This document shows, one piece after another, positions 1 through 64,000 of a stretch of DNA of 64,000 bases. Each line of letters begins with the position of its first letter. Position 1 is the stretch's first letter. A program made the translations under genes and the position numbers. The notes below the pieces were generated by a model, which saw nothing but the letters and a program-made list of their open reading frames with translations, had not been told where the DNA came from and did not search any database. The stretch is from an uncultured Gemmatimonadaceae bacterium (GTDB taxonomy: Bacteria; Gemmatimonadota; Gemmatimonadetes; Gemmatimonadales; Gemmatimonadaceae), in NCBI GenBank assembly GCA_963790305.1, contig CAWBOC010000010.1, positions 192,001 to 256,000 on the forward strand. The letters run 5' to 3'.

Positions 1-33
1 GTCGTTGCGCAGCGGGAGCCATCGATCGCCGAG

Positions 34-912
34 GTGCGCGCGGCCGACCCTGATCTGCGTAGCGCGCTGCGATCGACGCGATTTCGCGCGCGCGCGGCGG
101 CGCGCAATGGCTCCGCACTCGGTGTGGTAGCAGAATATCTGGAGTATTGGCTCGACGCGCAGCCGGGATTCTTTGCGGCGCACTTCGCGGGCGAGCGCAT
201 GTACTTCACGCCCGAGAACGCGCAGCGGATCGATGCCGTGCGAACGACCTTGCACCGATGGCATGACGCCGGGCTCCTCGGGGACGATGCCTACTATCTA
301 CTCCTGGCAGCCCTGATCGAAGGCGCCGATCGCGTCGCCAACACCGCGGGGGTGTACGCGGCTTACATTAAGAGCTGGCAGCCCAACGCCGCAAAACCGC
401 TTCGGCTGACCCCCATACATCCAATGAAAGGGGTTCCAGGCTCTTCGGCGCATCGCGGGGATGCGGTGGAGGTCGCGCAGAAGCTCGGATCCGTCGACCT
501 CCTGTACGTCGACCCTCCGTACAACAGCCGGCAGTACCCCGGGTATTATCACGTCCCCGAGCTGATCGCGCGCGGATGGAGCGAGACCGTTCCCACCCTT
601 CGGGGGAAGACCGGGTTGCTTCCTGCTGACGGACAGCGAAGCGCGTGGTGTTCGGCCCGCCGTGTGCGTCAAGCGTTACGAGAGCTTCTGGAGGCCACTG
701 GAGCGCGTCACGTCCTCGTCAGCTATAACTCCGAGGGATTGCTTCCCGAGAAGGTGCTGAAGGAGACGTTGCGGGAGGCGTCGGTGGACGGGCGCGTAGT
801 GTGCTTCCGGAAGACGTACCGTAGATATCGGGCAGACAGCGACCGGGACGGCAGGCGGTATCGGGCGGATGGGCTTCGGGAATTGCTCGTTTATGCTCGG
901 TTACGCAGTTAG
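34..912 (+). CDS. Adenine-specific DNA methyltransferase (D12/COG3392-like), 5'-truncated by window edge
   Basis: Catalytic motif YVDPPYN, plus RMYFTPENAQRID and ADRVANTAGVY segments typical of this family. The SAM-binding motif is not seen, so the gene probably starts upstream of the window. Confidence 0.85.
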   Translation: MRAADPDLRSALRSTRFRARAAARNGSALGVVAEYLEYWLDAQPGFFAAHFAGERMYFTPENAQRIDAVRTTLHRWHDAGLLGDDAYYLLLAALIEGADRVANTAGVYAAYIKSWQPNAAKPLRLTPIHPMKGVPGSSAHRGDAVEVAQKLGSVDLLYVDPPYNSRQYPGYYHVPELIARGWSETVPTLRGKTGLLPADGQRSAWCSARRVRQALRELLEATGARHVLVSYNSEGLLPEKVLKETLREASVDGRVVCFRKTYRRYRADSDRDGRRYRADGLRELLVYARLRS

Positions 913-955
913 TGATAGTTTTGTTACGCGGCGTGATACCGGTCGTCTGTAGGGC

Positions 956-1606
956 ATGGCAGCCACCATTGTACTCCGAGCACCCGGATCAAAAGCACTA
1001 CCCGGGGCGACGGAGAGGGATTACACTAGCGACGTGAAGAGCACAGCGGCGACGCCGGTTTCCCCCGTCGATCAGCTTCAGGCGGATCAGGAAGTCATTG
1101 CGCGCGTGCTGGCCGGCGATCGGGATGCATTCTCCCTCCTGATCGGACGCTACAGCGATCCCCTCTATCGGCATGCGCTCGGTATGACGGGGAGTCCGGA
1201 CGTAGCGGAGGATATCCTCCAATCGTCTTTTATCAAAGCGTATCAACACCTCGCCGAGGTGCATGGTCGCTTCGATGCCTGGATCTTCCGCATCGTTGCA
1301 AACGGCTGCAAGGACTGGCTGAAGAACATCCGCCGAACGCATTTGAGCTACGAGGAAGATGATCAACCCTCGTCGTTCGCGACGCCGGATGAAGAGCTGG
1401 ACCGTTCGGAGCTGCGCAGTGATCTGGATCGTGCGCTATCGGCGCTCGCACCGTCGCTGCGGGAAGCGTTCGTGATGAAGCATGTCGAAGGCCGCTCGTA
1501 CGAAGAGATGGCCGACCTATTGGGAACCACCGTTGGGGCGCTGAAAATGCGCGTGCACCGCGCGCGTGAGGCTCTCCAAGTCCTCCTGGAGGAGAAGTAC
1601 GCCTGA
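956..1606 (+). CDS. ECF-type RNA polymerase sigma factor
   Basis: Region 2 (AEDILQSSFIKAY..FDAWIFRIVAN) and region 4 HTH (EGRSYEEMADLLGTTVGALKMRVHRAR). True start may be GTG at about 1034. Confidence 0.92.
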   Translation: MAATIVLRAPGSKALPGATERDYTSDVKSTAATPVSPVDQLQADQEVIARVLAGDRDAFSLLIGRYSDPLYRHALGMTGSPDVAEDILQSSFIKAYQHLAEVHGRFDAWIFRIVANGCKDWLKNIRRTHLSYEEDDQPSSFATPDEELDRSELRSDLDRALSALAPSLREAFVMKHVEGRSYEEMADLLGTTVGALKMRVHRAREALQVLLEEKYA

Positions 1607-2025
1607 TGCTCGACGACCTGAATCCCCGAGAGGGCCGCAGCGAGCCCGGCCGCGATCGTCCGCGGTCCGTTCCTTCGCGCCCGTTTGCCGACCGTGAAGT
1701 TCCGCGGGGGACTCGCCGTACGCCTCAGACCGTGCAGGCGTGGCTGGATGGCGATCTTCCCGAAGCCGCCGTGCGCCGTGGCGACACCGCGCGTGATGTG
1801 GACTTCTGGCGCCGTATCGAGACGGAAGTCGACCAGCGCCGCCGCATGAAGACGCCCGTCTACGTGCAGGATCGTATCATGCAGGCGCTGCCGCAGGCAA
1901 CGCCGCGAGTGATCACGCCGTTCTGGCGCCGCCAGTTCGCGGTCACTCCGACCATGGCCGTTGCCGTGGGTGCCGCGATTCTCGCACTCGGCGTTCTGAT
2001 CACGTCGCTGCTGCTCGCGCGGTAA
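1606..2025 (+). CDS. Putative membrane-anchored anti-sigma factor
   Basis: TGATG overlap with the sigma gene; WLDGDL motif resembling an anti-sigma N-terminal helix; single C-terminal hydrophobic segment. Confidence 0.6.
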   Translation: MLDDLNPREGRSEPGRDRPRSVPSRPFADREVPRGTRRTPQTVQAWLDGDLPEAAVRRGDTARDVDFWRRIETEVDQRRRMKTPVYVQDRIMQALPQATPRVITPFWRRQFAVTPTMAVAVGAAILALGVLITSLLLAR

Positions 2026-2058
2026 GCAGTCCCGGCTGTCACCGCGTAGCTCACACAG

Positions 2059-2097
2059 AAGGACCAGCTCTCCTAACGGGGGAGCTGGTCCTTTTTT
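2059..2097 (+). terminator. Intrinsic terminator between convergent genes
   Basis: AAGGACCAGCTCTCC-TAAC-GGGGGAGCTGGTCCTTTTTT: long stem followed by a T-run. Confidence 0.85.
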
Positions 2098-2507
2098 CAG
2101 GGCGTAGCGACCGCTCGAACGATCGCGCGCGCGGAGGAGCTCGACTCCACGGCGCCATGGGCATTGGCAAGCTCCCGCACCTCGGCCCGCAGCGGCTCCA
2201 GGCCGGCGGGCCGCCGGACGATCAGCACGTCCACGCTCTCCGATAACGGACCGACGACGACGACGGTCGCGGAGCTCGTGCCGTCCGCGACCCAGGCGAC
2301 ATCAAGCCCGGTTCCCGCCGACTCGACCTGGCTGATCGCGCCGATGAGCTCAAGCACAGCGCCGGCGTCGCTCCCGCCCAGTCCGATGAGCGCCACCCGC
2401 ACGGTCTCGGCGGTTTCGTTAGGCGCTGTCGGAGCATCGCCGCCGCAGGCCAGGCCGAATGTGACGAGGGCGAGAGCGACGTAGCGGTGCCCGCGAGGGC
2501 GCGTCAT
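2097..2507 (-). CDS. Small hypothetical lipoprotein (beta-rich)
   Basis: Lipobox-like GLAC after a hydrophobic stretch; 4-nt overlap with the upstream protease gene. Confidence 0.7.
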   Translation of the reverse strand: MTRPRGHRYVALALVTFGLACGGDAPTAPNETAETVRVALIGLGGSDAGAVLELIGAISQVESAGTGLDVAWVADGTSSATVVVVGPLSESVDVLIVRRPAGLEPLRAEVRELANAHGAVESSSSARAIVRAVATP

Positions 2508-4345
2508 GGCGAGCTGGAGGCGTCCGTCACGCTCGTCTCGAGCATTTGCCGGAAGCGCACGACATCGCCGACGTCGAGACGCCCATTCCGGTTGCCAACG
2601 AGATCGAGCGCCCGGCGCCGTATTTCATCGAGCGACGAAGGATCCGCGACGCCACGAAGCGCCTGCTGTGTCGTGAGCGACGGCATGGTCACCCGCAACT
2701 CGAGCTCGGCGACACTCTTGCTCGCCTTGGCGTCCCGAACCTCCACCGCGATGCGCGCGCTGATGAGATCCTCCGGCGCACCCTGTATCACGCCGCCGGC
2801 AGTCAGGGTCAGCCCGCGAGGGAGGGCATCCAGCGCGCGCCACTGGTACGGCGGGGAGCCGCCGCTGGCTTGAAGTGCATGAGCGAATGCCGTTTGCCCG
2901 AGGGAGGCGTTGACGGTCGTCGTCGCCGCCGCGATCACCGGTGCCGTGACGGTGAACGTCACGTCGAAGCTCACTCGGTCCCCAGCGATGGTGATTCCAT
3001 CAATGCGCACGCCGCTCGGACTCCCCTCGCTGGTGCGCAGCCAGGGCTTCGACGAATCCGAAAGCGCCACGACCAGTGACGAGCCGGGGAACGGATCGCC
3101 GACGTCGCCAACGTTCGTGCGCGCGGCGAGGTCATCCCGGCCGTCCGCCTGCACGACGCGCACGGCTGGGTGCGCCTCGTCGTCGTTCACGCCCCAGAAC
3201 CGAGATTCCAGCACCGCGTCATTCACATGCCATACGACGAGACCGATACCTGGTGCGGACGCGTCGGCTCCTACGGCGGCGCGATACTCGAGCAGCACGT
3301 GCTCGCGTCCCCCGTTGAGGTTGATGCGAACAATGTCACCTTCGCGCCCCACGGGGCTCAACTCGACGCGCGACGACGTCGACACGTGACGCACCGTCGC
3401 CCAGCCGAGGCGCTCGCGCGCCCAGGCGCCGAAATGCGGAGGTCGCGCGGGCGGCGCCGCCCAGATCCCCATCACATCCCATCCGCCCACGCCGAACGAG
3501 CTGCCATCGTAGTCGTAGAGATCCGGAAGCCCCAGCACGTGTCCGATCTCGTGAATCGGAATGTTGACGCGCGTCGGCATGATCTCATCGCCCTGACAAG
3601 CGACAGCAAATGCGCCGACGAAATCGTCGATCACGATCGGTGTTCCGTCGGCCCCCATCACGCTCGTCACGTACGGCTGCCCGTTCCACCCCGGAAGGAG
3701 GCTCAGCCGATATCCCGTTTCGCGGAAGCCGCGGAGGCTGTCTGGCCCGCAGCCGTATTCGGAACCGGGCTGGAGCAGCACCGCAATGTCGACCGCGCCG
3801 TCATCGTCGCCGGAGTTCGGGACGCCGTCCGCCCCATCGTTGTCATAGTGTCGCCAATCGACAATGCCTTCGGCGCGCTGGAGTAGATCGCGCGCGAACT
3901 CGCCGTAGCGCTGCCAGACTCCGGCCGCATCACCGTCGATGTACGATGCCCGCGTGCGCGGGAGTCGAATCCAGGGAGTCGTCGTTCCGGTGAACGTCAG
4001 CGCGCCTAACGATACCTCGCGATAGTACCGCGCCACCGAGTAGGGGCCGACGCCGGCGTGTGCCCCGAAATAGGCGCTGTCGTAGACGGCGCGGTCGTAC
4101 TTGGGGGTGACGTCGGCGAAGGTGCCGGCGATGACCGGCATGCCGAGGGTGCCGCGTAGCGGACGGCGGGCGGCGAGGCCTCGAACCGAGGTGTTCGAGG
4201 GTGAAAGTGGCAGGTCGCGACGGTCGTGGGCGACCACGCCTCGCCCCAGCTGGGCGTGGGCGGGGGCGGCCACGGAGGCAATGACGCACAGACTCCAGGC
4301 TATCGCCCGAAGACGAGCTAACGATGAGATCGGCGACCGGCTCAT
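2504..4345 (-). CDS. Secreted M6 family (immune inhibitor A-like) metalloprotease with Ig-like (He_PIG) domain and C-terminal Ca-binding/dockerin-like motif
   Basis: Signal peptide ending AHA; HEIGHVLGLPDLYD zinc motif; WDVMG Met-turn; DNDGADGVPNSGDDDG loop; ASGGSPPYQW..LPRGLTL Ig repeat; C-terminal DLVGNRNGRLDVGD. Confidence 0.88.
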   Translation of the reverse strand: MSRSPISSLARLRAIAWSLCVIASVAAPAHAQLGRGVVAHDRRDLPLSPSNTSVRGLAARRPLRGTLGMPVIAGTFADVTPKYDRAVYDSAYFGAHAGVGPYSVARYYREVSLGALTFTGTTTPWIRLPRTRASYIDGDAAGVWQRYGEFARDLLQRAEGIVDWRHYDNDGADGVPNSGDDDGAVDIAVLLQPGSEYGCGPDSLRGFRETGYRLSLLPGWNGQPYVTSVMGADGTPIVIDDFVGAFAVACQGDEIMPTRVNIPIHEIGHVLGLPDLYDYDGSSFGVGGWDVMGIWAAPPARPPHFGAWARERLGWATVRHVSTSSRVELSPVGREGDIVRINLNGGREHVLLEYRAAVGADASAPGIGLVVWHVNDAVLESRFWGVNDDEAHPAVRVVQADGRDDLAARTNVGDVGDPFPGSSLVVALSDSSKPWLRTSEGSPSGVRIDGITIAGDRVSFDVTFTVTAPVIAAATTTVNASLGQTAFAHALQASGGSPPYQWRALDALPRGLTLTAGGVIQGAPEDLISARIAVEVRDAKASKSVAELELRVTMPSLTTQQALRGVADPSSLDEIRRRALDLVGNRNGRLDVGDVVRFRQMLETSVTDASSSP

Positions 4346-4526
4346 AATCGAGGGGCACCCCGAGCACGTTCCAGACCCGGTTCGAGCCGGTCATCACCGC
4401 ATTCAAGTGATTGTCCTTTCTACACTTGCATGGGTGACAGAGCACGGCGGTTTGGAGGGACTGTTGCCTGGCCGCCACACAGTTGCGGGCTGTGTAGCGC
4501 CGTGCCGCCACGAGTGCGGGAGAGTC

Positions 4527-5024
4527 CTAGGTGCTGGGTAGGTCCCGGCGCAGGAGCAACAGACCCACGTCGTCGCGCACGTATTCGCTCACTCGCCCCT
4601 CCTCCCGGAAGCCGGTGCGCTGAGCCAGCGCGAGGCCGGAAGCCAGAGAGGGCTCCTCCGGAAGCTCGATGACCGCGAAGCGTGAGCCTCGCGCGTGAAG
4701 GTCGGCACACGCCGCCTCCATGAGCGCGGTCGCGATGCCGCGACGACGTGCGGTTGCGTCGACGGCGACGAAGTAGACGCGTCCCGCGCCGTGGGCTCCC
4801 GCGATCTCGCCGAACACGATGAATCCGACGATCGCCTGCCCCTCGTGCGCAACAATGCCGCGATACTCATCGCTCGCGGACATCAATGCCTCCTCGAGTG
4901 ACGCGAGCATCGCTTCACCGAAGGGCGCGCCGCCGAGCCCGGCATCGGCGAGCGCTCGAGCAGCCGTGGCATCCGGGGCGGCGAGAGGACGAAGCGTGAC
5001 TGACACTGGCGTGGCGGGAACCAT
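4527..5024 (-). CDS. GNAT family N-acetyltransferase
   Basis: VAVDATARRRGIATALM acetyl-CoA motif and a GF..EG C-terminal motif. Start placed at ATG 5024 inside the longer ORF. Confidence 0.85.
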   Translation of the reverse strand: MVPATPVSVTLRPLAAPDATAARALADAGLGGAPFGEAMLASLEEALMSASDEYRGIVAHEGQAIVGFIVFGEIAGAHGAGRVYFVAVDATARRRGIATALMEAACADLHARGSRFAVIELPEEPSLASGLALAQRTGFREEGRVSEYVRDDVGLLLLRRDLPST

Positions 5025-5219
5025 GGAACCTGGGAACAGCGTCGCGCAAGTGAGACACCGCGCGTCCGATTGCTTGGACACCGCGCGGTGCGACGCGTTC
5101 GCCGCGCGACGCGCATCGCGAGCAGCGCGAACAGGATACGCGTACGACTCGCTCGCCGCACGTGACGGTCCCATCCATGCCTTGGTTGGGAATAGACTTT
5201 TTCGCCCTCGGGAGGCTCC

Positions 5220-5834
5220 ATGATTCGACATCTCGTTCTTTCGCTGGCTGCCGCCGGTGCCCTGGTCGGGCGCAGCGCGTTCGCGCAAACGTCCCCCCGG
5301 ATCGAAGTCACGCCCTACGCCGGCTACATGGTGTTCGGCGATTTCGTGAAGGGACCGCTCGGCACCTCGATCTCCAACGCTGGCGGTGCGCTCCTCGGCG
5401 CCCAGCTCGGCGTCGCGATCACGCCTAACGTGGCGCTCGTCGGGAACGCGGCGCGCGCGAGCGGCGACATCAACATCGGCATTCCGTTCCTCGATGGGAT
5501 CAGCGTCGGGTCGAGCTCTGCCTGGATGTTCGATGGTGCGCTGCAGCTGTCGCTGCCGCTTCCCGAGCGTGCGATTGCCTTCACCCCGTTCGTGCAGCTG
5601 GGCGCGGGGGCGATGCATCACGAAGTGAAGATCGGTCTCTCCACCAATGCCACGAATTTCGTGGGCACCGTCGGTGCCGGGGCTGACTTCGGTCTCACGC
5701 GATCCATCGGGCTGCGGTTGATGGCGAAGGACTACATCGGCCGCTTCAATGTCCGGGAAGCGACGACGCTGGACTACGAGCCGAAAGTCGCGCACAACTT
5801 CGGGTTCAGCGCGGGGTTGAAGGTCGCGTTCTAG
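5220..5834 (+). CDS. Outer-membrane beta-barrel protein (OmpA/OmpW-like small barrel)
   Basis: Signal peptide (AFA-Q), alternating amphipathic strands, C-terminal Phe (GLKVAF); SD GGAGG upstream. Confidence 0.8.
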   Translation: MIRHLVLSLAAAGALVGRSAFAQTSPRIEVTPYAGYMVFGDFVKGPLGTSISNAGGALLGAQLGVAITPNVALVGNAARASGDINIGIPFLDGISVGSSSAWMFDGALQLSLPLPERAIAFTPFVQLGAGAMHHEVKIGLSTNATNFVGTVGAGADFGLTRSIGLRLMAKDYIGRFNVREATTLDYEPKVAHNFGFSAGLKVAF

Positions 5835-5840
5835 GACGGC

Positions 5841-5937
5841 TGAGGGAGCAGGGAGGAGAAGTGGGGAAATCGAGTGAAGTGCTTCCCAATGTGGTGCACT
5901 TCAATCAATTTCCCCACTCCTCGTTTCTCGTTCCTCA
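5841..5937. repeat. Intergenic palindrome with 7-nt periodic arms (GTGAGGA/TCCTCAC-like family)
   Basis: GAAGTGGGGAAATCGAGTGAAGTGC pairs with GCACTTCAATCAATTTCCCCACTCC; right arm reads TCCCCAC TCCTCGT TTCTCGT TCCTCAT. Confidence 0.7.
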
Positions 5938-5952
5938 TTGCTCTCCAGGCGC

Positions 5953-8554
5953 ATGCATCGTCGCATAGCTCTCGGCGTTCTCTCGGCGGTTTCCCCCTTC
6001 GTACTGCAGGCCCAGCATTCTTTCTCTGAAGGTGGCGGCGTACGACGCCGCCGTCCCGACGCCGCAAAGCGTCCTCGGCTACGAGATCGGCGAGCGGTTC
6101 ACTCCCCATCACATGATCATGCGCTATCTCGATCGCCTCGCGGCGACGAGCCGGCGCGTGAAGGTCGACACGGTCGCGCACACCTTCGAGGGGCGCGAGG
6201 TCGTCATGGTCATCGTCACCGGTGAGGCGAATCAGGGACGCATCGACCAGATTCGCGCCGACAACGCCCGGCTCGCGACACTCACCGGCTCGGCGGCGGA
6301 GCTCGACGCGATTGCCGCTCGCTTGCCGGCCGTGGCGTGGCTCGGCTTCAGCGTGCACGGCGACGAAGCGTCGGGAGTCGAGGCGGCGATCGCGCTGCTG
6401 TATCAGCTCGCCGCCGGGACGGACGCCGACACGCGACGCGTTCTCGATGAGACGGTCGTGCTCATCGATCCGGCGCAGAATCCCGACGGGCACGAGCGAC
6501 ACGTTCAGGATGTCATGCGCATGCGCACCGCGTTCGGCGTTCCGACGTCACCCGATGCGCGCGCGCACACGTCGAATTGGCCGGGGCCGCGCACGAGCCA
6601 CTACTACTTCGACATGAACCGCGACTGGTACATCCAGTCGCATCCGGAGACGCGCGGACGCATTCGGTCGATGCTCAGCTGGTGGCCGCACGTCGCCGTC
6701 GACTTGCACGAGATGGGGTCGAACTCCACGTACTTCTTTCCGCCGCCCATGGCGCCGGTCAACAAGAACGTGCATCCGTCGATCATCCGCTGGTGGGATG
6801 TGTACGCCGCGGCGAACGCGGCGGCGTTCGATCGGCATGGCTGGTCGTACTTTCGGCGGGAGGGGTACGACGAGTTTTATCCGGGCTACGGATCCTCGTG
6901 GCCGCTCTACGCCGGCGCGATCGGGATGACGTACGAGCAGGCGTCGAGCGAAGCCGGCGCGATTCGCCGCGATGATGGAACGATCCACACGCTGCGCGAC
7001 GCGACCTGGGGCCACTACACGACGGCGTGGGCGACGGTCGACGCCACGGCTCGCAATGCGCGGCAGCGCGTACGCGATTTCCTCGCCTATCGACGGAGTG
7101 CCGTAACCGATGCGCAACGTGTCGCGGCGCGCACCGTGATCATCGAGCGGGACGCATACGCGCGTGCCGATTCGCTGGCCCGTCGTCTTTCCGACAACGG
7201 CATTGTCGTCGGGCTCGCACGCTCCGTGGATGTCCGGAGCGCGACGCCGTATCCGGGGAATTCTCCCGGTTCCGGGGGATCCCTCGCCTCGGCGTACGTC
7301 GTCGACCTCGCTCAGCCGCAGGGCAGGCTCGCACGCGCGATTCTCGAGCCGGATGCCGAGCTCGACTCCGCGTTCATCGCCGAGGAGCTGGAGCGGCGGC
7401 GGGCCGGCCGGTCGGATCGCTTCTACGACGCGACGGGATGGAGTCTCCCGTACACGTATCGCGTGCGCGCCTGGATGTCGCGAGCCCCGGTGACCTCGTC
7501 GCCGGTGGACACTGCATGGCGATCGACGGCGACCGCTCCGGACAGCGCGCGGTATGGCTACGCGATCGAAGGTGGAACTGAAGCAGGCTATCGGCTGCTC
7601 GCCGCCTTGCTGCGCGACAGCGTCCGCGTGTGGTACCAGCCGGGCGCGTTTCGATCGGGCAGCTCGCGCGTGGGTCGTGGCTCGTTCGTCGCGCGCGTGG
7701 TTGGCAACGGGCCACGGCTGCACGCACTCGTCAGGCAGCATGTGGCGGCCGCTGGCGCCCCGGTGGTGAGTCTCTCGGGGTCGGGGGTCGACGAGGGATT
7801 CGATCTTGGGAGCAACCTCGTCTTTCCAGTGCGTCAACCACGAGTGGCGATCATCGCCGGCCCGGGTGTGAGTGGCCAGTCAGCCGGGTACGCGTGGTAC
7901 ATGATGGATCAACGCCTGCGCTATCCGGCCACGATTCTCGATCCAACCGCGGTGAGCGGAGCGATGCTCGACGACTACAACGTGATTGTCCTTCCGTCCG
8001 TGCAAGGCGCCTTTTTCGAGCGCATGCTCAGCGAAGGGGGTCGAGACCGCCTTGCATCGTGGGTGCGGGCGGGTGGCACGCTGGTGACGCTCGAGGCAGC
8101 GACCGCCTGGGTCGCCACCGAGCGGGTCGGATTGTCGCGCCTCCGCGTTCGACGCGACTCCGTGCGAGCCGACAGCTCCGCGGGCGCGCCGCTGCCGGCC
8201 GGGGTCCCTGGCGCCATCGTGCGTGTCGTCGCGGACACGCTCTCTCCGTTGCTGGCGGGAATCGTCGAGCGCGAGTTCCCCGCCTACATCTTCTCGGACC
8301 GCGTGTTCACCTTTCCGCGCGACGTGCGGGCGGGGGAGTCGGTCCTGCGCTACGCACCGGAGTCTCGGCTGCGAATCGCGGGATATCTCTGGCCGGAGGT
8401 TCCGTCGCGACTGGGGGACTCGCCATTCCTGTGGACCGAGAGCGTGGGCCGCGGACGCGTGATCTCGTTTGCGGTGGATCCCAACTTCCGCGACATGTGG
8501 CGCGGCCTGCTTCCCCTGTTCGCGAACGCGGTGATGCTGGGGCCCAGCATGTGA
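5953..8554 (+). CDS. M14 family zinc carboxypeptidase (frameshift near 6030)
   Basis: HGDE, NPDG, DMNRDW, DLHEM and MTYEQ motifs. The signal peptide lies in another frame (5953-6030), implying an indel. Confidence 0.88.
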
Positions 8555-8874
8555 GCTACGATCGCGGACTGGCCGAGCGCGTCACCGACGTGCTGGCGCG
8601 AATGAGCGTTCGCGGTGCCCGACAGAAGAACGTGTTCGGCGGACGCGGCTTTCTCCTCGGGAAATCCGCGTTCGTCATTGTGTGGGACGACGGGCTGATC
8701 GTGAAGTGTCCGCCCCCCGAGTACGCGGCGGCGCTGGCGTCGCCGCACGTCGAGCCGTTCGCTCCCGATGGCGAGAAGCCGATGAGCACGTGGGTCGTCG
8801 TCGCTGGTGACGCCATCGCCGACGATCCCGAGCTGGAGGAGTGGCTGGGGCGGGGGATGCGCGCGCTTCGGTAA
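8551..8874 (+). CDS. TfoX/Sxy N-terminal domain protein
   Basis: (M)SYDRGLAERV..KNVFGGRGFLL..PMSTWVVV..LEEWL; GTGA overlap with the upstream gene. Confidence 0.8.
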   Translation: MSYDRGLAERVTDVLARMSVRGARQKNVFGGRGFLLGKSAFVIVWDDGLIVKCPPPEYAAALASPHVEPFAPDGEKPMSTWVVVAGDAIADDPELEEWLGRGMRALR

Positions 8875-8883
8875 CGGGAGCGC

Positions 8884-9780
8884 CTAACGGCGATGCTGGC
8901 TGACAAACTCCCAGATGGCGTCGGTGGCGTCGAGTGCCGCGCCCCGGCTGGTGAGCGGCCAGCCGTGGTCCCCGCCTCGGAGCGTGAGGAAGACGACGGG
9001 AGCGCGGCAACGACTCATCCAGCTATCGCGCAACGCCTTCCCGGCGGCAAGCGTGTCGCGCTGAGGCTGGATCACGGCACACTCGTTTGCGCGCGCCCAG
9101 AACGTGGCCCCCTCGGGCGCCGGGATCGGGCGGCTGCCGCGAGGCGAAAGAGCGACGGCGTCGTAGTGCACGACGTCATCCGCATCGCCGTGGATGATCA
9201 TCATCGGCACGGGAGCACGGGGCGGCTCGATGCGCATGACGCTGCCGTCACCGGAGCGCATGCCGATTGCCCCCGCGACGACGGCGGCAGCGGCGATGCG
9301 AGAGGAGAGATCGGCGGCAATCCGGTGCGCAAGGACGCCGCCGTTCGAGTGACCCGCGACATACACACGCCCGCGGTCCACTCGATACCGAGCCGAGAGT
9401 GTGTCAATGAGCGCACCAATGAAGCCGACGTCATCGATGGGCTCGGGCAATCCGAATCCGAGGGACCAACCGCGCGGCGTCCCCGTGCCGTCGGGTGCGA
9501 CGAGGAGGAACCCCTCGGCATCGGCCTTCGCGTCGAATCCTGACCAGTGGATCATCCGCTGGCCGCTGCCGCCGCGGCCGTGAAGGGCGATGACGAGCGG
9601 CAGCGTGCGCGTGGAGTCGGCCGCGGAAGGAACGCGGATGGTGTACGTGCGCTCGATGCCATCCCACGTCATATGACCGCGTTCGCTGCGTTGAGCTGCT
9701 AGCGCGGAGGCGGAGAGCCCGAGGCCAAGAAGGACGAAACGGCAGATGCCCGCCGAGGGCCGCAGAAACCGCAACGGCAT
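8884..9780 (-). CDS. Secreted alpha/beta hydrolase, PHB depolymerase/LpqC-like esterase
   Basis: ALHGRGG oxyanion region, GHSNGG nucleophile, HGDAD, GGDHGW. Confidence 0.85.
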   Translation of the reverse strand: MPLRFLRPSAGICRFVLLGLGLSASALAAQRSERGHMTWDGIERTYTIRVPSAADSTRTLPLVIALHGRGGSGQRMIHWSGFDAKADAEGFLLVAPDGTGTPRGWSLGFGLPEPIDDVGFIGALIDTLSARYRVDRGRVYVAGHSNGGVLAHRIAADLSSRIAAAAVVAGAIGMRSGDGSVMRIEPPRAPVPMMIIHGDADDVVHYDAVALSPRGSRPIPAPEGATFWARANECAVIQPQRDTLAAGKALRDSWMSRCRAPVVFLTLRGGDHGWPLTSRGAALDATDAIWEFVSQHRR

Positions 9781-9788
9781 TCCGTTGA

Positions 9789-11192
<1,404 letters not shown>

Positions 11193-11193
11193 C

Positions 11194-11843
11194 GAGTCGG
11201 AATGCGGAATGCGGAATTCGGATTGCGAATGGTCATGGGAAAGATGTATGGCGGTGAATGAATGCGGAATGCGGGATCCGGATACCAGCAGTAGCGGCGA
11301 ACGCTTTATGGTCGAATTGACAGCGACTGCGCAGGTCTCCTTGGAGTCAATCCTGGGTTCACCCCATTATCTCAGGTGGGCATCAGCGTTGCAGCCCAAT
11401 GTCACCGCAGATCCGTTGTGGCGTGTGTCAGCATATCGGCTCAGTTCCTACCTCGGCGACATGGCGTGGGACGACGCACGCGCCCTGTGGCTAACGGGGT
11501 AACGCGGCCCGTCGCGTCGCAACTGTACCGAGCGGTTTGGTCTGTCTCGGCAAACATGGCGGAGGGATATAGTCGATCATCCGGCCGCGATCGGGCACGC
11601 ATCTTCGAATACGCGCTGGGGTCCGCTCGAGAAGCAGCGGTCTGGTACCAGGCCGGACGTCACGTGCTCTCTGACGAAATCCTCAGCGTTCGACGTGCAA
11701 CGCTAGCGGAAATCAGGCGGCTGCTGCTGGTGATGGTGCCAGTGGAGCGTAAGAAATGAAGCGGGCTCCGAATTCCTCCGTTCGGAGCCCTCAGACCACT
11801 CGTACCTCTCGTAGAAATCCGCATTCCGCATTCCGCATTCGAG
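11194..11843. mobile_element. Cassette bounded by inverted (GGAATGC)n heptamer repeats, carrying a four-helix-bundle gene
   Basis: Left end CGGAATGCGGAATGCGGAATTCGG; right end ATCCGCATTCCGCATTCCGCATTCGA. Sits between co-oriented sucB and lpdA. Mobility is inferred, not shown. Confidence 0.6.
11308..11759 (+). CDS. Four-helix bundle protein (23S rRNA IVS protein/TIGR02436-like), frameshift near 11490
   Basis: DPLWRVSAYRLS in one frame, then SQLYRAVWSVSANMAEGYSRSSGRDRARIFEYALGSAREAAVW (family signature) in the next frame. Confidence 0.82.
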
Positions 11844-11848
11844 CGCGA

Positions 11849-13117
11849 TCAGTCCACCAGCATTCCCCCCGGCTCCTCGACCAGCTCCTTCAGGCGCACC
11901 AGAAACAGCACCGCCTGCTGGCCATCGACGATCCGGTGATCGTACGACAGCGCCACGTACATCATCGGGCGGATCTCCACCTTGCCATCGAGCGCGACAG
12001 GGCGGTCCTGGATCTTGTGCAGGCCGAGAATTCCCGACTGCGGGGAGTTGAGGATCGGGGTCGACACCAGCGAGCCGAAGACGCCGCCGTTCGTGATCGT
12101 GAACGTGCCACCGGTGAGATCGTCCATCGAGAGCTTGCCGTCGCGCGCGCGCTTCGCGACGTCGATGATGTCGCGGGAGATCTGTAGCAATCCCTTCGTG
12201 TCGGCGTCCTTGATCACCGGAACGACCAGCCCCTGGTCCGAGGCGACCGCGACGCCCATGTGGACGTAGTGCTTGTAGACGATGGAGTCGCCGTCGATCT
12301 GCGCATTGACGATCGGATACGACTTCAGCGCCATGCACGCCGCGCGCACGAAGAAGGGCATGAAGGTGAGCTTGACGCCTTGCTCTTTCTCGATGCGCTC
12401 CTTCAAGCGGTCGCGCAGGCGCATCACCGCGGTCATGTCGACTTCGTTGAACGTCGTGAGATGCGCCGTACTGCGCTGCGCCTCGAGCAGGTGCTCCGCG
12501 ATGCGCTTGCGGCGCGTCGACATCTTCTCGCGCGTTTCTCGAGAACCGGAAGGCGCGGGGGACTTAGGCGCTGGAGGCGCTGAAGGCGCTGGCGGGGCCG
12601 GCGGCGTTGCGGGCGCCGAGGGCGCCACACGACCGGGCGCCGTCGCCGACGCGGCGAGCATGTCGCCCTTGGTGACGCGGCCATCACGGCCGGTTCCCTC
12701 CACCTGCGCCGGGTCGACTCCCGTCTCGGCAGCGACGCGCCGAACGGACGGGGACGTCTTCGTCTCTCCGCCTCCGGCGCGTGGTGGAGCGGGTGCCGGC
12801 GCAGCCGGCGCCGACGGCGCTCCTTCCGTCCTCGTCGCAGCCGGCGCTTGCTGCGCGGTCGCGCCGGCGGCTGCCGGCACGGCCGCCTCGTCGAGCTCGC
12901 CCAGGGTCTCGCCGACCTTCACGACGTCGCCGTCATTCTTGAGGCGCTTCGCGAGGACCCCCGACGCCGGCGCGGGCACCTCGACGTTGATCTTGTCCGT
13001 CTCGAGCTCGACGAGCGCGTCACCCTTCTGCACGGCGTCGCCCTCGTTCTTGAGCCACCGCGCGATCGTTCCTTCGACAATGGATTCGCCGAGAGCCGGC
13101 ACCTGAATCGCAGTCAT
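11849..13117 (-). CDS. sucB: 2-oxoglutarate dehydrogenase E2, dihydrolipoamide succinyltransferase
   Basis: Lipoyl domain ELETDKINVEV, E3-binding TSPSVRR..GTGRDGRVTKGD, catalytic SYDHRIVDG. Start MTAIQVPALGES at 13117. Confidence 0.93.
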   Translation of the reverse strand: MTAIQVPALGESIVEGTIARWLKNEGDAVQKGDALVELETDKINVEVPAPASGVLAKRLKNDGDVVKVGETLGELDEAAVPAAAGATAQQAPAATRTEGAPSAPAAPAPAPPRAGGGETKTSPSVRRVAAETGVDPAQVEGTGRDGRVTKGDMLAASATAPGRVAPSAPATPPAPPAPSAPPAPKSPAPSGSRETREKMSTRRKRIAEHLLEAQRSTAHLTTFNEVDMTAVMRLRDRLKERIEKEQGVKLTFMPFFVRAACMALKSYPIVNAQIDGDSIVYKHYVHMGVAVASDQGLVVPVIKDADTKGLLQISRDIIDVAKRARDGKLSMDDLTGGTFTITNGGVFGSLVSTPILNSPQSGILGLHKIQDRPVALDGKVEIRPMMYVALSYDHRIVDGQQAVLFLVRLKELVEEPGGMLVD

Positions 13118-13205
13118 GATGCAGTGATCCCCGAGTGTGCTTCCGATTGCTCGCCGCCACGTGCCGGCATAGGATTCTGCCGAAAATATAACCCCGAGTC
13201 TTCGC

Positions 13206-14249
13206 GTGCGAGCACTGACGATCTCCGCCCACGGTGGGCTGGAGCAGCTGCAATATCGAACGGACGTCGTCGAGCCGGTCATTCGCGCTCCCGACGAGGT
13301 GCGGATCCGCATCCGTGCGGCGGCGCTCAATCGTCTCGATCTGTTCGTGGTCGAAGGGCTCCCCGGCGTCGTCATCACGCCGCCCTGGATCATGGGCGGT
13401 GATGGGGCCGGCCTCGTGGACGACATCGGGTCCGCGGTCAAGGGAATCCGTCGTGGCGACCGCGTCATCATCAATCCGGGGATCTCGGATCGTACCTGCG
13501 AATACTGCATCAAGGGCGAGCAGTCGCTGTGCATCAAGTACCGGCTGCTCGGCGAGCACCTGCCGGGGACGATCGCCGATTACGTCGTCGTGCCCGCGAC
13601 CAACGTGCGCATCATCCCCGACTCGATTCCCTGGGATGCGGCAGCGGCGTTCAGCCTCGCGACGCTCACGGCGTGGCGCATGGTGGTCACGCGTGCACGG
13701 GTTCAGCGCGGCGATAACGTACTCATCTGGGGGATCGGAGGCGGCGTCGCGCTGGCCGCGATGCAAATCGCGACGATGTTTGGCGCAACGACGTGGGTGA
13801 CGTCCGGCAATGACGACAAGCTTCGGCGCGCCAAAGCACTGGGCGCCGATGAAACGCTCAATCATCGGACGCAGGATGTCGCGAAGGAGATCCGGACGCG
13901 CACCGGCAAGCGGGGCGTCGACGTCGTCATCGACAATGTGGGAAAGGACACCTGGGCGCGATCGCTGCAGGCGCTCGGACGCCGCGGTCGGCTGGTGACG
14001 TGCGGCGCGACGTCGGGGCCGTTCGTCGAGACCGACATCCGCCGCATGTTCTGGAACCAGTGGTCTCTGATGGGCTCGACGATGGGCAACGATGACGAGA
14101 TGGATTCCATCACCCAGCACCTGCGCGAGGGACGCCTTCTCCCGCCCATTGATTCGGTCCACGACCTCGAGCGAGGTGCGGAGGCCGTTCACCGCCTCGC
14201 GAGCGGGAAACACTTTGGCAAGGTCGTCGTACGGGTGAGTGAAGACTGA
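13206..14249 (+). CDS. Zinc-binding MDR family alcohol dehydrogenase/quinone oxidoreductase
   Basis: AALNRLD, CEYC..C structural Zn lobe, WGIGGGVA Rossmann motif, GKHFGKVVV. Confidence 0.9.
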   Translation: MRALTISAHGGLEQLQYRTDVVEPVIRAPDEVRIRIRAAALNRLDLFVVEGLPGVVITPPWIMGGDGAGLVDDIGSAVKGIRRGDRVIINPGISDRTCEYCIKGEQSLCIKYRLLGEHLPGTIADYVVVPATNVRIIPDSIPWDAAAAFSLATLTAWRMVVTRARVQRGDNVLIWGIGGGVALAAMQIATMFGATTWVTSGNDDKLRRAKALGADETLNHRTQDVAKEIRTRTGKRGVDVVIDNVGKDTWARSLQALGRRGRLVTCGATSGPFVETDIRRMFWNQWSLMGSTMGNDDEMDSITQHLREGRLLPPIDSVHDLERGAEAVHRLASGKHFGKVVVRVSED

Positions 14250-14252
14250 GAG

Positions 14253-14340
14253 CCGAATTCGGAATGCGGAAGACGGATACCGGCGATACCGAATCGCGGC
14301 GTCTCAGCTGCCATTCCGCATTCCGAATTCCGCATTCGAG
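14253..14340. repeat. Empty palindrome of the GGAATGC heptamer family
   Basis: CCGAATTCGGAATGCGGAA ... CCATTCCGCATTCCGAATTCCGCATTCGAG; the right end matches that of the 11194-11843 cassette. Confidence 0.8.
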
Positions 14341-14351
14341 GGACACGACCC

Positions 14352-14870
14352 GTGAGTCGTATTGAGGAAATGATCGCCGTCGGCGCAACGATTCCGCAGG
14401 CCATGCATCACCTGCTGACGGTCGAGCGCATGCGCGCGTGGATCGCGCCGGATATGGCGCTGCTGGCCCGCGGGGCGTCGCCAACCCTCTCGCCGGGCGA
14501 TCGGTTCCGCCTCGAGGCGTTGGGCGCGGTCGGATTCGACTACGTCGTCGAGGCGATCACCGATCGTGAGGTGGTGCTGTCGTTCGAGGGGCCGTGGACG
14601 GGAAGCGAGCGATGGAGCTTCGTCGCCGACGGGGCGGAGACCATCGTACGACGCGCGTACGACGTCACCGACGACTCGGTCGCGGCCTGGACCGTGTGGA
14701 ACACGATCGGGCGCCCGCTCGTGCTCGCGCATTACAAATTCGAGCTATCGCGGTTTCGCGAGGCGGTGGAGCGGGAGCCGGGTCCGCGAGGGGAGATCGA
14801 AGGACGGCCGGAGGCCGCGCAACCGGCGAAGCGCCTGGAGCCGCTCGATTTCCCCGTCGACGAGGGATGA
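14352..14870 (+). CDS. SRPBCC/START-like protein
   Basis: Pattern IEE.I.V.A.....L...WI-P with beta strands and a C-terminal helix; weak motif evidence only. Confidence 0.6.
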   Translation: MSRIEEMIAVGATIPQAMHHLLTVERMRAWIAPDMALLARGASPTLSPGDRFRLEALGAVGFDYVVEAITDREVVLSFEGPWTGSERWSFVADGAETIVRRAYDVTDDSVAAWTVWNTIGRPLVLAHYKFELSRFREAVEREPGPRGEIEGRPEAAQPAKRLEPLDFPVDEG

Positions 14871-15091
14871 CCGAGCAGGCGCAGTACGAGTCCGACGAGC
14901 AGCGAGTGATTCGCGAGAGCTGGGTGCGCGATTCCGCGGCGACCTGCCCACGCTGTGGCGTCGCCATGACCTCTCGCCCGATCGGCGGAGGCTCCTTCGG
15001 CCTGGGCTATGCGCGTCGGCGAACCTGGCTGATCTGCCCTTCCTGTCGCCGAAGCGTCATCTTCGACCGGGCACGGGGAACCAGGACCTGA
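14867..15091 (+). CDS. Small zinc-ribbon protein
   Basis: CPRC...CPSC; ATGA overlap with the upstream gene. Confidence 0.7.
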   Translation: MTEQAQYESDEQRVIRESWVRDSAATCPRCGVAMTSRPIGGGSFGLGYARRRTWLICPSCRRSVIFDRARGTRT

Positions 15092-15135
15092 GTACATATT
15101 CCTGTTCCTGATTCCCGGTCCTGACACCCCACTTC

Positions 15136-15888
15136 ATGGATTTCGCCGAGCGTCTCCGCGCCTCCTTCGCCGATCTCGGGCAGCTGCTTCCCGCGCTGAT
15201 CGGCGCGCTCATCATCGTCTTCGCGGGATACCTGCTCGCGAAGCTGCTCGAGAAGGGGATCGATCGCACCCTGGCCAGAGTGGGACTGAACCGCTGGCTC
15301 GAGCGCGGCGGCGTCATGGACGCCATGGCGAAGACGGGCCGGCGCTTCACGCCATCGCAGGTATTCGCGAACATCGTGTTCTGGCTCGTCATGTTCGTGG
15401 TGCTGACGGTCGCCGCCAACGCGCTCGGCCTAACGGCGCTGGCGGAGGTGTTCAGCGAGCTGGTGAGCTATCTGCCGAGCGTGATCGCGGCAATCATCAT
15501 CATTCTCGTCGGGATCGTGCTGGGGGAGTTCGTCGACGGGTTGATCCTGGCCTCCGCGGGAAAGATCCACGGCGGTCCCACGCTGGCGCGGGTCGGGCAG
15601 GCGGGGGTCGTCATGCTGGCGGTGTTCATGGCTCTCCAGCAGCTGGGAATCGCCACGAACATCGTCACGACCGCGTTCGCGATCCTGTTCGGCGCCGTCG
15701 CGCTCGGTCTGGCGCTGGCCTTCGGTCTCGGGAACCGTGACCTGGCAGGGAGAATCACCCGCGAGTGGTACGAGCGCATGCGGGCCGAGCGGGAGGCAAT
15801 CGCTCGTGAGGTGGCGGAGCGTGACGTGCGGGACGACGTCGAGCGACGCCAACTGGAATCGGCGGGGAAGGACGGTCCACGCGAGTGA
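15136..15888 (+). CDS. TM-helix repeat membrane protein (mechanosensitive channel/CmpX-like)
   Basis: Repeated LP.(L/V)I.A..I...G segments and ALAFGLG motif; multiple TM helices. Confidence 0.8.
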   Translation: MDFAERLRASFADLGQLLPALIGALIIVFAGYLLAKLLEKGIDRTLARVGLNRWLERGGVMDAMAKTGRRFTPSQVFANIVFWLVMFVVLTVAANALGLTALAEVFSELVSYLPSVIAAIIIILVGIVLGEFVDGLILASAGKIHGGPTLARVGQAGVVMLAVFMALQQLGIATNIVTTAFAILFGAVALGLALAFGLGNRDLAGRITREWYERMRAEREAIAREVAERDVRDDVERRQLESAGKDGPRE

Positions 15889-15897
15889 TCTCTTCGC

Positions 15898-15925
15898 TTG
15901 ACAACCTCGCGAATCCCTGTATGCT
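15898..15925 (+). promoter_or_regulatory. Sigma70-type promoter
   Basis: TTGACA-N16-TATGCT upstream of the ORF at 16043. Confidence 0.55.
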
Positions 15926-16042
15926 CTAAATCCGGGCGCCATCGAAAGTCGGCCCCTGTGATCGCTGCTCGCCTGCCTCGAGGTCGTATTGACGCCCTCC
16001 TCGGACACCCGAGCTCCGGACCTCTGAGCCGGACGGTGTCTC

Positions 16043-16342
16043 ATGTCTGACGAAAGAGCAGCTTCGACCGCGTTTTCTCGCTCCCGGTCGGCCGTACTCC
16101 AGGAAATCGCGATGGTCATCAGGCACTGCCCGGACAGTCCTGATGCAGAGAGCGAGCTTGGCGTGGCCGCGCGGCTCCTCTCCGAAGACACGCGGCGCCG
16201 ATCGCTTCCGATCGAGCGAGCGATCATCGACCTCAAGACAGCGCTGCTCGCCGAGGCTCCCGATCTCGCGGCGGTCGACTCCATGTCGGCGAAGCGCGCG
16301 CGCGTCATCCGGATGACCATCGAGGAGTACTATCGCTCGTAG
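16043..16342 (+). CDS. Small helical hypothetical protein
   Basis: ORF downstream of a good promoter; PIERAIIDLK and IRMTIEEYY helices; no family recognised. Confidence 0.65.
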   Translation: MSDERAASTAFSRSRSAVLQEIAMVIRHCPDSPDAESELGVAARLLSEDTRRRSLPIERAIIDLKTALLAEAPDLAAVDSMSAKRARVIRMTIEEYYRS

Positions 16343-16454
16343 TCCGGGATGACTGGTCGGTAACAGCATCCGAACAGGTTGGTACGTTCAGAGAGCGTGG
16401 CGCCCATGCCGCGCTCTCCGCATGTTGTCCCTGTCCCTTGCCGGAGCCGCTCGC

Positions 16455-18353
16455 ATGATGAAGCGCGTTTTCCTCGCTGCCCTCTTCACGGCGGCCCCCC
16501 TCGCCGCGCAGCAAGAAGACGACACGCTCTACGTCCGGAACAACTTCGTGAAGCGCGAGGCGCGCATCCCCATGCGCGATGGCGTCCACCTCTTCACGAC
16601 GATCTACGTTCCCAAGGACACCGCGCAGCGGCATCCGATCCTGTTGCGACGGACGCCCTATTCGGCCGGCCCGTACGGTGACACGAACTACGTGCAGCTC
16701 GGCGGCTTTCTGCTGGCAATGGCACAGCAGGGATACATCATCGCGTTCCAGGACGTGCGTGGCCGCTTCATGTCGGAGGGCGAATTCGTCGACGTGCGCC
16801 CGCAGGTGACGACCGCGCAGGGCGCGGCTCCGCGAGCGACCAACGGCGGCGCGGCACCGATCGACGAGAGCACGGACACCTGGGACACGATCGACTGGCT
16901 GGTGAAGAACGTCCCGGCAAACAACGGACGCGTCGCCATGCAGGGTGTGTCCTATCCCGGGTTCTACTCGGCGACCGGGGGGATCAATCACCATCCGGCG
17001 CTGCGGGTGATCTCGCCGCAGGCGCCGGTGGCCGACTGGTTCATCGGCGACGACTTTCACCACAACGGTGCCCTCTACCTGGCGCACACCTTCCACTTCT
17101 TCTCGGGGTTCGGGCAGCCGCGTCCCGCTCCGACCGCGGAAGGTCGGCGAGGAATGAACATCGGAACGCCCGACGGCTACCAATTCTTCTTGAACCTCGG
17201 GCCGCTGCCTAACGTCAAGGCGAGGTGGTACGGCGACAGCATCCGCTTCTGGAACGATGTCGTGGCGCATCCCACCTACGACGCCTTCTGGAAGGCGCGT
17301 AACCTGCTGCCGCATCTCCGGAACATGCCGCCGGCGGTCATGACCGTCGGCGGATGGTACGACGCGGAGGACCTGTACGGGCCGCTCAAGGTCTATCAGT
17401 CGATCGAGGAGAAGAATCCCGGCATCACGAACATGCTGGTGATGGGTCCGTGGTTTCATGGGCAATGGTCGGGCGGGCCAGGTGACGCGCTCGGCGCCGT
17501 GCGCTACCCGCCGACGGGACCGTATTTCCGGGACAGCATCGCGATTCCGTTCTTCAATCACTTCATGAAGGATGGGCCGGATCCGAAACTGCCCGAGGCG
17601 ATCGTGTTCGAAGCGGGCGCGAACCGGTGGCGGCGATTCGATGCCTGGCCGCCGCGCGGAGTGCGCCGGCGCTCGCTCCACCTTCGCGAGTCGGGAGGGT
17701 TGTCGTTCGAGGCGCCAACAGCGGTGCGTGCAGCTGCCGACGACTTCGTGAGCGACCCCGCGCATCCCGTGCCCTATGTCGGCTACGTCACGCCAGGGAT
17801 GAGCATCGAGCACATGGTGGATGACCAGCGCTTTGCGGCCACGCGAGCGGACGTGCTCGTGTACCAGACGCCGCCGCTCACGGAAGATGTGACGATCGCG
17901 GGTCCGATCACGGCGACGCTCTGGGTGTCCACGACAGGCACCGACGCCGACTGGGTCGTGAAGGTGATCGACGTCTACCCGGATAGCCTTCCCACGCTCG
18001 ATCCCGAGCTCTGGGCTTCGCAGAGGATCCGGTTAGGCGGCTATCAACAGCTCGTTCGGGGCGAGCTTTTTCGAGGACGATTCCGCAACTCGTTCGAGCG
18101 TCCCGAGGCGTTCGTCCCGGGTCGGGTCACGAAGGTCGAATACGAGCTCCCCGATGTCTTTCATACGTTCCAGCGCGGGCATCGCATCATGATCCAGGTG
18201 CAAAGCTCCTGGTTCCCGCTGGTCGATCGCAACCCGCAGACGTTCGTCGACATCTACCAGGCCAAGGAGAGCGATTTCAGAAAGGCGACGCACCGCGTGC
18301 ATCGCACTCGTGCGCAGGCGTCGCGAGTGACGGTCGGGGTTCTATCGCCGTAG
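16455..18353 (+). CDS. CocE/NonD family hydrolase (alpha-amino acid ester hydrolase-like)
   Basis: IPMRDGVHL, RTPY, QDVRGRFMSEG, GVSYPG nucleophile, GGWYDAED, GPWFHG. Confidence 0.93.
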   Translation: MMKRVFLAALFTAAPLAAQQEDDTLYVRNNFVKREARIPMRDGVHLFTTIYVPKDTAQRHPILLRRTPYSAGPYGDTNYVQLGGFLLAMAQQGYIIAFQDVRGRFMSEGEFVDVRPQVTTAQGAAPRATNGGAAPIDESTDTWDTIDWLVKNVPANNGRVAMQGVSYPGFYSATGGINHHPALRVISPQAPVADWFIGDDFHHNGALYLAHTFHFFSGFGQPRPAPTAEGRRGMNIGTPDGYQFFLNLGPLPNVKARWYGDSIRFWNDVVAHPTYDAFWKARNLLPHLRNMPPAVMTVGGWYDAEDLYGPLKVYQSIEEKNPGITNMLVMGPWFHGQWSGGPGDALGAVRYPPTGPYFRDSIAIPFFNHFMKDGPDPKLPEAIVFEAGANRWRRFDAWPPRGVRRRSLHLRESGGLSFEAPTAVRAAADDFVSDPAHPVPYVGYVTPGMSIEHMVDDQRFAATRADVLVYQTPPLTEDVTIAGPITATLWVSTTGTDADWVVKVIDVYPDSLPTLDPELWASQRIRLGGYQQLVRGELFRGRFRNSFERPEAFVPGRVTKVEYELPDVFHTFQRGHRIMIQVQSSWFPLVDRNPQTFVDIYQAKESDFRKATHRVHRTRAQASRVTVGVLSP

Positions 18354-18423
18354 GGCCTTCGCGCGACGGCATTCCATGGGCATAACTGCCTACTACACAA
18401 TAACTTAGCGAAGCACGCCGGCG

Positions 18424-18452
18424 TTGATTTACGGCGCTCGCGCGGCTATATT
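18424..18452 (+). promoter_or_regulatory. Putative gyrA promoter
   Basis: TTGATT-N17-TATATT, 47 nt upstream of the start codon. Confidence 0.55.
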
Positions 18453-18499
18453 TCGGGCTCCGCGACCGCGGCGAAATTCGTCTCCCCCCGCAGCAGCCC

Positions 18500-21019
18500 A
18501 TGACCGCTCCGAACAACCGCGAACGGATCGTTTCCCGCCTCATCGACGAGGAGATCCGCGAGTCGTTCATCAACTATTCGATGAGCGTGATCGTCTCGCG
18601 CGCCCTCCCGGACGTGCGCGACGGACTCAAGCCCGTCCACCGTCGCGTGCTGTACGCGATGAACGAGCTCGGCCTCGTGCCAGGCCGTCCCTACAAGAAG
18701 TCGGCAACCGTCGTCGGCAATGTGTTAGGCAAATACCATCCGCATGGAGACACATCGGTCTACGATGCCCTCGTGCGCATGGTGCAGGACTTTTCGCTGC
18801 GCTATCCGCTCGTCAATGGACAGGGGAACTTCGGATCGGTCGACGGTGACCCGCCGGCGGCCTATCGATACACCGAGGCGCGGCTCACGCGCATCGCGAT
18901 GGAGATGCTCGCCGACATCGACAAGGCGACGGTCGATTTCGCGCCGAACTTCAATGATCGACTCCAGGAGCCCAAGGTTCTCCCCTCGGGCATTCCCAAT
19001 CTCATCGTCAACGGCTCGGCCGGTATCGCCGTCGGCATGGCGACGAACATTCCGCCGCATAACCTGCGCGAGGTCGTCAACGCGATCGGCGTCCTGATCG
19101 ACAACCCCGAGGCGACGACGGGCGACCTGCGCCGCCACATCAAGGGGCCAGACTTCCCCACCGGCGGCTACATCTACGGAAAATCCGGGATCAAGGAATA
19201 CCAGGAGTCGGGACGCGGCCGCATCGTCATGCGCGCTCGGGCCGTGATCGAGGAGAAGGAGTCATCGAACAAGTCGCAGATCGTCGTCACCGAGATCCCC
19301 TACCAGGTCAACAAGGCGCGCCTGGTCGAGAACATCGCCGAGCTGGTGCGCGACAAGAAGATGGACGGGATCAGCGACCTGCGTGACGAGTCGGATCGGG
19401 ACGGCATGCGGGTGGTGATCGAGCTCAAGCGCGACGCGATTCCGCGCGTGGTGCTCAACCAGCTCTACAAGCACACGCAGATGCAGGCGACGTTCGGCGT
19501 CATCATGCTGGCGCTGGTGCCGGACGCGGGAACGAAGCAGCTCGTGCCGAAGGTGATGGGGCTCAAGGAGATCCTCGAGCACTTCATCGCCCACCGCCAC
19601 GACGTCATCGTCAAGCGCACGCAGTTCGACCTCGACAAGGCGCTCGAGCGCGAGCACATCCTCGAGGGTCTCAAGATCGCCGTCGACAACATCGACGAAG
19701 TGATCAAGATCATCCGCAAGGCCGAGGACACGCCCGAGGCGAGCGACAAGCTCCAAAAGCGCTTCAAGCTCTCCGAGAAGCAGTCCGAGGCGATCCTCAA
19801 CATGCGCCTCGCGAAGCTCACCGGCCTCGAGATCGAGAAGCTCGAGGAGGAGCTCAAGGAGGTTCGCGGGATGATCAAGGAGTTCCGCGAGATCCTCGCC
19901 TCGAAGCCCCGCCGGATGAGAATCCTCAAGGACGAGCTCGCGAAGCTCGCCGAGACGTACGGTGATGAGCGGCGCACCGAGATCACGAGCGACGAAGGCG
20001 AGTTCACGATCGAAGACCTGATCGCCGAGGAGGACATGGTCGTCACCGTGTCGCACTCGGGGTACGTGAAGCGCACGTCCGTGTCGACGTATCGCAAGCA
20101 GCGTCGAGGCGGGCGGGGCCTCAACGGTCAGGGGCTCAAGGATGAGGATTTCGTCGAGCACCTCTTCATCGCATCCACGCACGACTACATCCTCGTCTTC
20201 ACCGAGGACGGTCGCTGCTTCTGGCTCAAGGTGCACGAGATCCCGCAGGCCGGCCGCGCGGCGAAGGGCAAACCGATCGTCAACCTCATCAACGTCACCG
20301 CCGACACGAAGATTTCGGCCATGGTGCCGGTGCGGGAGTTTCGCGACGATCAGTTCCTGCTCTTCGTGACGAAGGGCGGCACGGTGAAGAAAACCGCGCT
20401 CTCGCAGTACGCGAATCCGCGCACGACCGGCATCAAGGCGATCAAGATCGAGTCCGGGGACGAGCTGTGGGACGTACAGATCACCTCGGGCACGAACGAC
20501 ATCGTGCTGGCGACGAAGCACGGCCTGTCGATTCGCTTCCATGAAGCCGACGTGCGGGAAATGGGTCGCGACACGACGGGCGTGAAGGGCGTCGAGCTCG
20601 CCAAGGACGACGAGGTCATCGGGATGGTCGTCGTCAAGCGCGAGGCCACGCTGCTCGTCGTAACCTCGAAGGGGATGGGCAAGTGCACCGGCATCGACGA
20701 GTACCGGGTTCAGAAACGGGGCGGGAAGGGGATCATCACCGTGCACCGCACCGAGAAAACGGGTGACGTCGTCGCCCTCATGGAAGTGCTGTCAGACGAC
20801 GAGCTCATGTTGATCACGAAGCTCGGGATCATCATCAGAATGCCAGTGAAGGGAATCCGCGTGAGCGGGCGCAACACCCAGGGCGTGCGCCTCGTCAATC
20901 TCGACGAGGGCGACCTGGTGATGGATGTCGCCCGCGTCGTCTCCGATGACGATCGGTCGGAGGTCCTGGACGGCGAGGAGCCGGCAGGAGTCGCTCCCGA
21001 CGAGGATGAGGAGGAGTAA
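18500..21019 (+). CDS. gyrA: DNA gyrase subunit A
   Basis: [22 protein letters not shown], catalytic AAYRYTE, GyrA-box QRRGGRG, CTD blades and acidic tail. Confidence 0.98.
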
Positions 21020-21048
21020 GGAAGGCACGGACGCCCAATGCAATGGAG

Positions 21049-21087
21049 AAACAGAGAGCGCGCAGTCAGCGCTCTCTGTTTTTTTTT
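21049..21087 (+). terminator. Intrinsic terminator after gyrA
   Basis: AAACAGAGAGCGC-GCAGTCA-GCGCTCTCTGTTT followed by a T-run. Confidence 0.85.
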
Positions 21088-21212
21088 GATCTTCCGCCGC
21101 CCGGCCCCCTCCTTGCGTGCACTTTTCAGGCTCAGCGCGGTGGCGGGTCGTGAGAACCTCTCGTCGATGCGCCCCAGGCCCGCGTGCATTGGCTGGAGAG
21201 GGAATAGTGACG

Positions 21213-22793
21213 ATGATGAGCATCGACTCGGCGGATCAAGCCCGATCAGTGCCGGTCGTTCCCGGCGATCGCGCCGAGGGTCGCCTTGCGGACTCCGTGC
21301 CTAACCAGGTATGGACAGCGACGCCTGACGGAAAGCTCGACTACGTGAACGCTCGCGTGCTCGAGTACTTTGGCCGCACCTTCGACGAGATGATCGGCAT
21401 GGGATGGCAGGACGTGATCCATCCCGCCGATCTCGCGCGGGTGCTCGAGACGTGGACGCGCTCGCTGGCCACGGCCGAGCCGTACGAGGTGGAGTTCCGC
21501 CTGCGGCGCACTGATGGCGACTACCACTGGCACATCGGGCGCGCCATGCCGGAATTCCACGCCGACGGCCGCGTCGTGAAATGGTTCGGATCGAACACCG
21601 ACGTCCAGGATCTTCGCGCGGCGGAAGAAGCCCGCGACCTCGCGCTCGCCGAGGCGAAGGCGCAGCGGCAGCAGCTCTACGAGGTGTTCATGCAGGTGCC
21701 GGCGGCGATTACCGTGCTCGAGGGGCCCGACCACATCTTCACGGTGGTGAACCCGCGCTACGCCACGCTCACCGGTCATCGCAAGATCCTCGGGAAGCCG
21801 ATCCGCGAGGCGATGCCCGAGCTGAAAGATCAGGGATACTTCGAGATCCTCGAATCCGTCTACGCGACCGGGCAGCCGTTCAAGGCCCGCGAGTCGCTGG
21901 TTCAGCTGGATCGCGATCGGGACGGGCTGCCCGAGAGCCTGTACGTCGACTTCGTCTACCAGCCATTGAAGCGCGCGAGTGGCGAGACGTTCGGCATCAT
22001 GGTGCACGCGGTCAATGTCACCGACAAGGTTCGCGCACGCGAGGAGATCGCCGCCGCCCGGGCGGAGGCGGACAACGCCAACCGCGCGAAGAGCGAGTTT
22101 CTCGCCGCCATGTCGCACGACCTGCGCACCCCGCTCAACGCAATCGGTGGCTACGCGGATCTCGTGCGTGACGGGCTCTACGGCCCGGTGACGGACGCGC
22201 AGGTGTCGGCCATGCAGCGCATCCGGAGAGCCGAGGATCACCTGCTGGCGCTGATCAACGACATCCTGAGCTATGCCAAGATCGAGGCGGGCCGTCTCAC
22301 CATTGATCCCACCGACGTGCCGGTGAACCAGACGCTGGCCGAGCTTCGCATGCTCGTCGCCCCGCAGATCGCCGCGAAAGGATTGAAGTACGAGTTCCGG
22401 CCCGGCCCGTCCAATGTGCTGATGCGCGTGGATCGCGAGCGTGCGACGCAGATCCTGCTCAACCTGCTCACCAATGCGGTGAAGTTCACCACCGACGGAT
22501 CGATCACGGTCGAGTTCAATGCCACGGAAGACGATGTGATCATTCGCGTGTCCGACACAGGCCCGGGAATCGCGCCCGACCGGATGGCGACGATCTTTGA
22601 TCCGTTCGTTCAGGCAGGACGCTTTGGGGAGCCGCGCAAGGAGGGGGTGGGACTCGGACTCGCGATCAGTCGCGAGCTGGCGCGCGCCATGGGCGGCGAC
22701 CTCACCGCCGTAAGCGAGCTCGGCCGCGGCTCGACGTTTACCGTTCGGCTGCCTCGCGCGGTGCCTGCCGAACGTCGGAAGGTTGCCAGCTAG
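21213..22793 (+). CDS. PAS-PAS sensor histidine kinase (cytoplasmic, no adjacent regulator)
   Basis: Two PAS/PAC domains; H-box SHDLRTPL; N-box NAVKFT; DTGPGI; GVGLGL. Confidence 0.93.
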   Translation: MMSIDSADQARSVPVVPGDRAEGRLADSVPNQVWTATPDGKLDYVNARVLEYFGRTFDEMIGMGWQDVIHPADLARVLETWTRSLATAEPYEVEFRLRRTDGDYHWHIGRAMPEFHADGRVVKWFGSNTDVQDLRAAEEARDLALAEAKAQRQQLYEVFMQVPAAITVLEGPDHIFTVVNPRYATLTGHRKILGKPIREAMPELKDQGYFEILESVYATGQPFKARESLVQLDRDRDGLPESLYVDFVYQPLKRASGETFGIMVHAVNVTDKVRAREEIAAARAEADNANRAKSEFLAAMSHDLRTPLNAIGGYADLVRDGLYGPVTDAQVSAMQRIRRAEDHLLALINDILSYAKIEAGRLTIDPTDVPVNQTLAELRMLVAPQIAAKGLKYEFRPGPSNVLMRVDRERATQILLNLLTNAVKFTTDGSITVEFNATEDDVIIRVSDTGPGIAPDRMATIFDPFVQAGRFGEPRKEGVGLGLAISRELARAMGGDLTAVSELGRGSTFTVRLPRAVPAERRKVAS

Positions 22794-23902
22794 GGGGCTT
22801 CGATCACCGAGAGTCGGTAAACGGCCCGGACGTCGCCGGGTGTTCCTTCGACCGGCTCCTCCGCCATCGTCGAGACGGCGAGGGCGCGCCCGTTAGGCGA
22901 CCACGCCGCGCCCGTGACGCGACCGGGAATGAGCAGTGGCGCGGCCGACGCGGCGCCTGGCCGCCGAGCGCGGATCAGGACCTGACTCAAGAGATTGTCC
23001 GACCGGAATACGGCGACCCGCTCACCATCGCGGCTGACCGAGGCGGCGGTGCCACGCGGCAACCCGCTGGGCGTTTCGGCCCATGTGCGCATATCGAACA
23101 GCGCGAAGGTCGCCAGTGTGTCCCCAGAGAGGCGCCGCGTGGCCAGGACGGTGTCGCCCCAGGCGGTGACAGGCTCGAGAAACGCGCCATCGTTCACCGA
23201 GGTGACGCGATCGAACTGATGCGTGCCGAGGTCATGCAGCGCGATGTCGCTGCGCCACCCCGATTCGCGATACCCCGTGGTGCCATCCCTCCCTCCAACG
23301 GCACGCACGGTGAAGAGGATGCGGCGGTCATCGAGCCACAGCGTGACCGCCGGCGGCGAATACCCGGGGAGGCGCAATGCGAGTGGCTCGAGGCCCCCGC
23401 TCGTCGTGTCGACGAGCGCGTGGGTGACGCTGCCCTCCTCGGCCCACGACGTCAGCAGGCGGCGCCCGTTAGGCGCCCAGTGGATGTCGAAGGTGGGATC
23501 TCCGGCGGGTCGTTGCGGAAGCGACGAGAACCGTAGCACACGGCGGGCGCGTCCGCCCCGCCGCATGATCCAGATGCCGGTCGTGTCCACCCACGCGAGC
23601 GCGCTGCCATCGCGCGATCGGCGAGCGCCCGAGGCCCGTATGCCCCATGGGCGTCCGGCGCCGGACGGCGCGTGAATGTCGACCGGATTCGATCCCGCGA
23701 GCCCCCAGAGCGTGTCGTCGGTCACCCAATCGCTGAGGACGAAATATCGCGGCGCGTTGACGATGGGCCGAACGGTCCAGGTGACCTGCGAATCGGCGCG
23801 CGCCGCGGCCGCGGCAGTGTCGCGGGCCGGCTCCCGCGATGGCGGGTCGGGGGCATCGCATCCCGCGGCGACAAGGAGGCATGTGGTGAGGACTCGGCGC
23901 AT
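22790..23902 (-). CDS. Lipoprotein with TolB/WD40-like beta-propeller repeats
   Basis: Lipobox AAGC; repeats SRDGS, WAPNGRR, SRDGER, WSPNGR. Confidence 0.65.
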   Translation of the reverse strand: MRRVLTTCLLVAAGCDAPDPPSREPARDTAAAAARADSQVTWTVRPIVNAPRYFVLSDWVTDDTLWGLAGSNPVDIHAPSGAGRPWGIRASGARRSRDGSALAWVDTTGIWIMRRGGRARRVLRFSSLPQRPAGDPTFDIHWAPNGRRLLTSWAEEGSVTHALVDTTSGGLEPLALRLPGYSPPAVTLWLDDRRILFTVRAVGGRDGTTGYRESGWRSDIALHDLGTHQFDRVTSVNDGAFLEPVTAWGDTVLATRRLSGDTLATFALFDMRTWAETPSGLPRGTAASVSRDGERVAVFRSDNLLSQVLIRARRPGAASAAPLLIPGRVTGAAWSPNGRALAVSTMAEEPVEGTPGDVRAVYRLSVIEAP

Positions 23903-23957
23903 GATGTTCGTCGCGGAGGAAGTGGAAGTAGAGCGACTGCGCAGTACGCAGTTCTGT

Positions 23958-24785
23958 TTACCCCTTCACGGCCCCGGACGTCAGTCCCTGCACGATTCGC
24001 CGCTGGAAGATGAGCACGATCGCGGCCACCGGCGCCGTCGCGATCACCGACGCGGCCAGGATCTCGCCCCACGGAACCTGGTATTCTCCGCGGAAGAGGG
24101 CGATCGCCACCGGTACGGTCTGCCGCTCGGGGCCTAACGTGAACGACAGCGCGAACAGGAACTCGTTCCAGCAATAGATGAAAGTGAGAATCGCCGTCGT
24201 GGCGAGTCCGGGCATCGCCAGCGGGACGATGATTCTCACGAACGCGACGAGACGACTTGCGCCATCCACGAGCGCCGCCTCCTCCAGATCCTTTGGGAGC
24301 TGCCGGAAGTATCCCACGAGGAGCCAGACCGTGAGCGGCATCGCGAACGTCATGTATGGCATGATCAGTCCCGGATAGGTATTGATCAGCCTCATCGCTC
24401 GCAGCAGCAGATAGAGCGGGCTCACGATGGAGATCTGCGGGAACATTGACACGGCGAGGATGAATCCCAGAATCAACGCCTTGCCGCGGAACTCGAGGCG
24501 CGCGAGCGCGTAGGCGGCGAGCGAGCCGACGGTGACGCAGAACACGGTCGTCACTCCAGCCACCACCAACGAGTTGCGCACCGGAGTCCAGAAATCGCGC
24601 GTCGCGAACAGGGCGCGATAGTGCGAGAGAATCGGATCGGCGGGCCAAATCGAGGGATCGCTGAAGAGTGCCGCCTCGGAGGTGAGTGAGGCGACCAGCG
24701 CCCAGTATAGAGGAAAGGCGATGGGAATGAGCAGCGCCACCACGATCAGCGTCCGCAGCCACGGCCGCTCGGCGCGGGCCGTCAT
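23958..24785 (-). CDS. Carbohydrate ABC transporter permease (MalG-like)
   Basis: EAA loop LEEAALVDGAS, WNEFLFA, C-terminal GLTSGAVKG. Confidence 0.93.
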   Translation of the reverse strand: MTARAERPWLRTLIVVALLIPIAFPLYWALVASLTSEAALFSDPSIWPADPILSHYRALFATRDFWTPVRNSLVVAGVTTVFCVTVGSLAAYALARLEFRGKALILGFILAVSMFPQISIVSPLYLLLRAMRLINTYPGLIMPYMTFAMPLTVWLLVGYFRQLPKDLEEAALVDGASRLVAFVRIIVPLAMPGLATTAILTFIYCWNEFLFALSFTLGPERQTVPVAIALFRGEYQVPWGEILAASVIATAPVAAIVLIFQRRIVQGLTSGAVKG

Positions 24786-25693
24786 CGCTGTTCTCCGCTC
24801 AGACGGAGCCCGAGCCCGCGGATATAGATCAGCGCCAATCCAAACGTGATCACGAACACCACGACCGAAAGCGCCGAGCCGTAGCCGAATCGGAGGTGCT
24901 GGAGAATGATCGTGTGCGTGTAGAGCGCGATCGGCTCCGTCGCAGTCCCTGGACCGCCCCCGGTGAGCGCGTAGAGCAGGTCGAAGACGCGGAACGCGTC
25001 GAGCGTGCGGAAGATCAGCGCGACGAAGATCGTCGGCTTGAGCAGCGGAATCGTGATGTGCCAGAGCCGCCACCACGCGCTCGCGCCGTCGACTTCAGCA
25101 GCCTCGTAGAGACTCTTGTCAATACTCTGGAGTCCGGCGAGCAGGAGGATCGCGACGAAGGGCGTCGTCTTCCAGACATTGGACAGGATCACCGGAATCC
25201 AGGCGGTGGTCGCCTCGATGAACCACACCATGGGGCGCTCGAGCACGCCGATGGCGACGAGCAGCGCGTTCGCGATGCCGGCCTGCGAGTCGAACATGAA
25301 GCGCCAGAGCAGCGCGGCGACGACGGTTGGGATCGCCCAGGGAAGAAGCGAGGTCGCCCGAGCGAAGCCACGCCCGCGGAATGCGCTGTTCATCGCCAGC
25401 GCGATCACCAGGCCGAGCACGAGCTCGAGCGATACCGTGACGACGGTAAAGAAGAGTGTATGTCCAAGCGACGACCAGAATCGCGGATCGCGTGCGAGCT
25501 CCGCGTAGTTGTCGACGCCGATGAACGGGCGCCCGAGCCAGGGCATCCGCAGATCCTGCAGGTGCAGCGAGTTCCACACCGTCCACACCAGCGGGAAGAT
25601 CGCGATCAGCGCGATCACGCTCACCGCGGGCGTGACGAACGCGAAGGCCAGCCGCCGATCCTGCGTCAGGCGCGGATCCGCTCGTGCGCTCAT
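24782..25693 (-). CDS. Carbohydrate ABC transporter permease (MalF-like)
   Basis: FIGVDNY, LYEAAEVDGAS, LTGGGPG. Confidence 0.93.
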   Translation of the reverse strand: MSARADPRLTQDRRLAFAFVTPAVSVIALIAIFPLVWTVWNSLHLQDLRMPWLGRPFIGVDNYAELARDPRFWSSLGHTLFFTVVTVSLELVLGLVIALAMNSAFRGRGFARATSLLPWAIPTVVAALLWRFMFDSQAGIANALLVAIGVLERPMVWFIEATTAWIPVILSNVWKTTPFVAILLLAGLQSIDKSLYEAAEVDGASAWWRLWHITIPLLKPTIFVALIFRTLDAFRVFDLLYALTGGGPGTATEPIALYTHTIILQHLRFGYGSALSVVVFVITFGLALIYIRGLGLRLSGEQR

Positions 25694-26988
25694 CGCGACG
25701 ACGTGACGGGTCGGCCGAACATGTGCTCGCGCAGGCCCGTTCTGTCGATGGCCGCGTTCATCTTCTGCGCCGCGGCGGTGAGCGCGGCCTCCGGCGTGAT
25801 CTGGCCGGCCAGCGCACGGTGCAGCTCGATCTGGAGAATCTCCGAGAGCTGCGTGTAGAGCGGCGTCACCGGCCGCGGAGTCGCACTCTCGACGGCGCGC
25901 CTCGCGTCGTCGGCGGGTATGGCGAGCGCCGCACGCAGCGACGGCTCGTCGTAGACGGCTCGCAGCGTCGGAAATTCCCCAATGGCAACGGCTCTTTCCA
26001 GCTGCTGCTCGGGCGCGGTGATGAACCGCACCAGCGCGAAGGCTGCTTCGGGATCCTCGGTCCACCGGTTGATGGCCAGCTGCGCTCCGCCCAGCGCAGC
26101 GGTCGGACGGCCGCCGGCAGCCGCGGGCATCGGTGACACCGCGTACTTTCCAGCCACGCGCGATTGCGACGAGTCCGCCATCGCGGTGTACGCATATGGC
26201 CAGTTGCGCATGAACACCGCGCGCCCGTTCTGGAAGGCGAACCGAGTCTCCTCCTCGTGCCAGGTGAGCACGTCGTTCGGAGCGATCTTCCACCGGCTGA
26301 TCTGGTCCCGCATGAACGCCAGCGCGCGCACCGCCTCGGGCCCGTCGACGCGGACGTTCATCGAGTCGTCCATGATCTGGCCGCCAAAGCCGCCGAGGTA
26401 TTCGAGAAACACTGTCACGAGCCCTTCGTAGCGCGCGCCCATCCACGCGATGCCGAATGGCACGGTGCCGCTCGCGACACCGCGCTGCGCGAACGCCGCC
26501 AGCTCGTCCAGCGACGCGGGCTCCCTCGGCACCAGATCGGTGCGTCGGTAGAGGAGGCCGACGTCAGCATACCAGGGGAGGGCGTAGAGATCCCCCGCCC
26601 AGCGGCACGCGCGGAGCGTTCCTGGAAAGAACGCCGCCGTGTCGATCGACGGATCCTTCAGCGGAAGGAGCCAGCCGGCCGCAGCGAACTCGGAGGTCCA
26701 GACGACATCGAGCTCGAGCACGTCGGGATCTCCCGCGCGCGCGTTGAGCCACTGCACGAAGAGCTGATGGCGCTGGGTCGCGTCATCCGACACGCGATGC
26801 AACCGGACCTCGATGCTCGGGTTCAGCTGCATGAACCGGTCGAGCTGTCGCCGGAGCAGGGGACCATCGGTGCCCACGACGCTGCTCGAGATCGTGATCA
26901 CCGTACGGCCGCTCGCACTCTCGCGGCCGCCACACGCGGCGACCGCGAGCGCGATGCACGCGACCGCGAGGCGCATCCCCCCCGTCAC
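25690..26988 (-). CDS. Sugar ABC transporter substrate-binding lipoprotein (trehalose/maltose-like)
   Basis: Lipobox VAAC; LDVVW, YEGLV, FMRNWPYAY, LGG.QLAIN, PRPVTP.Y. Confidence 0.9.
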   Translation of the reverse strand: MTGGMRLAVACIALAVAACGGRESASGRTVITISSSVVGTDGPLLRRQLDRFMQLNPSIEVRLHRVSDDATQRHQLFVQWLNARAGDPDVLELDVVWTSEFAAAGWLLPLKDPSIDTAAFFPGTLRACRWAGDLYALPWYADVGLLYRRTDLVPREPASLDELAAFAQRGVASGTVPFGIAWMGARYEGLVTVFLEYLGGFGGQIMDDSMNVRVDGPEAVRALAFMRDQISRWKIAPNDVLTWHEEETRFAFQNGRAVFMRNWPYAYTAMADSSQSRVAGKYAVSPMPAAAGGRPTAALGGAQLAINRWTEDPEAAFALVRFITAPEQQLERAVAIGEFPTLRAVYDEPSLRAALAIPADDARRAVESATPRPVTPLYTQLSEILQIELHRALAGQITPEAALTAAAQKMNAAIDRTGLREHMFGRPVTSSR

Positions 26989-29378
26989 GGTCTCGGCAGC
27001 TGCGACAGGCGGAACTGCACCGCGAGATTGGTGAGATTCCAGAGCTGAATGTCGGAGCTCGAGCCATACCGAACCGGCGTGAGCGCGCCATTCACAATGC
27101 GGTAGCTCCAGAGCTCGTTATGCGAGAGCCCGGAGGCCTCGACGGCGTCCAGCGTCTGGCGGAGCGCGGCATCGAGCGCAGCCACGTGCGATGGCGACAC
27201 GGTAGTGCGCAGCTGGCCGGCGTCGTCATAGGCGTCGCCGATCTGCCGTGCGAGGGCAAGGAAGAGAAGATTGACCTCGCGTCCCCAGACCACGCGAGGT
27301 GAATGGTACTGATCCTTTCGGAATGCCTCCCATACCGAGGCTGGCGCGTACGCATCGTTCGCGACCACTGGACCGAGCCTGGCGACGAGCAGGCCGATCG
27401 GGTAGGGCCGGATGAAGATGTCGAGGTCGCGCCGCACGCGATCGGGCGTGAGGTCCTGGAGAAACAGCGCCATCGCCGGATCGGTGCTCGCGACGCGAAT
27501 GGGGCGACCGGCCGCGTCGAGTGACACCGCGAGAAACTCGAGCGCCGACGTGTCGGCCGCACTCGGCGACATCGCACGCTGCCAGTACGCGCGCTCTTCA
27601 CGCGGGAGCGCGGCGAGACGGGCGCGGACCGCTGCGCGCACCGCGGCCGGCGACAGCCGTACTACGAAATGCCGCGCCGCGTCGCGCCACGCGGTAGCTG
27701 CCGCCGTGAACCCGTGAGCATCCGGGAACGACGCGCCGGCGTCTCTCAGCATGGGCATCTTTTCGAGGATGCGCACACACGCCCAGAGCGCCTCGGGAAC
27801 CCAGATCGCGTTGATGTCCATCGCGAAGCGGCCGTTGGCATACCCGGCGTTACTGTCGCGCCAGCTTCCAGGGAAGTGGCTTCCGTTGGGTCGCCGCGGA
27901 AAGGCGATGAGGTTGGTCGCCACCGGCTGCGCCGCATAGGGAGCGGCCGACCTCCTGACGTATTCGATGTTGCGGAGCAGCGCCGTGAGCCGCGTGGTCG
28001 TGTCGGCGCCGGCACGCTCGAGCAGAAACGCGCGCTTACGCTCCGCGGGGATGCGGTCGTCATCGAGATAGCGCGCCACGACGATCGGGAACTGGAAGTC
28101 GTCGTCGAGCATGTTGTAGTTCTCGCGCACGGCATCGAGCTGCGCGAGCACCTCACGCGCACGCGACAGCGCCGAGTCCGCGGCAACGGTTCGACCCGCG
28201 CGGCGCGCGCGAGCGTACTCCGCCATGCGCTCGTTGTAGACGGCTGCATTCTCGCGGATGGCCTGTCCGCCGAGCGCCTCCTCGTGGCTCACCTCACCGG
28301 TGGGCGCGAGCTTGCGCAGCGCACTGCCGATCACGTGCTCGAGCATGCCCGGCGACCAGATCGGCTCCATCATGAGAGCCGACATCAGCATATCGCGACC
28401 GAAGTACGTCGCGAAGTTGGGAAGCCCGGCCATCAGCTTCTCCCGGGAGCTCACCAGCTCGAGGCCGCGGACCTGGCGCTCGAGCCATCGATACCGCAGC
28501 GCGCCGGCAGAATCGGTCGCCCCCCGCTGGGTCTCCAGGAACTGGCGGAATTCGGCGTTGAGCAGATCGTCGCGCCCAATGGGAGTAAGCGCGGCCGAGC
28601 TCGTGGTGATGCGGATGGCGAGATCGATCGGCGCGCCGCTGCGCGAGCGAACTACGACGCTGCGCGCGCCCACCTGCACGTGCGCCGCCAGACGGTTGAC
28701 GCGAAACTCGAGGCCAAGGTGCGAGCGCCCGTCGAACGACGGCTGCTCGACCGTGATGATCCAGCTGCTGTCGACTTCCGAGCGCGTGACAGTCGGGGTC
28801 ATGCGCGCACGCAGCTCTCGGACGTCGGTCGCACGAACGAGCTCGAGGTGGCGCTGCCGCTCCTCGTCGCTCAGCCGCTCGATGGTCGCGATGAGCGTGT
28901 CGAGCTCGGGCCTCGGGAAGGGCGGTGCATCGAAGGGACGAAGATGGCGCCCCTGGTACTGGAGATCCCGCTCGACGCGCATCGAGCCGAGCAGGAACCA
29001 GCCGAGATCGAGGCGCCGCAGATCGCTGCGGAGGCGGAACTCGAGCGAACGGGCATCGCCCGTGGCCGAGCGGATCGCGTCGACGGAGCCCCACGCCGGG
29101 GCCGTGGGACGGCCCGCGCTGTCACGCACGGTGAACCCGACACTCTCGTTGGCAGCGTCGGCGAGCAGCGCGACGACGCGACCCTCCGTTCCCTTGATGT
29201 AGATCTGAACGGTGTTGTCGGCGGCATCGCGGTAGAAGCGGGTGCGATACCCCTCGTAGGCGGCGGGGTCGTCCATTCCCGGCTCCGGGAAGTCGAGCAC
29301 GGGAGGCGTGGCTTGCGGCTGGGCGCCCGGCGCCCCTGCGGCCAACTGGGCGACGAGGGAGAGGAGCGCGACACTCAT
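26985..29378 (-). CDS. Secreted six-hairpin (alpha/alpha)6 glycosidase, glycogen-debranching-enzyme-like
   Basis: TYFGRD, GEVSHEE, YNMLDDD, WRDS, YH..VVWG, ELWSY and IQLW motifs; first gene of the sugar ABC operon. Confidence 0.65.
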   Translation of the reverse strand: MSVALLSLVAQLAAGAPGAQPQATPPVLDFPEPGMDDPAAYEGYRTRFYRDAADNTVQIYIKGTEGRVVALLADAANESVGFTVRDSAGRPTAPAWGSVDAIRSATGDARSLEFRLRSDLRRLDLGWFLLGSMRVERDLQYQGRHLRPFDAPPFPRPELDTLIATIERLSDEERQRHLELVRATDVRELRARMTPTVTRSEVDSSWIITVEQPSFDGRSHLGLEFRVNRLAAHVQVGARSVVVRSRSGAPIDLAIRITTSSAALTPIGRDDLLNAEFRQFLETQRGATDSAGALRYRWLERQVRGLELVSSREKLMAGLPNFATYFGRDMLMSALMMEPIWSPGMLEHVIGSALRKLAPTGEVSHEEALGGQAIRENAAVYNERMAEYARARRAGRTVAADSALSRAREVLAQLDAVRENYNMLDDDFQFPIVVARYLDDDRIPAERKRAFLLERAGADTTTRLTALLRNIEYVRRSAAPYAAQPVATNLIAFPRRPNGSHFPGSWRDSNAGYANGRFAMDINAIWVPEALWACVRILEKMPMLRDAGASFPDAHGFTAAATAWRDAARHFVVRLSPAAVRAAVRARLAALPREERAYWQRAMSPSAADTSALEFLAVSLDAAGRPIRVASTDPAMALFLQDLTPDRVRRDLDIFIRPYPIGLLVARLGPVVANDAYAPASVWEAFRKDQYHSPRVVWGREVNLLFLALARQIGDAYDDAGQLRTTVSPSHVAALDAALRQTLDAVEASGLSHNELWSYRIVNGALTPVRYGSSSDIQLWNLTNLAVQFRLSQLPRP

Positions 29379-29539
29379 TGGGGGACTCTCACGCGAACGT
29401 CATTGATGAGCTTGTCAACGCCGGGATTCTCGCGGCGAGCGGGGAGTGGACGGCACGGCCCGGCCGTCAGGGCGCGATCGCGCGCACGAAGGCGTTGCGG
29501 ACAGCGCCGAAAAGGGCCTAAAGAAAATCGCCACACCAT

Positions 29540-29569
29540 CTTGACAATGTCAGGGCTGGAGAGGATTGT
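29540..29569 (+). promoter_or_regulatory. -35 box overlapped by a palindromic operator in the divergent promoter region
   Basis: TTGACA at 29541 lies within the palindrome TGACA-A-TGTCA, between the ABC operon and susC; the -10 is weak. Confidence 0.4.
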
Positions 29570-29869
29570 CTTGTGCCAGGGTCTACCCACGAAGTTTCGA
29601 CGACGGGGGTGAGCCTTGATAACCCCCCGCCACGGAACCATTCCGCAGCGTCCGCAGGCACCTCACGCGCGATGCCGCGCGTCGCAGATCTTCACGATGC
29701 ACCGTTAGGCACGCCAGTTCGGGTACGTCGCACGTCGGTTCGTCAGCAGCATCCCTTGCCACTTCCAGTCCGCGATCGGCGTTGAACATGGCCGCGGAAG
29801 CGTGGAGCGGTAAGGTCTCACCTCCAAGTGTCGGTGAGCGTCCACTCCCCACCCTGTAGAGGCAGACGT

Positions 29870-32800
29870 ATGGCTCTGGTCCGTTACTTCGTACTCGCAG
29901 TTGCCGCCGGGCTGTTGTCCGCAGCCCAACTCGGCGCGCAAGGCTCGGTCGGCTCGATCACCGGACGCGTCGTCGACAGTACGAGTCAGCAGCCGATCGG
30001 CTCCGTGACCGTTCGCATCGATGGCACCGCGCGCGGAACGGTCACGCGAGACGACGGCACGTACATGCTCCCGGGCGTTCCCGTGGGGCCCGCTCGCGTA
30101 CGGGCGGCGCGCATTGGGTATGCGCCGATCGTGCAGGAGGTGACGGTCGTCGCTGGCGCCCCGGTCACCGCGAACTTCACGCTGGCACCCGCGGGCGTGA
30201 TCCTCGAGCAGGTGGTGACCACCGGCTACGGCACGCAGCGTCGCGAAGCGATCACCGGCTCGGTGGCGGTGGTGGACGCCGATGCGGCCAACGTCGGCGT
30301 GATCACGAACGCGAACGAGATGATTCAGGGACGCGTCGCCGGCGTGGAAATGACGACGAACAACGGCGAGCCCGGCGCTAGCGCACAGATTCGCATTCGC
30401 GGCGGCACCTCGATCAGCGCCAGCAACGAGCCGCTCTACGTGATCGACGGCGTACCAATTAGCAACGCGCCTCTGGAGCCGGCCGGCCCGACCAACGTGT
30501 ACTCGGCGTCTCTCCCCCGCAGTCCGCTCAACCTGCTCAATCCGTCGGACATCGAATCGATCACGATCCTCAAGGATGCGTCGGCCACCGCCATTTACGG
30601 CAGCCGCGCCGCCAACGGCGTGATCCTCATTCAAACGAAGAAGGGCAACGAGGGTGGCGGATCGACGATCGAGTACGACGGCTACGTGGCGTCGTCCTCT
30701 CCGTCGACCTACCTCGAGCTGCTCAACGGCAATGATTACCGGCAGTTCGTGACCGCCGAGCGAGATCGGATCGCCGCGGTTCCCCTGCCGCAGCGTGACA
30801 CCGCCGCGCTCCGTCAATGGAACGCGCGTGTGGCCGGGCTTGGAAACGCGAACACCGATTGGGAGCGCGAAGTCACCCGAACGGCGATCACGCACAATCA
30901 CAATCTGTCGTTCGCCGGCGGTCGCGAGGAGACGCGGTACCGCGCCTCGGTCAACTACATGAATCAGGAAGGGATCGTGGTGGCGAACGGCCTCCAGCGC
31001 ATCCAGGGGCGACTCAACGCCTCGCACAGCTCCTTCGAGGACCGTCTGCGGATGGGGATCAATCTCACCGCGTCGCACCTCATCAACGACTATCTCCCGT
31101 TCGAGAACACGGGCGGCTTCGAAGGCGCCGTCTTCACGAACGTGGCGATCTTCAACCCGACACGGCCGGTGATGACCACCGACGCGAACGGGCGGCAAGT
31201 GTTCTTCGAGATTCCCGGCCAGATTTCGGTGCGCAACCCCGTGGCGTTGGCAGAGCAGATCATCGACGAGGGCAAGACGACCCGTGCCCTGGGCAACGTG
31301 GTGGCCGAGCTCGACCTGCTGCCAGGGCTCACGGCGCAGGTGAACGCCGGCGCCGACCGGTCGGAGAGCGTTCGGCAGACGTACTTCCCCGGCGAGAACC
31401 CGATCGGCTCGCAGTTCCGGGGCCTGGCACGGCAGGTCGATCGCAATCTCACCTCGAAGACGCTCCAGACACTGCTGACGTACCGTAATCAATCTTCGAC
31501 ATCCACAGCATGGACGTCGTCGGCGGTTACGAGTTCAACGAGTACACGACGGAAGAATTCGGCGCAGAAGGGCGCGGGTACATCACCGATCTCTTCAGCT
31601 TCAACAACCTCGGTGGTGGTCAGACGCTGGTTCCGCCGTTCTCCTGGCGAGAAGACAGCCGCCTCGTGTCGTTCTTCGGGCGAGCGAACTACAGCTTCAA
31701 CGAGACGTACTATCTGACCGGCGTGCTCCGGTACGACGGCGCGTCCCAGTTCGGAGCCGGCAACAAATGGGCGCTCTTCCCCGCCGTCTCGGCGTCCTGG
31801 CGGCTCAGCAAGGGCAACTTCCTGCCTGCGGCCGTCTCGGAGCTGCGGCTTCGCGCGGGATGGGGCAAACAGGGCAACGCCGCGGTGAAGCCCTACCAGT
31901 CATTGCTGCTGTTGGGTCCGGGTGCGCGCTACGTGTTCGGCAGTCAGGCGGTCACCGCCGTGACGCAGACGCAGAACGTGAATCCGAATCTGAAGTGGGA
32001 GGAGACGGATCAGCTCAACTTCGCCGTCGACTACGGCTTCCTCAACAACCGCTTCACCGGCACGCTCGAGTACTACATCAAGAACACCGAAGACCTGCTC
32101 CTCGAGATCAACGTTCCTCAGCCGGCCAACGTGGCGACACGGCTCGAGAACATTGGAAAGATTCGCAACAGCGGTATCGAGTTCTCGCTCGATGCCTTGG
32201 CCCTGGCGACGCAGAATTTCACCTGGCAGGCGGGCCTCGTCTTCGCCGCCGAGCAGAACGAAGTGAAGGAGCTTGGTACTCGCACTTTCATCACGACCGG
32301 CGACGTCAGCGGACAGGGACAATCGGGTCAGAAGTCTCAGCGCATCATGCCGGGACAGCCCCTGGGGACGTTCTTCGGACCCGTCTTCCTCGGCGTGAAC
32401 GCCGCGGGTAAGCAGCTGTTCAAGTGCGGCACCGCCACCGCGGGCTGCGTGAATGGCCAGACCACCAACCCGAACGCCAACGACTACGAGGTTCTGGGCG
32501 ACGCGAACCCCGACTTCAGCCTCGGCCTTCGGAGTCAGATGAACTGGCGCAAGTTCGACGCGAGCTTCCTCATTCGCGGCGAGTTCGGCCAGGAAGTGTT
32601 CAACAACGGCGGGCTCGTCTATTCAACGAAGGGCAATGCACTTCAGGACAAGAACTTCCTGAAGGCGGCGCTCAGTGACCCGATTGGCATCGGCGAGCCG
32701 GCCATCTACTCGTCGCGCTGGATCGAGGATGGCTCGTTCGTCCGGCTCCAGAACATCACGCTCGGCTACACGCTCGACATTCCGGCCTTCTTCGGCGGAT

Positions 32801-32973
32801 CGGCGCGGCCGGTGCGCGTCTACGTGTCGGGCGACAATCTGTTCCTGCTGACGGACTACACGGGCTATGATCCGGAAGTGCACACCGACGCGGGGCTGGC
32901 CTCGCGAGGGATCGAGTACGTCACGTATCCGCGTGCCCGCACGTTCACGGCCGGCTTCCGCGTTCAGTTCTGA
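29870..32973 (+). CDS. susC: SusC/RagA family TonB-dependent receptor (frameshift near 31495)
   Basis: CarboxypepD_reg N-domain; plug signature [69 protein letters not shown]..F terminus. Confidence 0.93.
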
Positions 32974-32980
32974 GGCACCT

Positions 32981-34546
32981 ATGAGGAAACTACCTGTGAA
33001 GACCATGCTTCTGCGGGTTTGCGCCCTTGCGCTCGGCGTACCCGTTCTGCTCACTCTGCCGGCGTGCACCGATCTCGAGGAAACACCCCTCAGCGCGATC
33101 ACGCCGGACAACTTCTTCCGGAACGAGGGAGAGGTGCTTTCCGCGCTCGCAGCGGTGTATGCGCAGCTGCGCGCGACGGAATGGGGCTATTACAATCTCA
33201 GCCAGGTGAGCTCGGACGAGCACATCGTCCCGACTCGCGGCCAGGACTGGTATGACAATGGCCGCTGGCTGGAGCTCGACCGTCAGGCCTGGGCGCCTAA
33301 CAGCCCGTCCGGCCTCGATGACGTGAACGCGGGCTGGGTCGACTCCTTCACCGGCGTCGTTCGCGCCAACGCGCTGCTGGCCAACATTGAGGGAGTGACC
33401 CTCCCCAACAAGCCAGCCGTCGATGGCGAAATCCGGTTCCTCCGCGCGTTCTACTACTATCAGCTGATGGATCTGTTCGGTGGCGTGCCGCTGGTCACCG
33501 ACACCGAGCTGAAGACGCGGCCGCGGAACACGCGCCGGGAGATCTTCAACTTCATCGAGAGCGAGCTCCGCGCGATCCGCACGGCGCTGCCCGCGACGAG
33601 ACCGGCCGGTGAGCACGGACGCATTACGAGAGGAGCGGCCGACGCGCTCCTGGCCAACATGTACCTCAACGCCGGCGTGTTCGCCAAGGACGCCGGAGTC
33701 AGCGCGACGGCGTACAACTCGTGCGCGGACGTGCAGATCGGTGGCGTGTCGGCGTGCCAGCTGGCGATCAACTTCGCCGACAGCGTGTTGAACTCAGGCC
33801 GGTATTCGCTGGCGAGCAACTGGCGCTCGAACTTCACCGTCGACAACGATGCGTCGCCCGAGCTCATCTTCGTCGTCAAGCACCTGAATGCCACCGGCGT
33901 GGGATTGAACTTCCTGTATCGCGCGCTCCACTACAACCAGATCAGCCCCACCCCGTGGAACGGATTCGCGACGATCGCCGAGGTCTACAACGCATTCGAT
34001 GCGAACGACCAGCGGCGTGAGATCTTCCTCGTCGGGCCGCAGGTGAATCTGGACAACGGGCAGCCGGCGAAGCACCGCAATGGTGAGCCCCTGGTCTTCA
34101 CGGTCGACATCGGCAGTGAGACGGCGGCCGACGAGGACGAGGGCGCCCGCATCATCAAGTGGCCCCGCGATCCGGCCCACCTCAACGAGGAGCATGGCAA
34201 CGACTTCGCCTACTTCCGCCTCGGCGAGATGTATCTGATCAAGGCGGAAGCGCTGGTTGCGTCGGGACAGGCGGCGCTCGCGCTCCCGTTGCTGAACCTG
34301 CTGCGCGCTCGGGTCTTCGAGCCTGACGAGCCGCTGGTCGGCGTGCCCACGCAGGACATGATTCTCCAGGAGCGTCTCTTCGAGCTCACCGGCGAGGCGA
34401 AGCGGCGCCAGGACCTCATCCGTCATGGCAAGTACACCGCGGCGTGGCGCTTCAAGCCGGCAACCGCTGCACACAAGATTCTGATGCCGATTCCGCAATC
34501 GCAGATCGACGCCAACCCACAGCTCACGCAGAATCCAGGGTACTGA
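32981..34546 (+). CDS. susD: SusD/RagB nutrient-binding outer-membrane lipoprotein
   Basis: Lipobox LPAC; GEIRFLRAFYY..LMDLFGGVPL; FRLGEMYLIKAEA; ERLFELTGE.KRRQDLIR; QNPGY terminus. Confidence 0.95.
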   Translation: MRKLPVKTMLLRVCALALGVPVLLTLPACTDLEETPLSAITPDNFFRNEGEVLSALAAVYAQLRATEWGYYNLSQVSSDEHIVPTRGQDWYDNGRWLELDRQAWAPNSPSGLDDVNAGWVDSFTGVVRANALLANIEGVTLPNKPAVDGEIRFLRAFYYYQLMDLFGGVPLVTDTELKTRPRNTRREIFNFIESELRAIRTALPATRPAGEHGRITRGAADALLANMYLNAGVFAKDAGVSATAYNSCADVQIGGVSACQLAINFADSVLNSGRYSLASNWRSNFTVDNDASPELIFVVKHLNATGVGLNFLYRALHYNQISPTPWNGFATIAEVYNAFDANDQRREIFLVGPQVNLDNGQPAKHRNGEPLVFTVDIGSETAADEDEGARIIKWPRDPAHLNEEHGNDFAYFRLGEMYLIKAEALVASGQAALALPLLNLLRARVFEPDEPLVGVPTQDMILQERLFELTGEAKRRQDLIRHGKYTAAWRFKPATAAHKILMPIPQSQIDANPQLTQNPGY

Positions 34547-34571
34547 TCGCGATGCGGTAGTCGCTGTAGCC

Positions 34572-34635
34572 AGTGAGAAGTGAGGAGTGAGGAGTGAGGA
34601 ATCCGCTTTCCCTCCTCACTCCTCATTCCTTTTTT
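34572..34635. repeat. Palindrome of (GTGAGGA)n heptamers followed by a T-run; possible terminator after susD
   Basis: AGTGAGAAGTGAGGAGTGAGGAGTGAGGA ... CCTCCTCACTCCTCATTCCTTTTTT. Confidence 0.75.
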
Positions 34636-34657
34636 GTCACGAGCCCCATAAGGCTGC

Positions 34658-34854
34658 CATCCAGGTTCAAAGTGGGGACGCGGATTACGCGGATGCAGCG
34701 GATCAGGCGGATCGTTCGTGGCGCATTGATCCCTCCTCTACCGCAACAAAAAAAGCCAAATCCTTGGCTGCGCGAGGAGAGCTTTTAGCGCCAGGAATAA
34801 TCCGCCCGATCCGTTGAATCCGCGTGATCCGCGTCCCAACTTTGAACCTGGATG
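34658..34854. repeat. MITE/REP-like element, ~55-bp terminal inverted repeats with 9-nt (CGGAT-containing) periodicity
   Basis: CATCCAGGTTCAAAGTGGGGACGCGGATTACGCGGAT... versus ...ATCCGCGTGATCCGCGTCCCAACTTTGAACCTGGATG. Confidence 0.8.
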
Positions 34855-34899
34855 CCGGCCCCGCAGCGCCGAAACTCGATGATCTCGACGACACCAACG

Positions 34900-37800
34900 A
34901 TGAATTCCGTAGACTCCTTCCACGTGGCGACACGAGGGCACGTCTTGCTCCCGGCCCTCGTTCTGGTGCTGGCGTGCACGGGCATCGATGGAGCAGACAA
35001 GAATGAGTCGTCACCGCCCGCGGACGGGCACCTCTTCACGAAGCTTCCCTCGAGCTATACCGGCGTCCGCTTCGTGAACCGGCTGGAGGAAACCCGCGAG
35101 CTGAACGTCTTCACCTACCGCAACTACTACAACGGTGGTGGCGTCGCCATTGGTGACCTGACGGGTGACGGGCTGCCGGAGCTCATGCTCACATCCAATC
35201 TCGGTGGGAACACGCTCTACCTGAACGAGGGCAAGTTCCGCTTCCGCGATGTGACGGAGCGCGCGGGGGTGGGTGGGAAGGGCTACTGGGGAACCGGCGT
35301 CACCTTCGCCGACGTGAACGGCGACGGGCTGCTCGACATCTACGTGTGCTACGCCGGGAACGTCGCCGGCGAGCGTCGCACGAACGAGCTGTACATCAAC
35401 AACGGCGTGAGCTCGAACGGCGTGCCGACGTTCGCCGAGAAGGCGGCCGAGTATGGGCTCGCTGACGAGGCCTACTCGACGCACGCGGCGTTCTTCGACT
35501 ACGATCGCGACGGCCGGCTGGACATGTTCCTCGTGAACAACTCGTTCCGCCCGGTCTCGAGCTTCGGCCTCCGCAACATTCGCCACGTTCGCAACGCACT
35601 CGGCGGACACAAGCTCTTTCACAACGAGGGCACGCGCTTCGTCGACGTCAGCGAGAAGGCGGGCATCTTCGGCAGCGAGATCGGGTTCGGGCTTGGCGTC
35701 GCCGTGGGCGACGTGAATCGAGATGGTTGCCGGACATCTACGTCTCCAACGATTTCTTCGAGCGGGATTACCTCTACATCAACAAGGGCGACGGGACGTT
35801 CGCCGAGCGGCTCGACGAGCAGATGCCGTCGATCAGCATGTTCTCGATGGGGCTGGACCTGGCGGACATCAACAACGATGGCCTGCTCGACATCTACGTC
35901 ACGGACATGCTGCCGGAGGACAACTACCGGCTCAAGATGACGACGCAGTTCGAGGGCTGGGATGTCTATCAGACCAAGCTCGAGAACGACTACCACCACC
36001 AGTTCATGCGCAACATGCTCCACCTGAACAACGGGAACGGGACGTTCAGCGACATCGGCCAGATGGCCGGGCGTGGCGCGAACGGACTGGAGCTGGAGCG
36101 CGCTCATCGCCGATTACGATCTCGATGGGTACAAGGACATCCACGTCACGAACGGCATCGCGCGCGACCTGACGTCGCAGGACTACATCTGCCTTCCTGG
36201 CGAACGACGAGACCATGCGCTCGGCGATGCAGGGCGGGAAGCGCGTCGATTTCGTGCGGCTCGTCAACGCAATGAGTGAGACGCCACTTCCCGACTATGC
36301 GTTCAAGAACAACGGCGACCTGACGTTCTCGAAGAAGAGTGCGGAGTGGGGGGTAGATCAGCCGAACTTCTCGAATGGGGCGGCGTACGGCGACCTCGAC
36401 GGGGACGGCGCGCTCGATCTGGTGGTCAACAACGTCAACCAGGAAGCCTTCATCTATCGGAACAACGCCCTGGCGCAGACCGAGCAATCATTTCCTGCAG
36501 GTGAAGCTCGACGGTGAGGGCCAGAATCGGTTCGCCGTGGGCGCGAAAGTCACGGTACGCAGCGGGGACTCACTTTTCTTTCAGGAGCTCGAGCCCTCGC
36601 GCGGCTTTCAGTCGAGCGTCGACTACGTGCTGACGTTCGGCGTCGGTACGCGAGATACGCTCGATGCGGTGATTGTCGAGTGGCCCGACCGGCGCGTGAG
36701 CCGCGTGGAGAAGGTGGCCGCCAACCAGCGCATCACCGTTAGGCAGGCCGGGTCGATCCAGGAGCCGGTGCTCGAGATGCCGGTGCCCCCATCGCCTGTG
36801 CTCACCGACGTCACACGCGAGACGGGGCTCACTTTCGTCCATCGCGAAAACGAGTTCATCGACTTCGATCGTGAGCGGCTGCTGCCGAAGATGGTCTCAA
36901 TGGAGGGACCGTTCATGGCGGTCGCCGACGTGAACGGCGATGGTCTCGACGACGCGTACATCGGCGGCGCGAAGGACCAGGCGGGCCAGCTGCTGATTCA
37001 ACGCGCGAACGGCGGCTTCGTCAGCACCAACGAGCAGCTCTTCGCGCAGGATCGCATCTCCGAGGACGTGGGTGCGGTGTTCTTCGACGCAAACGGCGAT
37101 GGGCACCGCGACCTGTACGTGGTGAGCGGCGGAAGCGAGTTCTCCGACATGGCGCCGGCACTTCAGGATCGGCTCTATCTGAATGACGGACGCGGCACGT
37201 TCCGCAAGACGAGCGGGCAGATCCCGCACGACGGAACGAGCGGCTCGCGCGTGGTCGCGGCCGATTACGATCGCGATGGCGACGTCGACCTGTTCGTGGG
37301 CGGCCGCGTCGTCGCCGGGCCGGTATGGCTTCGATCCGCTGAGCACGCTGCTGCAAAACGACGGTCGCGGCCGATTCACCGATGTCACGGAGAAGCTGGC
37401 GCCGGCGCTCGCGCGTATTGGGATGGTGACCGATGCGGTGTGGACCGACCTTACTGGCGACGGGCGGCTCGATCTGGTGGTCGTCGGCGAGTGGATGCCG
37501 ATCACCGTGATGCGGAATGCGGACGGCGGAAAGCTCGAGAAGATGGAGGTGCGCGGGCTCGAGAAGAGCGAAGGGTGGTGGAACCGCATCGTGGCTGGCG
37601 ACTTCAACCGCGACGGCCGCACCGATTTCATCATCGGCAATCTCGGGCTCAACACGCGGTTGCGTGCGAGCGATACCGAGCCGGTGACGATGTACGTAAA
37701 GGATTTCGACAAGAACGGGTTCAGCGAGCAGATCGTGTCGTGCTACATGGAAGGCACGAGCTACCCGATCGTGCTTCGCGACGATCTCATCAAGACGCTC

Positions 37801-38435
37801 CCGTACCTCAAGTCGCGCTATCTGGCCTACAAGGATTATGCGCGCCAGACGGTGACAGACATTTTCTCACCCGAGGATCTGTCGGGCGCGGTGTTGAAGC
37901 AGGCGCGCACCTTCGCGACGGTGATGGCGAGGAATGACGGCAACGGAGCCTTCACGCTCGTTCCTCTGCCGATCGAGGCGCAGACGACTGCCGATCTACG
38001 GCATTCTCGCCGCGGACTACGATCGCGACGGCGCGCTCGATGTGCTGCTCGCCGGCAACTTCGACGGCGTGAAGCCGGAGATCGGCCGGATGGACGCGGG
38101 ATACGGCGTCTTCCTTCGTGGCGACGGGAAGGGAGGGTTCACCGCCCCGCCGTGCGGTCGAGAGCGGCTTCTTCGTTCCTGGCCAGGCGCGCGACATTCA
38201 GCGTCTACGCACTCGCCAAGGGGAGTTGTACGTGGTCACTCGAAACAACGACCGGCCACTGGTATTTCGCGTTACGGCGAGCTGGTGGTCTGCACGCAGG
38301 CAAATAGAAATCGGTGTGGCGAGGCCCAATAAGACATCGGGGTCGAAGCGGGGACGCGGACTGCGGCAGGGATACTGCGGATTCACCGCGAATTGCTCTA
38401 CGGGCGAAGGTGACTTCCTGCGCGAGGCGAGTTAG
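34900..38435 (+). CDS. VCBS/FG-GAP repeat lipoprotein with ASPIC/UnbV domain (CRTAC1-like), copy 1; several frameshifts, 3' end uncertain
   Basis: YRNYYNGGGVAIGD, many D.NGDG.LD repeats, SNGAAYGDLDGDG, GAKV..RGFQSS, GWWN; spread over about 8 frame segments. Confidence 0.85.
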
Positions 38436-38499
38436 GAGCGATCCGGTCGTATTCCGCTGTAATCCGTGTAATCCGCAGTCCCAACTTTGACCCTGGATG
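38335..38499. repeat. Second, degenerate copy of the 34658-34854 element
   Basis: Right end AATCCGTGTAATCCGCAGTCCCAACTTTGACCCTGGATG nearly matches the first copy; left end CATCGGGGTCGAAGCGGGGACGCGGA. Confidence 0.75.
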
Positions 38500-38533
38500 C
38501 GAGCATTAAAGCGTTTCACTGTGTGAGGCACGA

Positions 38534-39935
38534 ATGAACGTACTACGAACACGACGATCGCACTCGTCACGACGTGCGCACTCCAGACCGCGTGCACGAG
38601 CGCGAACGGCGATTATCGCGCACAGCCGCCCGACGCGGAGCTGCTGCACACGGCCGTGCAGCAAATGACGAGCGTCATCGTCTACGACATCTTCAGCCCG
38701 CCGCAGGCCAGTCGCGCGTACGCGTACGCGAGCGTCGCCGCCTACGAGGCGCTGCGTCATGACGACTCGACGTACCAGTCGCTCGCGGGGCAGCTCACCG
38801 GACTGACGGCGGTCCCGATGCCGAAGCCCGACTCCGAGTACTACTTCCCGCTGGCGGGCGTGCACGCGTTCATGACGGTCGGCAAGGCGCTCACCTTCTC
38901 GCAGAAGCGCATGGATTCGCTGCGTACGGCGATGCACGAGCGCATCCGCGCGTATGGGCGTGCCCGCGGCCGTCTTCCAACGCTCAGTCGCCTATGGTGA
39001 AGAGGTCGCGCAGCACATCCTCGGCTGGTCGAAGAAGGACAACTTCCTCCAGATGCGCGGCATGCCGAAGTACACGGTGACGTCGAGACCAGGGCCGGTG
39101 GAGGCCGACGCCGCCGGCGTACATGGACGCCGTCGAGCCGAACTGGGCCAGGCTGCGCCCGTTCGTCATGGACTCAGCCGCTCAATTCCGGCCGAAGCCG
39201 CCGCATCCGTTCGACATGAAAGATGGGAGCGCCTTCCGTCAGCAGGTGCAGGAGGTCTACGAGGCGGGGAAGAACCTCAGCGACGAACAGCGCGCGATCG
39301 CCGCATTCTGGGACTGCAATCCGTACGTGATGAACGTTCGTGGTCACGCGATGTATCGCGACGAAGAAGATCACGCCGGGAGGCCACTGGATGGGGATCG
39401 TGGCGACGGCGGCGCACAAGGCGCACGCGTCGCTCCTCCAGTCGTCCGAAGCCTACGCGCTGACCGCTATGGCACTGGCCGACGGATTCATCAGCTCGTG
39501 GGAGGAGAAATTCCGCAGCAACGTCGTGCGACCCGAGACGATGATCAACGCGTCACATCGACGAAGCGTGGCAGCCGCTCCTGCAGACGCCGCCGTTCCC
39601 CGAATACACGAGCGGCCACAGCGTCATCTCGACAGCGGCGGCGACGGTGCTGACCAGTGTGTTCGGTGACAACTTCGCGTTCGCGGACAGCACGGAGATG
39701 AGCTACGGGCTACCGGTGCGGTCCTTCACGTCGTTCAATCAGGCCGCCGCCGAGGCGGCGATCAGCCGCCTCTACGGGGGCATCCACTACCGGATGGCGA
39801 TCGAGGCAGGGTGCCACGCAGGGACGCGGTGTGGGCCAGCTCGTGGTGCAGCGGATCAAGACGCGCGCGTCGACCACGGTGGCGGCGAAAGCGGCCGCCG
39901 AGGAATCGGGGCGCGCGGAAACGCGCGCCCGTTAG
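38534..39935 (+). CDS. Vanadium-dependent haloperoxidase/PAP2 superfamily lipoprotein (frameshifted)
   Basis: DIFSPPQASRAYAY, FWDCNP, KKITPGGHW, RPET, TPPFPEYTSGHS and SRLYGGIHY motifs across frames; TAG at 39933-39935. Confidence 0.85.
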
Positions 39936-39950
39936 GGCTTTCCGTCGAGA

Positions 39951-40409
39951 TCAGCCCGGACTCTTTCTCCGCTGCGCGCGCTTGGTCTTGATGACGATGA
40001 CGCCGTTGGCGCCGCGCATGCCGTACATGGCGGTATCCGCGGGGTCCTTGAGGACCTCGATCGATTCGATGTCATACGGGTCGATGCCCGTCAGGCTCCC
40101 GCCGGCTCCCGGCTGAATCGCGACGCCATCGAGAACGTAGAGGGGCTCGGTGTTGGCGTAGAGCGAGGAGGCGCCTCGAATGCGGACGCTGATGCCGCCG
40201 TCTGTACGCGTGACGGTCACGCCGGCGACGCGCCCCTTGAGGATCTCCTCGATGGACTGTCCCGGAGCCTGTTCGATGTCTTTCGAGGTCAGCTCCGAGC
40301 TCGATGGTGGCGGACTGGCTTCGGACGAGCGAGGGGCCGATTTGCAGCCGGCGACGAGAGCGCCCGCGAATGCAAGCGGCAGCATGAGACGCGAGGACAG
40401 CGAGGTCAT
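39951..40409 (-). CDS. Stand-alone SusC-type TonB-receptor plug-domain lipoprotein
   Basis: Lipobox VAGC; [40 protein letters not shown] then stop, with no barrel. Confidence 0.85.
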   Translation of the reverse strand: [152 protein letters not shown]

Positions 40410-40607
40410 TGGAACCTCGGGCGAGGGAATGCTGGGATGCTGGAGGATGAGCACCTTGAATATCGGGGTCGGGCGGTGCGTCGGGCAAGTGCACGCTGGC
40501 GTGGTCGGGGCTCCCAAAATCGGGACCCCGATTGCCTTCGGCCCCGTAAGGCACGATCCATTAGGAACATGGCGGATTCTGTTTCTCCCCTCGACACGCT
40601 CACCGAG

Positions 40608-42666
40608 ATGCTCATGAGGATGCGACCGACTCGAACCCTTACATTCGCCGTAGCTTTTGGGACGTTCACCGCGGCCGGGGCGCCCGCTCAGAACCAGGTC
40701 CGCGTCGAGTCGCCCGATCGCCGGAACGTGGTGACGGTCGAGGTGCGCGATGGAGGCCTGTACTACAGCATCCAGCGCGACAATCGCGCGATCTTTCTCC
40801 CGTCGCGCCTGGGCTTCGAATTTCAGGGTGCGGCGCCGTTGCGTGATGGGCTTCGCATCACAGGCTCGACCGCTCGGACGGTCGATACCGTGTGGACGCA
40901 GCCGTGGGGAGAAGTCGCGCGGGTGCGGGACAACCATAACGAGCGCCGGATCTCAGTGAGCGAGGCCGCTGCGGGCGGGCGCCAGCTCGTCGTCGTGTTC
41001 CGTGTCTTCAACGATGGCGTGGGCTTCCGTTACGAGTTCCCGGAGCAGTCGGGGCTCGGAGAGTTCGCGATCACTGCAGGAGCTCACCGAGTTCGCGCTC
41101 GCCGACGACGCCCGCGCCTGGTGGATTCCCTCCAACCGCGCTCGACTCGACCGGTCGGAGATGCTCTATTCCTCGTCCCCGGTGAGCGTGCTCGACAGCG
41201 TGCAGACCCCGTTGACGATGGAGACGCGCGACCGCCGGACCTTCATCGTGATCCACGAAGCCAACCTCGTCGACTATGCGCGAATGTTCCTCGCGGGTCG
41301 CGGGATGGAGGTTCGAACGCTCCGCGCGACGCTGGCACCGTGGGCGGACGGAATCAAGGTTCGCGGTAGAACCCCCTTCGTCACACCGTGGCGCACGATT
41401 CAGCTCGCGGATCGCGCGACCGATCTCGCCCCGTCGGTGCTGGGCCTCAATCTCAACCCGCCGAGTGCGATCGCGAACACGGACTGGATCAAGCCGATGA
41501 AGTACGTCGGCATTTGGTGGGGGATGCACATCAATACGATGACGTGGAGCTCCGGCCCGAAGCACGGCGCGACGACGGAGAACACGAAGCGCTACATCGA
41601 CTTCGCCGCGGCGAACGGCCTGGGTGGCGTGCTCGTGGAAGGGTGGAACGTGGGCTGGGATGGCGACTGGATCGCCAACCGCAACGCGTTCTCGTTCACG
41701 CAGCCCTACCCGGACTACGACCTGCCAGGGCTCGCGGCCTACGCGAAGCAGAAGGGCGTGAAGCTGATCGCGCACAACGAGACATCGGGTGGCATCGAGA
41801 ACTACGAGCGGCAAATGGACAGCGCCTTCGCGCTCTATCGCTCACTGGGTATCGATGCGATCAAGTCGGGCTACGTCACGGACACCGTCGGCGGGGGACA
41901 CTCACACTATTCGCAGTTTGCCGTGCGTCATCACCGCAAGGTGATCGAGACGGCCGCGAAGTACGGGATCATGCTGGACGTGCACGAGCCAATCCACGAC
42001 ACCGGCGAGCGTCGCACCTGGCCGAACATGATGACGCGCGAGGGTGCGCGTGGGCAGGAGTACAACGCGTGGGGCGGCGAGGGCGGCAATCCGCCGGAGC
42101 ACGAGACGATTCTGTTCTTCACGCGCCTGCTCGCCGGCCCGATGGATTTCACCCCGGGCGTGTTCGACATCCTCTTCGAGCGCAGCACGGGTCGCGCGCG
42201 GCGCCCGGAGGAGTCGCGCGTTCGCACCACGCTCGCCAAGCAGCTCGCGCTGTACCTGGTGCTCTACTCGCCGCTCCACATGGCGGCGGACTTACCCGAG
42301 AACTACGCGAACCAGCCGGCATTCCAGTTCATTCGTGACGTGGCCGTGGACTGGGACACGACGCGCGTGATCGATGGAAGCATCGGCGACTACGTGGTGG
42401 TGGCGCGCAAGGCACGCAACAGCCCGGAGTGGTTCGTGGGCGCGATCACCGATGAGGAGGCCCGCACCTTCACGGTGCCGCTGTCGTTCCTGCCTCGCGG
42501 CCGTAGCTATGTGGCCGAGATCTATGCCGATGGGCCGAATGCGCATTGGCTGACGAACCCGCTGCCAGTGGCGATCTCTCGGCGTCCGGTGACGTCGGCG
42601 TCAACGCTGCGACTGGTGCTGGCGCCCGGTGGCGGGCAGGCGATTCGAATCCGTCCGGCGCGATAA
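40608..42666 (+). CDS. Glycoside hydrolase family 97 (SusB-like alpha-glucosidase), frameshift near 41075
   Basis: FRVFNDGVGFRYEFP, KYVGIWWGMH, VLVEGWN.GW, HNET, REGARGQEYNAW, GPMDFTPG. Confidence 0.93.
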
Positions 42667-45600
42667 TGAGGGTGCTCAGGGTGCTCAGGGTGCTCGAGGT
42701 GCTCAGGGAGCGCGTGATGAAATCGCGTCGCGCGCTGCGCACGCTGACTACCCTGAGCACCCTGAGCACCCTTGCCGGATGCAATCGCGCCGAGAGCGCG
42801 CCGCCGCTGTTCGAGCTGCTGCGGCCCGAGGCGACGGGCGTGACGTTCGTCAACGAGCTGCCGGAGAGCCGCGAGTTCAACATCCTGAACTATCTCTACT
42901 ACTACAACGGCGGTGGAGTGGCGGCGGGGGACATCGACAACGACGGGCTCACCGATCTGTACTTCACGTCGAACCTCGGGTCCGACCGGCTCTATCTGAA
43001 CAAGGGGAACTATCGGTTCGAGGACATCACCGAGACGGCCGGGGTGAAGGGACCGGACGGGTGGTCGAGCGGCGTCACCATGGCGGACGTCAATGGAGAT
43101 GGCCGTCTCGACCTCTACGTGTCGGCGGTCCACTACCTAACGATGACCGGCCGCAACGTCCTGTACGTCAACAATGGCGATCGGACCTTCACCGACCGCA
43201 CCACGGAATACGGGCTGGATCACGCCGGATACTCCACCCAGGCGGCGTTCTTCGATTACGACATCGACGGCGATCTGGACATGTATCTCCTCAATCACTC
43301 GATCCACATCGAGCGGTCGGTGAGCCAGAAGCCGCAGCGGTCGCCGCCGTCACCCGCGGGCGGGGGACAAGCTCTTCCGCAACGACGGCAACCGCTTCGT
43401 CGACGTGAGCGACAAGGCCGGGATCTACGGTGGCGTCGAAGGATATGGCCTCGGGGTCGTCGCCAGCGACCTGAACGTGGACGGATGCCCCGACCTCTTC
43501 GTCGCCAATGATTTTCAGGAGAGCGACTTCCTGTACATCAACAATTGCGACGGGACCTTCACCGAGTCGATCGGCCGGGCGATGGGGCACACCAGCCGAT
43601 TCTCGATGGGAGTCGACGCCGCCGACTTACAACAACGATGGGCGCCCGGACCTCATGGTGCTCGACATGCTCCCGGAGCGCGAGGACATCCTGAAGACGT
43701 CGGCGAACGCCGAAAACTTCAACATCTACGATCTGAAGGTGAAGGCGGGCTATCACCCTCAGTTCGCGCGCAACACCCTGCAGCTGAATCGCGGCGCTGG
43801 TCGATTCAGCGAGATCGGCTATCTGGCCGGCGTGTACGCGACCGACTGGAGCTGGGCGCCGCTCTTCGCCGACCTCGACAACGACGGCAACAAGGACCTG
43901 TTCATCACCAACGGGATTTACCGTCGTCCGAACGATCTCGACTACATCAACTACGTCAGCAACACCGAGTTCCAGCGGACGCTGGCCATGTCACTGCCCG
44001 ATCGCATCACCGAGCAGAACATGACGCTGCTGCAGCACATGCCGCAGATTCCGCTGGCGAGCTTCGCGTTCCGCAACAACGGCGACCTGACGTTCACCAA
44101 TCAGGCGGAGGCGTGGGGGCTGGCGCAGCCGGGCTTCTCGAATGGTGCGGCGTACGCCGACTTGAACAACGACGGTGCGCTCGATCTCGTGGTGAGCAGC
44201 GTCAACGGGCCAGCGAGAATCTACCGGAGTCGCGCGAGGGAGAATGGAGGCCACTTCCTGACGGTGCGACTCGAGGGCGAGGGAGCGAACACCGCGGGAG
44301 TCGGCGCCAAGGTCATCGTCCGGCATGGCGCCATTCGACAGCTGCTGGAGCAGATGCCGACTCGCGGCTTTCAGTCGTCGGTCGAGCCGCGCCTTCACTT
44401 CGGGCTCGGTCCGGCGCAGACGATCGACTCGCTCCTCGTGGTGTGGCCGGATCGGCGCTTCCAGGTGCTCACCAACGTCAGTGCCGATCGTGCGCTCACG
44501 CTGTCGCAACGCGATGCCGCTGGGCGGTACGCATATGCACCGCCGACGCCCGGCGCCAGTGTTCGCCGATGTCACGACCGACGCCGCCATCGACTTCACG
44601 CATCGCGAGAACACGTTCTTCGACTACAACCGCGAGCCCTTCATCCCGCATCGGGTCTCGACGGAAGGGCCGGCGCTCGCCACGGGTGATGTCAACGGCG
44701 ACGGGCTCGATGACATCTACGTCGGCGGCGCGAAGTGGCAGGCGGGCGGCCTGTTCGTGCAGCAGCGAGACGGGGGCTTCCGCGCGAGCAACCGGGGCGT
44801 GTTCGGCGCCGATAGTCTGCATGAGGACGTCGACGCGGCGTTCTTCGACGCAAACGGCGACGGGTACGCCGACCTGTACGTGGTGAGCGGCGGCAACGAG
44901 TTCTGGGGAGAGGAAGAAGCGCTACGCGACCGCCTCTACCTGAACGATGGCCGAGGCAACTTCCGACGCGCGACCGACGCTCTTCCTGCGATCTTCGAGA
45001 ACGGATCAGCCGTGGTCCCGGCCGATTACGATCGCGACGGTGACGTCGATCTTTTCGTAGGGAGCCGCGTCGTCGCCCGCGGCTACGGCCTTGCCCCGCG
45101 CAGCCATCTGCTTCAGAACGACGGTAAAGGGCGGTTTGCCGACGTGACGGGCGAGAAGGCGCCGGAGCTCGCCACGGTCGGGATGGTGTCATCGGCGACG
45201 TGGACCGACTACGACGGCGACTCCCGTCTCGATCTCGTGGTCGTCGGCGAGTGGATGCCGGTGACCGTAATGCGGAATTCGGAAGGCGGAAAACTACAGA
45301 AGGTCCGGATCTCCGGTCTCGAGCACAGCGACGGCTGGTGGAACACCGTCACCGCCGCCGACGTCAACGCCGATGGTCGCGCCGACCTCGTGCTTGGCAA
45401 TCTCGGGCTCAACTCGTACATCCGTGCCTCGCAGGATGGGCCCGCGCGGCTCTACGTCCATGATTTCTTTCAGACCGATGCGCTCAAGCAGGTCCTCACG
45501 TTCTACAAGAATGGCGTGAGCTATCCGCTCATGGGGCGCGACGACTTCGTGCGGACGATGCCGCAGCTGCGCAGCAAATACGACTCGTACGCGAAGTTCG

Positions 45601-46109
45601 GGGCGGCACGTATCGAGGACATCTTCCCGCGCGAGCAGCTCGAGAAGGCAACCGTTCTCGAGGCGCACCAGTTCGCGAGCGCCATCGCGCTCAACAAGGG
45701 CAACGGAGGATTCGACCTCCAGCCGCTGCCTGCCGAAGCGCAGTTCGCGCCCGTGTACGCCACGATGGCCGAGGATTTCGATGGCGATGGCCGCGTCGAC
45801 ATCCTGCTCGGCGGCAACTTCGACGGGGTGACGCCCCTGCTCGGGCGATACGACGCGAGCTATGGCCTGCTGCTTCGCGGGGACGGGACAGGCCGTTTCG
45901 CTTCGATGGATCTCGCCGAGAGCGGGTTGCTCATCGAGGGGCAGGTGCGCGACATGAAGCCGCTAAGACATGTGACGGGGCGCGTGATCGTGGTCGCGCG
46001 AAACGACGACCGCCTTCAGCTGCTGCGGACGCTCCGGGGTTCCGGCCTAACGCGGGTCAGTGCGCAGGCTTCAGCCGACGCTGGACGGCCGCGCTCGTCA
46101 GCTCCCTGA
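42666..46109 (+). CDS. VCBS/FG-GAP repeat lipoprotein with ASPIC/UnbV domain, copy 2 (frameshifts near 43350, 43625, 44550)
   Basis: Same motif series as copy 1; lipobox LAGC; TAATG coupling to GH97 (alternative start 42717). Confidence 0.88.
42668..42774. repeat. Inverted (AGGGTGCTC)n nonamer palindrome within the 5' end of the gene
   Basis: AGGGTGCTCAGGGTGCTCAGGGTGCTCGAGGTGCTCAGGG ... CCCTGAGCACCCTGAGCACCCT. Confidence 0.85.
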
Positions 46110-46776
46110 GGGCGTCCTTTCCCACCCAGCGCGACGCACGGTCGGGCGACTCTGCCAGGCGCGTCGCCACGGCGACGGAGGCGGTGTTGAGACCCTTGTT
46201 CCGCCTGCCCACGCTCCGCACCGCCCAACTCACCGCTTTCTTGACGAAGTTGCGCTCGTCGGTCGCGGCGTTCTCGATGAGACGAAGGGACCGCACGAAG
46301 GGCGCATCGCCTTCCTTCTTGTCATGAAGCGCGACGCTCGCCAGCAGCGCGAATGCCGCGCGCTTGACGAACTCGTCGCGCTTGCCGCTCCATTGCTCGA
46401 TCTTGCGCCAGGCGTGTGGAGTGCGATCGAACAGGTGAAAGCAGAGGTGATCGCAGATCGCCCAGTTGTCGAAGTCGCGTGCCCAGCGGTCCATTTGTGC
46501 CGGGGTGACGCGATCGGGCTCATCGACGAACGCCGCGAGCATGCGGGCCTCGTACCACCCGGTCTCCCACAGGGCGGCCGCGAGCTCGTGATCGCGGCCG
46601 AGGCTCTTGCCGAGCAGGCGAATGTTGGCGACCGATACCCCGAACGCATTCGGCGCCACGATCGCATACCGGGCCATTCCGTCGCGGTTCTTTTTCGTTC
46701 CCTTACGCTCGAGCCAGGTCAGCGCTTCGCGGACTCGATCGGTGGTGGGCGCCTTCGCGGTTTTTGATTTTGCCAT
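46057..46776 (-). CDS. DNA alkylation repair protein (AlkD-like HEAT repeat)
   Basis: FGVSV..IR, LW.TGWYEAR, FDNWAICD, DERNFVKKAVSWA. Confidence 0.88.
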   Translation of the reverse strand: MAKSKTAKAPTTDRVREALTWLERKGTKKNRDGMARYAIVAPNAFGVSVANIRLLGKSLGRDHELAAALWETGWYEARMLAAFVDEPDRVTPAQMDRWARDFDNWAICDHLCFHLFDRTPHAWRKIEQWSGKRDEFVKRAAFALLASVALHDKKEGDAPFVRSLRLIENAATDERNFVKKAVSWAVRSVGRRNKGLNTASVAVATRLAESPDRASRWVGKDALRELTSAAVQRRLKPAH

Positions 46777-46845
46777 GACCGCCGGATCGTCGCTGGACTG
46801 GTCGTCGGCGTCAAGATGCGGCTATTTGGCTCGCGATCGCCGGGG

Positions 46846-47047
46846 TTTTGGAACCGCAGAATGGCCGCAGAAGGCCGCAGATGCTTCACTGCGAATGGGA
46901 CAGGCTCCATGCGAGATGAAGTTCCCAAGGCTCCTTGGTCACAACTGCGCGGAATCAGGTCGGGCGCCAGGGCCATCTGCGTCATTTGCGTTCATCTGCG
47001 GCCAACAAAGCCTTTGCGGCCTTCTGCGGCCATCTGCGGTTCCAAAA
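46846..47047. repeat. ~200-bp palindrome with 10-nt (GGCCGCAGAA) periodic arms
   Basis: TTTTGGAACCGCAGAATGGCCGCAGAAGGCCGCAGA ... TTTGCGGCCTTCTGCGGCCATCTGCGGTTCCAAAA. Confidence 0.85.
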
Positions 47048-47097
47048 AAAAAGTCGAGCACATACACCAGCCAAAGCACTGACACAGCGAGGCGGCA

Positions 47098-47715
47098 ATG
47101 CGGGGTTACAACTTCACCGAGCGCGTTCGGAAGGTTCTCGCGATGGCCCGCGAGGAGGCCTTTCGTCTCAAGCACGAGTACGTGGGCACCGAGCACATTC
47201 TGCTCGGCCTCGTCCGCGAGGGGGAGGGCGTTGCGGCGGCCGTCCTGCAGAACCTGCGGATTGATCCCGACGACGTCGTCGAAAGCCTCGAGAAGCACGT
47301 CAAGAAAGGGATCTCCGCGCACTTCACCGGGCCCGATCTCCCCTACACCACGCGGGCGAAGAAAATACTGGAGTTCGCCATGGCCGAGGCGCACGAGCTC
47401 GGTCACAGCTATGTCGGCACGGAGCACATACTGCTCGGCCTGATCCGGGAAGAACGCGGGCTCGCGGCGCAGGTCCTCACGGCTCTTGGTGCCGGCCTCG
47501 AGGCCGTGCGCGCGGAGACCCTCAGACTCCTCGGTACGCGCGTACCGGGACGCCGTGATGCCGCGACGCGCATGGAGGGGAAGGGCACGCTTCAGCCAAC
47601 CCTGTTCACCGTTCAGGTCGACTACGAGGACGGCCGTTGGTCCGAGCACACGTTCGAGCGCGCTGAAGAGGCGATCGTTTTTCTCAAGAGCCTCTCCTCG
47701 CCTGAGCAGCGTTGA
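47098..47715 (+). CDS. Clp N-terminal (ClpC-type double Clp-R repeat) domain protein without ATPase
   Basis: FTERVRKVL..AREEA..LKHEYVGTEHILLGL and a second HSYVGTEHILLGL; stops before any Walker motif. Confidence 0.9.
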   Translation: MRGYNFTERVRKVLAMAREEAFRLKHEYVGTEHILLGLVREGEGVAAAVLQNLRIDPDDVVESLEKHVKKGISAHFTGPDLPYTTRAKKILEFAMAEAHELGHSYVGTEHILLGLIREERGLAAQVLTALGAGLEAVRAETLRLLGTRVPGRRDAATRMEGKGTLQPTLFTVQVDYEDGRWSEHTFERAEEAIVFLKSLSSPEQR

Positions 47716-47740
47716 CCCTTTCGACGGCGGACGGTATGCT
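47712..47740 (+). promoter_or_regulatory. Sigma70-type promoter for the ankyrin gene
   Basis: TTGACC-N17-TATGCT about 140 nt upstream of ATG 47880. Confidence 0.55.
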
Positions 47741-47879
47741 CAGGACAAGGCGTTCAGGACGCCTCCAGTCCGCGGAGAGGACCGAGTCCACCTGGTTGGC
47801 CTAACGATCGATCCTGGGTTCTCACGAACCTCCTTGGCCCCACGCAGCGGACAGCGGGCCGGTCCAAAGGAGGCTCGTC

Positions 47880-49142
47880 ATGCCAGCTCGACACCTGCCC
47901 GTTCGTCCCAATCTCGACCAGCTGAAGCACCAGGCAAAAGACCTGCTCCGCGCCATCCGCCAGCGTGAGCCGGACGCGATCGCCGACCTGATCGCCTTCC
48001 ACCCCGAAAAGATCGACCCGGCGTCCGCCAGGCTCGCCGATGCGCAGCTCGTCCTGGCGCGCAGCTACCAGGCACCGAGTTGGCCACGGCTCGCGCAGGC
48101 ATGCGCGCTCATCGACGCGATCTGGCGCGACGACGTGGACACCGTGCGGGAGCTCGTCACGAAAGATCCTCGGCTGATTCATGAGGAGACCTTGATCCGA
48201 CGCGGGAATTGGGGACCGCCGCTTACCTATGCGGCGAACCTTGGGCACGACCGCATTATCAAGATGCTCCACGAGCGAGGTGCGACCGACCTGGCGTCGG
48301 CGATCGATCGTGCGACGCTGCAGAGCAAGATCGGAACTGCCCGGATGCTCCACGAGATGGCGGGATCTCCGCCACCGCCCTCCGATGCGCTCGAGGGCCC
48401 AGCGTACACGCTGAGCTCATCGGGTACGGCGCTTCAGCTCGAGCTCGGCGCGCGCGTGCACGACGCCGAGGGCAGGCCGATTGCCCCAGTCCACGTCGTC
48501 CTCGAAACGGACAGCCGAAGGCCGTCGGCCAAGCACGAAATTCTCGAGATGTACGCGCAGGACGGCCTCGAGCTGCCCGATACGCCCACGATGGCGCTTC
48601 ATCGCGGCCGGATCGATCTGCTCGAGAAGCATTCGAGTCGAGATCCTGGGTTGCTGCGGCGCACGTTCGCGCACGAGGCGATTTATCCGCCTGAGTGGGG
48701 GTGCCATGATGAGGTGCTCGCGACCCAGGGGACGCCCCTGAAGGGGACGACGCTTCTTCATATGTGCGCGGACTACGACGAGATCGAGATCGCGCGCTGG
48801 CTGCTCGACCGCGGCATGGACGCCGACGCGAAAGCCGAGGTCGACGCCGAGGGCTTCGGCGGGCATACCGCGCTCTTCGGGACGGTCGTGTCGCAGCCGG
48901 CTTTCTGGATGAACCGCCGTGCCAGCCAGGATGCGCCGTTCACACGGCTGCTGCTCGACCATGGCGCCGATCCGAATGCGCGGGCTTCCTTGCGAAAGCA
49001 GCTCCACCCGGGGTACGGCGAAGACACACTGCACGAGTATCGGGACGTCACGCCGCTGGCCTGGGGTGAACGGTTTCACGACAAGCGCTTCGTCAGCCAA
49101 CCGGCGATGCAGCTTATCGCGCAGCGGGGCGGGCACCGGTGA
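47880..49142 (+). CDS. Ankyrin repeat protein
   Basis: N-terminal LPVRPNLDQLKHQAKDLL..LADAQLVLARSY..SW; repeats PPLTYAA, TLLHMCA..LLDRGMDADA, GHTALF..LLLDHGADPNA; SD AGGAGG. Confidence 0.88.
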   Translation: MPARHLPVRPNLDQLKHQAKDLLRAIRQREPDAIADLIAFHPEKIDPASARLADAQLVLARSYQAPSWPRLAQACALIDAIWRDDVDTVRELVTKDPRLIHEETLIRRGNWGPPLTYAANLGHDRIIKMLHERGATDLASAIDRATLQSKIGTARMLHEMAGSPPPPSDALEGPAYTLSSSGTALQLELGARVHDAEGRPIAPVHVVLETDSRRPSAKHEILEMYAQDGLELPDTPTMALHRGRIDLLEKHSSRDPGLLRRTFAHEAIYPPEWGCHDEVLATQGTPLKGTTLLHMCADYDEIEIARWLLDRGMDADAKAEVDAEGFGGHTALFGTVVSQPAFWMNRRASQDAPFTRLLLDHGADPNARASLRKQLHPGYGEDTLHEYRDVTPLAWGERFHDKRFVSQPAMQLIAQRGGHR

Positions 49143-49155
49143 TAGCCGGGATGGG

Positions 49156-49288
49156 GCAACAGCGTTTTTTTACCGCAGAGGGCGCAGAGGACGCGGAGGC
49201 AACGTCAACTGCAAAGGCCTTTGGAAAAGCCCTCGCCGTTGACGTTCCTCCGCGTCCTCTGCGCCCTCTGCGGTAAAAATGCTGTTGC
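49156..49288. repeat. Palindrome with 9-nt (CGCAGAGGG) periodic arms
   Basis: GCAACAGCGTTTTTTTACCGCAGAGGGCGCAGAGGACGCGGAGG ... CCTCCGCGTCCTCTGCGCCCTCTGCGGTAAAAATGCTGTTGC. Confidence 0.88.
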
Positions 49289-49407
49289 GGGCCAAGCCGT
49301 ACCGACTGTCTCGTTAGGCGGGTATGCACTGGCGCCCTCGCCCCCGCACGACCATCATTTGCCCAGTTACCACCCTTAGAAGAACGGCTGGAGCGGAGGC
49401 TCCCCCA

Positions 49408-49587
49408 TTGGCCAGAAAACCCAACTACGGCTTCGAAAAGCGAAAGAAAGAGATGGACCGAAAGGCGAAAAAGGACGCCAAGCGCGAGGACCGCCGGCGG
49501 AGGGAGGAAGAGGCCCGGGGCGATGAGGCCGGAGAATCCTCGCCGCCCGCCGATAGTGAGCCCGGGAGCCAACCAGCCGAGCCATGA
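49408..49587 (+). CDS. Small basic/charged hypothetical protein
   Basis: TTG start with SD GGAGG; (M)ARKPNYGFEKRKKEMDRKAKK; ATGA overlap with the PTS gene. Confidence 0.65.
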   Translation: MARKPNYGFEKRKKEMDRKAKKDAKREDRRRREEEARGDEAGESSPPADSEPGSQPAEP

Positions 49588-52124
49588 CTCCCCGAGACGG
49601 CCCCTCGGCGACGATCTTCGCGCCCTTCTCCGGGATCCTCGTTCCCCTCGATGACGTCCCGGATCCCGCGTTCGCGCAGCGGCTCGCTGGCGACGGGATC
49701 GCGATCGACCCGCTCGACCAGCGGGTCGTGGCACCCTGCGACGGGCGCGTGCTCCAGGTGCATCGCGCCGGTCACGCGCTCACGCTGTCCGCGTTCGGGC
49801 TCGAGATCCTCATCCACGTGGGGCTCGATACCGTCAAGCTGAAGGGCAAGGGATTCAAGGCCCGGGTGAAGGCGGGCGACGAGGTCCGAAAAGGCGAGGA
49901 GCTGATGACGTTCGACGCCGACTACATCGCGACGAACGCGCTCAGCCTGATCTCGCCGGTGCTGGTGACGAACATGGACCGCGTCACGTCGCTCCGTCCC
50001 CGAACGGGGAAGGTCCGCGCCGGGGACCTCCTGCTCGAGATCGGCACCGGCGGCATCGCCACGCCGCAGGGCACCGATCTCCTGCGCGACGCCGTCCGTT
50101 CGGCGCCCGTCGTGATCACGCACGAGTCCGGACTGCATGCCCGCCCAGCGGCCGTCGTCGCCGCGGCGGCCCGCCAGTTCACGTCCGACGTCAGGCTCGT
50201 CAAAGGCGACCGCGAGGCGAACGCGCGGAGCCTCGTGTCGATCATGGCCCTCGAGGTCGGGCGGGGCGACTCGGTGACCGTCGTGGCTCGGGGCGAGGAT
50301 GCACAGCAGGCCATTGCCGGGATTACGCGGACGCTTTCTGCCGAACCCGCCGCGCACGGCGCGGCGCCGACGGCCAAGCGGCAACCGGAACGCTCCGCGG
50401 CAGCGCCCAGAGGCGCGGCGCCACCGTCGCGCGATGATGGAGCGTTGCGAGGCGTGCCGGCGTCTCCGGGCGTCGCGGTCGGGCAAGTGTTTCAGCTCCG
50501 ACACGACGACGCCGTCGTCGAGGAGCGCGCCGCGGACGCCAACCACGAGCGGCGCGAGCTCGAGGCGGCGATCGCTTCCGCACACCTTCAGCTCGAGGCC
50601 ATGCGCTCGCGTATGGCCACTGAAGCCGATGCCGATCGGGCCGCCATCTTCGCCGCGCACCAGGAGCTGCTCGAGGATCCCGAGGTGCTTGACGCCGCCG
50701 CGGAGCACATACGGGAGGGGGCGAGCGCGGCCTTCGCCTGGCGCGAGGCGTACACCGCGCAGTCGGACCGGCTCGCGGCTCTTGCGAACCCGCTGCTCGC
50801 TGGCCGCGCTGCCGACCTTCGTGATGTCGGCCGGCGCGTGCTCCACCTGCTCGTCGGCCGGGATGACACGCCCCACGATGTGCCAGCCGACTCGATCATC
50901 GTCGCCGAGGACCTCGCGCCGTCCGATGCGGCGACGCTGGATCGCACCCGGGTGCGCGGTTTCTGCACGACGATGGGAAGCGCCACATCCCACGTCGCCA
51001 TTCTCGCCCGCGGACTTGGCATTCCGGCGGTCGCTGGCATCGATCCGCGTGTGCTCGACATCCCGAACGCGACGCGCGTGATACTCGATGGCGACGCTGG
51101 CACGCTGCAAATGGGCCCGACTGCTGCCGAGGAAGGGGAGATCGCGAAGAGGCAGGCGGTGGCGGCGCGGCAGCGGACTGCTGAGCTCGCCGTCGCCTTC
51201 GAGGCGGCGGTCACACGGGATGGCCATCGCGTCGAAGTCGTCGCCAACATCGGCGACGAAAAAGAGGCGCGAGAGGTTGCCGAGGTCGGCGGCGAGGGTG
51301 TCGGGCTTCTGCGCACGGAGTTTCTCTTCATGGAGCGGCGCACGGCACCTGACGAGGAAGAGCAGACGCGCACGTACGAAGCGATCGCGCGCGCGCTCGG
51401 CCCCGATCGCATCCTCGTCATTCGCACGCTCGATGTCGGCGGCGACAAGCCTCTGCCGTACATGCCGATGGGGGCGGAGGCCAACCCGTTCCTCGGCGAG
51501 CGCGGAGTGCGACTGTCGTTGAATCGCCCCGAGTCATTCCGGGCGCAGATTCGCGCGATTCTTCGCGCGTCGAAGGTGGGGAAGGTCGCGATGATGTTTC
51601 CAATGATCTCGACGCTCGCGGAGTGGCGCACGGCGCGCCAGCTGGTCGAGGAGGAGCGCGCGAAGCTTGGCGTCCCACGCATTCAGGTTGGCATCATGGT
51701 CGAGACGTCATCGGCGGCCCTCATGGCCGATCGCTTCGCCGAAGATGCCGACTTTTTCTCGATCGGGACGAACGACCTCACGCAGTACACGCTGGCGATG
51801 GATCGGACGAATCCGCGCCTGGCGGCGCAGGTCGACGCCCTGCATCCGGCCGTGCTGCGGCTCATCGAGCACACGGTCGCGGGCGCGCGCAAGCACAAGC
51901 GATGGGTGGGCGTGTGCGGTGCCCTTGCCGGCGATCTTCAGGCGGTTCCGGTGCTGGTAGGCCTCGGCATCGATGAGCTGAGCGTGAGCGTGCCGATCGT
52001 GCCGGCGGTGAAGGCGCGCGTGCGCTCACTGCTTCTGTCGGAGTGCACGGAAACCGCTCGTCAGGCGCTGGATGCCGCTGATGGGTCCGAGGTCCGTGCG
52101 TTGGTGGCGAAGCGCCATACCTGA
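49584..52124 (+). CDS. ptsP: Multiphosphoryl transfer protein EIIA(Glc)-HPr-Enzyme I fusion
   Basis: [13 protein letters not shown]; HPr [43 protein letters not shown]. Confidence 0.93.
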
Positions 52125-52175
52125 CCCCTGGGGTCAGGAGTCAGGGTCGGGGGGTTGTAGGGGAGAGGAGTCAGG
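52120..52175. repeat. Short hairpin plus degenerate GGAGTCA heptamer repeats between PTS genes
   Basis: CCTGACCCCTGGGGTCAGGAGTCAGGGTCGG...GAGGAGTCAGG. Confidence 0.5.
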
Positions 52176-52210
52176 TTGTCCCTAGTTCCTTTGTCTCTCT
52201 GGAGACCGAT

Positions 52211-53999
52211 ATGAGCGTGGGGCGAGCCGCTTTCGGGTGGCTGCAGAAGATCGGGAAGTCGCTCATGCTGCCGGTGTCGGTGCTGCCAGTGGCGGGCATT
52301 CTGCTCGGCGTCGGCAGTGCGAAGTTCGCGTGGCTGCCCGAGACGATGTCGAACGTCATGGCGCAGGCGGGCGGCGCCGTCTTCGGCAACCTGCCGCTGA
52401 TCTTCGCCATTGGCGTCGCGCTCGGCCTAACGGGTAACGATGGAGTGGCGGCGCTGGCGGCGGTGGTCGGCTTCGCGGTGATGGTGGCGACGATGGGTGT
52501 GATGGCGCCCCTCGTCGGCTACGAGCCGCGCCAGATCATGGGCATCCCGTCGATCGAGACGGGGGTGTTCGGCGGTATTCTCATCGGCGCGGTCGCGGCG
52601 ATCCTGTTCAACCGATTCTTCAAGGTACAATTACCACCGTATCTCGGATTCTTCTCCGGAAAGCGGTCGGTGCCGATTCTCACCGCGTTCGCGGCGGTGC
52701 TGGTGGGAATCGTCTTGAGCTTCATCTGGCCCCCGATCGGCCGGCAGATCGATGTGTTCTCGCACTGGGCGGCGACGAGCAGTCCGCAGATCGCGTTCGC
52801 GGTATACGGCGTCGTGGAGCGGTCGCTGATTCCATTCGGTCTGCACCACATCTGGAACGTCCCGTTCTTCTTCGAGGTCGGGCAGTACATCGAGCCGGGA
52901 ACGGGGAAGATCATCCGCGGCGAGATCTATCGATTCACGGCGGGTGACCCGACAGCGGGCAATCTCGCCGGCGGCTACCTGTTCAAGATGTGGGGACTGC
53001 CGGCGGCGGCGCTGGCGATCTGGCGAACGGCGCGCCCCGAGAATCGCAAGAAGGTCGGCGGTATCATGATATCCGCCGCCTTGACGTCTTTCCTCACGGG
53101 TATCACAGAGCCAATCGAGTTCGCGTTCCTGTTCGTTGCGCCGGTGCTGTACGGGATTCACGCGCTGTTGGCCGGCGCAGCCTACTACCTGTGCGTCGAG
53201 CTCGGCATTCGGCACAGCACGACGTTTTCGCACGGATTGATCGATTACATCGTGCTCTTCCCGAATTCGCAGCGTGGCTTGTGGTTCCTGTGGCTCGGTC
53301 CGCTGTGGGCGCTGATGTACTACGGCTTGTTCCGGACGATGATCGTGAAGATGAATCTCAAGACGCCCGGGAGAGAGTTGGAGGACGTCACGACGCCAGC
53401 GGTGGAGGGGCCTGCCGGCGCGGGTGGGGACGGGATGGCTCCGGGACTCGTGGCGGCGTTCGGTGGGGCGGGGAACATCAAGAATCTCGACGCGTGCATC
53501 ACGCGACTCCGCGTCGACTTGAACGACGTGTCGAAGGCGAGCCCGGCGGCGCTCAAGGCGTTAGGCGCATCCGGTGTCATGCAGGTAGGGAACGGTATGC
53601 AGGCGATCTTCGGCACGCGGTCGGAGAATCTCAAGACCGCAATGGAAGAGTACATGCGCGGCGCCGGTGCGACTGTCACTGCGCCGCCGGTCGTGGCGCC
53701 GGGGCCGCGCACAGTCTGTTGTCCGAGTCGAGCCTACCGCCGAGGATCGCGCGCGCGCGGCGACGATCGTCGAGGCGCTAGGGGGCTACGACAACATCGT
53801 GCAGGTCGAGCCGGTGGCGTTGACTCGGCTTCGAGTCGAGGTGAGAGACCCATCACGCGTCCGCAAGGCTGCGCTGGAGAACGCGACGGGCGGCGTGCTC
53901 TCGGCGTCGGACCGCGTGCTGCACGTCGTTGCTGGGCAAAGCGCCGAGCGGTATGCGGCGGCGATCGAAGCCGCTGGTGGTGTAGCCGCGGGGAGGTGA
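52211..53999 (+). CDS. ptsG: PTS glucose-family permease EIICB with a second degenerate EIIB (frameshift near 53715)
   Basis: [49 protein letters not shown]; the next frame gives [21 protein letters not shown]. Confidence 0.9.
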
Positions 54000-54032
54000 C
54001 CAGGAGGATTCGCTGGCCACCTCCCTCGGCGC

Positions 54033-54779
54033 TCAGGGCGTCGTCTTGCTCAGCCCCGTGACGGTGCCGTCGGTGTTGTGGGCGAACCGGACGCCGTAGA
54101 TACCATCCGTCGACTTCAGCTTCCCCGCCGTGACGAGCGCTGATTTGTCGTAGGTCGCGACCGTCTTCCCGTTGATCGCGCACTCGACCTTGTCGCCCTT
54201 GACCGACAGCGCGATCTGCTGCGTGACCGGCTGATTCTTGCCGGCCGCCTTGTTCACCGCCGCGTTCGCCTCACCGCGGCCGCCGTTCATCTGGAACGAC
54301 TCCGGCCCAAATCCTCTCACGATGAAATTGCCGTTGCCGTACGCCGAGCAGTACAGATACGACTGCTGGTCGGTGCCCATGTCGTTGCCACCGATGAACA
54401 AGCCGTATGGGTGGGGATGGTCGTTGACGTTCATGTACTGCGGCTCGTTGAACGTCGCGCTCACGGTGTAATTCCCGGTCGCGGTGTTGGCCGGATTCCA
54501 GTACACGACCGCGGGCCCCGTGGTCACGAGGAGCGTGTCGCCTCGCTGCTCCAGCTTCGCGTTCTCGAGCTTCTGTCCCGCGCTCGCTTCCTTCGGATCA
54601 ATGCGCCCGCTCCATCCCGAGGCGGCGATTCCACCAGCGGCGACTTCGCGAGTTCCCTCATCCATCGGGGCGGCGGTGGCTGTGGTGTCGCCAGCACTGC
54701 TTGTGTCCTCGCCGCGGGCGCATCCGAGTGCGACGAGCAGAGCAGCCGAGAGGGCGATGAGTCCACGTGAATGCGACAT
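54033..54779 (-). CDS. Hypothetical lipoprotein (concanavalin-like beta-sandwich/DUF1080-like)
   Basis: Lipobox ALGC; beta-rich; ..[17 protein letters not shown] pattern. Confidence 0.6.
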
Positions 54780-54852
54780 CGGTCAGGCCTCGTTGTATGT
54801 GTGTCCCTTTATATGGAGGCGCTCCGTTCCGGTGCGCAAGCGGGGGAATGTC

Positions 54853-54933
54853 AGAGAGGCGCTAGAGGCGCTAGAGGCGCTAAAGGCGCTGAGCGATCCG
54901 CCTTTCAGCGCTTCTAGCGCTTCTAGCGCCTCC
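54853..54933. repeat. Inverted (AGAGGCGCT)n nonamer palindrome
   Basis: AGAGGCGCTAGAGGCGCTAGAGGCGCTAAAGGCGCTGA ... TCAGCGCTTCTAGCGCTTCTAGCGCCTC. Confidence 0.88.
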
Positions 54934-56388
54934 CTACTGCCCCCCCGTCGCCCGGGCCCCCTGAGCGATCATCTCGTCGAGGGCCGGGCGATCCAGCCAC
55001 CGGCCGCCAATCGCTACCCCTCGAATACGGGCGGTATTGGTGATGTCACTCAAAGGATTCCCGACCACGAGCACGAAGTCGGCTCTTTTGCCAGCCTCGA
55101 TGGTGCCCCATGCTGAGCTCGCGCCGAGGTATTCCGCGGGATTCCGTGTGGCCGTGACCAACGCCTCGTAGGGCGAGAGCCCCGCCTGCACCAGCGCGAC
55201 GAGCTCGCGATGCAGCCCGTAGCCGTACAAGTGAAACCACTCAGGCGTATCGGAGCCCGCGAGCAGCTTTCCACCAGAATCCTGAAGCGCCTTCACGACG
55301 TGGTTGCGAACGGCGACATACCTGGCCCGGCGCGGTGGCGTCTTGAGGCTGTCGTTGGCGGCGGCCCAGTACCGCGCGTGCGCGCGCAGATAGCCTTCGC
55401 GAAGCTGCGGCGGCCAGTGCTTGAAATCCTGGCGCGCTCTGATCGTATCGAGCGATTCACCAGTGCCGAACGCGGTGTTGAACACGTTCTGCGTTGGACC
55501 GACGTAGACGCCCGACCGCGCCACCACGCCCGCGAGCCGGTCGATCTTCCGCGAGTCGATGTAGTCGAGGCTCGGCCAGTTCCGCATGTTGAAGATGCGC
55601 CCTTGCGTGAGCGATGTCTTCATTGGCGCCGAGTCGGCGAGCGCGGCTTCCAGGAAGGAGTCCAGGTGCTCGAGCTGCTGCCGTGCCGCGGCGGCGCGCT
55701 CGACGCCGACATCGGGCTCGACGTGGCCCACCACCGCAATGTCCTGTTGCGCCGCTTCGCTGATAATGGACTCCCACACCGGGGGCGTAAGAAACAGCGT
55801 GAGCTTCACGAAGTCGTAGCCATCCCTTTTCGCGCGCCTAACGGCCTCGCGTGCTTCAGCATCCGTCGTCGTCACAATGGCATTCTCGGAGGCGCGACCG
55901 GTGAGTTGGGGACTCGCGACCCACAGCTGCGGGCCGATGACCGTCCCGGCACGGACCGCGTCGCGCAGCGCGAGCTGCTCCGGAGTTCCAATCATCAACC
56001 GCACGGCCGTCACGCCGTTTGCGACCATCACCCCCAGCTCGGCCGGCCCGGCCGAATCGGGGACCTCGTCGCCGTCGGAAAACAGGTGCGTGTGCATGTC
56101 GGCGAGGCCCGGCATCAGGTAACCGCCACCGCCGTCGACGACTCTGGCGCCCGGCGGAACTCGCAGGTCTCTTTGAGGACCGACGTACGTGATGCGACCG
56201 TCGCGGGCGAGCACCGCGGCGTCTCTCACCACCGCGTCGCCCGTCATCGGCACGACTGATACGTTCGTGATGGCGAGGTCGCCCGACGCCAACGCGCCGC
56301 GCGCGGCCAGCTGCTGCGCGGGAACGGCAGCGGTTTGCGGCTGGCACGAGACGAGGCCGGTGAATAGGGCGAGGAGAGGGAGACGCAT
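54934..56388 (-). CDS. Amidohydrolase family lipoprotein
   Basis: MPGLADMHTH, GYDFVK, LEH, AGSDTP, GTIEAGKRADFVLV.GNPL. Confidence 0.9.
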   Translation of the reverse strand: MRLPLLALFTGLVSCQPQTAAVPAQQLAARGALASGDLAITNVSVVPMTGDAVVRDAAVLARDGRITYVGPQRDLRVPPGARVVDGGGGYLMPGLADMHTHLFSDGDEVPDSAGPAELGVMVANGVTAVRLMIGTPEQLALRDAVRAGTVIGPQLWVASPQLTGRASENAIVTTTDAEAREAVRRAKRDGYDFVKLTLFLTPPVWESIISEAAQQDIAVVGHVEPDVGVERAAAARQQLEHLDSFLEAALADSAPMKTSLTQGRIFNMRNWPSLDYIDSRKIDRLAGVVARSGVYVGPTQNVFNTAFGTGESLDTIRARQDFKHWPPQLREGYLRAHARYWAAANDSLKTPPRRARYVAVRNHVVKALQDSGGKLLAGSDTPEWFHLYGYGLHRELVALVQAGLSPYEALVTATRNPAEYLGASSAWGTIEAGKRADFVLVVGNPLSDITNTARIRGVAIGGRWLDRPALDEMIAQGARATGGQ

Positions 56389-56492
56389 GGCTGAGCTTGT
56401 CTTGAGGGGGACGCCGCGTTCGCTCGGCAACGTTGACCGATGAGGACGCGCCTGTCACTCCCCGGGCCCGAAAGCTTTCACTTCAATGACAA

Positions 56493-57044
56493 GTGACCGT
56501 GACTCAGCTCGTCCCCGTCGACTCGGTTTCCGACATTCTCGGTGCCTACAGAAACACGCCGGTCGAATGGCTGCTACGCTACCACAATCTTTCCGAGCCC
56601 CTTCCGCCGACGAGCGGTCGTGCCACGCTGCTGGTCGGAATGTGCATGGACGATCGCAAGGACCTGGTGATTCCGAACGAGTTCGCGTTCGTGCTTCGCG
56701 CGGCGGGAGGCAACTTTCGCGATCACGCCTTCGACATCTCGTACGCCGTCGCGATTGGAGGGGTGACGGCGATCGCCCTTCTGGGACACACGAACTGCGG
56801 GATGGTCGGTGTGAGCAGGAAGCGCTCAGCGTTCATCAGGGGGCTCGTCGCGCGGGGCGGATGGGACGAGCAGCGTGCCGCCGAGCATTTCGATGAGTCG
56901 GTGGCCGTGTACGAGATCGAGGATGCCCTGACCTTCGTGCTCGAGGAGACCCATCGGCTCAGCGCTGTCTATCCGGCCGTGCTCGTGGCTCCTCTGATGT
57001 ACCGCGTCGAGGACGATCGTCTCCTGCAGATCGTGAAGGGATGA
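56493..57044 (+). CDS. Beta-class carbonic anhydrase
   Basis: Zn ligands CMDDR and HTNCGM; RAAGG. Confidence 0.88.
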   Translation: MTVTQLVPVDSVSDILGAYRNTPVEWLLRYHNLSEPLPPTSGRATLLVGMCMDDRKDLVIPNEFAFVLRAAGGNFRDHAFDISYAVAIGGVTAIALLGHTNCGMVGVSRKRSAFIRGLVARGGWDEQRAAEHFDESVAVYEIEDALTFVLEETHRLSAVYPAVLVAPLMYRVEDDRLLQIVKG

Positions 57045-57050
57045 CCATGC

Positions 57051-57920
57051 CTAACGGCTGGGGCTGGTGAAGCTGAGCGGCAGCACGATTCGCGCATCGG
57101 AGCCGCCCAGTCGCCAGCCACGCGCCACTCGCACCAGGCAGGCCTCGGCCTCGGCGGCGCCCGCACCTGACCACGTGCGCTCGACAATGTGGGCCGACGT
57201 CACGCGTCCGCCCTCGACGGTGAGTCCCAGCCTGACGAGACCGGCCAGCGCCGAATTTCTCGCCAGCCCCTCCTGGTGATAGCAACGCTCGAGCTGCGGC
57301 ACATGGGCACGCGCGGCCTGGCCCACTTCGCTGGTGATTCCCGCCGCTGGCGCGCCGGCGACTGCCCGCACCTCGGGTGGCGCGATGACCACTGCGTTCC
57401 GGGCCACACCGGCACCCACGACGGTGCCGAGGCCCGCGCCGCTCGGGGACAGTCCGCCACCGCGGACCCTGCCAGGCGTCTGCGATCCGATCCCGGTGGC
57501 CAGACCAACCTTGCCGCCCGTGGGCTCACCCGCCGCTGACCCAGTCGGCGCGACATCCACGCCCCGAAGCAAACTGCCGGCGTCCACGAGCCCTGCACTC
57601 CCGGAGAATGCGTCGCGCATACTCCCGGCGCCCGGTGATCCAACAGGCGCTGATGCCCGAACGCCTCGACCGCCGTCGCTCGCTCGACTCCGGATGGGTG
57701 GTTGCGCCAACGGAGCGGTCAGCGGGTTCCAGGTGATGACGGGCGGCCCATGGTCAACCAGCGGGGGGAGGAGTGGCCGGGGCATCGAGTGCACGAGCAG
57801 CAGCCACGCCGTCGCGAGTAGCGAGGCGACGAGATACGAAACGAACAGCGGTCGATCTTCCTCGGACGCGAGCTCGAACCGCAACGTCGTATCGAAGCTG
57901 GAGCGCTCGGGACGGGACAT
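57051..57920 (-). CDS. Membrane-anchored TonB-like/AgmX-PglI C-terminal domain protein
   Basis: N-terminal TM helix, Gly/Pro-rich linker, C-terminal LERCY..L.RN..L.G.V.L...CL....GW. Confidence 0.7.
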   Translation of the reverse strand: MSRPERSSFDTTLRFELASEEDRPLFVSYLVASLLATAWLLLVHSMPRPLLPPLVDHGPPVITWNPLTAPLAQPPIRSRASDGGRGVRASAPVGSPGAGSMRDAFSGSAGLVDAGSLLRGVDVAPTGSAAGEPTGGKVGLATGIGSQTPGRVRGGGLSPSGAGLGTVVGAGVARNAVVIAPPEVRAVAGAPAAGITSEVGQAARAHVPQLERCYHQEGLARNSALAGLVRLGLTVEGGRVTSAHIVERTWSGAGAAEAEACLVRVARGWRLGGSDARIVLPLSFTSPSR

Positions 57921-58034
57921 GGGCCACCTCACGAGATAGTTTCTTACGTAAGACGTCTACCGGCCAAGCTGTTGCACACGTCCCCCCGCATACCCCGGTG
58001 TCAGCGCCAAGATTCGCGTCGTCCATCCCAAACC

Positions 58035-58958
58035 ATGCGTTTCGCGACCCTGCTTCTGTCTTTCGCCGTCGCTACGGCGGCTGGCGCCCAATCCGTCGAG
58101 AACCAGATCCGAACTGAGGTCGACCGCTATGTAGCGGCGATCAACAGCGGAAACGCCGGCGGTGTGGCCGCCCTGTACGTCAACGAGCCGACGACTTCGA
58201 GTGTCGGCGACGGACAGATCAATCGGGGGTGGCAGCGCATCGCCGACTTTCTCGCCCAGGTCTACCAGCAGGCGGGCACGGTCCGGATGACGAGCGACTC
58301 TCTGCTCGTAACGCCGCTGGGTCGCGAGGCCGCGATCGCCGTCCTCCGGTATACGTGGACGTCGCGCCGAGCAGGCACGGAGCCCGTGACTGGCGCCATG
58401 ACGCTCGCGTACGTGAGAACACCGCACGGCTGGCGCGTCGCGCACGCTCACACGAGCGCGCTCCAGACTGCCGGCGTCGCGTTAGGGGCGCTTGCGGCGG
58501 CCAGAGACTCCGGTCCGGCGGGACCGCGTCGTCAGACGGTGTCCTGCACCGTCACCCGAATCACCAATGGAGATGGCATCGTCTGCAGCCGGATCGGGAG
58601 GGTCCGTCTCATCGGCATCGATACGCCGGAGATGAACCAGCGGCCGTTCGGAAAACAGGCCGCCGATGCGCTTGGTGCGATGATCCGCGTCGGCAGCGTC
58701 GTGCGCCTGGAGCCTGATGTCGAGGAACGAGACCCGTATCGTCGCGCCCTCGCGTATGTGTGGGTTGACCGAACAATGGTGAACTGGCGTATGGTTCGGG
58801 AAGGCTGGGCCGTCCTGTTGACCTACCCGCCTAACGTTCAGTACGTGGACGCGTTCGCCGACGCCGAGCGTCTCGCGCGCGAGGAGAAACGAGGGTTGTG
58901 GGCGACGGGCGGGTTTGATTGCACTCCAGCCGAGCATCGCCGCCAGCAGTGTGAGTGA
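58035..58958 (+). CDS. Secreted NTF2/SnoaL-like (DUF4440) domain fused to thermonuclease (SNase)
   Basis: Signal peptide; NTF2 ending GWRVAHAHTS; SNase VRLIGIDTPE, RDPYRRALAYV, VN..MVREGWA, AR..KRGLW. Confidence 0.82.
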   Translation: MRFATLLLSFAVATAAGAQSVENQIRTEVDRYVAAINSGNAGGVAALYVNEPTTSSVGDGQINRGWQRIADFLAQVYQQAGTVRMTSDSLLVTPLGREAAIAVLRYTWTSRRAGTEPVTGAMTLAYVRTPHGWRVAHAHTSALQTAGVALGALAAARDSGPAGPRRQTVSCTVTRITNGDGIVCSRIGRVRLIGIDTPEMNQRPFGKQAADALGAMIRVGSVVRLEPDVEERDPYRRALAYVWVDRTMVNWRMVREGWAVLLTYPPNVQYVDAFADAERLAREEKRGLWATGGFDCTPAEHRRQQCE

Positions 58959-59032
58959 ATCCTCCTCTTGCGCGCAGGCGTACGTCGAGGAAGTCTTTCC
59001 CTGTCACAGTCCTCGTCCTCATCCTCAGAACA

Positions 59033-60448
59033 ATGCGCGCATTTCGCCAAATCCTGGTCGTGCTGGGCCTGGCGGTCTCTTTCGCTGGCGCCCTTTCACA
59101 TGCTGACGCGCAGCAGCGCCCCTCGCGTGCCGCGCTGCAGCGAACCGTCGATTCTCTCGCCGCCAACGCGCTCCGCGAAGGGCCGGTGGGAGGGATATCG
59201 ATCGCCGTCGTTCGTGGGAGAGACACCGTCGTCATGAAGGGCTACGGCCTCGCCGACGTCGAGAACGACGTCCCGGCGACGGCCCAGACGGTCTATCGCA
59301 TTGGGTCGATCACCAAGCAGTTCACCGCGGCCGCGGTGCTGCAGCTCGCGGAGCAGGGAAAGGTATGGGTCGACGACACGATCGGCGGACGCGTGCCCAA
59401 CCTGCCCGCTTCGTGGCGGAAGGCGACGATTCGTCAGCTCCTGAACCATACGTCCGGCATTCCGAGCTACACGAGCGCCGGGCCACGCTGGCAGACCCGG
59501 ATGCGCATTGATCTGCCGCACGATTCGCTCATCGGCATCGTCGCCAACGACTCAATGGATTTCCCGCTCGGCACACAATGGCGCTACAACAACACCGGCT
59601 ACTACCTGCTCGGCATGATGATCGAGCGCCTCACCGATCGCTCGTACGCCGAGGTCGTGCGTGACCAGCTGGTCAAGCCGTTAGGCCTGCAGGCGACGAT
59701 GTACTGCAGCACGCGGCCGGTCATCAAGCGACGGGCGCAGGGCTATCAGGTCGATCAGGATGAGAAGCTCGTCAACGCCGACCCCCTGAGCATGAATCAG
59801 CCCTTCGCGGCCGGCTCGCTGTGCTCGACCGTGGGCGATCTCATCGCGTGGCAGCGCGCGCTTGCGGCGGGCCGGGTCGTCAAGCCGGAATCGTATACGG
59901 CGATGATCACCCCGCAGGGAGCGGCGGCCGGCCGGGGCTACGGGTACGGGCTGTCGAAAGACACGCTCGCCGGCCGCACGCGCATTCAGCACGGCGGGGG
60001 GATCAACGGGTTCAACTCGATGCTGCAGTACTTTCCCGCTGACACACTCTCGATCGCCGTTCTCGTCAACACCAACGGGCCGTGGGCTGACCGCATCGCG
60101 AACAACATCGCTCGTGCCGCACTCGGGGTGCCGCTCGTGGCATCCCCGGCGCGGCTCGCCGACCTTCCCACGACCGCGGAAGAACGCGCGCGGTTCGCTG
60201 GGACCTATCGGCTCCTGTTGCCCAACGGAAGCACCCTCAACCTTCGTGTCTTCGAGCGTGATGGAAGGCTGTTCGCACAGGGGGACGGTCCAGGCCAAGG
60301 CGAAATTTCGCTGCGATATCAGGGGAACAGCACGTTCGGCGCGTCGTTCGACCCCTCGATGCGGTTGACGTTCGCGGCGGGCTCGCCCACTCCCAAGGTC
60401 ACGCTGCTCCAGGGCGGCGCGACGATCGACGGCCCTCGGGTTCCCTAG
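59033..60448 (+). CDS. Serine hydrolase, beta-lactamase class C/AmpH-like
   Basis: SxxK (GSITK), LLNHTSG, YNNTGY, HGGGING. Confidence 0.92.
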   Translation: MRAFRQILVVLGLAVSFAGALSHADAQQRPSRAALQRTVDSLAANALREGPVGGISIAVVRGRDTVVMKGYGLADVENDVPATAQTVYRIGSITKQFTAAAVLQLAEQGKVWVDDTIGGRVPNLPASWRKATIRQLLNHTSGIPSYTSAGPRWQTRMRIDLPHDSLIGIVANDSMDFPLGTQWRYNNTGYYLLGMMIERLTDRSYAEVVRDQLVKPLGLQATMYCSTRPVIKRRAQGYQVDQDEKLVNADPLSMNQPFAAGSLCSTVGDLIAWQRALAAGRVVKPESYTAMITPQGAAAGRGYGYGLSKDTLAGRTRIQHGGGINGFNSMLQYFPADTLSIAVLVNTNGPWADRIANNIARAALGVPLVASPARLADLPTTAEERARFAGTYRLLLPNGSTLNLRVFERDGRLFAQGDGPGQGEISLRYQGNSTFGASFDPSMRLTFAAGSPTPKVTLLQGGATIDGPRVP

Positions 60449-60459
60449 GCAGCGACGCC

Positions 60460-60858
60460 ATGCCTAACCACTGGCTGCTCAAGACCGAGCCCTCGACGTA
60501 CAGCTGGGATGACCTGGTGCGCGAAAAGACGGCGGTGTGGGATGGTGTCAGCAATCCGGTCGCCTTGAAGAATCTCGCCGCGATGAGGCCGGGCGATGAC
60601 GCGGTGATCTATCACACGGGGGACGAGAAGGCCGTCGTCGGGCTCGCGCGTGTGACGAAAGCGGCGTACCCGGATCCCAAGGCGAAGGACCCGAAGCTGC
60701 TGGTCGTGGAGCTGGCCCCGGTGAAGCCGTTGTCGCGCCGGGTCACCCTCGCCGAGATCAAGGCCGACCAGCAGTTCAAGGAGTCAGCGCTCGTAAGGCA
60801 GGGACGGCTGTCGGTCGTGCCACTCTCCGAGGCCCAGTTCGCACGGTTCATGACCTGA
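60460..60858 (+). CDS. EVE domain protein
   Basis: WLLKTEP..YSW, WDGV.N..A, M..GD..IYHTG, LVRQGRLSVVP. Confidence 0.92.
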   Translation: MPNHWLLKTEPSTYSWDDLVREKTAVWDGVSNPVALKNLAAMRPGDDAVIYHTGDEKAVVGLARVTKAAYPDPKAKDPKLLVVELAPVKPLSRRVTLAEIKADQQFKESALVRQGRLSVVPLSEAQFARFMT

Positions 60859-60870
60859 TCCGGGAGCTGT

Positions 60871-62830
60871 ATGCGCGCGCACCTGACATTACTCGTGGCG
60901 GTCCTCCTCGTGTCCACCGGCCGCCACCCCGGACCCGGTGTGGCGGAGCCGGCTCTTCCTAACGACAATCGGGCGCCCGCGGGCCGGATGGCGAAAGGCG
61001 TGCTGCAGATTCGCCTCGAGGCGCGCGAAGCACGATGGCATCCGGAAACCGAGCGAGGCGTCGGCGTACCCGTGTTTGCCTTCGCGGAAGCGGGGAAACG
61101 CGCGCGAATTCCCGGTCCGATGATTCGCGTGCAGCGCGGAACGATCGTCGAGGCGACGATCCGGAATCTGCTACCGAAGGCGGTGGCGGTGGGCGGCCTG
61201 CGAGCGCGCGGAGACGCTGGGTCGGACTCGATCGTCGTCGCACCTGGCGCGGAGGTCACGCTCCGGTTTCCCGCCGATCTCGAGGGAACCTACTTCTACT
61301 GGGGACGAACCGAGGGATTCCCGCCGCTGCCCGGGCCCGGTACGGGGCGCGACGCGACCCTGAGCGGGGCCTTCATCATCGATTCGCCGAATGCCCGCCC
61401 GATCAAGAACGAGCGCGTCCTTGTGCTGAGCTCGTTCTCCGACTCGGTGCCTGAGCTCGGGATCAAGCCGGAGGCTGCCGATGTCGTACTGCGTCGGGAA
61501 GAGCATCCCCCGCGATCGCTGGTTCATCACCTCCGTCAACGGTCTGTCGTGGCCGCACACGGAGCGACTGACCTACACGGTCGGCGATACGGTGCGCTTT
61601 CGCCTGATCAACACCGGCCGCTTTCCGCACCCAATGCACCTGCACGGATTCTACTTCAGGGTGAACGCGAGAGGAGACGCGCGCCGCGATACAATGTACG
61701 AGCCGTCGATGGAGCGGGAGGTCGTCACGGAATGGCTTCCCGTCGGGACGACGATGAGCCTCTCCTGGATTCCCTCGCGCGCCGGGAACTGGATGTTCCA
61801 CTGTCACCTGGTGACGCACATCAGCGACGTACTTCGCCTGTCGGAGGGGACCCGGGCGTCAGGCGCTCGCGCACCCCACGCCGATCACGCCGAGCGTGGC
61901 ATGGCCGGCCTGGTGACCGGGATCTACGTGAAGCCGAACGGTCGAACGGCATCGGCCGCTGAGCCACCCCGTCGGCGGATGCGAGTCCACGTGACGGAGA
62001 AGGCGAACGTCTACGGCGACCGGCCGGGACGCAGCTACGTGCTCCAGGAAGGAAGTCGCCCGCCCGCTGCTGACTCAATCGCATTCCCGAGCTCCACCCT
62101 TGTGCTCCATCAGAACGAGCCGACGGAGATCACGGTGATCAACTCGGGGAGAAGCCCCACGACGATCCACTGGCATGGGATCGAGATCGAGAGCGTCTAC
62201 GATGGCATTGGTGGTTGGAGCGGATGGGGCGAGCGCGTGGCACCGGTCCTGGCACCCGGCGATTCGTTCGTCGCTCGCCTCACGCCTCCGCGCGCGGGGA
62301 CGTTCATCTATCACACCCACGTCGAAGAGGCCGAACAGATGGCTGCCGGCCTATTCGGGGCGCTGATCGTAGTGCCGCATAACGCGCATCCCGACACCAC
62401 CGATCGCCTCGTGCTCATCGGCATGGCCGGGCCGCACGACGATGCTCCGCCGTCTGTCAACGGTTCCGCGACGCCGCCACCGATCGAGCTCCGCGCCGGA
62501 GTGAAGTACCGGTTCCGGTTCATCAACATCTCGCCAATGGAAACACGCACGGCGCAGCTGCTTCGGTCGGATACCGCGCAGAGCTGGCGCGCGCTCGCGA
62601 AGGATGGATTCGAGTTGCCGGCGGCGCAGGCGGTCGCGAAGTCGGCGATAGCCCCGCTCCATGCTGGCGAAACGTTCGACTTCGAGGTCGTTCGTGCGGG
62701 GGCCGAGTCACTCACCCTTCGGCTCCTCGGTCCGCAATCCATCGCTGCACGCCGGGCATTTTTCGCGCGCGCCAAACCCGGCGAGCGCATGGCCCCGCTC
62801 GTTCTCGACATTCCGGTGATCGTTCGGTAA
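60871..62830 (+). CDS. Multicopper oxidase-like protein with permuted motif order (frameshift near 61490)
   Basis: HPMHLHG, WMFHCHLVTH, TTIHWHG and FIYHTH, in that order. Confidence 0.85.
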
Positions 62831-62834
62831 TTTG

Positions 62835-63030
62835 GCTGTGGGAGAAGGAAGCAGCCCCGTGGACGTAGTCCTCGTGGTCTGCGCGTCGCCCTCCCTACTG
62901 GTCTCCAGGGTTCGACTCCCTCCTCGTTCCGCCATGGCGGGCCAGCGCATTCGCGCACTGGAATGAACGCCCTGCAGGCTCGCGCCTCCGCGGTCGTTCC
63001 GGGGTTCGCCGTGGCGGAACGCTTTCCAGC
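62835..63030 (+). ncRNA. Candidate tRNA-like structured RNA (or tRNA-Sec 3' remnant at 62907-62934)
   Basis: T-arm AGGG-TTCGACT-CCCT followed by CCTCGTTCCGCCA; later D-arm-like GCG-CACTGGAATGAA-CGC; closing stem 62853-62865 with 62995-63006. Confidence 0.45.
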
Positions 63031-63042
63031 TTCGACACCACC

Positions 63043-63840
63043 ATGGTTCCTGAAACGCTCTTCGGCATCCTGCTCGCCCTCGTGGCGCTCCTCACGCTTC
63101 GCGCCACTGTGCGCAGCGTAACGATTTTCGAGTTTGAGCGTGGACTGAAGTACTCGCGCGGCAAGTTCCGCGCGGTGCTCGGGCCGGGACAGTACTGGTA
63201 CATGCCGCGCGTCACCTCGATTCGCGCGATCGACATGCGCACGAGTGTCGCGGCCTTGTCGGGACAGGAGGTGCTCAGTGCGGACGGTGTCGCGCTCAAG
63301 GTGAGCGTCGCCGCGAAGTACCACGTCGTGGATCCGGCGAAGGCGGTGAATGCCGTGGACAACTATGCGACCGCCCTCCATACCGAGCTGCAGCTCGCGC
63401 TGCGCGCCGTTATTTCCGGCAGCGAGGTGGACGCCCTGCTCCGTCAACGGGCGACGTTAGGCGCGAGGCTCACCGAGCTCGCGGCCGAGCCCATTCGCGC
63501 CCTTGGGCTGGAGCTGGTGGCGGCCGAGATCCGCGATCTCACGCTGCCGGGCGAGCTGAAGAAGATCTTCTCGCAGGTCGTGCGGGCGCGCCAGGAAGGG
63601 CTGGCCGCGCTCGAGAAGGCTCGCGGCGAGACCGCCGCGCTTCGCAACCTCGCCAACGCCGCTCAGATGATCGAGCGCAATCCGCACCTCATGCAGCTGC
63701 GACTCCTTCAGGTGCTGGGGCAGCAGTCCGGCAACACCGTTGTGCTGGGGGTCCCGGCCTCGAGCGGGCCGATTCCCGTGCGCAGCGTTGACACGCCGCC
63801 TCAGATTCCCCCGCAGGGGATAGACGCGAGCGAGAGTTAG
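63043..63840 (+). CDS. SPFH/band-7 (slipin/stomatin-like) protein
   Basis: IFEFERGL, LGPG, QEVLSADGV.LKV, ARQEG.A.LEKARGETAALRNLANAA, LMQLRLLQ. Confidence 0.92.
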   Translation: MVPETLFGILLALVALLTLRATVRSVTIFEFERGLKYSRGKFRAVLGPGQYWYMPRVTSIRAIDMRTSVAALSGQEVLSADGVALKVSVAAKYHVVDPAKAVNAVDNYATALHTELQLALRAVISGSEVDALLRQRATLGARLTELAAEPIRALGLELVAAEIRDLTLPGELKKIFSQVVRARQEGLAALEKARGETAALRNLANAAQMIERNPHLMQLRLLQVLGQQSGNTVVLGVPASSGPIPVRSVDTPPQIPPQGIDASES

Positions 63841-64000
63841 CGGCGCCGCTTGGCCTTCGCCTTACGAGCGGTCTTCTTCCTGGCCGCCGGTCGTTTCTTC
63901 GACGCCGCTTTCTTCCTCGCGCCGGAGCGAGCCGTTTTTGCCTTGGGCCGGGCCGCCTTCTTCGGCTTCTTACGTGTCGATGGCTTCGTCTCCGTGGCGC
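63837..64000 (-). CDS. C-terminal Lys/Ala/Arg-rich (histone H1-like) tail of a gene starting beyond the window
   Basis: Minus-strand reading ..KPSTRKKPKKAARPKAKTARSGARKKAASKKRPAARKKTARKAKAKRRR*, stop at 63837-63839. Confidence 0.7.
   Translation of the reverse strand, partial: ATETKPSTRKKPKKAARPKAKTARSGARKKAASKKRPAARKKTARKAKAKRRR

Follow-up and report, generated by a model that had tools for sequence, protein, structure and literature searches.

A hyper-abundant octamer in a soil Gemmatimonadaceae genome: a possible lineage-specific self word for DNA uptake or recombination

Results

The octamer and its genes in the window

The window, a stretch of 64,000 nucleotides from an uncultured Gemmatimonadaceae bacterium, contains gyrA (18500-21019, Pfam) and the genes listed in Table 1, and the octamer GCCTAACG recurs through and between them. 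Its 21 exact copies (12 on the + strand, 9 on the − strand) all lie where a preliminary description had placed them, whereas 100 dinucleotide-preserving shuffles predict 0.96 copies and gave at most 4. The core CCTAAC occurs 32 times versus 6.4 expected: the 21 full copies and 11 core-only sites, which comprise all ten examples given in the preliminary description plus one at 38431. The preferred letter on either side of the core is G, giving GCCTAACG. Reading frames were taken from our own crude gene calls and gene products from Pfam. Under these calls the word does supply CGT-TAG stop codons (8884-8886 and 57051-57053), as had been claimed, and the claimed CTA-Leu and CCT-AAC frames hold; five genes of the window use the TTA-Leu frame, one of them being the PTS EIICB gene at 53559. 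The copy attributed to gyrA is real as a core, at 18724, but the full octamer is absent from that gene.

Table 1. Sites of the octamer and of its core in the window
Feature	Position	Strand	Context
Octamer	2417..2424	-	Sense in ORF 2097-2507(-), no Pfam match; GCG-CCT-AAC-GAA (A-P-N-E)
Octamer	4004..4011	+	Antisense in ORF 2504-4345(-), Peptidase_M6-like; TCG-TTA-GGC (S-L-G, rare TTA)
Octamer	5423..5430	+	ORF 5220-5834(+), OMP beta-barrel; ACG-CCT-AAC-GTG; frame uncertain, ORF 4527-5795(-) overlaps
Octamer	8882..8889	+	Gives stop CGT-TAG to ORF 8884-9780(-), hydrolase
Octamer	15428..15435	+	ORF 15136-15888(+), mechanosensitive channel; GGC-CTA-ACG (G-L-T, rare CTA)
Octamer	17207..17214	+	ORF 16422-18353(+), X-Pro dipeptidyl-peptidase S15; CTG-CCT-AAC-GTC
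Octamer	22891..22898	-	ORF 22790-23902(-); TCG-CCT-AAC-GGG
Octamer	23467..23474	-	Second copy in ORF 22790-23902(-); GCG-CCT-AAC-GGG
Octamer	24132..24139	+	Antisense in ORF 23958-25076(-), ABC permease; ACG-TTA-GGC (T-L-G)
Octamer	29703..29710	-	GCC-TAA stop of ORF 29705-31492(-) if real (no Pfam match, uncalled); otherwise intergenic
Octamer	36737..36744	-	ORF 36375-37937(+), ASPIC/UnbV, FG-GAP; ACC-GTT-AGG-CAG (V-R, rare AGG); stretch uncalled by gene caller
Octamer	46045..46052	+	ORF 44325-46109(+), FG-GAP repeat protein; GGC-CTA-ACG; kept in G008, GCCAAACG in G004
Octamer	47799..47806	+	Intergenic, 74 bp upstream of ORF 47880-49142 (ankyrin repeats), ~60 bp past promoter-like match at 47712-47740; kept in G008, G004
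Octamer	49312..49319	-	Intergenic, 24 bp past 130-bp palindromic repeat element (49155-49288); CGTTAGGT in three sister species
Octamer	52425..52432	+	PTS EIIC/EIIB gene 52211-54061(+); GGC-CTA-ACG; identical in 4/4 aligned sister species
Octamer	53559..53566	-	PTS EIIC/EIIB gene 52211-54061(+); GCG-TTA-GGC (A-L-G); identical in 4/4 aligned sister species
Octamer	55836..55843	+	Antisense in ORF 54934-56430(-), amidohydrolase; GCC-GTT-AGG-CGC; GCCTGACG in G008, GCCTAACA in G005
Octamer	57049..57056	+	Gives stop CGT-TAG to ORF 57051-57932(-); kept in G008
Octamer	58829..58836	+	ORF 57972-58958(+), SNase/SnoaL; CCG-CCT-AAC-GTT; kept in G008
Octamer	59679..59686	-	ORF 58955-60448(+), beta-lactamase family; CCG-TTA-GGC (P-L-G); kept in G008
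Octamer	63455..63462	-	ORF 63043-63840(+), Band 7/SPFH; ACG-TTA-GGC (T-L-G); CGTTAGGT in G005
Core only, CCTAAC	2072, 18032, 18724 (gyrA), 21300, 33296, 38431, 39931, 43136, 58481, 60463, 60958		Eleven copies

A genome-wide signal at the level of DNA

The source genome is a metagenome-assembled genome of a soil bacterium (4.31 Mb, 13 contigs, 94% complete). It holds 855 copies of GCCTAACG (436 on +, 419 on −) versus 39.9 expected from an order-2 Markov model, the highest z-score of any 8-mer, and every contig carries the word at 1.3-3.0 per 10 kb. Within genes there are 696 copies, versus 44.3 ± 7.2 (largest 64) in 30 within-gene synonymous codon shuffles. Order-5 and order-6 Markov models, which had been proposed as a check, give observed-to-expected ratios of 1.14 and 0.97; taken literally these show no excess, but they are an artefact, because the expectation is drawn from nested 6- and 7-mers inflated by the same signal (CCTAAC 1547, GCCTAAC 1105 and CCTAACG 1229 copies). 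One-change core variants are rare (GTCTAACG 10, GCTTAACG 12 and GCCTAAAG 3 copies; observed-to-expected 0.2-0.5, against an expectation that the word itself inflates). Literature searches, in agreement with the preliminary description, found no account of GCCTAACG in this lineage.

Most copies fall into four frames (xCG-TTA-GGC 332, G-CCT-AAC-G 153, xGC-CTA-ACG 146, C-GTT-AGG-C 61), with 63 more across stop codons and 100 intergenic. The word runs through genes against the host's own codon habits, here and in some relatives: 29% of the genome's TTA codons (332/1129) sit in it. Among peptide sites, it is borne by ~10% of [SPTA]LG, ~10% of [GRSC]LT and ~17% of PN[VADEG]. In GyrA, R-L-T is written CGC-CTA-ACG in five word-rich lineages of 69 aligned rows; the other 64, this window's among them, spell it otherwise, mostly with CTC or CTG. 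No flank consensus surrounds the genome-wide copies. Under the crude gene calls, non-coding DNA holds 11.7% of copies and makes up 12.6% of the genome, so that there is no non-coding excess. As the codon shuffle, the absent flank consensus and conservation in sister species (below) all indicate, GCCTAACG is a DNA-level signal maintained above neutral expectation, rather than an effect of peptides, codons or repeat elements.

Strand, spacing and chromosomal position

Orientation is random between one copy and the next (++214, --198, +-214, -+216), and strand use stays the same where the GC skew turns on contigs C5 and C6. The preliminary description had argued from the 12:9 split that the word is not polar in the manner of Chi or KOPS; one window is a weak argument, but the conclusion is upheld by the GC skew and by the nuclease searches below. 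Close pairs are avoided: 11 of 842 gaps are shorter than 300 bp (~50 expected) and 0.1% shorter than 100 bp (2.0% expected), although the gap coefficient of variation (CV) is 1.0 overall. On contig C1 of the relative G016, 3.3% of gaps are below 100 bp (11.8% expected) and the CV is 0.81. Inverted pairs are not in excess, and inverted terminator pairs were not found. Close-pair avoidance fits a process in which one copy per fragment suffices and speaks against a drive acting site by site.

Word density climbs with gene GC3: genes of the lowest octile carry 0.97 copies per 10 kb and those of the top three octiles 2.2-2.7. It is lower in compositionally atypical genes; a cassette-like array next to the integrase has one copy in ~15 kb. 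No copy lies in the 54 kb at C6:288265-342699, the longest such stretch, which is made up of housekeeping genes and is no island. The 200 kb at C6:140-340 kb, likewise housekeeping genes and adjoining the GC-skew maximum, carries 0.8 copies per 10 kb versus a mean of 2.0. This low-density zone is off-centre from the skew peak and is seen in one genome only, and in five sister species the orthologous 20 kb retains 2-3 copies.

Relatives

Enrichment extends beyond the window and into relatives. Across 301 genomes of the phylum the word is either on or off, with hundreds to thousands of copies versus ~20, and two families (with a third in one survey) include genera in the word-rich state. The richest genome, G016, has 6360 copies, with 123 in the 98.8 kb of its contig C1. 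Genus g44 is itself split between word-rich G240 and G296 and word-poor G292. Sites are kept in sister species above local background, identical at 14 of 23 aligned sites in five species versus 6.6 expected from a phase-matched background (binomial tail 0.0014, the species not being independent; per-base identity 76-83% over aligned stretches). At one site the word is present in all five sisters and this genome has CCCTAACG. In 22-kb samples of word-poor relatives no other hyper-abundant 8-mer was seen; the sole alternative-word candidate, GCGTAAAG, failed across the 301 genomes.

The attC link

Integron attC sites are bounded by an inverse core, RYYYAAC, and a core, GTTRRRY, as given in PMC3053210. 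GCCTAAC matches the former and GTTAGGC the latter, an identity overlooked in the preliminary description. In a word-poor relative, attC-like sites by the integrase open with the exact 8-mer and close with the 7-letter core; in word-poor genomes most copies stand in one-strand arrays with ~550 bp spacing, two of which adjoin integrase genes (G027:C80 and G025:C26). The present genome encodes an integron integrase above the curated cut-off (C9:694984-695919). Integrase presence does not track word status among 41 relatives: G016 has broken fragments only, word-rich G012, G022 and G005 have none above cut-off, and sixteen word-poor genomes do. In g44 it is above the cut-off in G240, G296 and G292 alike.

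Candidate readers

This genome encodes ComEC, DprA, a PilQ-like secretin and ComEA-like HhH proteins. Among the 41 genomes ComEC is found in all, the secretin in 40 and a 2xHhH ComEA-like protein in 20, in each case with and without the word and thus without tracking it. No ComP_DUS match was obtained in the nine genomes of the genus or in G016, and canonical ComEA (TIGR00426, at 1e-5) was not detected in those nine, despite weak ComEA-like matches. Searches of this genome found no Vsr, C5 methylase or N6/N4 methylase, which weakens the methylation-linked option of the preliminary description, whose genome-wide selected signal is otherwise supported. The single Type IIG-like methylase is present in 39/41 genomes regardless of the word, and its alignment contains no column separating word-rich from word-poor. 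RecC (PF04257) occurs in 1/41 relatives and 0/9 genomes of the genus, neither RecBCD/AddAB nor a PDDEXK_1 nuclease (RecB/AddAB type) was found in this genome, and a VirB4-type secretion system is present in 1/41. No account of natural transformation in the phylum came up in literature searches.

Discussion

What kind of word is GCCTAACG? The USS of Pasteurellaceae, as described in PMC1939737 and PMC2817400, resemble it in being mainly intragenic in tolerated frames (65% of 1,471 copies in ORFs; PMC2817400), made by point substitutions, scarcer in genes of recent acquisition and more regular in spacing than chance would give; PMC1939737 likewise reports no orientation bias for DUS or USS. Unlike USS, GCCTAACG has eight letters without AT-rich flanking segments, lacks a non-coding excess, and belongs to another phylum, whose competence is putative. 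USS frames follow preferred codons (PMC2817400) and USS are family-wide, whereas the commonest frame of GCCTAACG uses the rarest codon, TTA, and the word is on or off between sister genera. In Neisseriaceae the DUS, whose reader is the minor pilin ComP, is also a self-marking word on both strands, at a density similar to that of the richest genomes here (~1.2 per kb in G016:C1), and the present genome, too, encodes a type IV pilus-type secretin, ComEC and DprA. Yet ComP_DUS gave no match in the genus or in G016, neither inverted terminator pairs nor dialects of GCCTAACG were found, and ~88% of its copies touch a called gene versus the 34.5% in ORFs given for N. meningitidis DUS (PMC2817400). 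Cyanobacterial HIP1 (GCGATCGC) is an octamer 15- to 300-fold over-represented, conserved within and between ORFs in a way taken to favour selection over biased repair (PMC5861425), and low in some lineages; long a puzzle, it is now linked to transformation (PMC5861425, PMC13756078, bioRxiv 10.1101/2024.09.10.611283, PMC4390886). In contrast to HIP1, GCCTAACG is non-palindromic, no cognate orphan C5 or N6/N4 methylase was found for it, and VirB4-type secretion is all but missing here. The resemblance to attC is one of spelling, the 7-letter form matching both consensus boxes perfectly and the 8-mer opening attC-like sites in this order; genome-wide copies, however, are solitary, lie in conserved genes without partner box or palindrome, and are independent of integrase.

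Could the word instead be bound by an abundant intracellular protein, one with a role in nucleoid organisation or segregation or a nucleoid-occlusion-like one, and be kept by selection for spaced sites? We regard this as unlikely, although the sparse zone by the C6 GC-skew maximum recalls SlmA and Noc, whose binding sites avoid the terminus region. Site conservation, close-pair avoidance, the even spacing in G016:C1 and the equal coding and non-coding density are in keeping with such a protein, and a nucleoid role was proposed for HIP1 by Xu et al. 2018 (PMC5861425). Against it, no candidate protein was found, the sparse zone has the limits given above, the overall gap CV is 1.0, and word-poor sisters, even inside a genus (G292 versus G240 and G296), are hard to square with a housekeeping structural role. 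A Chi-like signal, taming a helicase-nuclease at DNA ends and marking self DNA, is largely refuted and very improbable: eight non-palindromic letters at ~1 per 5 kb, rarer in atypical genes, do recall Chi, whose density in E. coli is similar, but co-orientation with replication is missing at the skew turning points, the requisite nucleases were not found in this genome, and Chi overrides codon bias far less strongly.

That an integron system or a relative reads the word, its isolated R-box copies acting as or resulting from secondary sites of the integrase or another tyrosine recombinase, would account for the attC boxes, the attC-like sites of the word-poor relative, the arrays beside integrase genes and the integrase of this genome. 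We consider it quite improbable, since integrase is untied to the word among the relatives and within g44, and since the copies are synonymous substitutions in conserved genes, without attC-like flanks, inverted-pair excess or insertion scars; no integrase activity is known to make such copies. Improbable too is a functionless by-product of biased mutation or very-short-patch-like repair turning near-matches into the word. Equal enrichment across compartments, an on/off pattern as with a gained or lost enzyme, and the scarcity of one-change variants (against their inflated expectation) would follow from it, but the Vsr and methylases sought were not found in this 94%-complete genome, the Type IIG-like methylase does not track the word, a single-site process would not be expected to avoid close pairs, and sites are conserved above background, an argument that Xu et al. 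also make for HIP1 (PMC5861425).

We therefore favour, at a probability of roughly 0.4, a DUS-, USS- or HIP1-like self word, specific to the lineage and tied to DNA uptake or recombination through a putative reader. The word is enriched, strand-symmetric, written irrespective of frame, conserved site by site, avoided in close pairs, switched on or off between genera and sparser in atypical genes; from this we infer the reader's role. Uptake sequences, too, build up after transfer (PMC2817400), in keeping with the lower density in such genes. Sitting less well with uptake, no determinant was found and competence genes are equally present in word-poor relatives; uptake does not predict the low density at C6:140-340 kb or account for the attC inverse-core identity, and the 54-kb word-free stretch consists of housekeeping genes; and the non-coding excess, inverted terminator pairs and dialects are lacking.

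If GCCTAACG is such a self word, a sequence-specific reader would favour it, and it would spread by point substitutions wherever proteins tolerate them. Cells of the same lineage would take up, or recombine, DNA fragments bearing the word in preference to others, and homologous replacement would drive the word into the genome, a single copy per fragment being enough. We rate this mechanism, known for DUS and USS and now proposed for HIP1, as the most likely one by which these soil bacteria may have come to mark their DNA.

Results

How far does the octamer GCCTAACG (reverse complement CGTTAGGC) exceed chance? The preliminary description had placed 21 exact copies in the window, and all 21 were found at those positions, 12 on the plus strand and nine on the minus strand; in 100 dinucleotide-preserving shuffles the mean was 0.96 and the maximum 4. 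The six-letter core CCTAAC occurs in the window 32 times against 6.4 expected, in the 21 full words and in 11 core-only sites that cover all ten of the examples first reported. In the whole assembly (G000; 4.31 Mb in 13 contigs, 66% GC), of which the window is C10:192001-256000, there are 855 copies, 436 on the plus and 419 on the minus strand, spread over every contig at 1.3-3.0 per 10 kb. An order-2 Markov model predicts 39.9, an observed-to-expected ratio (O/E) of 21, and by z-score GCCTAACG ranks first for over-use among the 8-mers of G000. Under the order-5 and order-6 models suggested at the outset the ratio falls to 1.14 and 0.97, which, read literally, speaks against the claim; but this is an artefact, because the expectation is built from nested 6- and 7-mers that are inflated by the same signal (CCTAAC 1547, GCCTAAC 1105 and CCTAACG 1229 copies in G000). 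The codon-aware comparison is decisive. When synonymous codons were shuffled inside each of 4086 crude gene calls (87% coding), 30 shuffles gave 44.3 +/- 7.2 gene copies, the largest 64, against 696 observed (O/E 16), which rules out a codon or Markov artefact. Relatives without the trait supply a model-free baseline of about 20 copies per genome, and the comparison word GCGTAAAG, which also contains TA, has at most 275 copies in any of 301 genomes.

Outside the eight letters the 855 aligned contexts share no flank consensus; all that shows is a 3-base periodicity, that of coding DNA, and a repeat element is thereby ruled out. Positions 1 and 8 are loose in G000 (ACCTAACG, 194 copies, O/E 9.6; GCCTAACA, 115 copies, O/E 9.3) and positions 2-7 are strict, with the single exception of GCATAACG (253 copies, O/E 6.9), which could be an alternative spelling that is tolerated or a signal of its own; any other change in the core has an O/E of at most 1.5, except GCCTGACG (2.1). 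A peptide motif is likewise ruled out, since all four open frames are used (xCG-TTA-GGC 332, G-CCT-AAC-G 153, xGC-CTA-ACG 146 and C-GTT-AGG-C 61), as are spacers and stop codons, 63 of which the word supplies in G000 (40 CGT-TAG, 23 GCC-TAA). The commonest frame carries the rarest leucine codon, and 332 of the 1129 TTA codons of G000 (29%) lie inside the word, with which about 10% of [SPTA]LG, 10% of [GRSC]LT and 17% of PN[VADEG] peptides are spelled. By the crude gene caller on which location classes rest, 100 copies are intergenic, or 11.7% against a non-coding share of 12.6%. The window's 21 copies show the same mix of frames and locations as the genome (for three of them the caller and a plain ORF list disagree), and two lie in the PTS EIICB gene; gyrA of the window, earlier named as a gene with a copy, holds the core and no full 8-mer.

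The absence of polarity asserted in the preliminary description was borne out: strand use is unchanged along the contigs, including the two GC-skew turning points listed in the table, and neighbouring copies are randomly oriented in G000 (++ 214, -- 198, +- 214, -+ 216). An apparent one-strand run in G016, the richest of the relatives, is not polarity, as the sequence of its contig C1 has copies on mixed strands; nor are the one-strand clusters on G027:C80 and G025:C26, which lie beside integron integrase genes and are probably cassette arrays. Attached to an integrase, attC-like sites were read at locus L085. Close pairs are avoided. In G000, 11 of 842 gaps are shorter than 300 bp, where an exponential distribution predicts about 50, and one is shorter than 100 bp (0.1% against 2.0%); on G016:C1 (98.8 kb, 123 copies) 3.3% of gaps are below 100 bp against 11.8%, with a CV of 0.81.

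The idea that word-free deserts are islands is true only in part. The second-largest desert of G000 fits it, with broken genes and what looks like a variable sugar/EPS region. The largest, in contrast, holds housekeeping genes (RNase E/G, RecQ, an RpoD-type sigma factor, methylmalonyl-CoA mutase, AspRS, PanBC, Trp genes, LexA and PurBC). The orthologous 20 kb has 2-3 copies in each of five sister species, and at two of these sites G000 reads ACCTAACG and CCCTAACG, with the first base changed and the 7-letter CCTAACG kept.

Coordinates of features in the window, in its genome (G000) and in two sister-family word-poor genomes (G025, G027); C, contig; L, locus
Feature	Location	Remarks
Near-perfect palindromic element	window 49155-49288	130 bp, in a spacer
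PTS gene pair	window 49584-54061	EIIA-HPr-EI fusion protein (846 aa), then EIIC/EIIB permease (616 aa)
Type IIG-like N6 methylase	G000:C7:233025-236084 (L126:5022-8087)	1021 aa, Eco57I/MmeI-type methylase domain
SNF2/DrmD-like helicase	L126:8151-10370	739 aa, gene after the methylase
PilQ-like secretin match	G000:C3:186339-187694	near contig end
PilQ-like secretin match	G000:C11:41993-43348	near contig end
Integron integrase, then small-ORF array	G000:C9:694984-711400	same strand; integrase above curated cut-off
Largest word-free stretch	G000:C6:288265-342699	54 kb
Second-largest word-free stretch	G000:C13:206818-245792	63% GC
Low-density region	G000:C6:140-340 kb	200 kb, housekeeping genes, beside skew maximum
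Cumulative GC-skew minimum	G000:C5 ~400 kb	
Cumulative GC-skew maximum	G000:C6 ~180 kb	
One-strand array	G027:C95:188-23656	
One-strand array	G025:C3:996-7711	
One-strand array	G027:C43	
One-strand array	G027:C80	adjoins integrase fragment
Array	G025:C26	adjoins integrase gene

Is the word kept where protein sequence leaves a choice? Five rich lineages, which belong to two distinct groups of the tree, write the GyrA tripeptide R-L-T as CGC-CTA-ACG; the other 64 of 69 rows, the window included, spell it differently, mostly with CTC or CTG. Among 23 window sites alignable with five sister species, whose per-base identity across aligned stretches is 76-83%, 14 are letter-identical, against 5.2 expected from the genome-wide fraction of identical 8-mers and 6.6 from a local codon-phase-matched control (binomial tail 0.0014, overstated since the species are related). 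Sites scored as lost in this comparison mostly retain the core, for example as CGTTAGGT or GCCTAACA. Genes of G000 with a higher GC3 are denser in the word: the lowest GC3 octile has 0.97 copies per 10 kb and the three highest octiles have 2.2-2.7. The small-ORF array beside the integron integrase has one copy in about 15 kb; the gradient and the word-poor cassette-like array fit accumulation with residence time.

Which relatives carry the trait? In a set of 41, all nine genomes of G000's genus have 382-1006 copies, six further genera of the family 173-6360, and three genomes of a second family 177-561; the other 23 have 5-65 each. Among 301 genomes across the phylum, word-rich ones are confined to the window's family, where 9 of 70 have at least 450 copies (up to 4469), and to genus g72 of a second family (five genomes, 181-1061 copies); none was found among the 103 genomes of families f4-f12. 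These tallies include the unpublished genomes G015 (both sets) and G085, G124 and G203 (the 301 genomes), all four word-poor, and no conclusion hinges on them. Within genus g44 two genomes have 3896 and 4141 copies and a third has 66. The 73 loci of the closest GyrA relatives are, by record title, all but one from Gemmatimonadaceae, Gemmatimonadales or Gemmatimonadota MAGs, and one is at 98% identity: 11 have 1.7-13 copies per 10 kb, four have 0.4-0.9, and 58 have none. The GyrA tree has 69 rows, four short matches having been left out; in it the 11 rich rows are scattered over at least five distinct groups, with poor rows in between. No other hyper-abundant 8-mer, as a dialect would be, appeared in 40 word-poor loci of at least 14 kb each; GCGTAAAG has six copies in one of the loci (L058), yet is never hyper-abundant in the 301 genomes.

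What molecule might read the word? G000 has genes for ComEC and DprA, for a PilQ-like secretin that scores under the curated cut-off, and for ComEA-like HhH proteins, one of which is truncated at a contig end. None tried as determinant follows the trait: ComEC is present in 41 of 41 relatives, the secretin in 40 and the 2xHhH ComEA-like protein in 20, word-rich and word-poor alike in each case, and ComEA TIGR00426 does not follow the on/off pattern either. The two secretin matches in G000 are of equal length and near-equal score; either a true duplication or redundancy of contig ends in the assembly could explain them. Scored in a 94%-complete MAG (G000) or in MAGs of 70-100% completeness, several further candidates were not found: the ComP minor pilin (ComP_DUS, PF16732) in any of the nine genomes of the genus or in G016, Vsr (PF03852), C5 methylase (PF00145), N6/N4 methylase (PF01555) and the PDDEXK_1 nuclease domain (PF12705) in G000, RecC (PF04257) in 40 of 41 genomes including all nine of the genus, and VirB4 in 40 of 41. 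In 14 of the 41 genomes, word-rich and word-poor ones among them, there are weak pilin-like matches. Neither RecC nor VirB4 follows the on/off pattern, and RecBCD/AddAB-type end processing seems to be missing from the order. The sole DNA methylase detected in G000, the Type IIG-like enzyme, is kept in 39 of 41 Gemmatimonadales genomes irrespective of the word, its identity tracking relatedness, and in 32 orthologues no alignment column is common to the rich lineages of both families and missing from the poor; it fails as determinant on both counts. Such conservation, unusual for a restriction system, suggests a housekeeping role.

The word also resembles part of an integron recombination site. 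As defined in PMC3053210, attC sites have an inverse core RYYYAAC and a core GTTRRRY, and GCCTAAC and GTTAGGC match these boxes. In L085, from a word-poor relative, attC-like sites beside an integrase open with the exact 8-mer and close with the 7-letter core or with a spelling one letter away from it, and in word-poor genomes most of the few copies lie in one-strand arrays with about 550-bp spacing, two of which adjoin integrase genes. The four one-strand arrays in the table, with up to 36 consecutive copies, are probably large integron cassette arrays. However, an attC site lies downstream of a cassette gene and has paired boxes that enclose an imperfect palindrome of 57-141 bp, whereas the genome-wide copies are solitary and mostly within conserved genes, and no attC flanks or partner boxes were found around them. 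Downstream of G000's own integrase a strict pattern for attC-like pairs gave one weak hairpin only. The integron integrase (TIGR02249) scores above cut-off in 28 of the 41 relatives, however dense or sparse the word is in them: G016 has frameshifted pieces only and G012, G022 and G005 none above cut-off, 16 word-poor genomes have it above cut-off, and the two rich genomes of g44 carry it just as the poor one does. The integrase is thus rejected as the cause of the genome-wide trait.

Other repeats are present. The palindromic element of the window has matches of about 110-130 bp at dozens of places, on both strands, in G001, G004 and G008, and looks like a REP/MITE-type mobile repeat. Further hyper-abundant 10-mers of G000, namely AATGCGGAAT/ATTCCGCATT (254 copies), the AGGAGTCAGG/TCAGGAGTCA family (about 250) and TAGAGGCGCT/AGGCGCTAGA (165-178), are probably parts of dispersed repeat families that have nothing to do with the 8-mer.

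Discussion

What is the word for? Its combination of properties is known from the cyanobacterial HIP1 and from the uptake sequences of Pasteurellaceae and Neisseriaceae. It shares with them extreme enrichment of an exact short word, strand symmetry, writing through genes that overrides codon choice, conservation, avoidance of close pairs, lineage restriction and paucity in atypical DNA, and we therefore place first the reading that GCCTAACG is a self word with a part in DNA uptake or recombination, to which we assign a probability of roughly 40%. Like the Neisseriaceae DUS, it is a hyper-abundant short non-palindromic word used on two strands; unlike the DUS, it shows neither a non-coding excess nor frequent inverted terminator pairs, and as ComP and dialects are missing too, it does not belong to the DUS family. 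The Pasteurellaceae USS resembles it in lacking polarity and in synonymous writing, which the present word shows at GyrA R-L-T in five lineages, but has AT-rich flanking segments beside its core, where the present word has no flank consensus. HIP1 sites are conserved between genomes above background, as are those here in a small sample of related species; HIP1, however, is a palindromic octamer and GCCTAACG differs from its reverse complement. HIP1-like octamers also have cognate DNA methylases; in G000, where PF00145 and PF01555 gave no match, the Type IIG-like enzyme is the one methylase that might take such a part.

Other explanations must be weighed. The 200 kb next to the skew maximum have 0.8 copies per 10 kb where the mean is 2.0, which the uptake reading does not predict. 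The word could instead be the binding site of an intracellular protein, as the preliminary description also entertained; we think this unlikely. That biased repair or mutation produced the word is less likely again, and its Dcm/Vsr-type form, a product of VSP repair, would call on Vsr and a C5 methylase that were not found in G000. Marginally less probable still is an integron-related reader: the letters match the attC boxes, but the integrase does not follow the word and the copies are without attC flanks or partner boxes. A Chi-like role is very improbable, given that neither skew turning point, on C5 or on C6, brings a switch in strand use, and that RecC was not found in the genus, nor PDDEXK_1 in G000.

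We also consider, as an unlikely proposal, a reading system new to Gemmatimonadales in which the integron R-box word would be a chromosome-wide self tag; in its boldest form, uptake or recombination would be tuned to the cassette-marking word of the order. attC sites recombine as single strands, the form of incoming DNA.

To our knowledge, genome words of such abundance have been described in very few lineages, namely Neisseriaceae, Pasteurellaceae and cyanobacteria. Each has been informative about how bacteria discriminate self from foreign DNA. Here the word belongs to another phylum, one of soil bacteria that are mostly uncultured. The view that nothing of the kind had been described for this lineage agrees with our searches: among the papers listed from literature outside subscription journals we found no account of the word, of an uptake sequence or of natural transformation in Gemmatimonadetes, and nothing relevant on their integrons or attC sites. 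Codon bias gives way to the word, at a cost that can be measured, and the trait is cleanly on or off among close relatives, even inside one genus (about 4000 against 66 copies), so that the reader gene should be findable by phylogenetic profiling, an approach already applied to HIP1 (PMC13756078). If that reader is neither an uptake receptor nor a recombinase, the word would be a new kind of chromosome-wide signal. If the integron-core spelling is not chance, genome-wide tags would be tied to the main bacterial gene-capture system. Finally, were the boldest form true, competent cells would preferentially import conspecific DNA and free gene cassettes, natural transformation would be mechanistically linked to integron cassette capture, and the word would represent a third independent origin of uptake-type words outside Proteobacteria.

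What the first reader, a model, noticed from the sequence alone, without database searches (positions are those of the whole stretch)
5841..54933. Family of intergenic palindromes sharing architecture but not sequence: inverted 7-10 nt tandem repeats
Seen: at least ten elements in which each arm is a short tandem array and the two arms are reverse complements. Units are GTGAGGA (5841, 34572), GGAATGC (11194/11843, 14253), a CGGAT-containing 9-mer (34658, 38335), AGGGTGCTC (42668), GGCCGCAGAA (46846), CGCAGAGGG (49156) and AGAGGCGCT (54853). Partial ones lie at about 15097-15131 and 52120. The purine-rich arm is always 5' on either strand, and the elements sit tightly between genes, often inside operons. 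Ordinary REPs share one sequence, whereas here the design is shared. One element carries a gene (next finding). Inference: empty and loaded forms of a little-described insertion or RNA-processing system, with slippable stems acting as cleavage, stability or recombination substrates.
Basis: partly seen in the sequence, partly recalled or inferred. Interest (0 to 1): 0.78.

Follow-up and report, generated by a model that had tools for sequence, protein, structure and literature searches.

The report
Hairpin repeats that carry small genes
This soil-bacterium genome is peppered with long DNA hairpins built from short repeated units, and they look like the mostly empty shells of small gene-carrying insertions that also occur in several other bacterial phyla.

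Summary
The window holds at least ten intergenic palindromes whose arms are inverted arrays of 7-10-nt units: 6 pairs by a strict detector against 0.03 expected. All nine scored have the purine-rich arm 5'. They are not canonical terminators, match no Rfam family, and are not kept at orthologous junctions in four Gemmatimonadaceae relatives.

The claim of shared design without shared sequence is only partly right. Several sequence families exist, and two recur in Gemmatirosa kalamazoonensis, which has about 29 strict elements in 500 kb. Three of those lie in frame inside genes.

Loaded forms exist. The window copy at 11184-11856 encloses a frameshifted four-helix-bundle gene. Arms of the window E9/E10 type enclose GxxExxY (PD-(D/E)XK) genes in Bacteroides, Bernardetia and Sphingomonas plasmids, and flank one in Gemmatirosa.

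Best reading: mostly empty copies of hairpin-bounded insertion cassettes, comparable to REP/RAYT systems and to ORF-bearing 23S rRNA intervening sequences. The mobilising enzyme and the RNA-level role are inferred, not shown.

The parts
5841..5937 (.). E1: hairpin with 42-nt arms (79% complementary). The purine run is only weakly periodic. Starts 6 nt after the stop of the OMP beta-barrel gene 5220-5834.
   Evidence: I4; -57 kcal/mol
11184..11856 (.). E2: loaded element filling the spacer between the 2-oxoacid dehydrogenase E2 gene (11849-13120, minus strand) and the Lpd gene (9789-11192, minus strand). Outer arms are 41 nt, 80% complementary and 591 nt apart.
   Evidence: (I5, I15, I20)
11194..11231 (+). 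E2 left arm A: (GGAATGC) about 5 copies, abutting the Lpd start codon.
11260..11283 (+). E2 left arm B: a second GGAATGC-type array. Homologues P0001-P0003 have the same kind of array just upstream of the gene.
   Evidence: (I15)
11308..11759 (+). Four-helix-bundle gene (PF05635 / TIGR02436), antisense to the E2-Lpd operon. Frameshifted near 11497 relative to the intact 171-aa homologue P0001 (95% identical over the C-terminal 88 aa).
11814..11841 (+). E2 right arm: (GCATTCC) about 3.3 copies, ending 8 nt before the stop codon of the E2 gene.
14253..14337 (.). E3: empty GGAATGC hairpin, 3-5 nt after the stop of the ADH gene. Both boundaries match E2 (25/30 and 25/26).
15065..15125 (.). E4: weak partial hairpin (-27 kcal/mol) with a 13-nt repeat in the pyrimidine arm.
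34572..34640 (.). E5: (GTGAGGA)4 hairpin, 25 nt after the SusD stop. It is the only element followed by a T-run (T6).
   Evidence: (I13)
34652..34860 (.). E6: 209-nt palindrome with 87-nt arms (82% complementary), GCGGATnnn 9-mers, and termini CATCCAGGTTCAAAGT... (-150 kcal/mol).
   Evidence: (I1)
38335..38500 (.). E7: second member of the E6 family, 28 nt after the stop of the ASPIC/FG-GAP gene.
42668..42772 (.). E8: (AGGGTGCTC)4.4 hairpin. Starts 2 nt after the GH97 stop and ends 7 nt before the next ATG (-85 kcal/mol).
   Evidence: (I2)
46846..47045 (.). E9: GGCCGCAGAA 10-mer arms with a 121-nt loop, T-run 5' and A9 3'. Lies in a divergent spacer. Empty member of the GAACCGCAGAGG family.
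   Evidence: (I11)
49165..49279 (.). E10: T7-ACCGCAGAGGG... arms (33 nt, 100% complementary), A5 at the 3' end. By my count its arm is 27/31 identical to the arm enclosing a GxxExxY gene on a Bacteroides plasmid.
   Evidence: (I3)
52120..52150 (.). E11: weak partial case (small hairpin plus GTCAGGA/GTCAGGG) in the 86-nt spacer of the PTS genes.
54853..54935 (.). E12: (AGAGGCGCT)4 opposite (AGCGCTTCT)2.6. The right arm abuts the stop codon of the amidohydrolase gene (minus strand). Each arm carries its own unit variant.
   Evidence: (I7)

Best explanation
The palindromes are copies, mostly empty, of hairpin-bounded insertion cassettes.

A copy consists of two inverted arrays of a short purine-rich unit. 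A loaded copy holds one small gene in the loop. Here that gene is a frameshifted four-helix-bundle (4HB) gene. Elsewhere it is a GxxExxY PD-(D/E)XK nuclease-family gene, whose arms belong to the same family as window elements E9/E10.

Copies land in spacers just behind stop codons. They also land inside operons and, in a relative, in frame inside genes. They are gained and lost between relatives, and their arms then lengthen and shorten independently by replication slippage.

Shown: existence and statistical excess, the sequence families, cross-genome and cross-phylum recurrence, non-orthologous positions, in-gene copies, the loaded forms, and unequal arms.

Inferred:
- The copies spread by insertion or recombination at the DNA level, with the GxxExxY nuclease as candidate mobilising enzyme. 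This would parallel RAYT genes, which sit between their REP repeats.
- On transcripts, the long stem loops the insert out and offers a duplex of 20 bp or more to RNase III and 3' exonucleases. That would explain why insertions inside operons are tolerated.
For: Excess and placement:
- Statistical excess and intergenic placement.

Families:
- E2/E3 share boundaries. E6/E7 align. E9/E10 share termini with L001.
- In 500 kb of Gemmatirosa megaplasmids the strict detector finds 36 pairs, about 29 of them convincing. The C[AG]C[AG]GAG family has 20 copies with conserved TTGAACCGCAGAGG... ends, and the GCGGATC family is also present.

Not orthologous:
- Synteny GyrA-MSch-ADH-E2-Lpd is kept in 4 of 4 Gemmatimonadaceae loci.
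- The E2-Lpd spacer is 656 nt and loaded in the window. It is about 40 and 80 nt without a hairpin in L001 and L006. L002 has a one-armed GGATTGG array, and L037 has a LOG-family gene.
- L002 and L001 carry hairpins where the window has none.

Insertion:
- Three GGGACTC-family copies lie in frame in high-GC3 bodies of ClpV1, AcrB-type and topoisomerase IA genes.
- In ClpV1 the site is a length-variable linker: 6-52 aa in 107 homologues, mode 14, Gemmatirosa 23.

Cargo:
- 4HB gene in the window.
- Homologues P0001-P0003 have N-terminal ORF extensions that translate GGAATGC-type arrays. P0009 and P0021 have C-terminal read-throughs that translate (GCAGTCC)n.
- An Opitutaceae 4HB gene lies between 30-nt inverted arms.
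- A Gemmatirosa GxxExxY gene (PF13366, E 1.2e-22) lies between two family hairpins.
- GxxExxY genes are enclosed by inverted arms in Bacteroides (30 nt, 90%), Bernardetia (28 nt, 86%), Sphingomonas (25 nt, 92%, between fabD and fabG) and Prevotella (25 nt, 72%).
- The Bacteroides arm is 27/31 identical to window E10, by my count on A4.

Slippage:
- L002 has 4 against 7.5 units in its two arms.
- E12 carries arm-specific unit variants.

Not terminators:
- None of the elements is flagged, whereas gyrA has a canonical stem plus T9.
Against: - No target-site duplication or sharp element ends were seen. Complementarity fades outward, by my reading.
- No transposase family was found among 59 window ORFs or among 62 of 120 predicted Gemmatirosa ORFs.
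- Cargo is rare. No 4HB gene occurs in the 500 kb, and three 4HB queries found nothing in any plasmid.
- Only one GxxExxY gene of this subfamily occurs in all the held sequence.
- Both cargo genes examined closely are frameshifted.
- Two of 8 GxxExxY plasmid loci (Persicobacter, Fusobacteria) show no flanking arms, and Treponema is weak at 71%.
- The relatives used for junction comparison are distant (E2 60-66% identity). Fast turnover in place would therefore look the same as mobility.
- Mismatch types show no strand bias: 24 against 18.
- Elements are enriched in convergent spacers (10 of 22 placed elements, against 49 of 242 spacers). This also fits a host 3'-end function.
Confidence: 0.55

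Rival explanations
1. Hairpins grown in place, of the STRR / heptamer-SSR type. Each spacer hairpin arose and expanded locally by slippage and palindrome-templated correction, and is kept because it terminates transcription or protects mRNA 3' ends. There is no mobility, and cargo genes are incidental.
For: - Placement is 0-26 nt after stop codons.
- Elements are enriched in convergent spacers in Gemmatirosa.
- Arm copy numbers are unequal and unit variants are arm-specific.
- A one-armed related array sits at the orthologous E2-Lpd junction of L002.
- Precedents, from passages read: cyanobacterial STRR hairpins between hupS and hupL, 'usually 7 bp repeats', with function unknown and possibly transcript stability or translational coupling (PMC2670836). 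Also 70-75 convergent GGGAATC pairs in Xanthomonas, mostly between the same genes in two species but variable in length (PMC4692102).
Against: - About 20 copies share conserved termini in 500 kb.
- The same arms recur in a Bacteroides plasmid with 27/31 identity.
- Three copies lie in frame inside unrelated genes.
- Copies occur in divergent spacers (window E9; L002 9839-9979).
- No U-tract is present, and the T-run/A-run polarity is the reverse of a terminator.
Confidence: 0.2
2. Host-useful 3'-end or insulator hairpins are copied around by ordinary recombination. The 4HB and GxxExxY genes are selfish lodgers that settle in hairpin loops because the loop is a safe harbour. The arms belong to the host, not to the gene.
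For: - Empties far outnumber loaded copies.
- Both cargo genes examined are frameshifted.
- In Gemmatirosa the GxxExxY gene sits between two complete hairpins rather than inside one.
- The window's E2 has two left arms and one right arm.
Against: - Arm sequence travels with the gene family across phyla with very different GC content. Bacteroides, Bernardetia and Sphingomonas all carry C[AG]C[AG]GA-type arms around GxxExxY.
- GGAATGC-type arrays accompany the closest 4HB homologues, at 77-95% identity.
Confidence: 0.2
3. Assembly or sequencing artefact, for example mis-joined palindromes in a long-read or metagenome assembly.
For: Several window genes look frameshifted, so the assembly may carry indel errors.
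Against: - The same kind of element occurs in independent assemblies: MAG loci L001, L002 and L056.
- It also occurs in the finished PacBio genome of a cultured strain (PMC3974934 passages).
- NCBI annotates the ClpV1 gene across one of them as a 923-aa protein.
Confidence: 0.02

Closest known systems
REP / REPIN elements with their RAYT gene (Enterobacteria, Pseudomonas). PMC3116915 seen only as a search listing; details recalled.
   Same: Many short extragenic palindromes occur per genome, in several families. They lie mostly behind genes and rarely in divergent spacers. A small nuclease-family gene is itself flanked by the repeats (Gemmatirosa GxxExxY between two hairpins).
   Different: The arms here are tandem arrays of 7-11-nt units. 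The associated gene belongs to the PD-(D/E)XK (PF13366) or four-helix-bundle family, not a Y1/HUH transposase, and it can lie inside the hairpin loop. No RAYT gene was seen in the ORFs scanned.
ORF-bearing intervening sequences (IVS) of 23S rRNA. Passages of PMC4990558 read.
   Same: Terminal inverted repeats form a long stem (28 bp in the described case) around an ORF of the same protein family (S23p = PF05635). The paper describes the element as selfish and horizontally acquired, and the stem as cut by RNase III. The window's E2 has this architecture.
   Different: E2 lies in an intercistronic spacer of a protein-coding operon, antisense to it, not in 23S rRNA helix 9, 25 or 45. Its arms are tandem arrays. 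RNase III cleavage was not tested here.
Cyanobacterial STRR hairpins and Xanthomonas GGGAATC inverted heptamer repeats. Passages of PMC2670836 and PMC4692102 read.
   Same: Intergenic tandem heptamers are paired in convergent orientation and able to form stem-loops. They lie close to the upstream ORF and are variable in length. Their function is unknown.
   Different: Those genomes are described with one or a few dominant units. Here at least 7 units of 7-11 nt occur in 64 kb, some embedded in longer conserved palindromes and some with cargo genes. No cargo link is mentioned in the passages I read.
Rickettsia palindromic elements (recalled; not looked up)
   Same: Palindromic repeats are found in frame inside protein-coding genes, as with three GGGACTC-family copies in Gemmatirosa.
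   Different: The sequence family and the host differ. No in-gene copy occurs in the window itself.
Intrinsic terminators
   Same: A stem-loop lies behind a stop codon. E5 has a T6 tail.
   Different: The stems are 17-87 nt with loops up to 121 nt. Ten of 11 elements lack a U-tract, and E9/E10 have the T-run 5' and the A-run 3'. The window's canonical terminator (21045-21085 plus T9) looks quite different.

Membership tests
Intrinsic (Rho-independent) terminator | Short GC-rich stem with a loop of 3-8 nt, followed directly by a U-tract. | tested here: not met
   None of the elements is listed by the consensus scan of 1-60000. Only E5 has a T6 tail, and its loop is 12 nt. E9 and E10 have the T-run 5' and the A-run 3'.
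REP/REPIN-RAYT system | One short palindrome conserved over many copies in a genome. | tested here: met
   Met per family. There are 20 C[AG]C[AG]GAG-family copies with conserved ends in 500 kb of Gemmatirosa. In the window there are 2-3 copies per family.
REP/REPIN-RAYT system | An associated Y1 (IS200/IS605-like) RAYT gene flanked by the repeats. | tested here: inconclusive
   No such Pfam family was found among 59 window ORFs or among 62 of 120 predicted ORFs of three Gemmatirosa loci. A PF13366 gene occupies the repeat-flanked position instead. Whole genomes were not scanned.
MITE | Terminal inverted repeats plus target-site duplication plus a parent IS carrying a transposase. | tested here: inconclusive
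   Inverted termini are present. No direct duplication was evident in the flanks printed, checked by eye only. No transposase was seen.
STRR / heptamer SSR hairpins | Tandem 7-nt units in intergenic DNA, paired in inverted orientation. | tested here: met
   E2, E3 and E5 have 7-nt units. The other elements have 9-10-nt units, and relatives have 8- and 11-nt units.
23S rRNA intervening sequence | Insertion in helix 9, 25 or 45 of 23S rRNA. | tested here: not met
   No rRNA lies in the window. E2 lies between protein-coding genes.
23S rRNA intervening sequence | A long terminal stem enclosing an S23p/PF05635 ORF. | tested here: met
   The arms are 41 nt and 80% complementary (I5). PF05635 scores E 1.2e-10 and TIGR02436 E 1.5e-13.
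23S rRNA intervening sequence | Excision by RNase III. | not testable with these tools
   Needs transcript-end mapping or an in vitro assay.
Four-helix-bundle protein TIGR02436 / PF05635 (cargo of E2) | HMM score above the curated cut-off. | tested here: met
   50.9 bits against a cut-off of 24, and 42 bits against 33.8. The gene is broken by a frameshift.
GxxExxY / PDDEXK_3 cassette arms (window E9/E10 as empty members) | Arms of C[AG]C[AG]GA[GA]G-type arrays with (T)TGAACC/TTCACC termini, as found around GxxExxY genes. | tested here: met
   Alignment A4, paired-end search and flank analysis. The window itself holds no GxxExxY gene.

The most novel reading that the evidence does not exclude
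GxxExxY (PD-(D/E)XK) and four-helix-bundle genes are the cargo of a widespread, cross-phylum class of mobile cassettes bounded by inverted short-unit arrays. The nuclease would recognise the hairpin or cruciform formed by its own arms and drive copying into new spacers. Gemmatimonadaceae genomes would have been colonised by hundreds of non-autonomous empty copies. This would be a new transposable or homing element type, built on a PD-(D/E)XK enzyme and a slippable palindrome. It would also explain the origin of ORF-bearing rRNA intervening sequences.
Probability: 0.3. Interest if true: 0.85.

Novelty: new variant of a known kind. Interest (0 to 1): 0.68.

Why it matters
- GxxExxY and four-helix-bundle proteins are very common small proteins with no assigned role. 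PDDEXK_3 is listed as 'Unknown' with 'multiple transfers' in the table row of PMC3424549 that I read.
- Linking them to a recognisable DNA architecture, with abundant empty derivatives, gives a testable hypothesis for what they do.
- It would explain why such genes sit inside conserved operons (fabD-fabG, E2-Lpd).
- It would supply a non-rRNA counterpart to the long-unexplained 23S rRNA intervening sequences.
- For Gemmatimonadaceae it identifies a major and apparently undescribed repeat class. These repeats fill many spacers and must shape operon transcripts.
- In my searches I found no paper describing these repeats in this phylum, and none describing hairpin arms around GxxExxY or 4HB genes outside rRNA. 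The library searched is incomplete.

Tried and rejected
- Rfam at gathering thresholds on the whole window gave 0 hits. E-value scans of E9/E10 and of L056 gave only sub-threshold miRNA-precursor-like hairpin matches. The window has no tRNA.
- Canonical terminator reading: rejected.
- My single genome-contig scan used the E2 acyltransferase as query. The other 76 served as controls.
- A test for RNA-strand selection by mismatch type was neutral, 24 against 18. The E6/E7 covariation count (1 compensatory pair) is too small and is biased by the method.
- tblastn of three 4HB queries against plasmids found no match, so the 4HB flank survey could not be widened.
- A search of the protein collection with the translated E10 hairpin found no candidate.
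- PDB sequence search with a GxxExxY protein gave no hit.
- Coding arrays resembling GGAATGC at 37506-37523 and 45266-45284 lie in FG-GAP/ASPIC genes and have no partner arm. I judged them coding coincidences.
- Structure and complex prediction were not used.

Full report
**1. Observation**

The window is about 65% GC. By gene content and nearest relatives it comes from a Gemmatimonadaceae-like bacterium.

At the reported coordinates there are long palindromes whose arms are short tandem arrays. A detector requires a tandem array (period 5-13) in each arm and complementarity between the arrays. It finds 6 pairs in the window, against a mean of 0.03 (maximum 1) in 60 first-order Markov resamples.

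It misses E1, E6, E7 and E9. Their arms carry indels or are less regular, but they are plain.

A plain ungapped hairpin scan at score >=18 returns 7 hairpins with loops up to 800 nt, and every one is a reported element. With loops up to 200 nt the rates are:
- window: 9.4 per 100 kb
- four related loci: 2.7 per 100 kb
- 76 control loci, mostly Alphaproteobacteria: 1.25 per 100 kb
- 1.28 Mb of resamples: 0

Predicted RNA stabilities are -45 to -150 kcal/mol.

E1 is only weakly tandem. E4 and E11 are marginal.

**2. Context**

Using the Pfam-supported gene map, the elements lie in spacers. Most start 0-26 nt after a stop codon.
- E8 fills the GH97-to-next-gene spacer, 2 nt after the stop and 7 nt before the next ATG.
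- E12 abuts a stop codon.
- E2 fills the 656-nt spacer of the 2-oxoacid dehydrogenase E2-Lpd gene pair.
- E9 lies in a divergent spacer.

None of them is reported by the terminator consensus scan. The gyrA gene, by contrast, is followed by a textbook stem plus T9. E9 and E10 carry a T-run 5' and an A-run 3', the reverse of a terminator. No Rfam family matches.

**3. Shared design, and partly shared sequence**

- E3 matches E2 at both boundaries, 25/30 and 25/26.
- E6 and E7 align over their whole length with common termini.
- E9 and E10 share T-run-(A)ACCGCAGA termini with a nested element behind gyrA in relative L001.

The purine-rich arm is 5' in 9 of 9 scored window hairpins. That it holds on both strands is automatic for a palindrome, but the polarity itself is a real bias. 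It is 28 of 29 in Gemmatirosa, against 18 of 33 control hairpins by my count. I have no tested explanation for it.

**4. Orthologous junctions**

Gene order GyrA-MSch-ADH-E2-Lpd is kept in all four.

The E2-Lpd spacer differs between them:
- L001 and L006: about 40 and 80 nt, with no hairpin.
- L002: a one-armed GGATTGG/GGATTGC array directly after the E2 stop.
- L037: a LOG-family gene.

Conversely, L002 has an (AGATGGG)n hairpin in the ADH/E2 divergent spacer and an 11-mer hairpin with 4 against 7.5 units. L001 has nested elements behind gyrA, where the window has its terminator.

The elements are therefore not fixed. At this evolutionary distance that does not separate mobility from rapid local turnover.

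**5. A cultured relative is full of them**

blastn of E10 against the plasmid collection hit only the two megaplasmids of Gemmatirosa kalamazoonensis KBS708. I fetched 10 x 50 kb. The PLSDB record carries no annotation.
- The strict detector gives 36 pairs per 500 kb. About 7 are GC-rich period-6 pairs lying far apart and look like chance.
- A stricter definition (hairpin score >=15, loop <=200, arrays in both arms) gives 29.
- Three of the ten chunks have none.

The families recur:
- C[AG]C[AG]GAG 9-mers: 20 copies, with ends TTGAACCGCAGAGG...
- GGACTGAAGAA: 7 copies
- GGGACTC: 6 copies
- AGGGCAGG: 3 copies
- GCGGATC: 2-3 copies, the E6/E7 unit with similar flanks
- several others

Of 22 elements placed in spacers, 10 are convergent, 8 co-directional and 4 divergent. 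The background is 49, 135 and 58 spacers respectively.

Seven elements fell inside predicted ORFs:
- three are in low-GC3 5' extensions and are probably non-coding
- one is at an ORF's 3' end
- three GGGACTC copies lie in high-GC3 gene bodies

Those three are in frame, in ClpV1/TssH, an AcrB-type transporter and a type IA topoisomerase. NCBI annotates the ClpV1 as a 923-aa protein. In 107 homologues the site is a linker of 6-52 residues. The same palindrome in three unrelated genes is hard to explain without insertion.

The genome announcement does not mention these repeats in the passages returned.

**6. Cargo: four-helix-bundle gene**

The ORF in E2 matches PF05635 and TIGR02436. It is frameshifted near 11497 relative to an intact 171-aa homologue.

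In the three closest homologues (95, 86 and 77% identity), the called ORFs run upstream into peptides that are translations of GGAATGC-type arrays. Two others read through downstream into (GCAGTCC)n. These are indirect readings from protein sequences, because their contigs could not be inspected.

The only other 4HB gene in my held DNA lies in an Opitutaceae locus. It sits between 30-nt inverted, internally repetitive arms of opposite polarity.

No 4HB gene occurs in the Gemmatirosa 500 kb, or in any plasmid with three queries.

**7. Cargo: GxxExxY gene**

A Pfam scan covered 62 of 120 predicted ORFs from three Gemmatirosa chunks, chosen for lying near elements. It found one PF13366 gene, lying between two complete hairpins of the 20-copy family, and no transposase family. 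That gene is also frameshifted.

tblastn against plasmids found relatives in eight records. Their flanks show the following:

| Host | Inverted arms around the gene | Location |
|---|---|---|
| Bacteroides finegoldii | 30 nt, 90% | between radA and the next gene |
| Bernardetia | 28 nt, 86% | |
| Sphingomonas parapaucimobilis | 25 nt, 92% | between fabD and fabG |
| Prevotella nigrescens | 25 nt, 72%, plus an adjacent hairpin | |
| Treponema | 28 nt, 71% (weak) | |
| Persicobacter | none | |
| Fusobacteria bacterium | none | |

The arms are C[AG]C[AG]GA-type arrays. By my count on alignment A4, the Bacteroides arm is 27/31 identical to the window's E10 arm. A Flavihumibacter MAG has two empty hairpins with the same ends.

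E9 and E10 are therefore empty members of the arm family that encloses GxxExxY genes in other phyla.

**8. Interpretation**

The simplest account of all this is a class of hairpin-bounded cassettes with many empty derivatives. It resembles REP/RAYT systems and the ORF-bearing 23S rRNA intervening sequences, where a 28-bp terminal stem encloses an S23p ORF and is cut by RNase III (PMC4990558 passages). Arms then drift by slippage.

Two things are not shown: how the copies move, and what the stems do on RNA. The mismatch-type test was neutral.

The rivals remain live. They are hairpins grown in place of the STRR or Xanthomonas type, and host hairpins secondarily occupied by selfish genes.

**9. 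Limits**

- Gene calls in the relatives come from my own GC3 heuristic.
- Counts of 'convincing' elements involve judgement.
- The 27/31 figure and the 18 of 33 control count are hand counts from printed outputs.
- Only about 7% of the Gemmatirosa genome was sampled.
- Supplementary files of the cited papers were not consulted.

Noticed in passing
window 21045-21093: A canonical intrinsic terminator (17-pair stem plus T9) lies directly behind gyrA. This shows that the organism uses ordinary terminators, which look unlike the palindromes.
   Followed up: partly
window 29828-32973; 34852-38307; 42629-46109; 60871-62830; 11308-11759: Several genes have Pfam domains spread over overlapping ORFs in different frames: a TonB-dependent receptor, two ASPIC/FG-GAP genes, a multicopper oxidase and the 4HB gene. 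They are either pseudogenes or indel errors in the assembly.
   Followed up: partly
L082 11765-11832 and 28630-28710; L083 16287-16356: GGGACTC-family hairpins lie in frame inside the ClpV1/TssH, AcrB-type and topoisomerase IA genes of Gemmatirosa. They encode peptides of the DSGLGTRDSG...ESRVPSP type.
   Followed up: partly
L056 3300-3405 and 6356-6445: A Flavihumibacter (Bacteroidota, 41% GC) MAG has two empty hairpins with the same T-run-AACCGCAGAGG...CCTCYGCGGTT-A-run ends as window E9/E10. One of them lies directly behind a canonical terminator.
   Followed up: partly
L054 18961-19441 and 10855-10939: An Opitutaceae 4HB gene lies between 30-nt TCTTTCTC-type inverted arms, with the pyrimidine arm 5'. 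An empty hairpin of the same type lies 8 kb away.
   Followed up: partly
L082 43793-44168: The Gemmatirosa GxxExxY gene is split over two frames. The N-terminal half carries the GLLESAY motif and the C-terminal half is in another frame. Like the window's 4HB gene, it is broken or mis-sequenced.
   Followed up: partly
L093 757-1185: In Sphingomonas parapaucimobilis the GxxExxY cassette sits between fabD and fabG, inside a core fatty-acid operon. This parallels the window's 4HB cassette between the E2 and Lpd genes.
   Followed up: no
L037 11311-11940: A LOG-family (TIGR00730) gene occupies the E2-Lpd junction in one relative.
   Followed up: yes
proteins P0010-P0120: Most 'longer' 4HB homologues form a subfamily with a conserved C-terminal tail (...QRGxxLKEExxxY...LLxxVPLP) of unknown meaning.
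   Followed up: no
window 37506-37523 and 45266-45284: GGAATGC-like arrays occur inside two FG-GAP/ASPIC genes, with no partner arm. They are probably a coding motif (RN.G.G) rather than elements.
   Followed up: partly
L001 1090-1445; window 11194-11283: Nested or duplicated arms occur: three left and two right arms in L001, and two left arms with one right arm in the window's E2. This suggests insertion into, or duplication within, existing elements.
   Followed up: no
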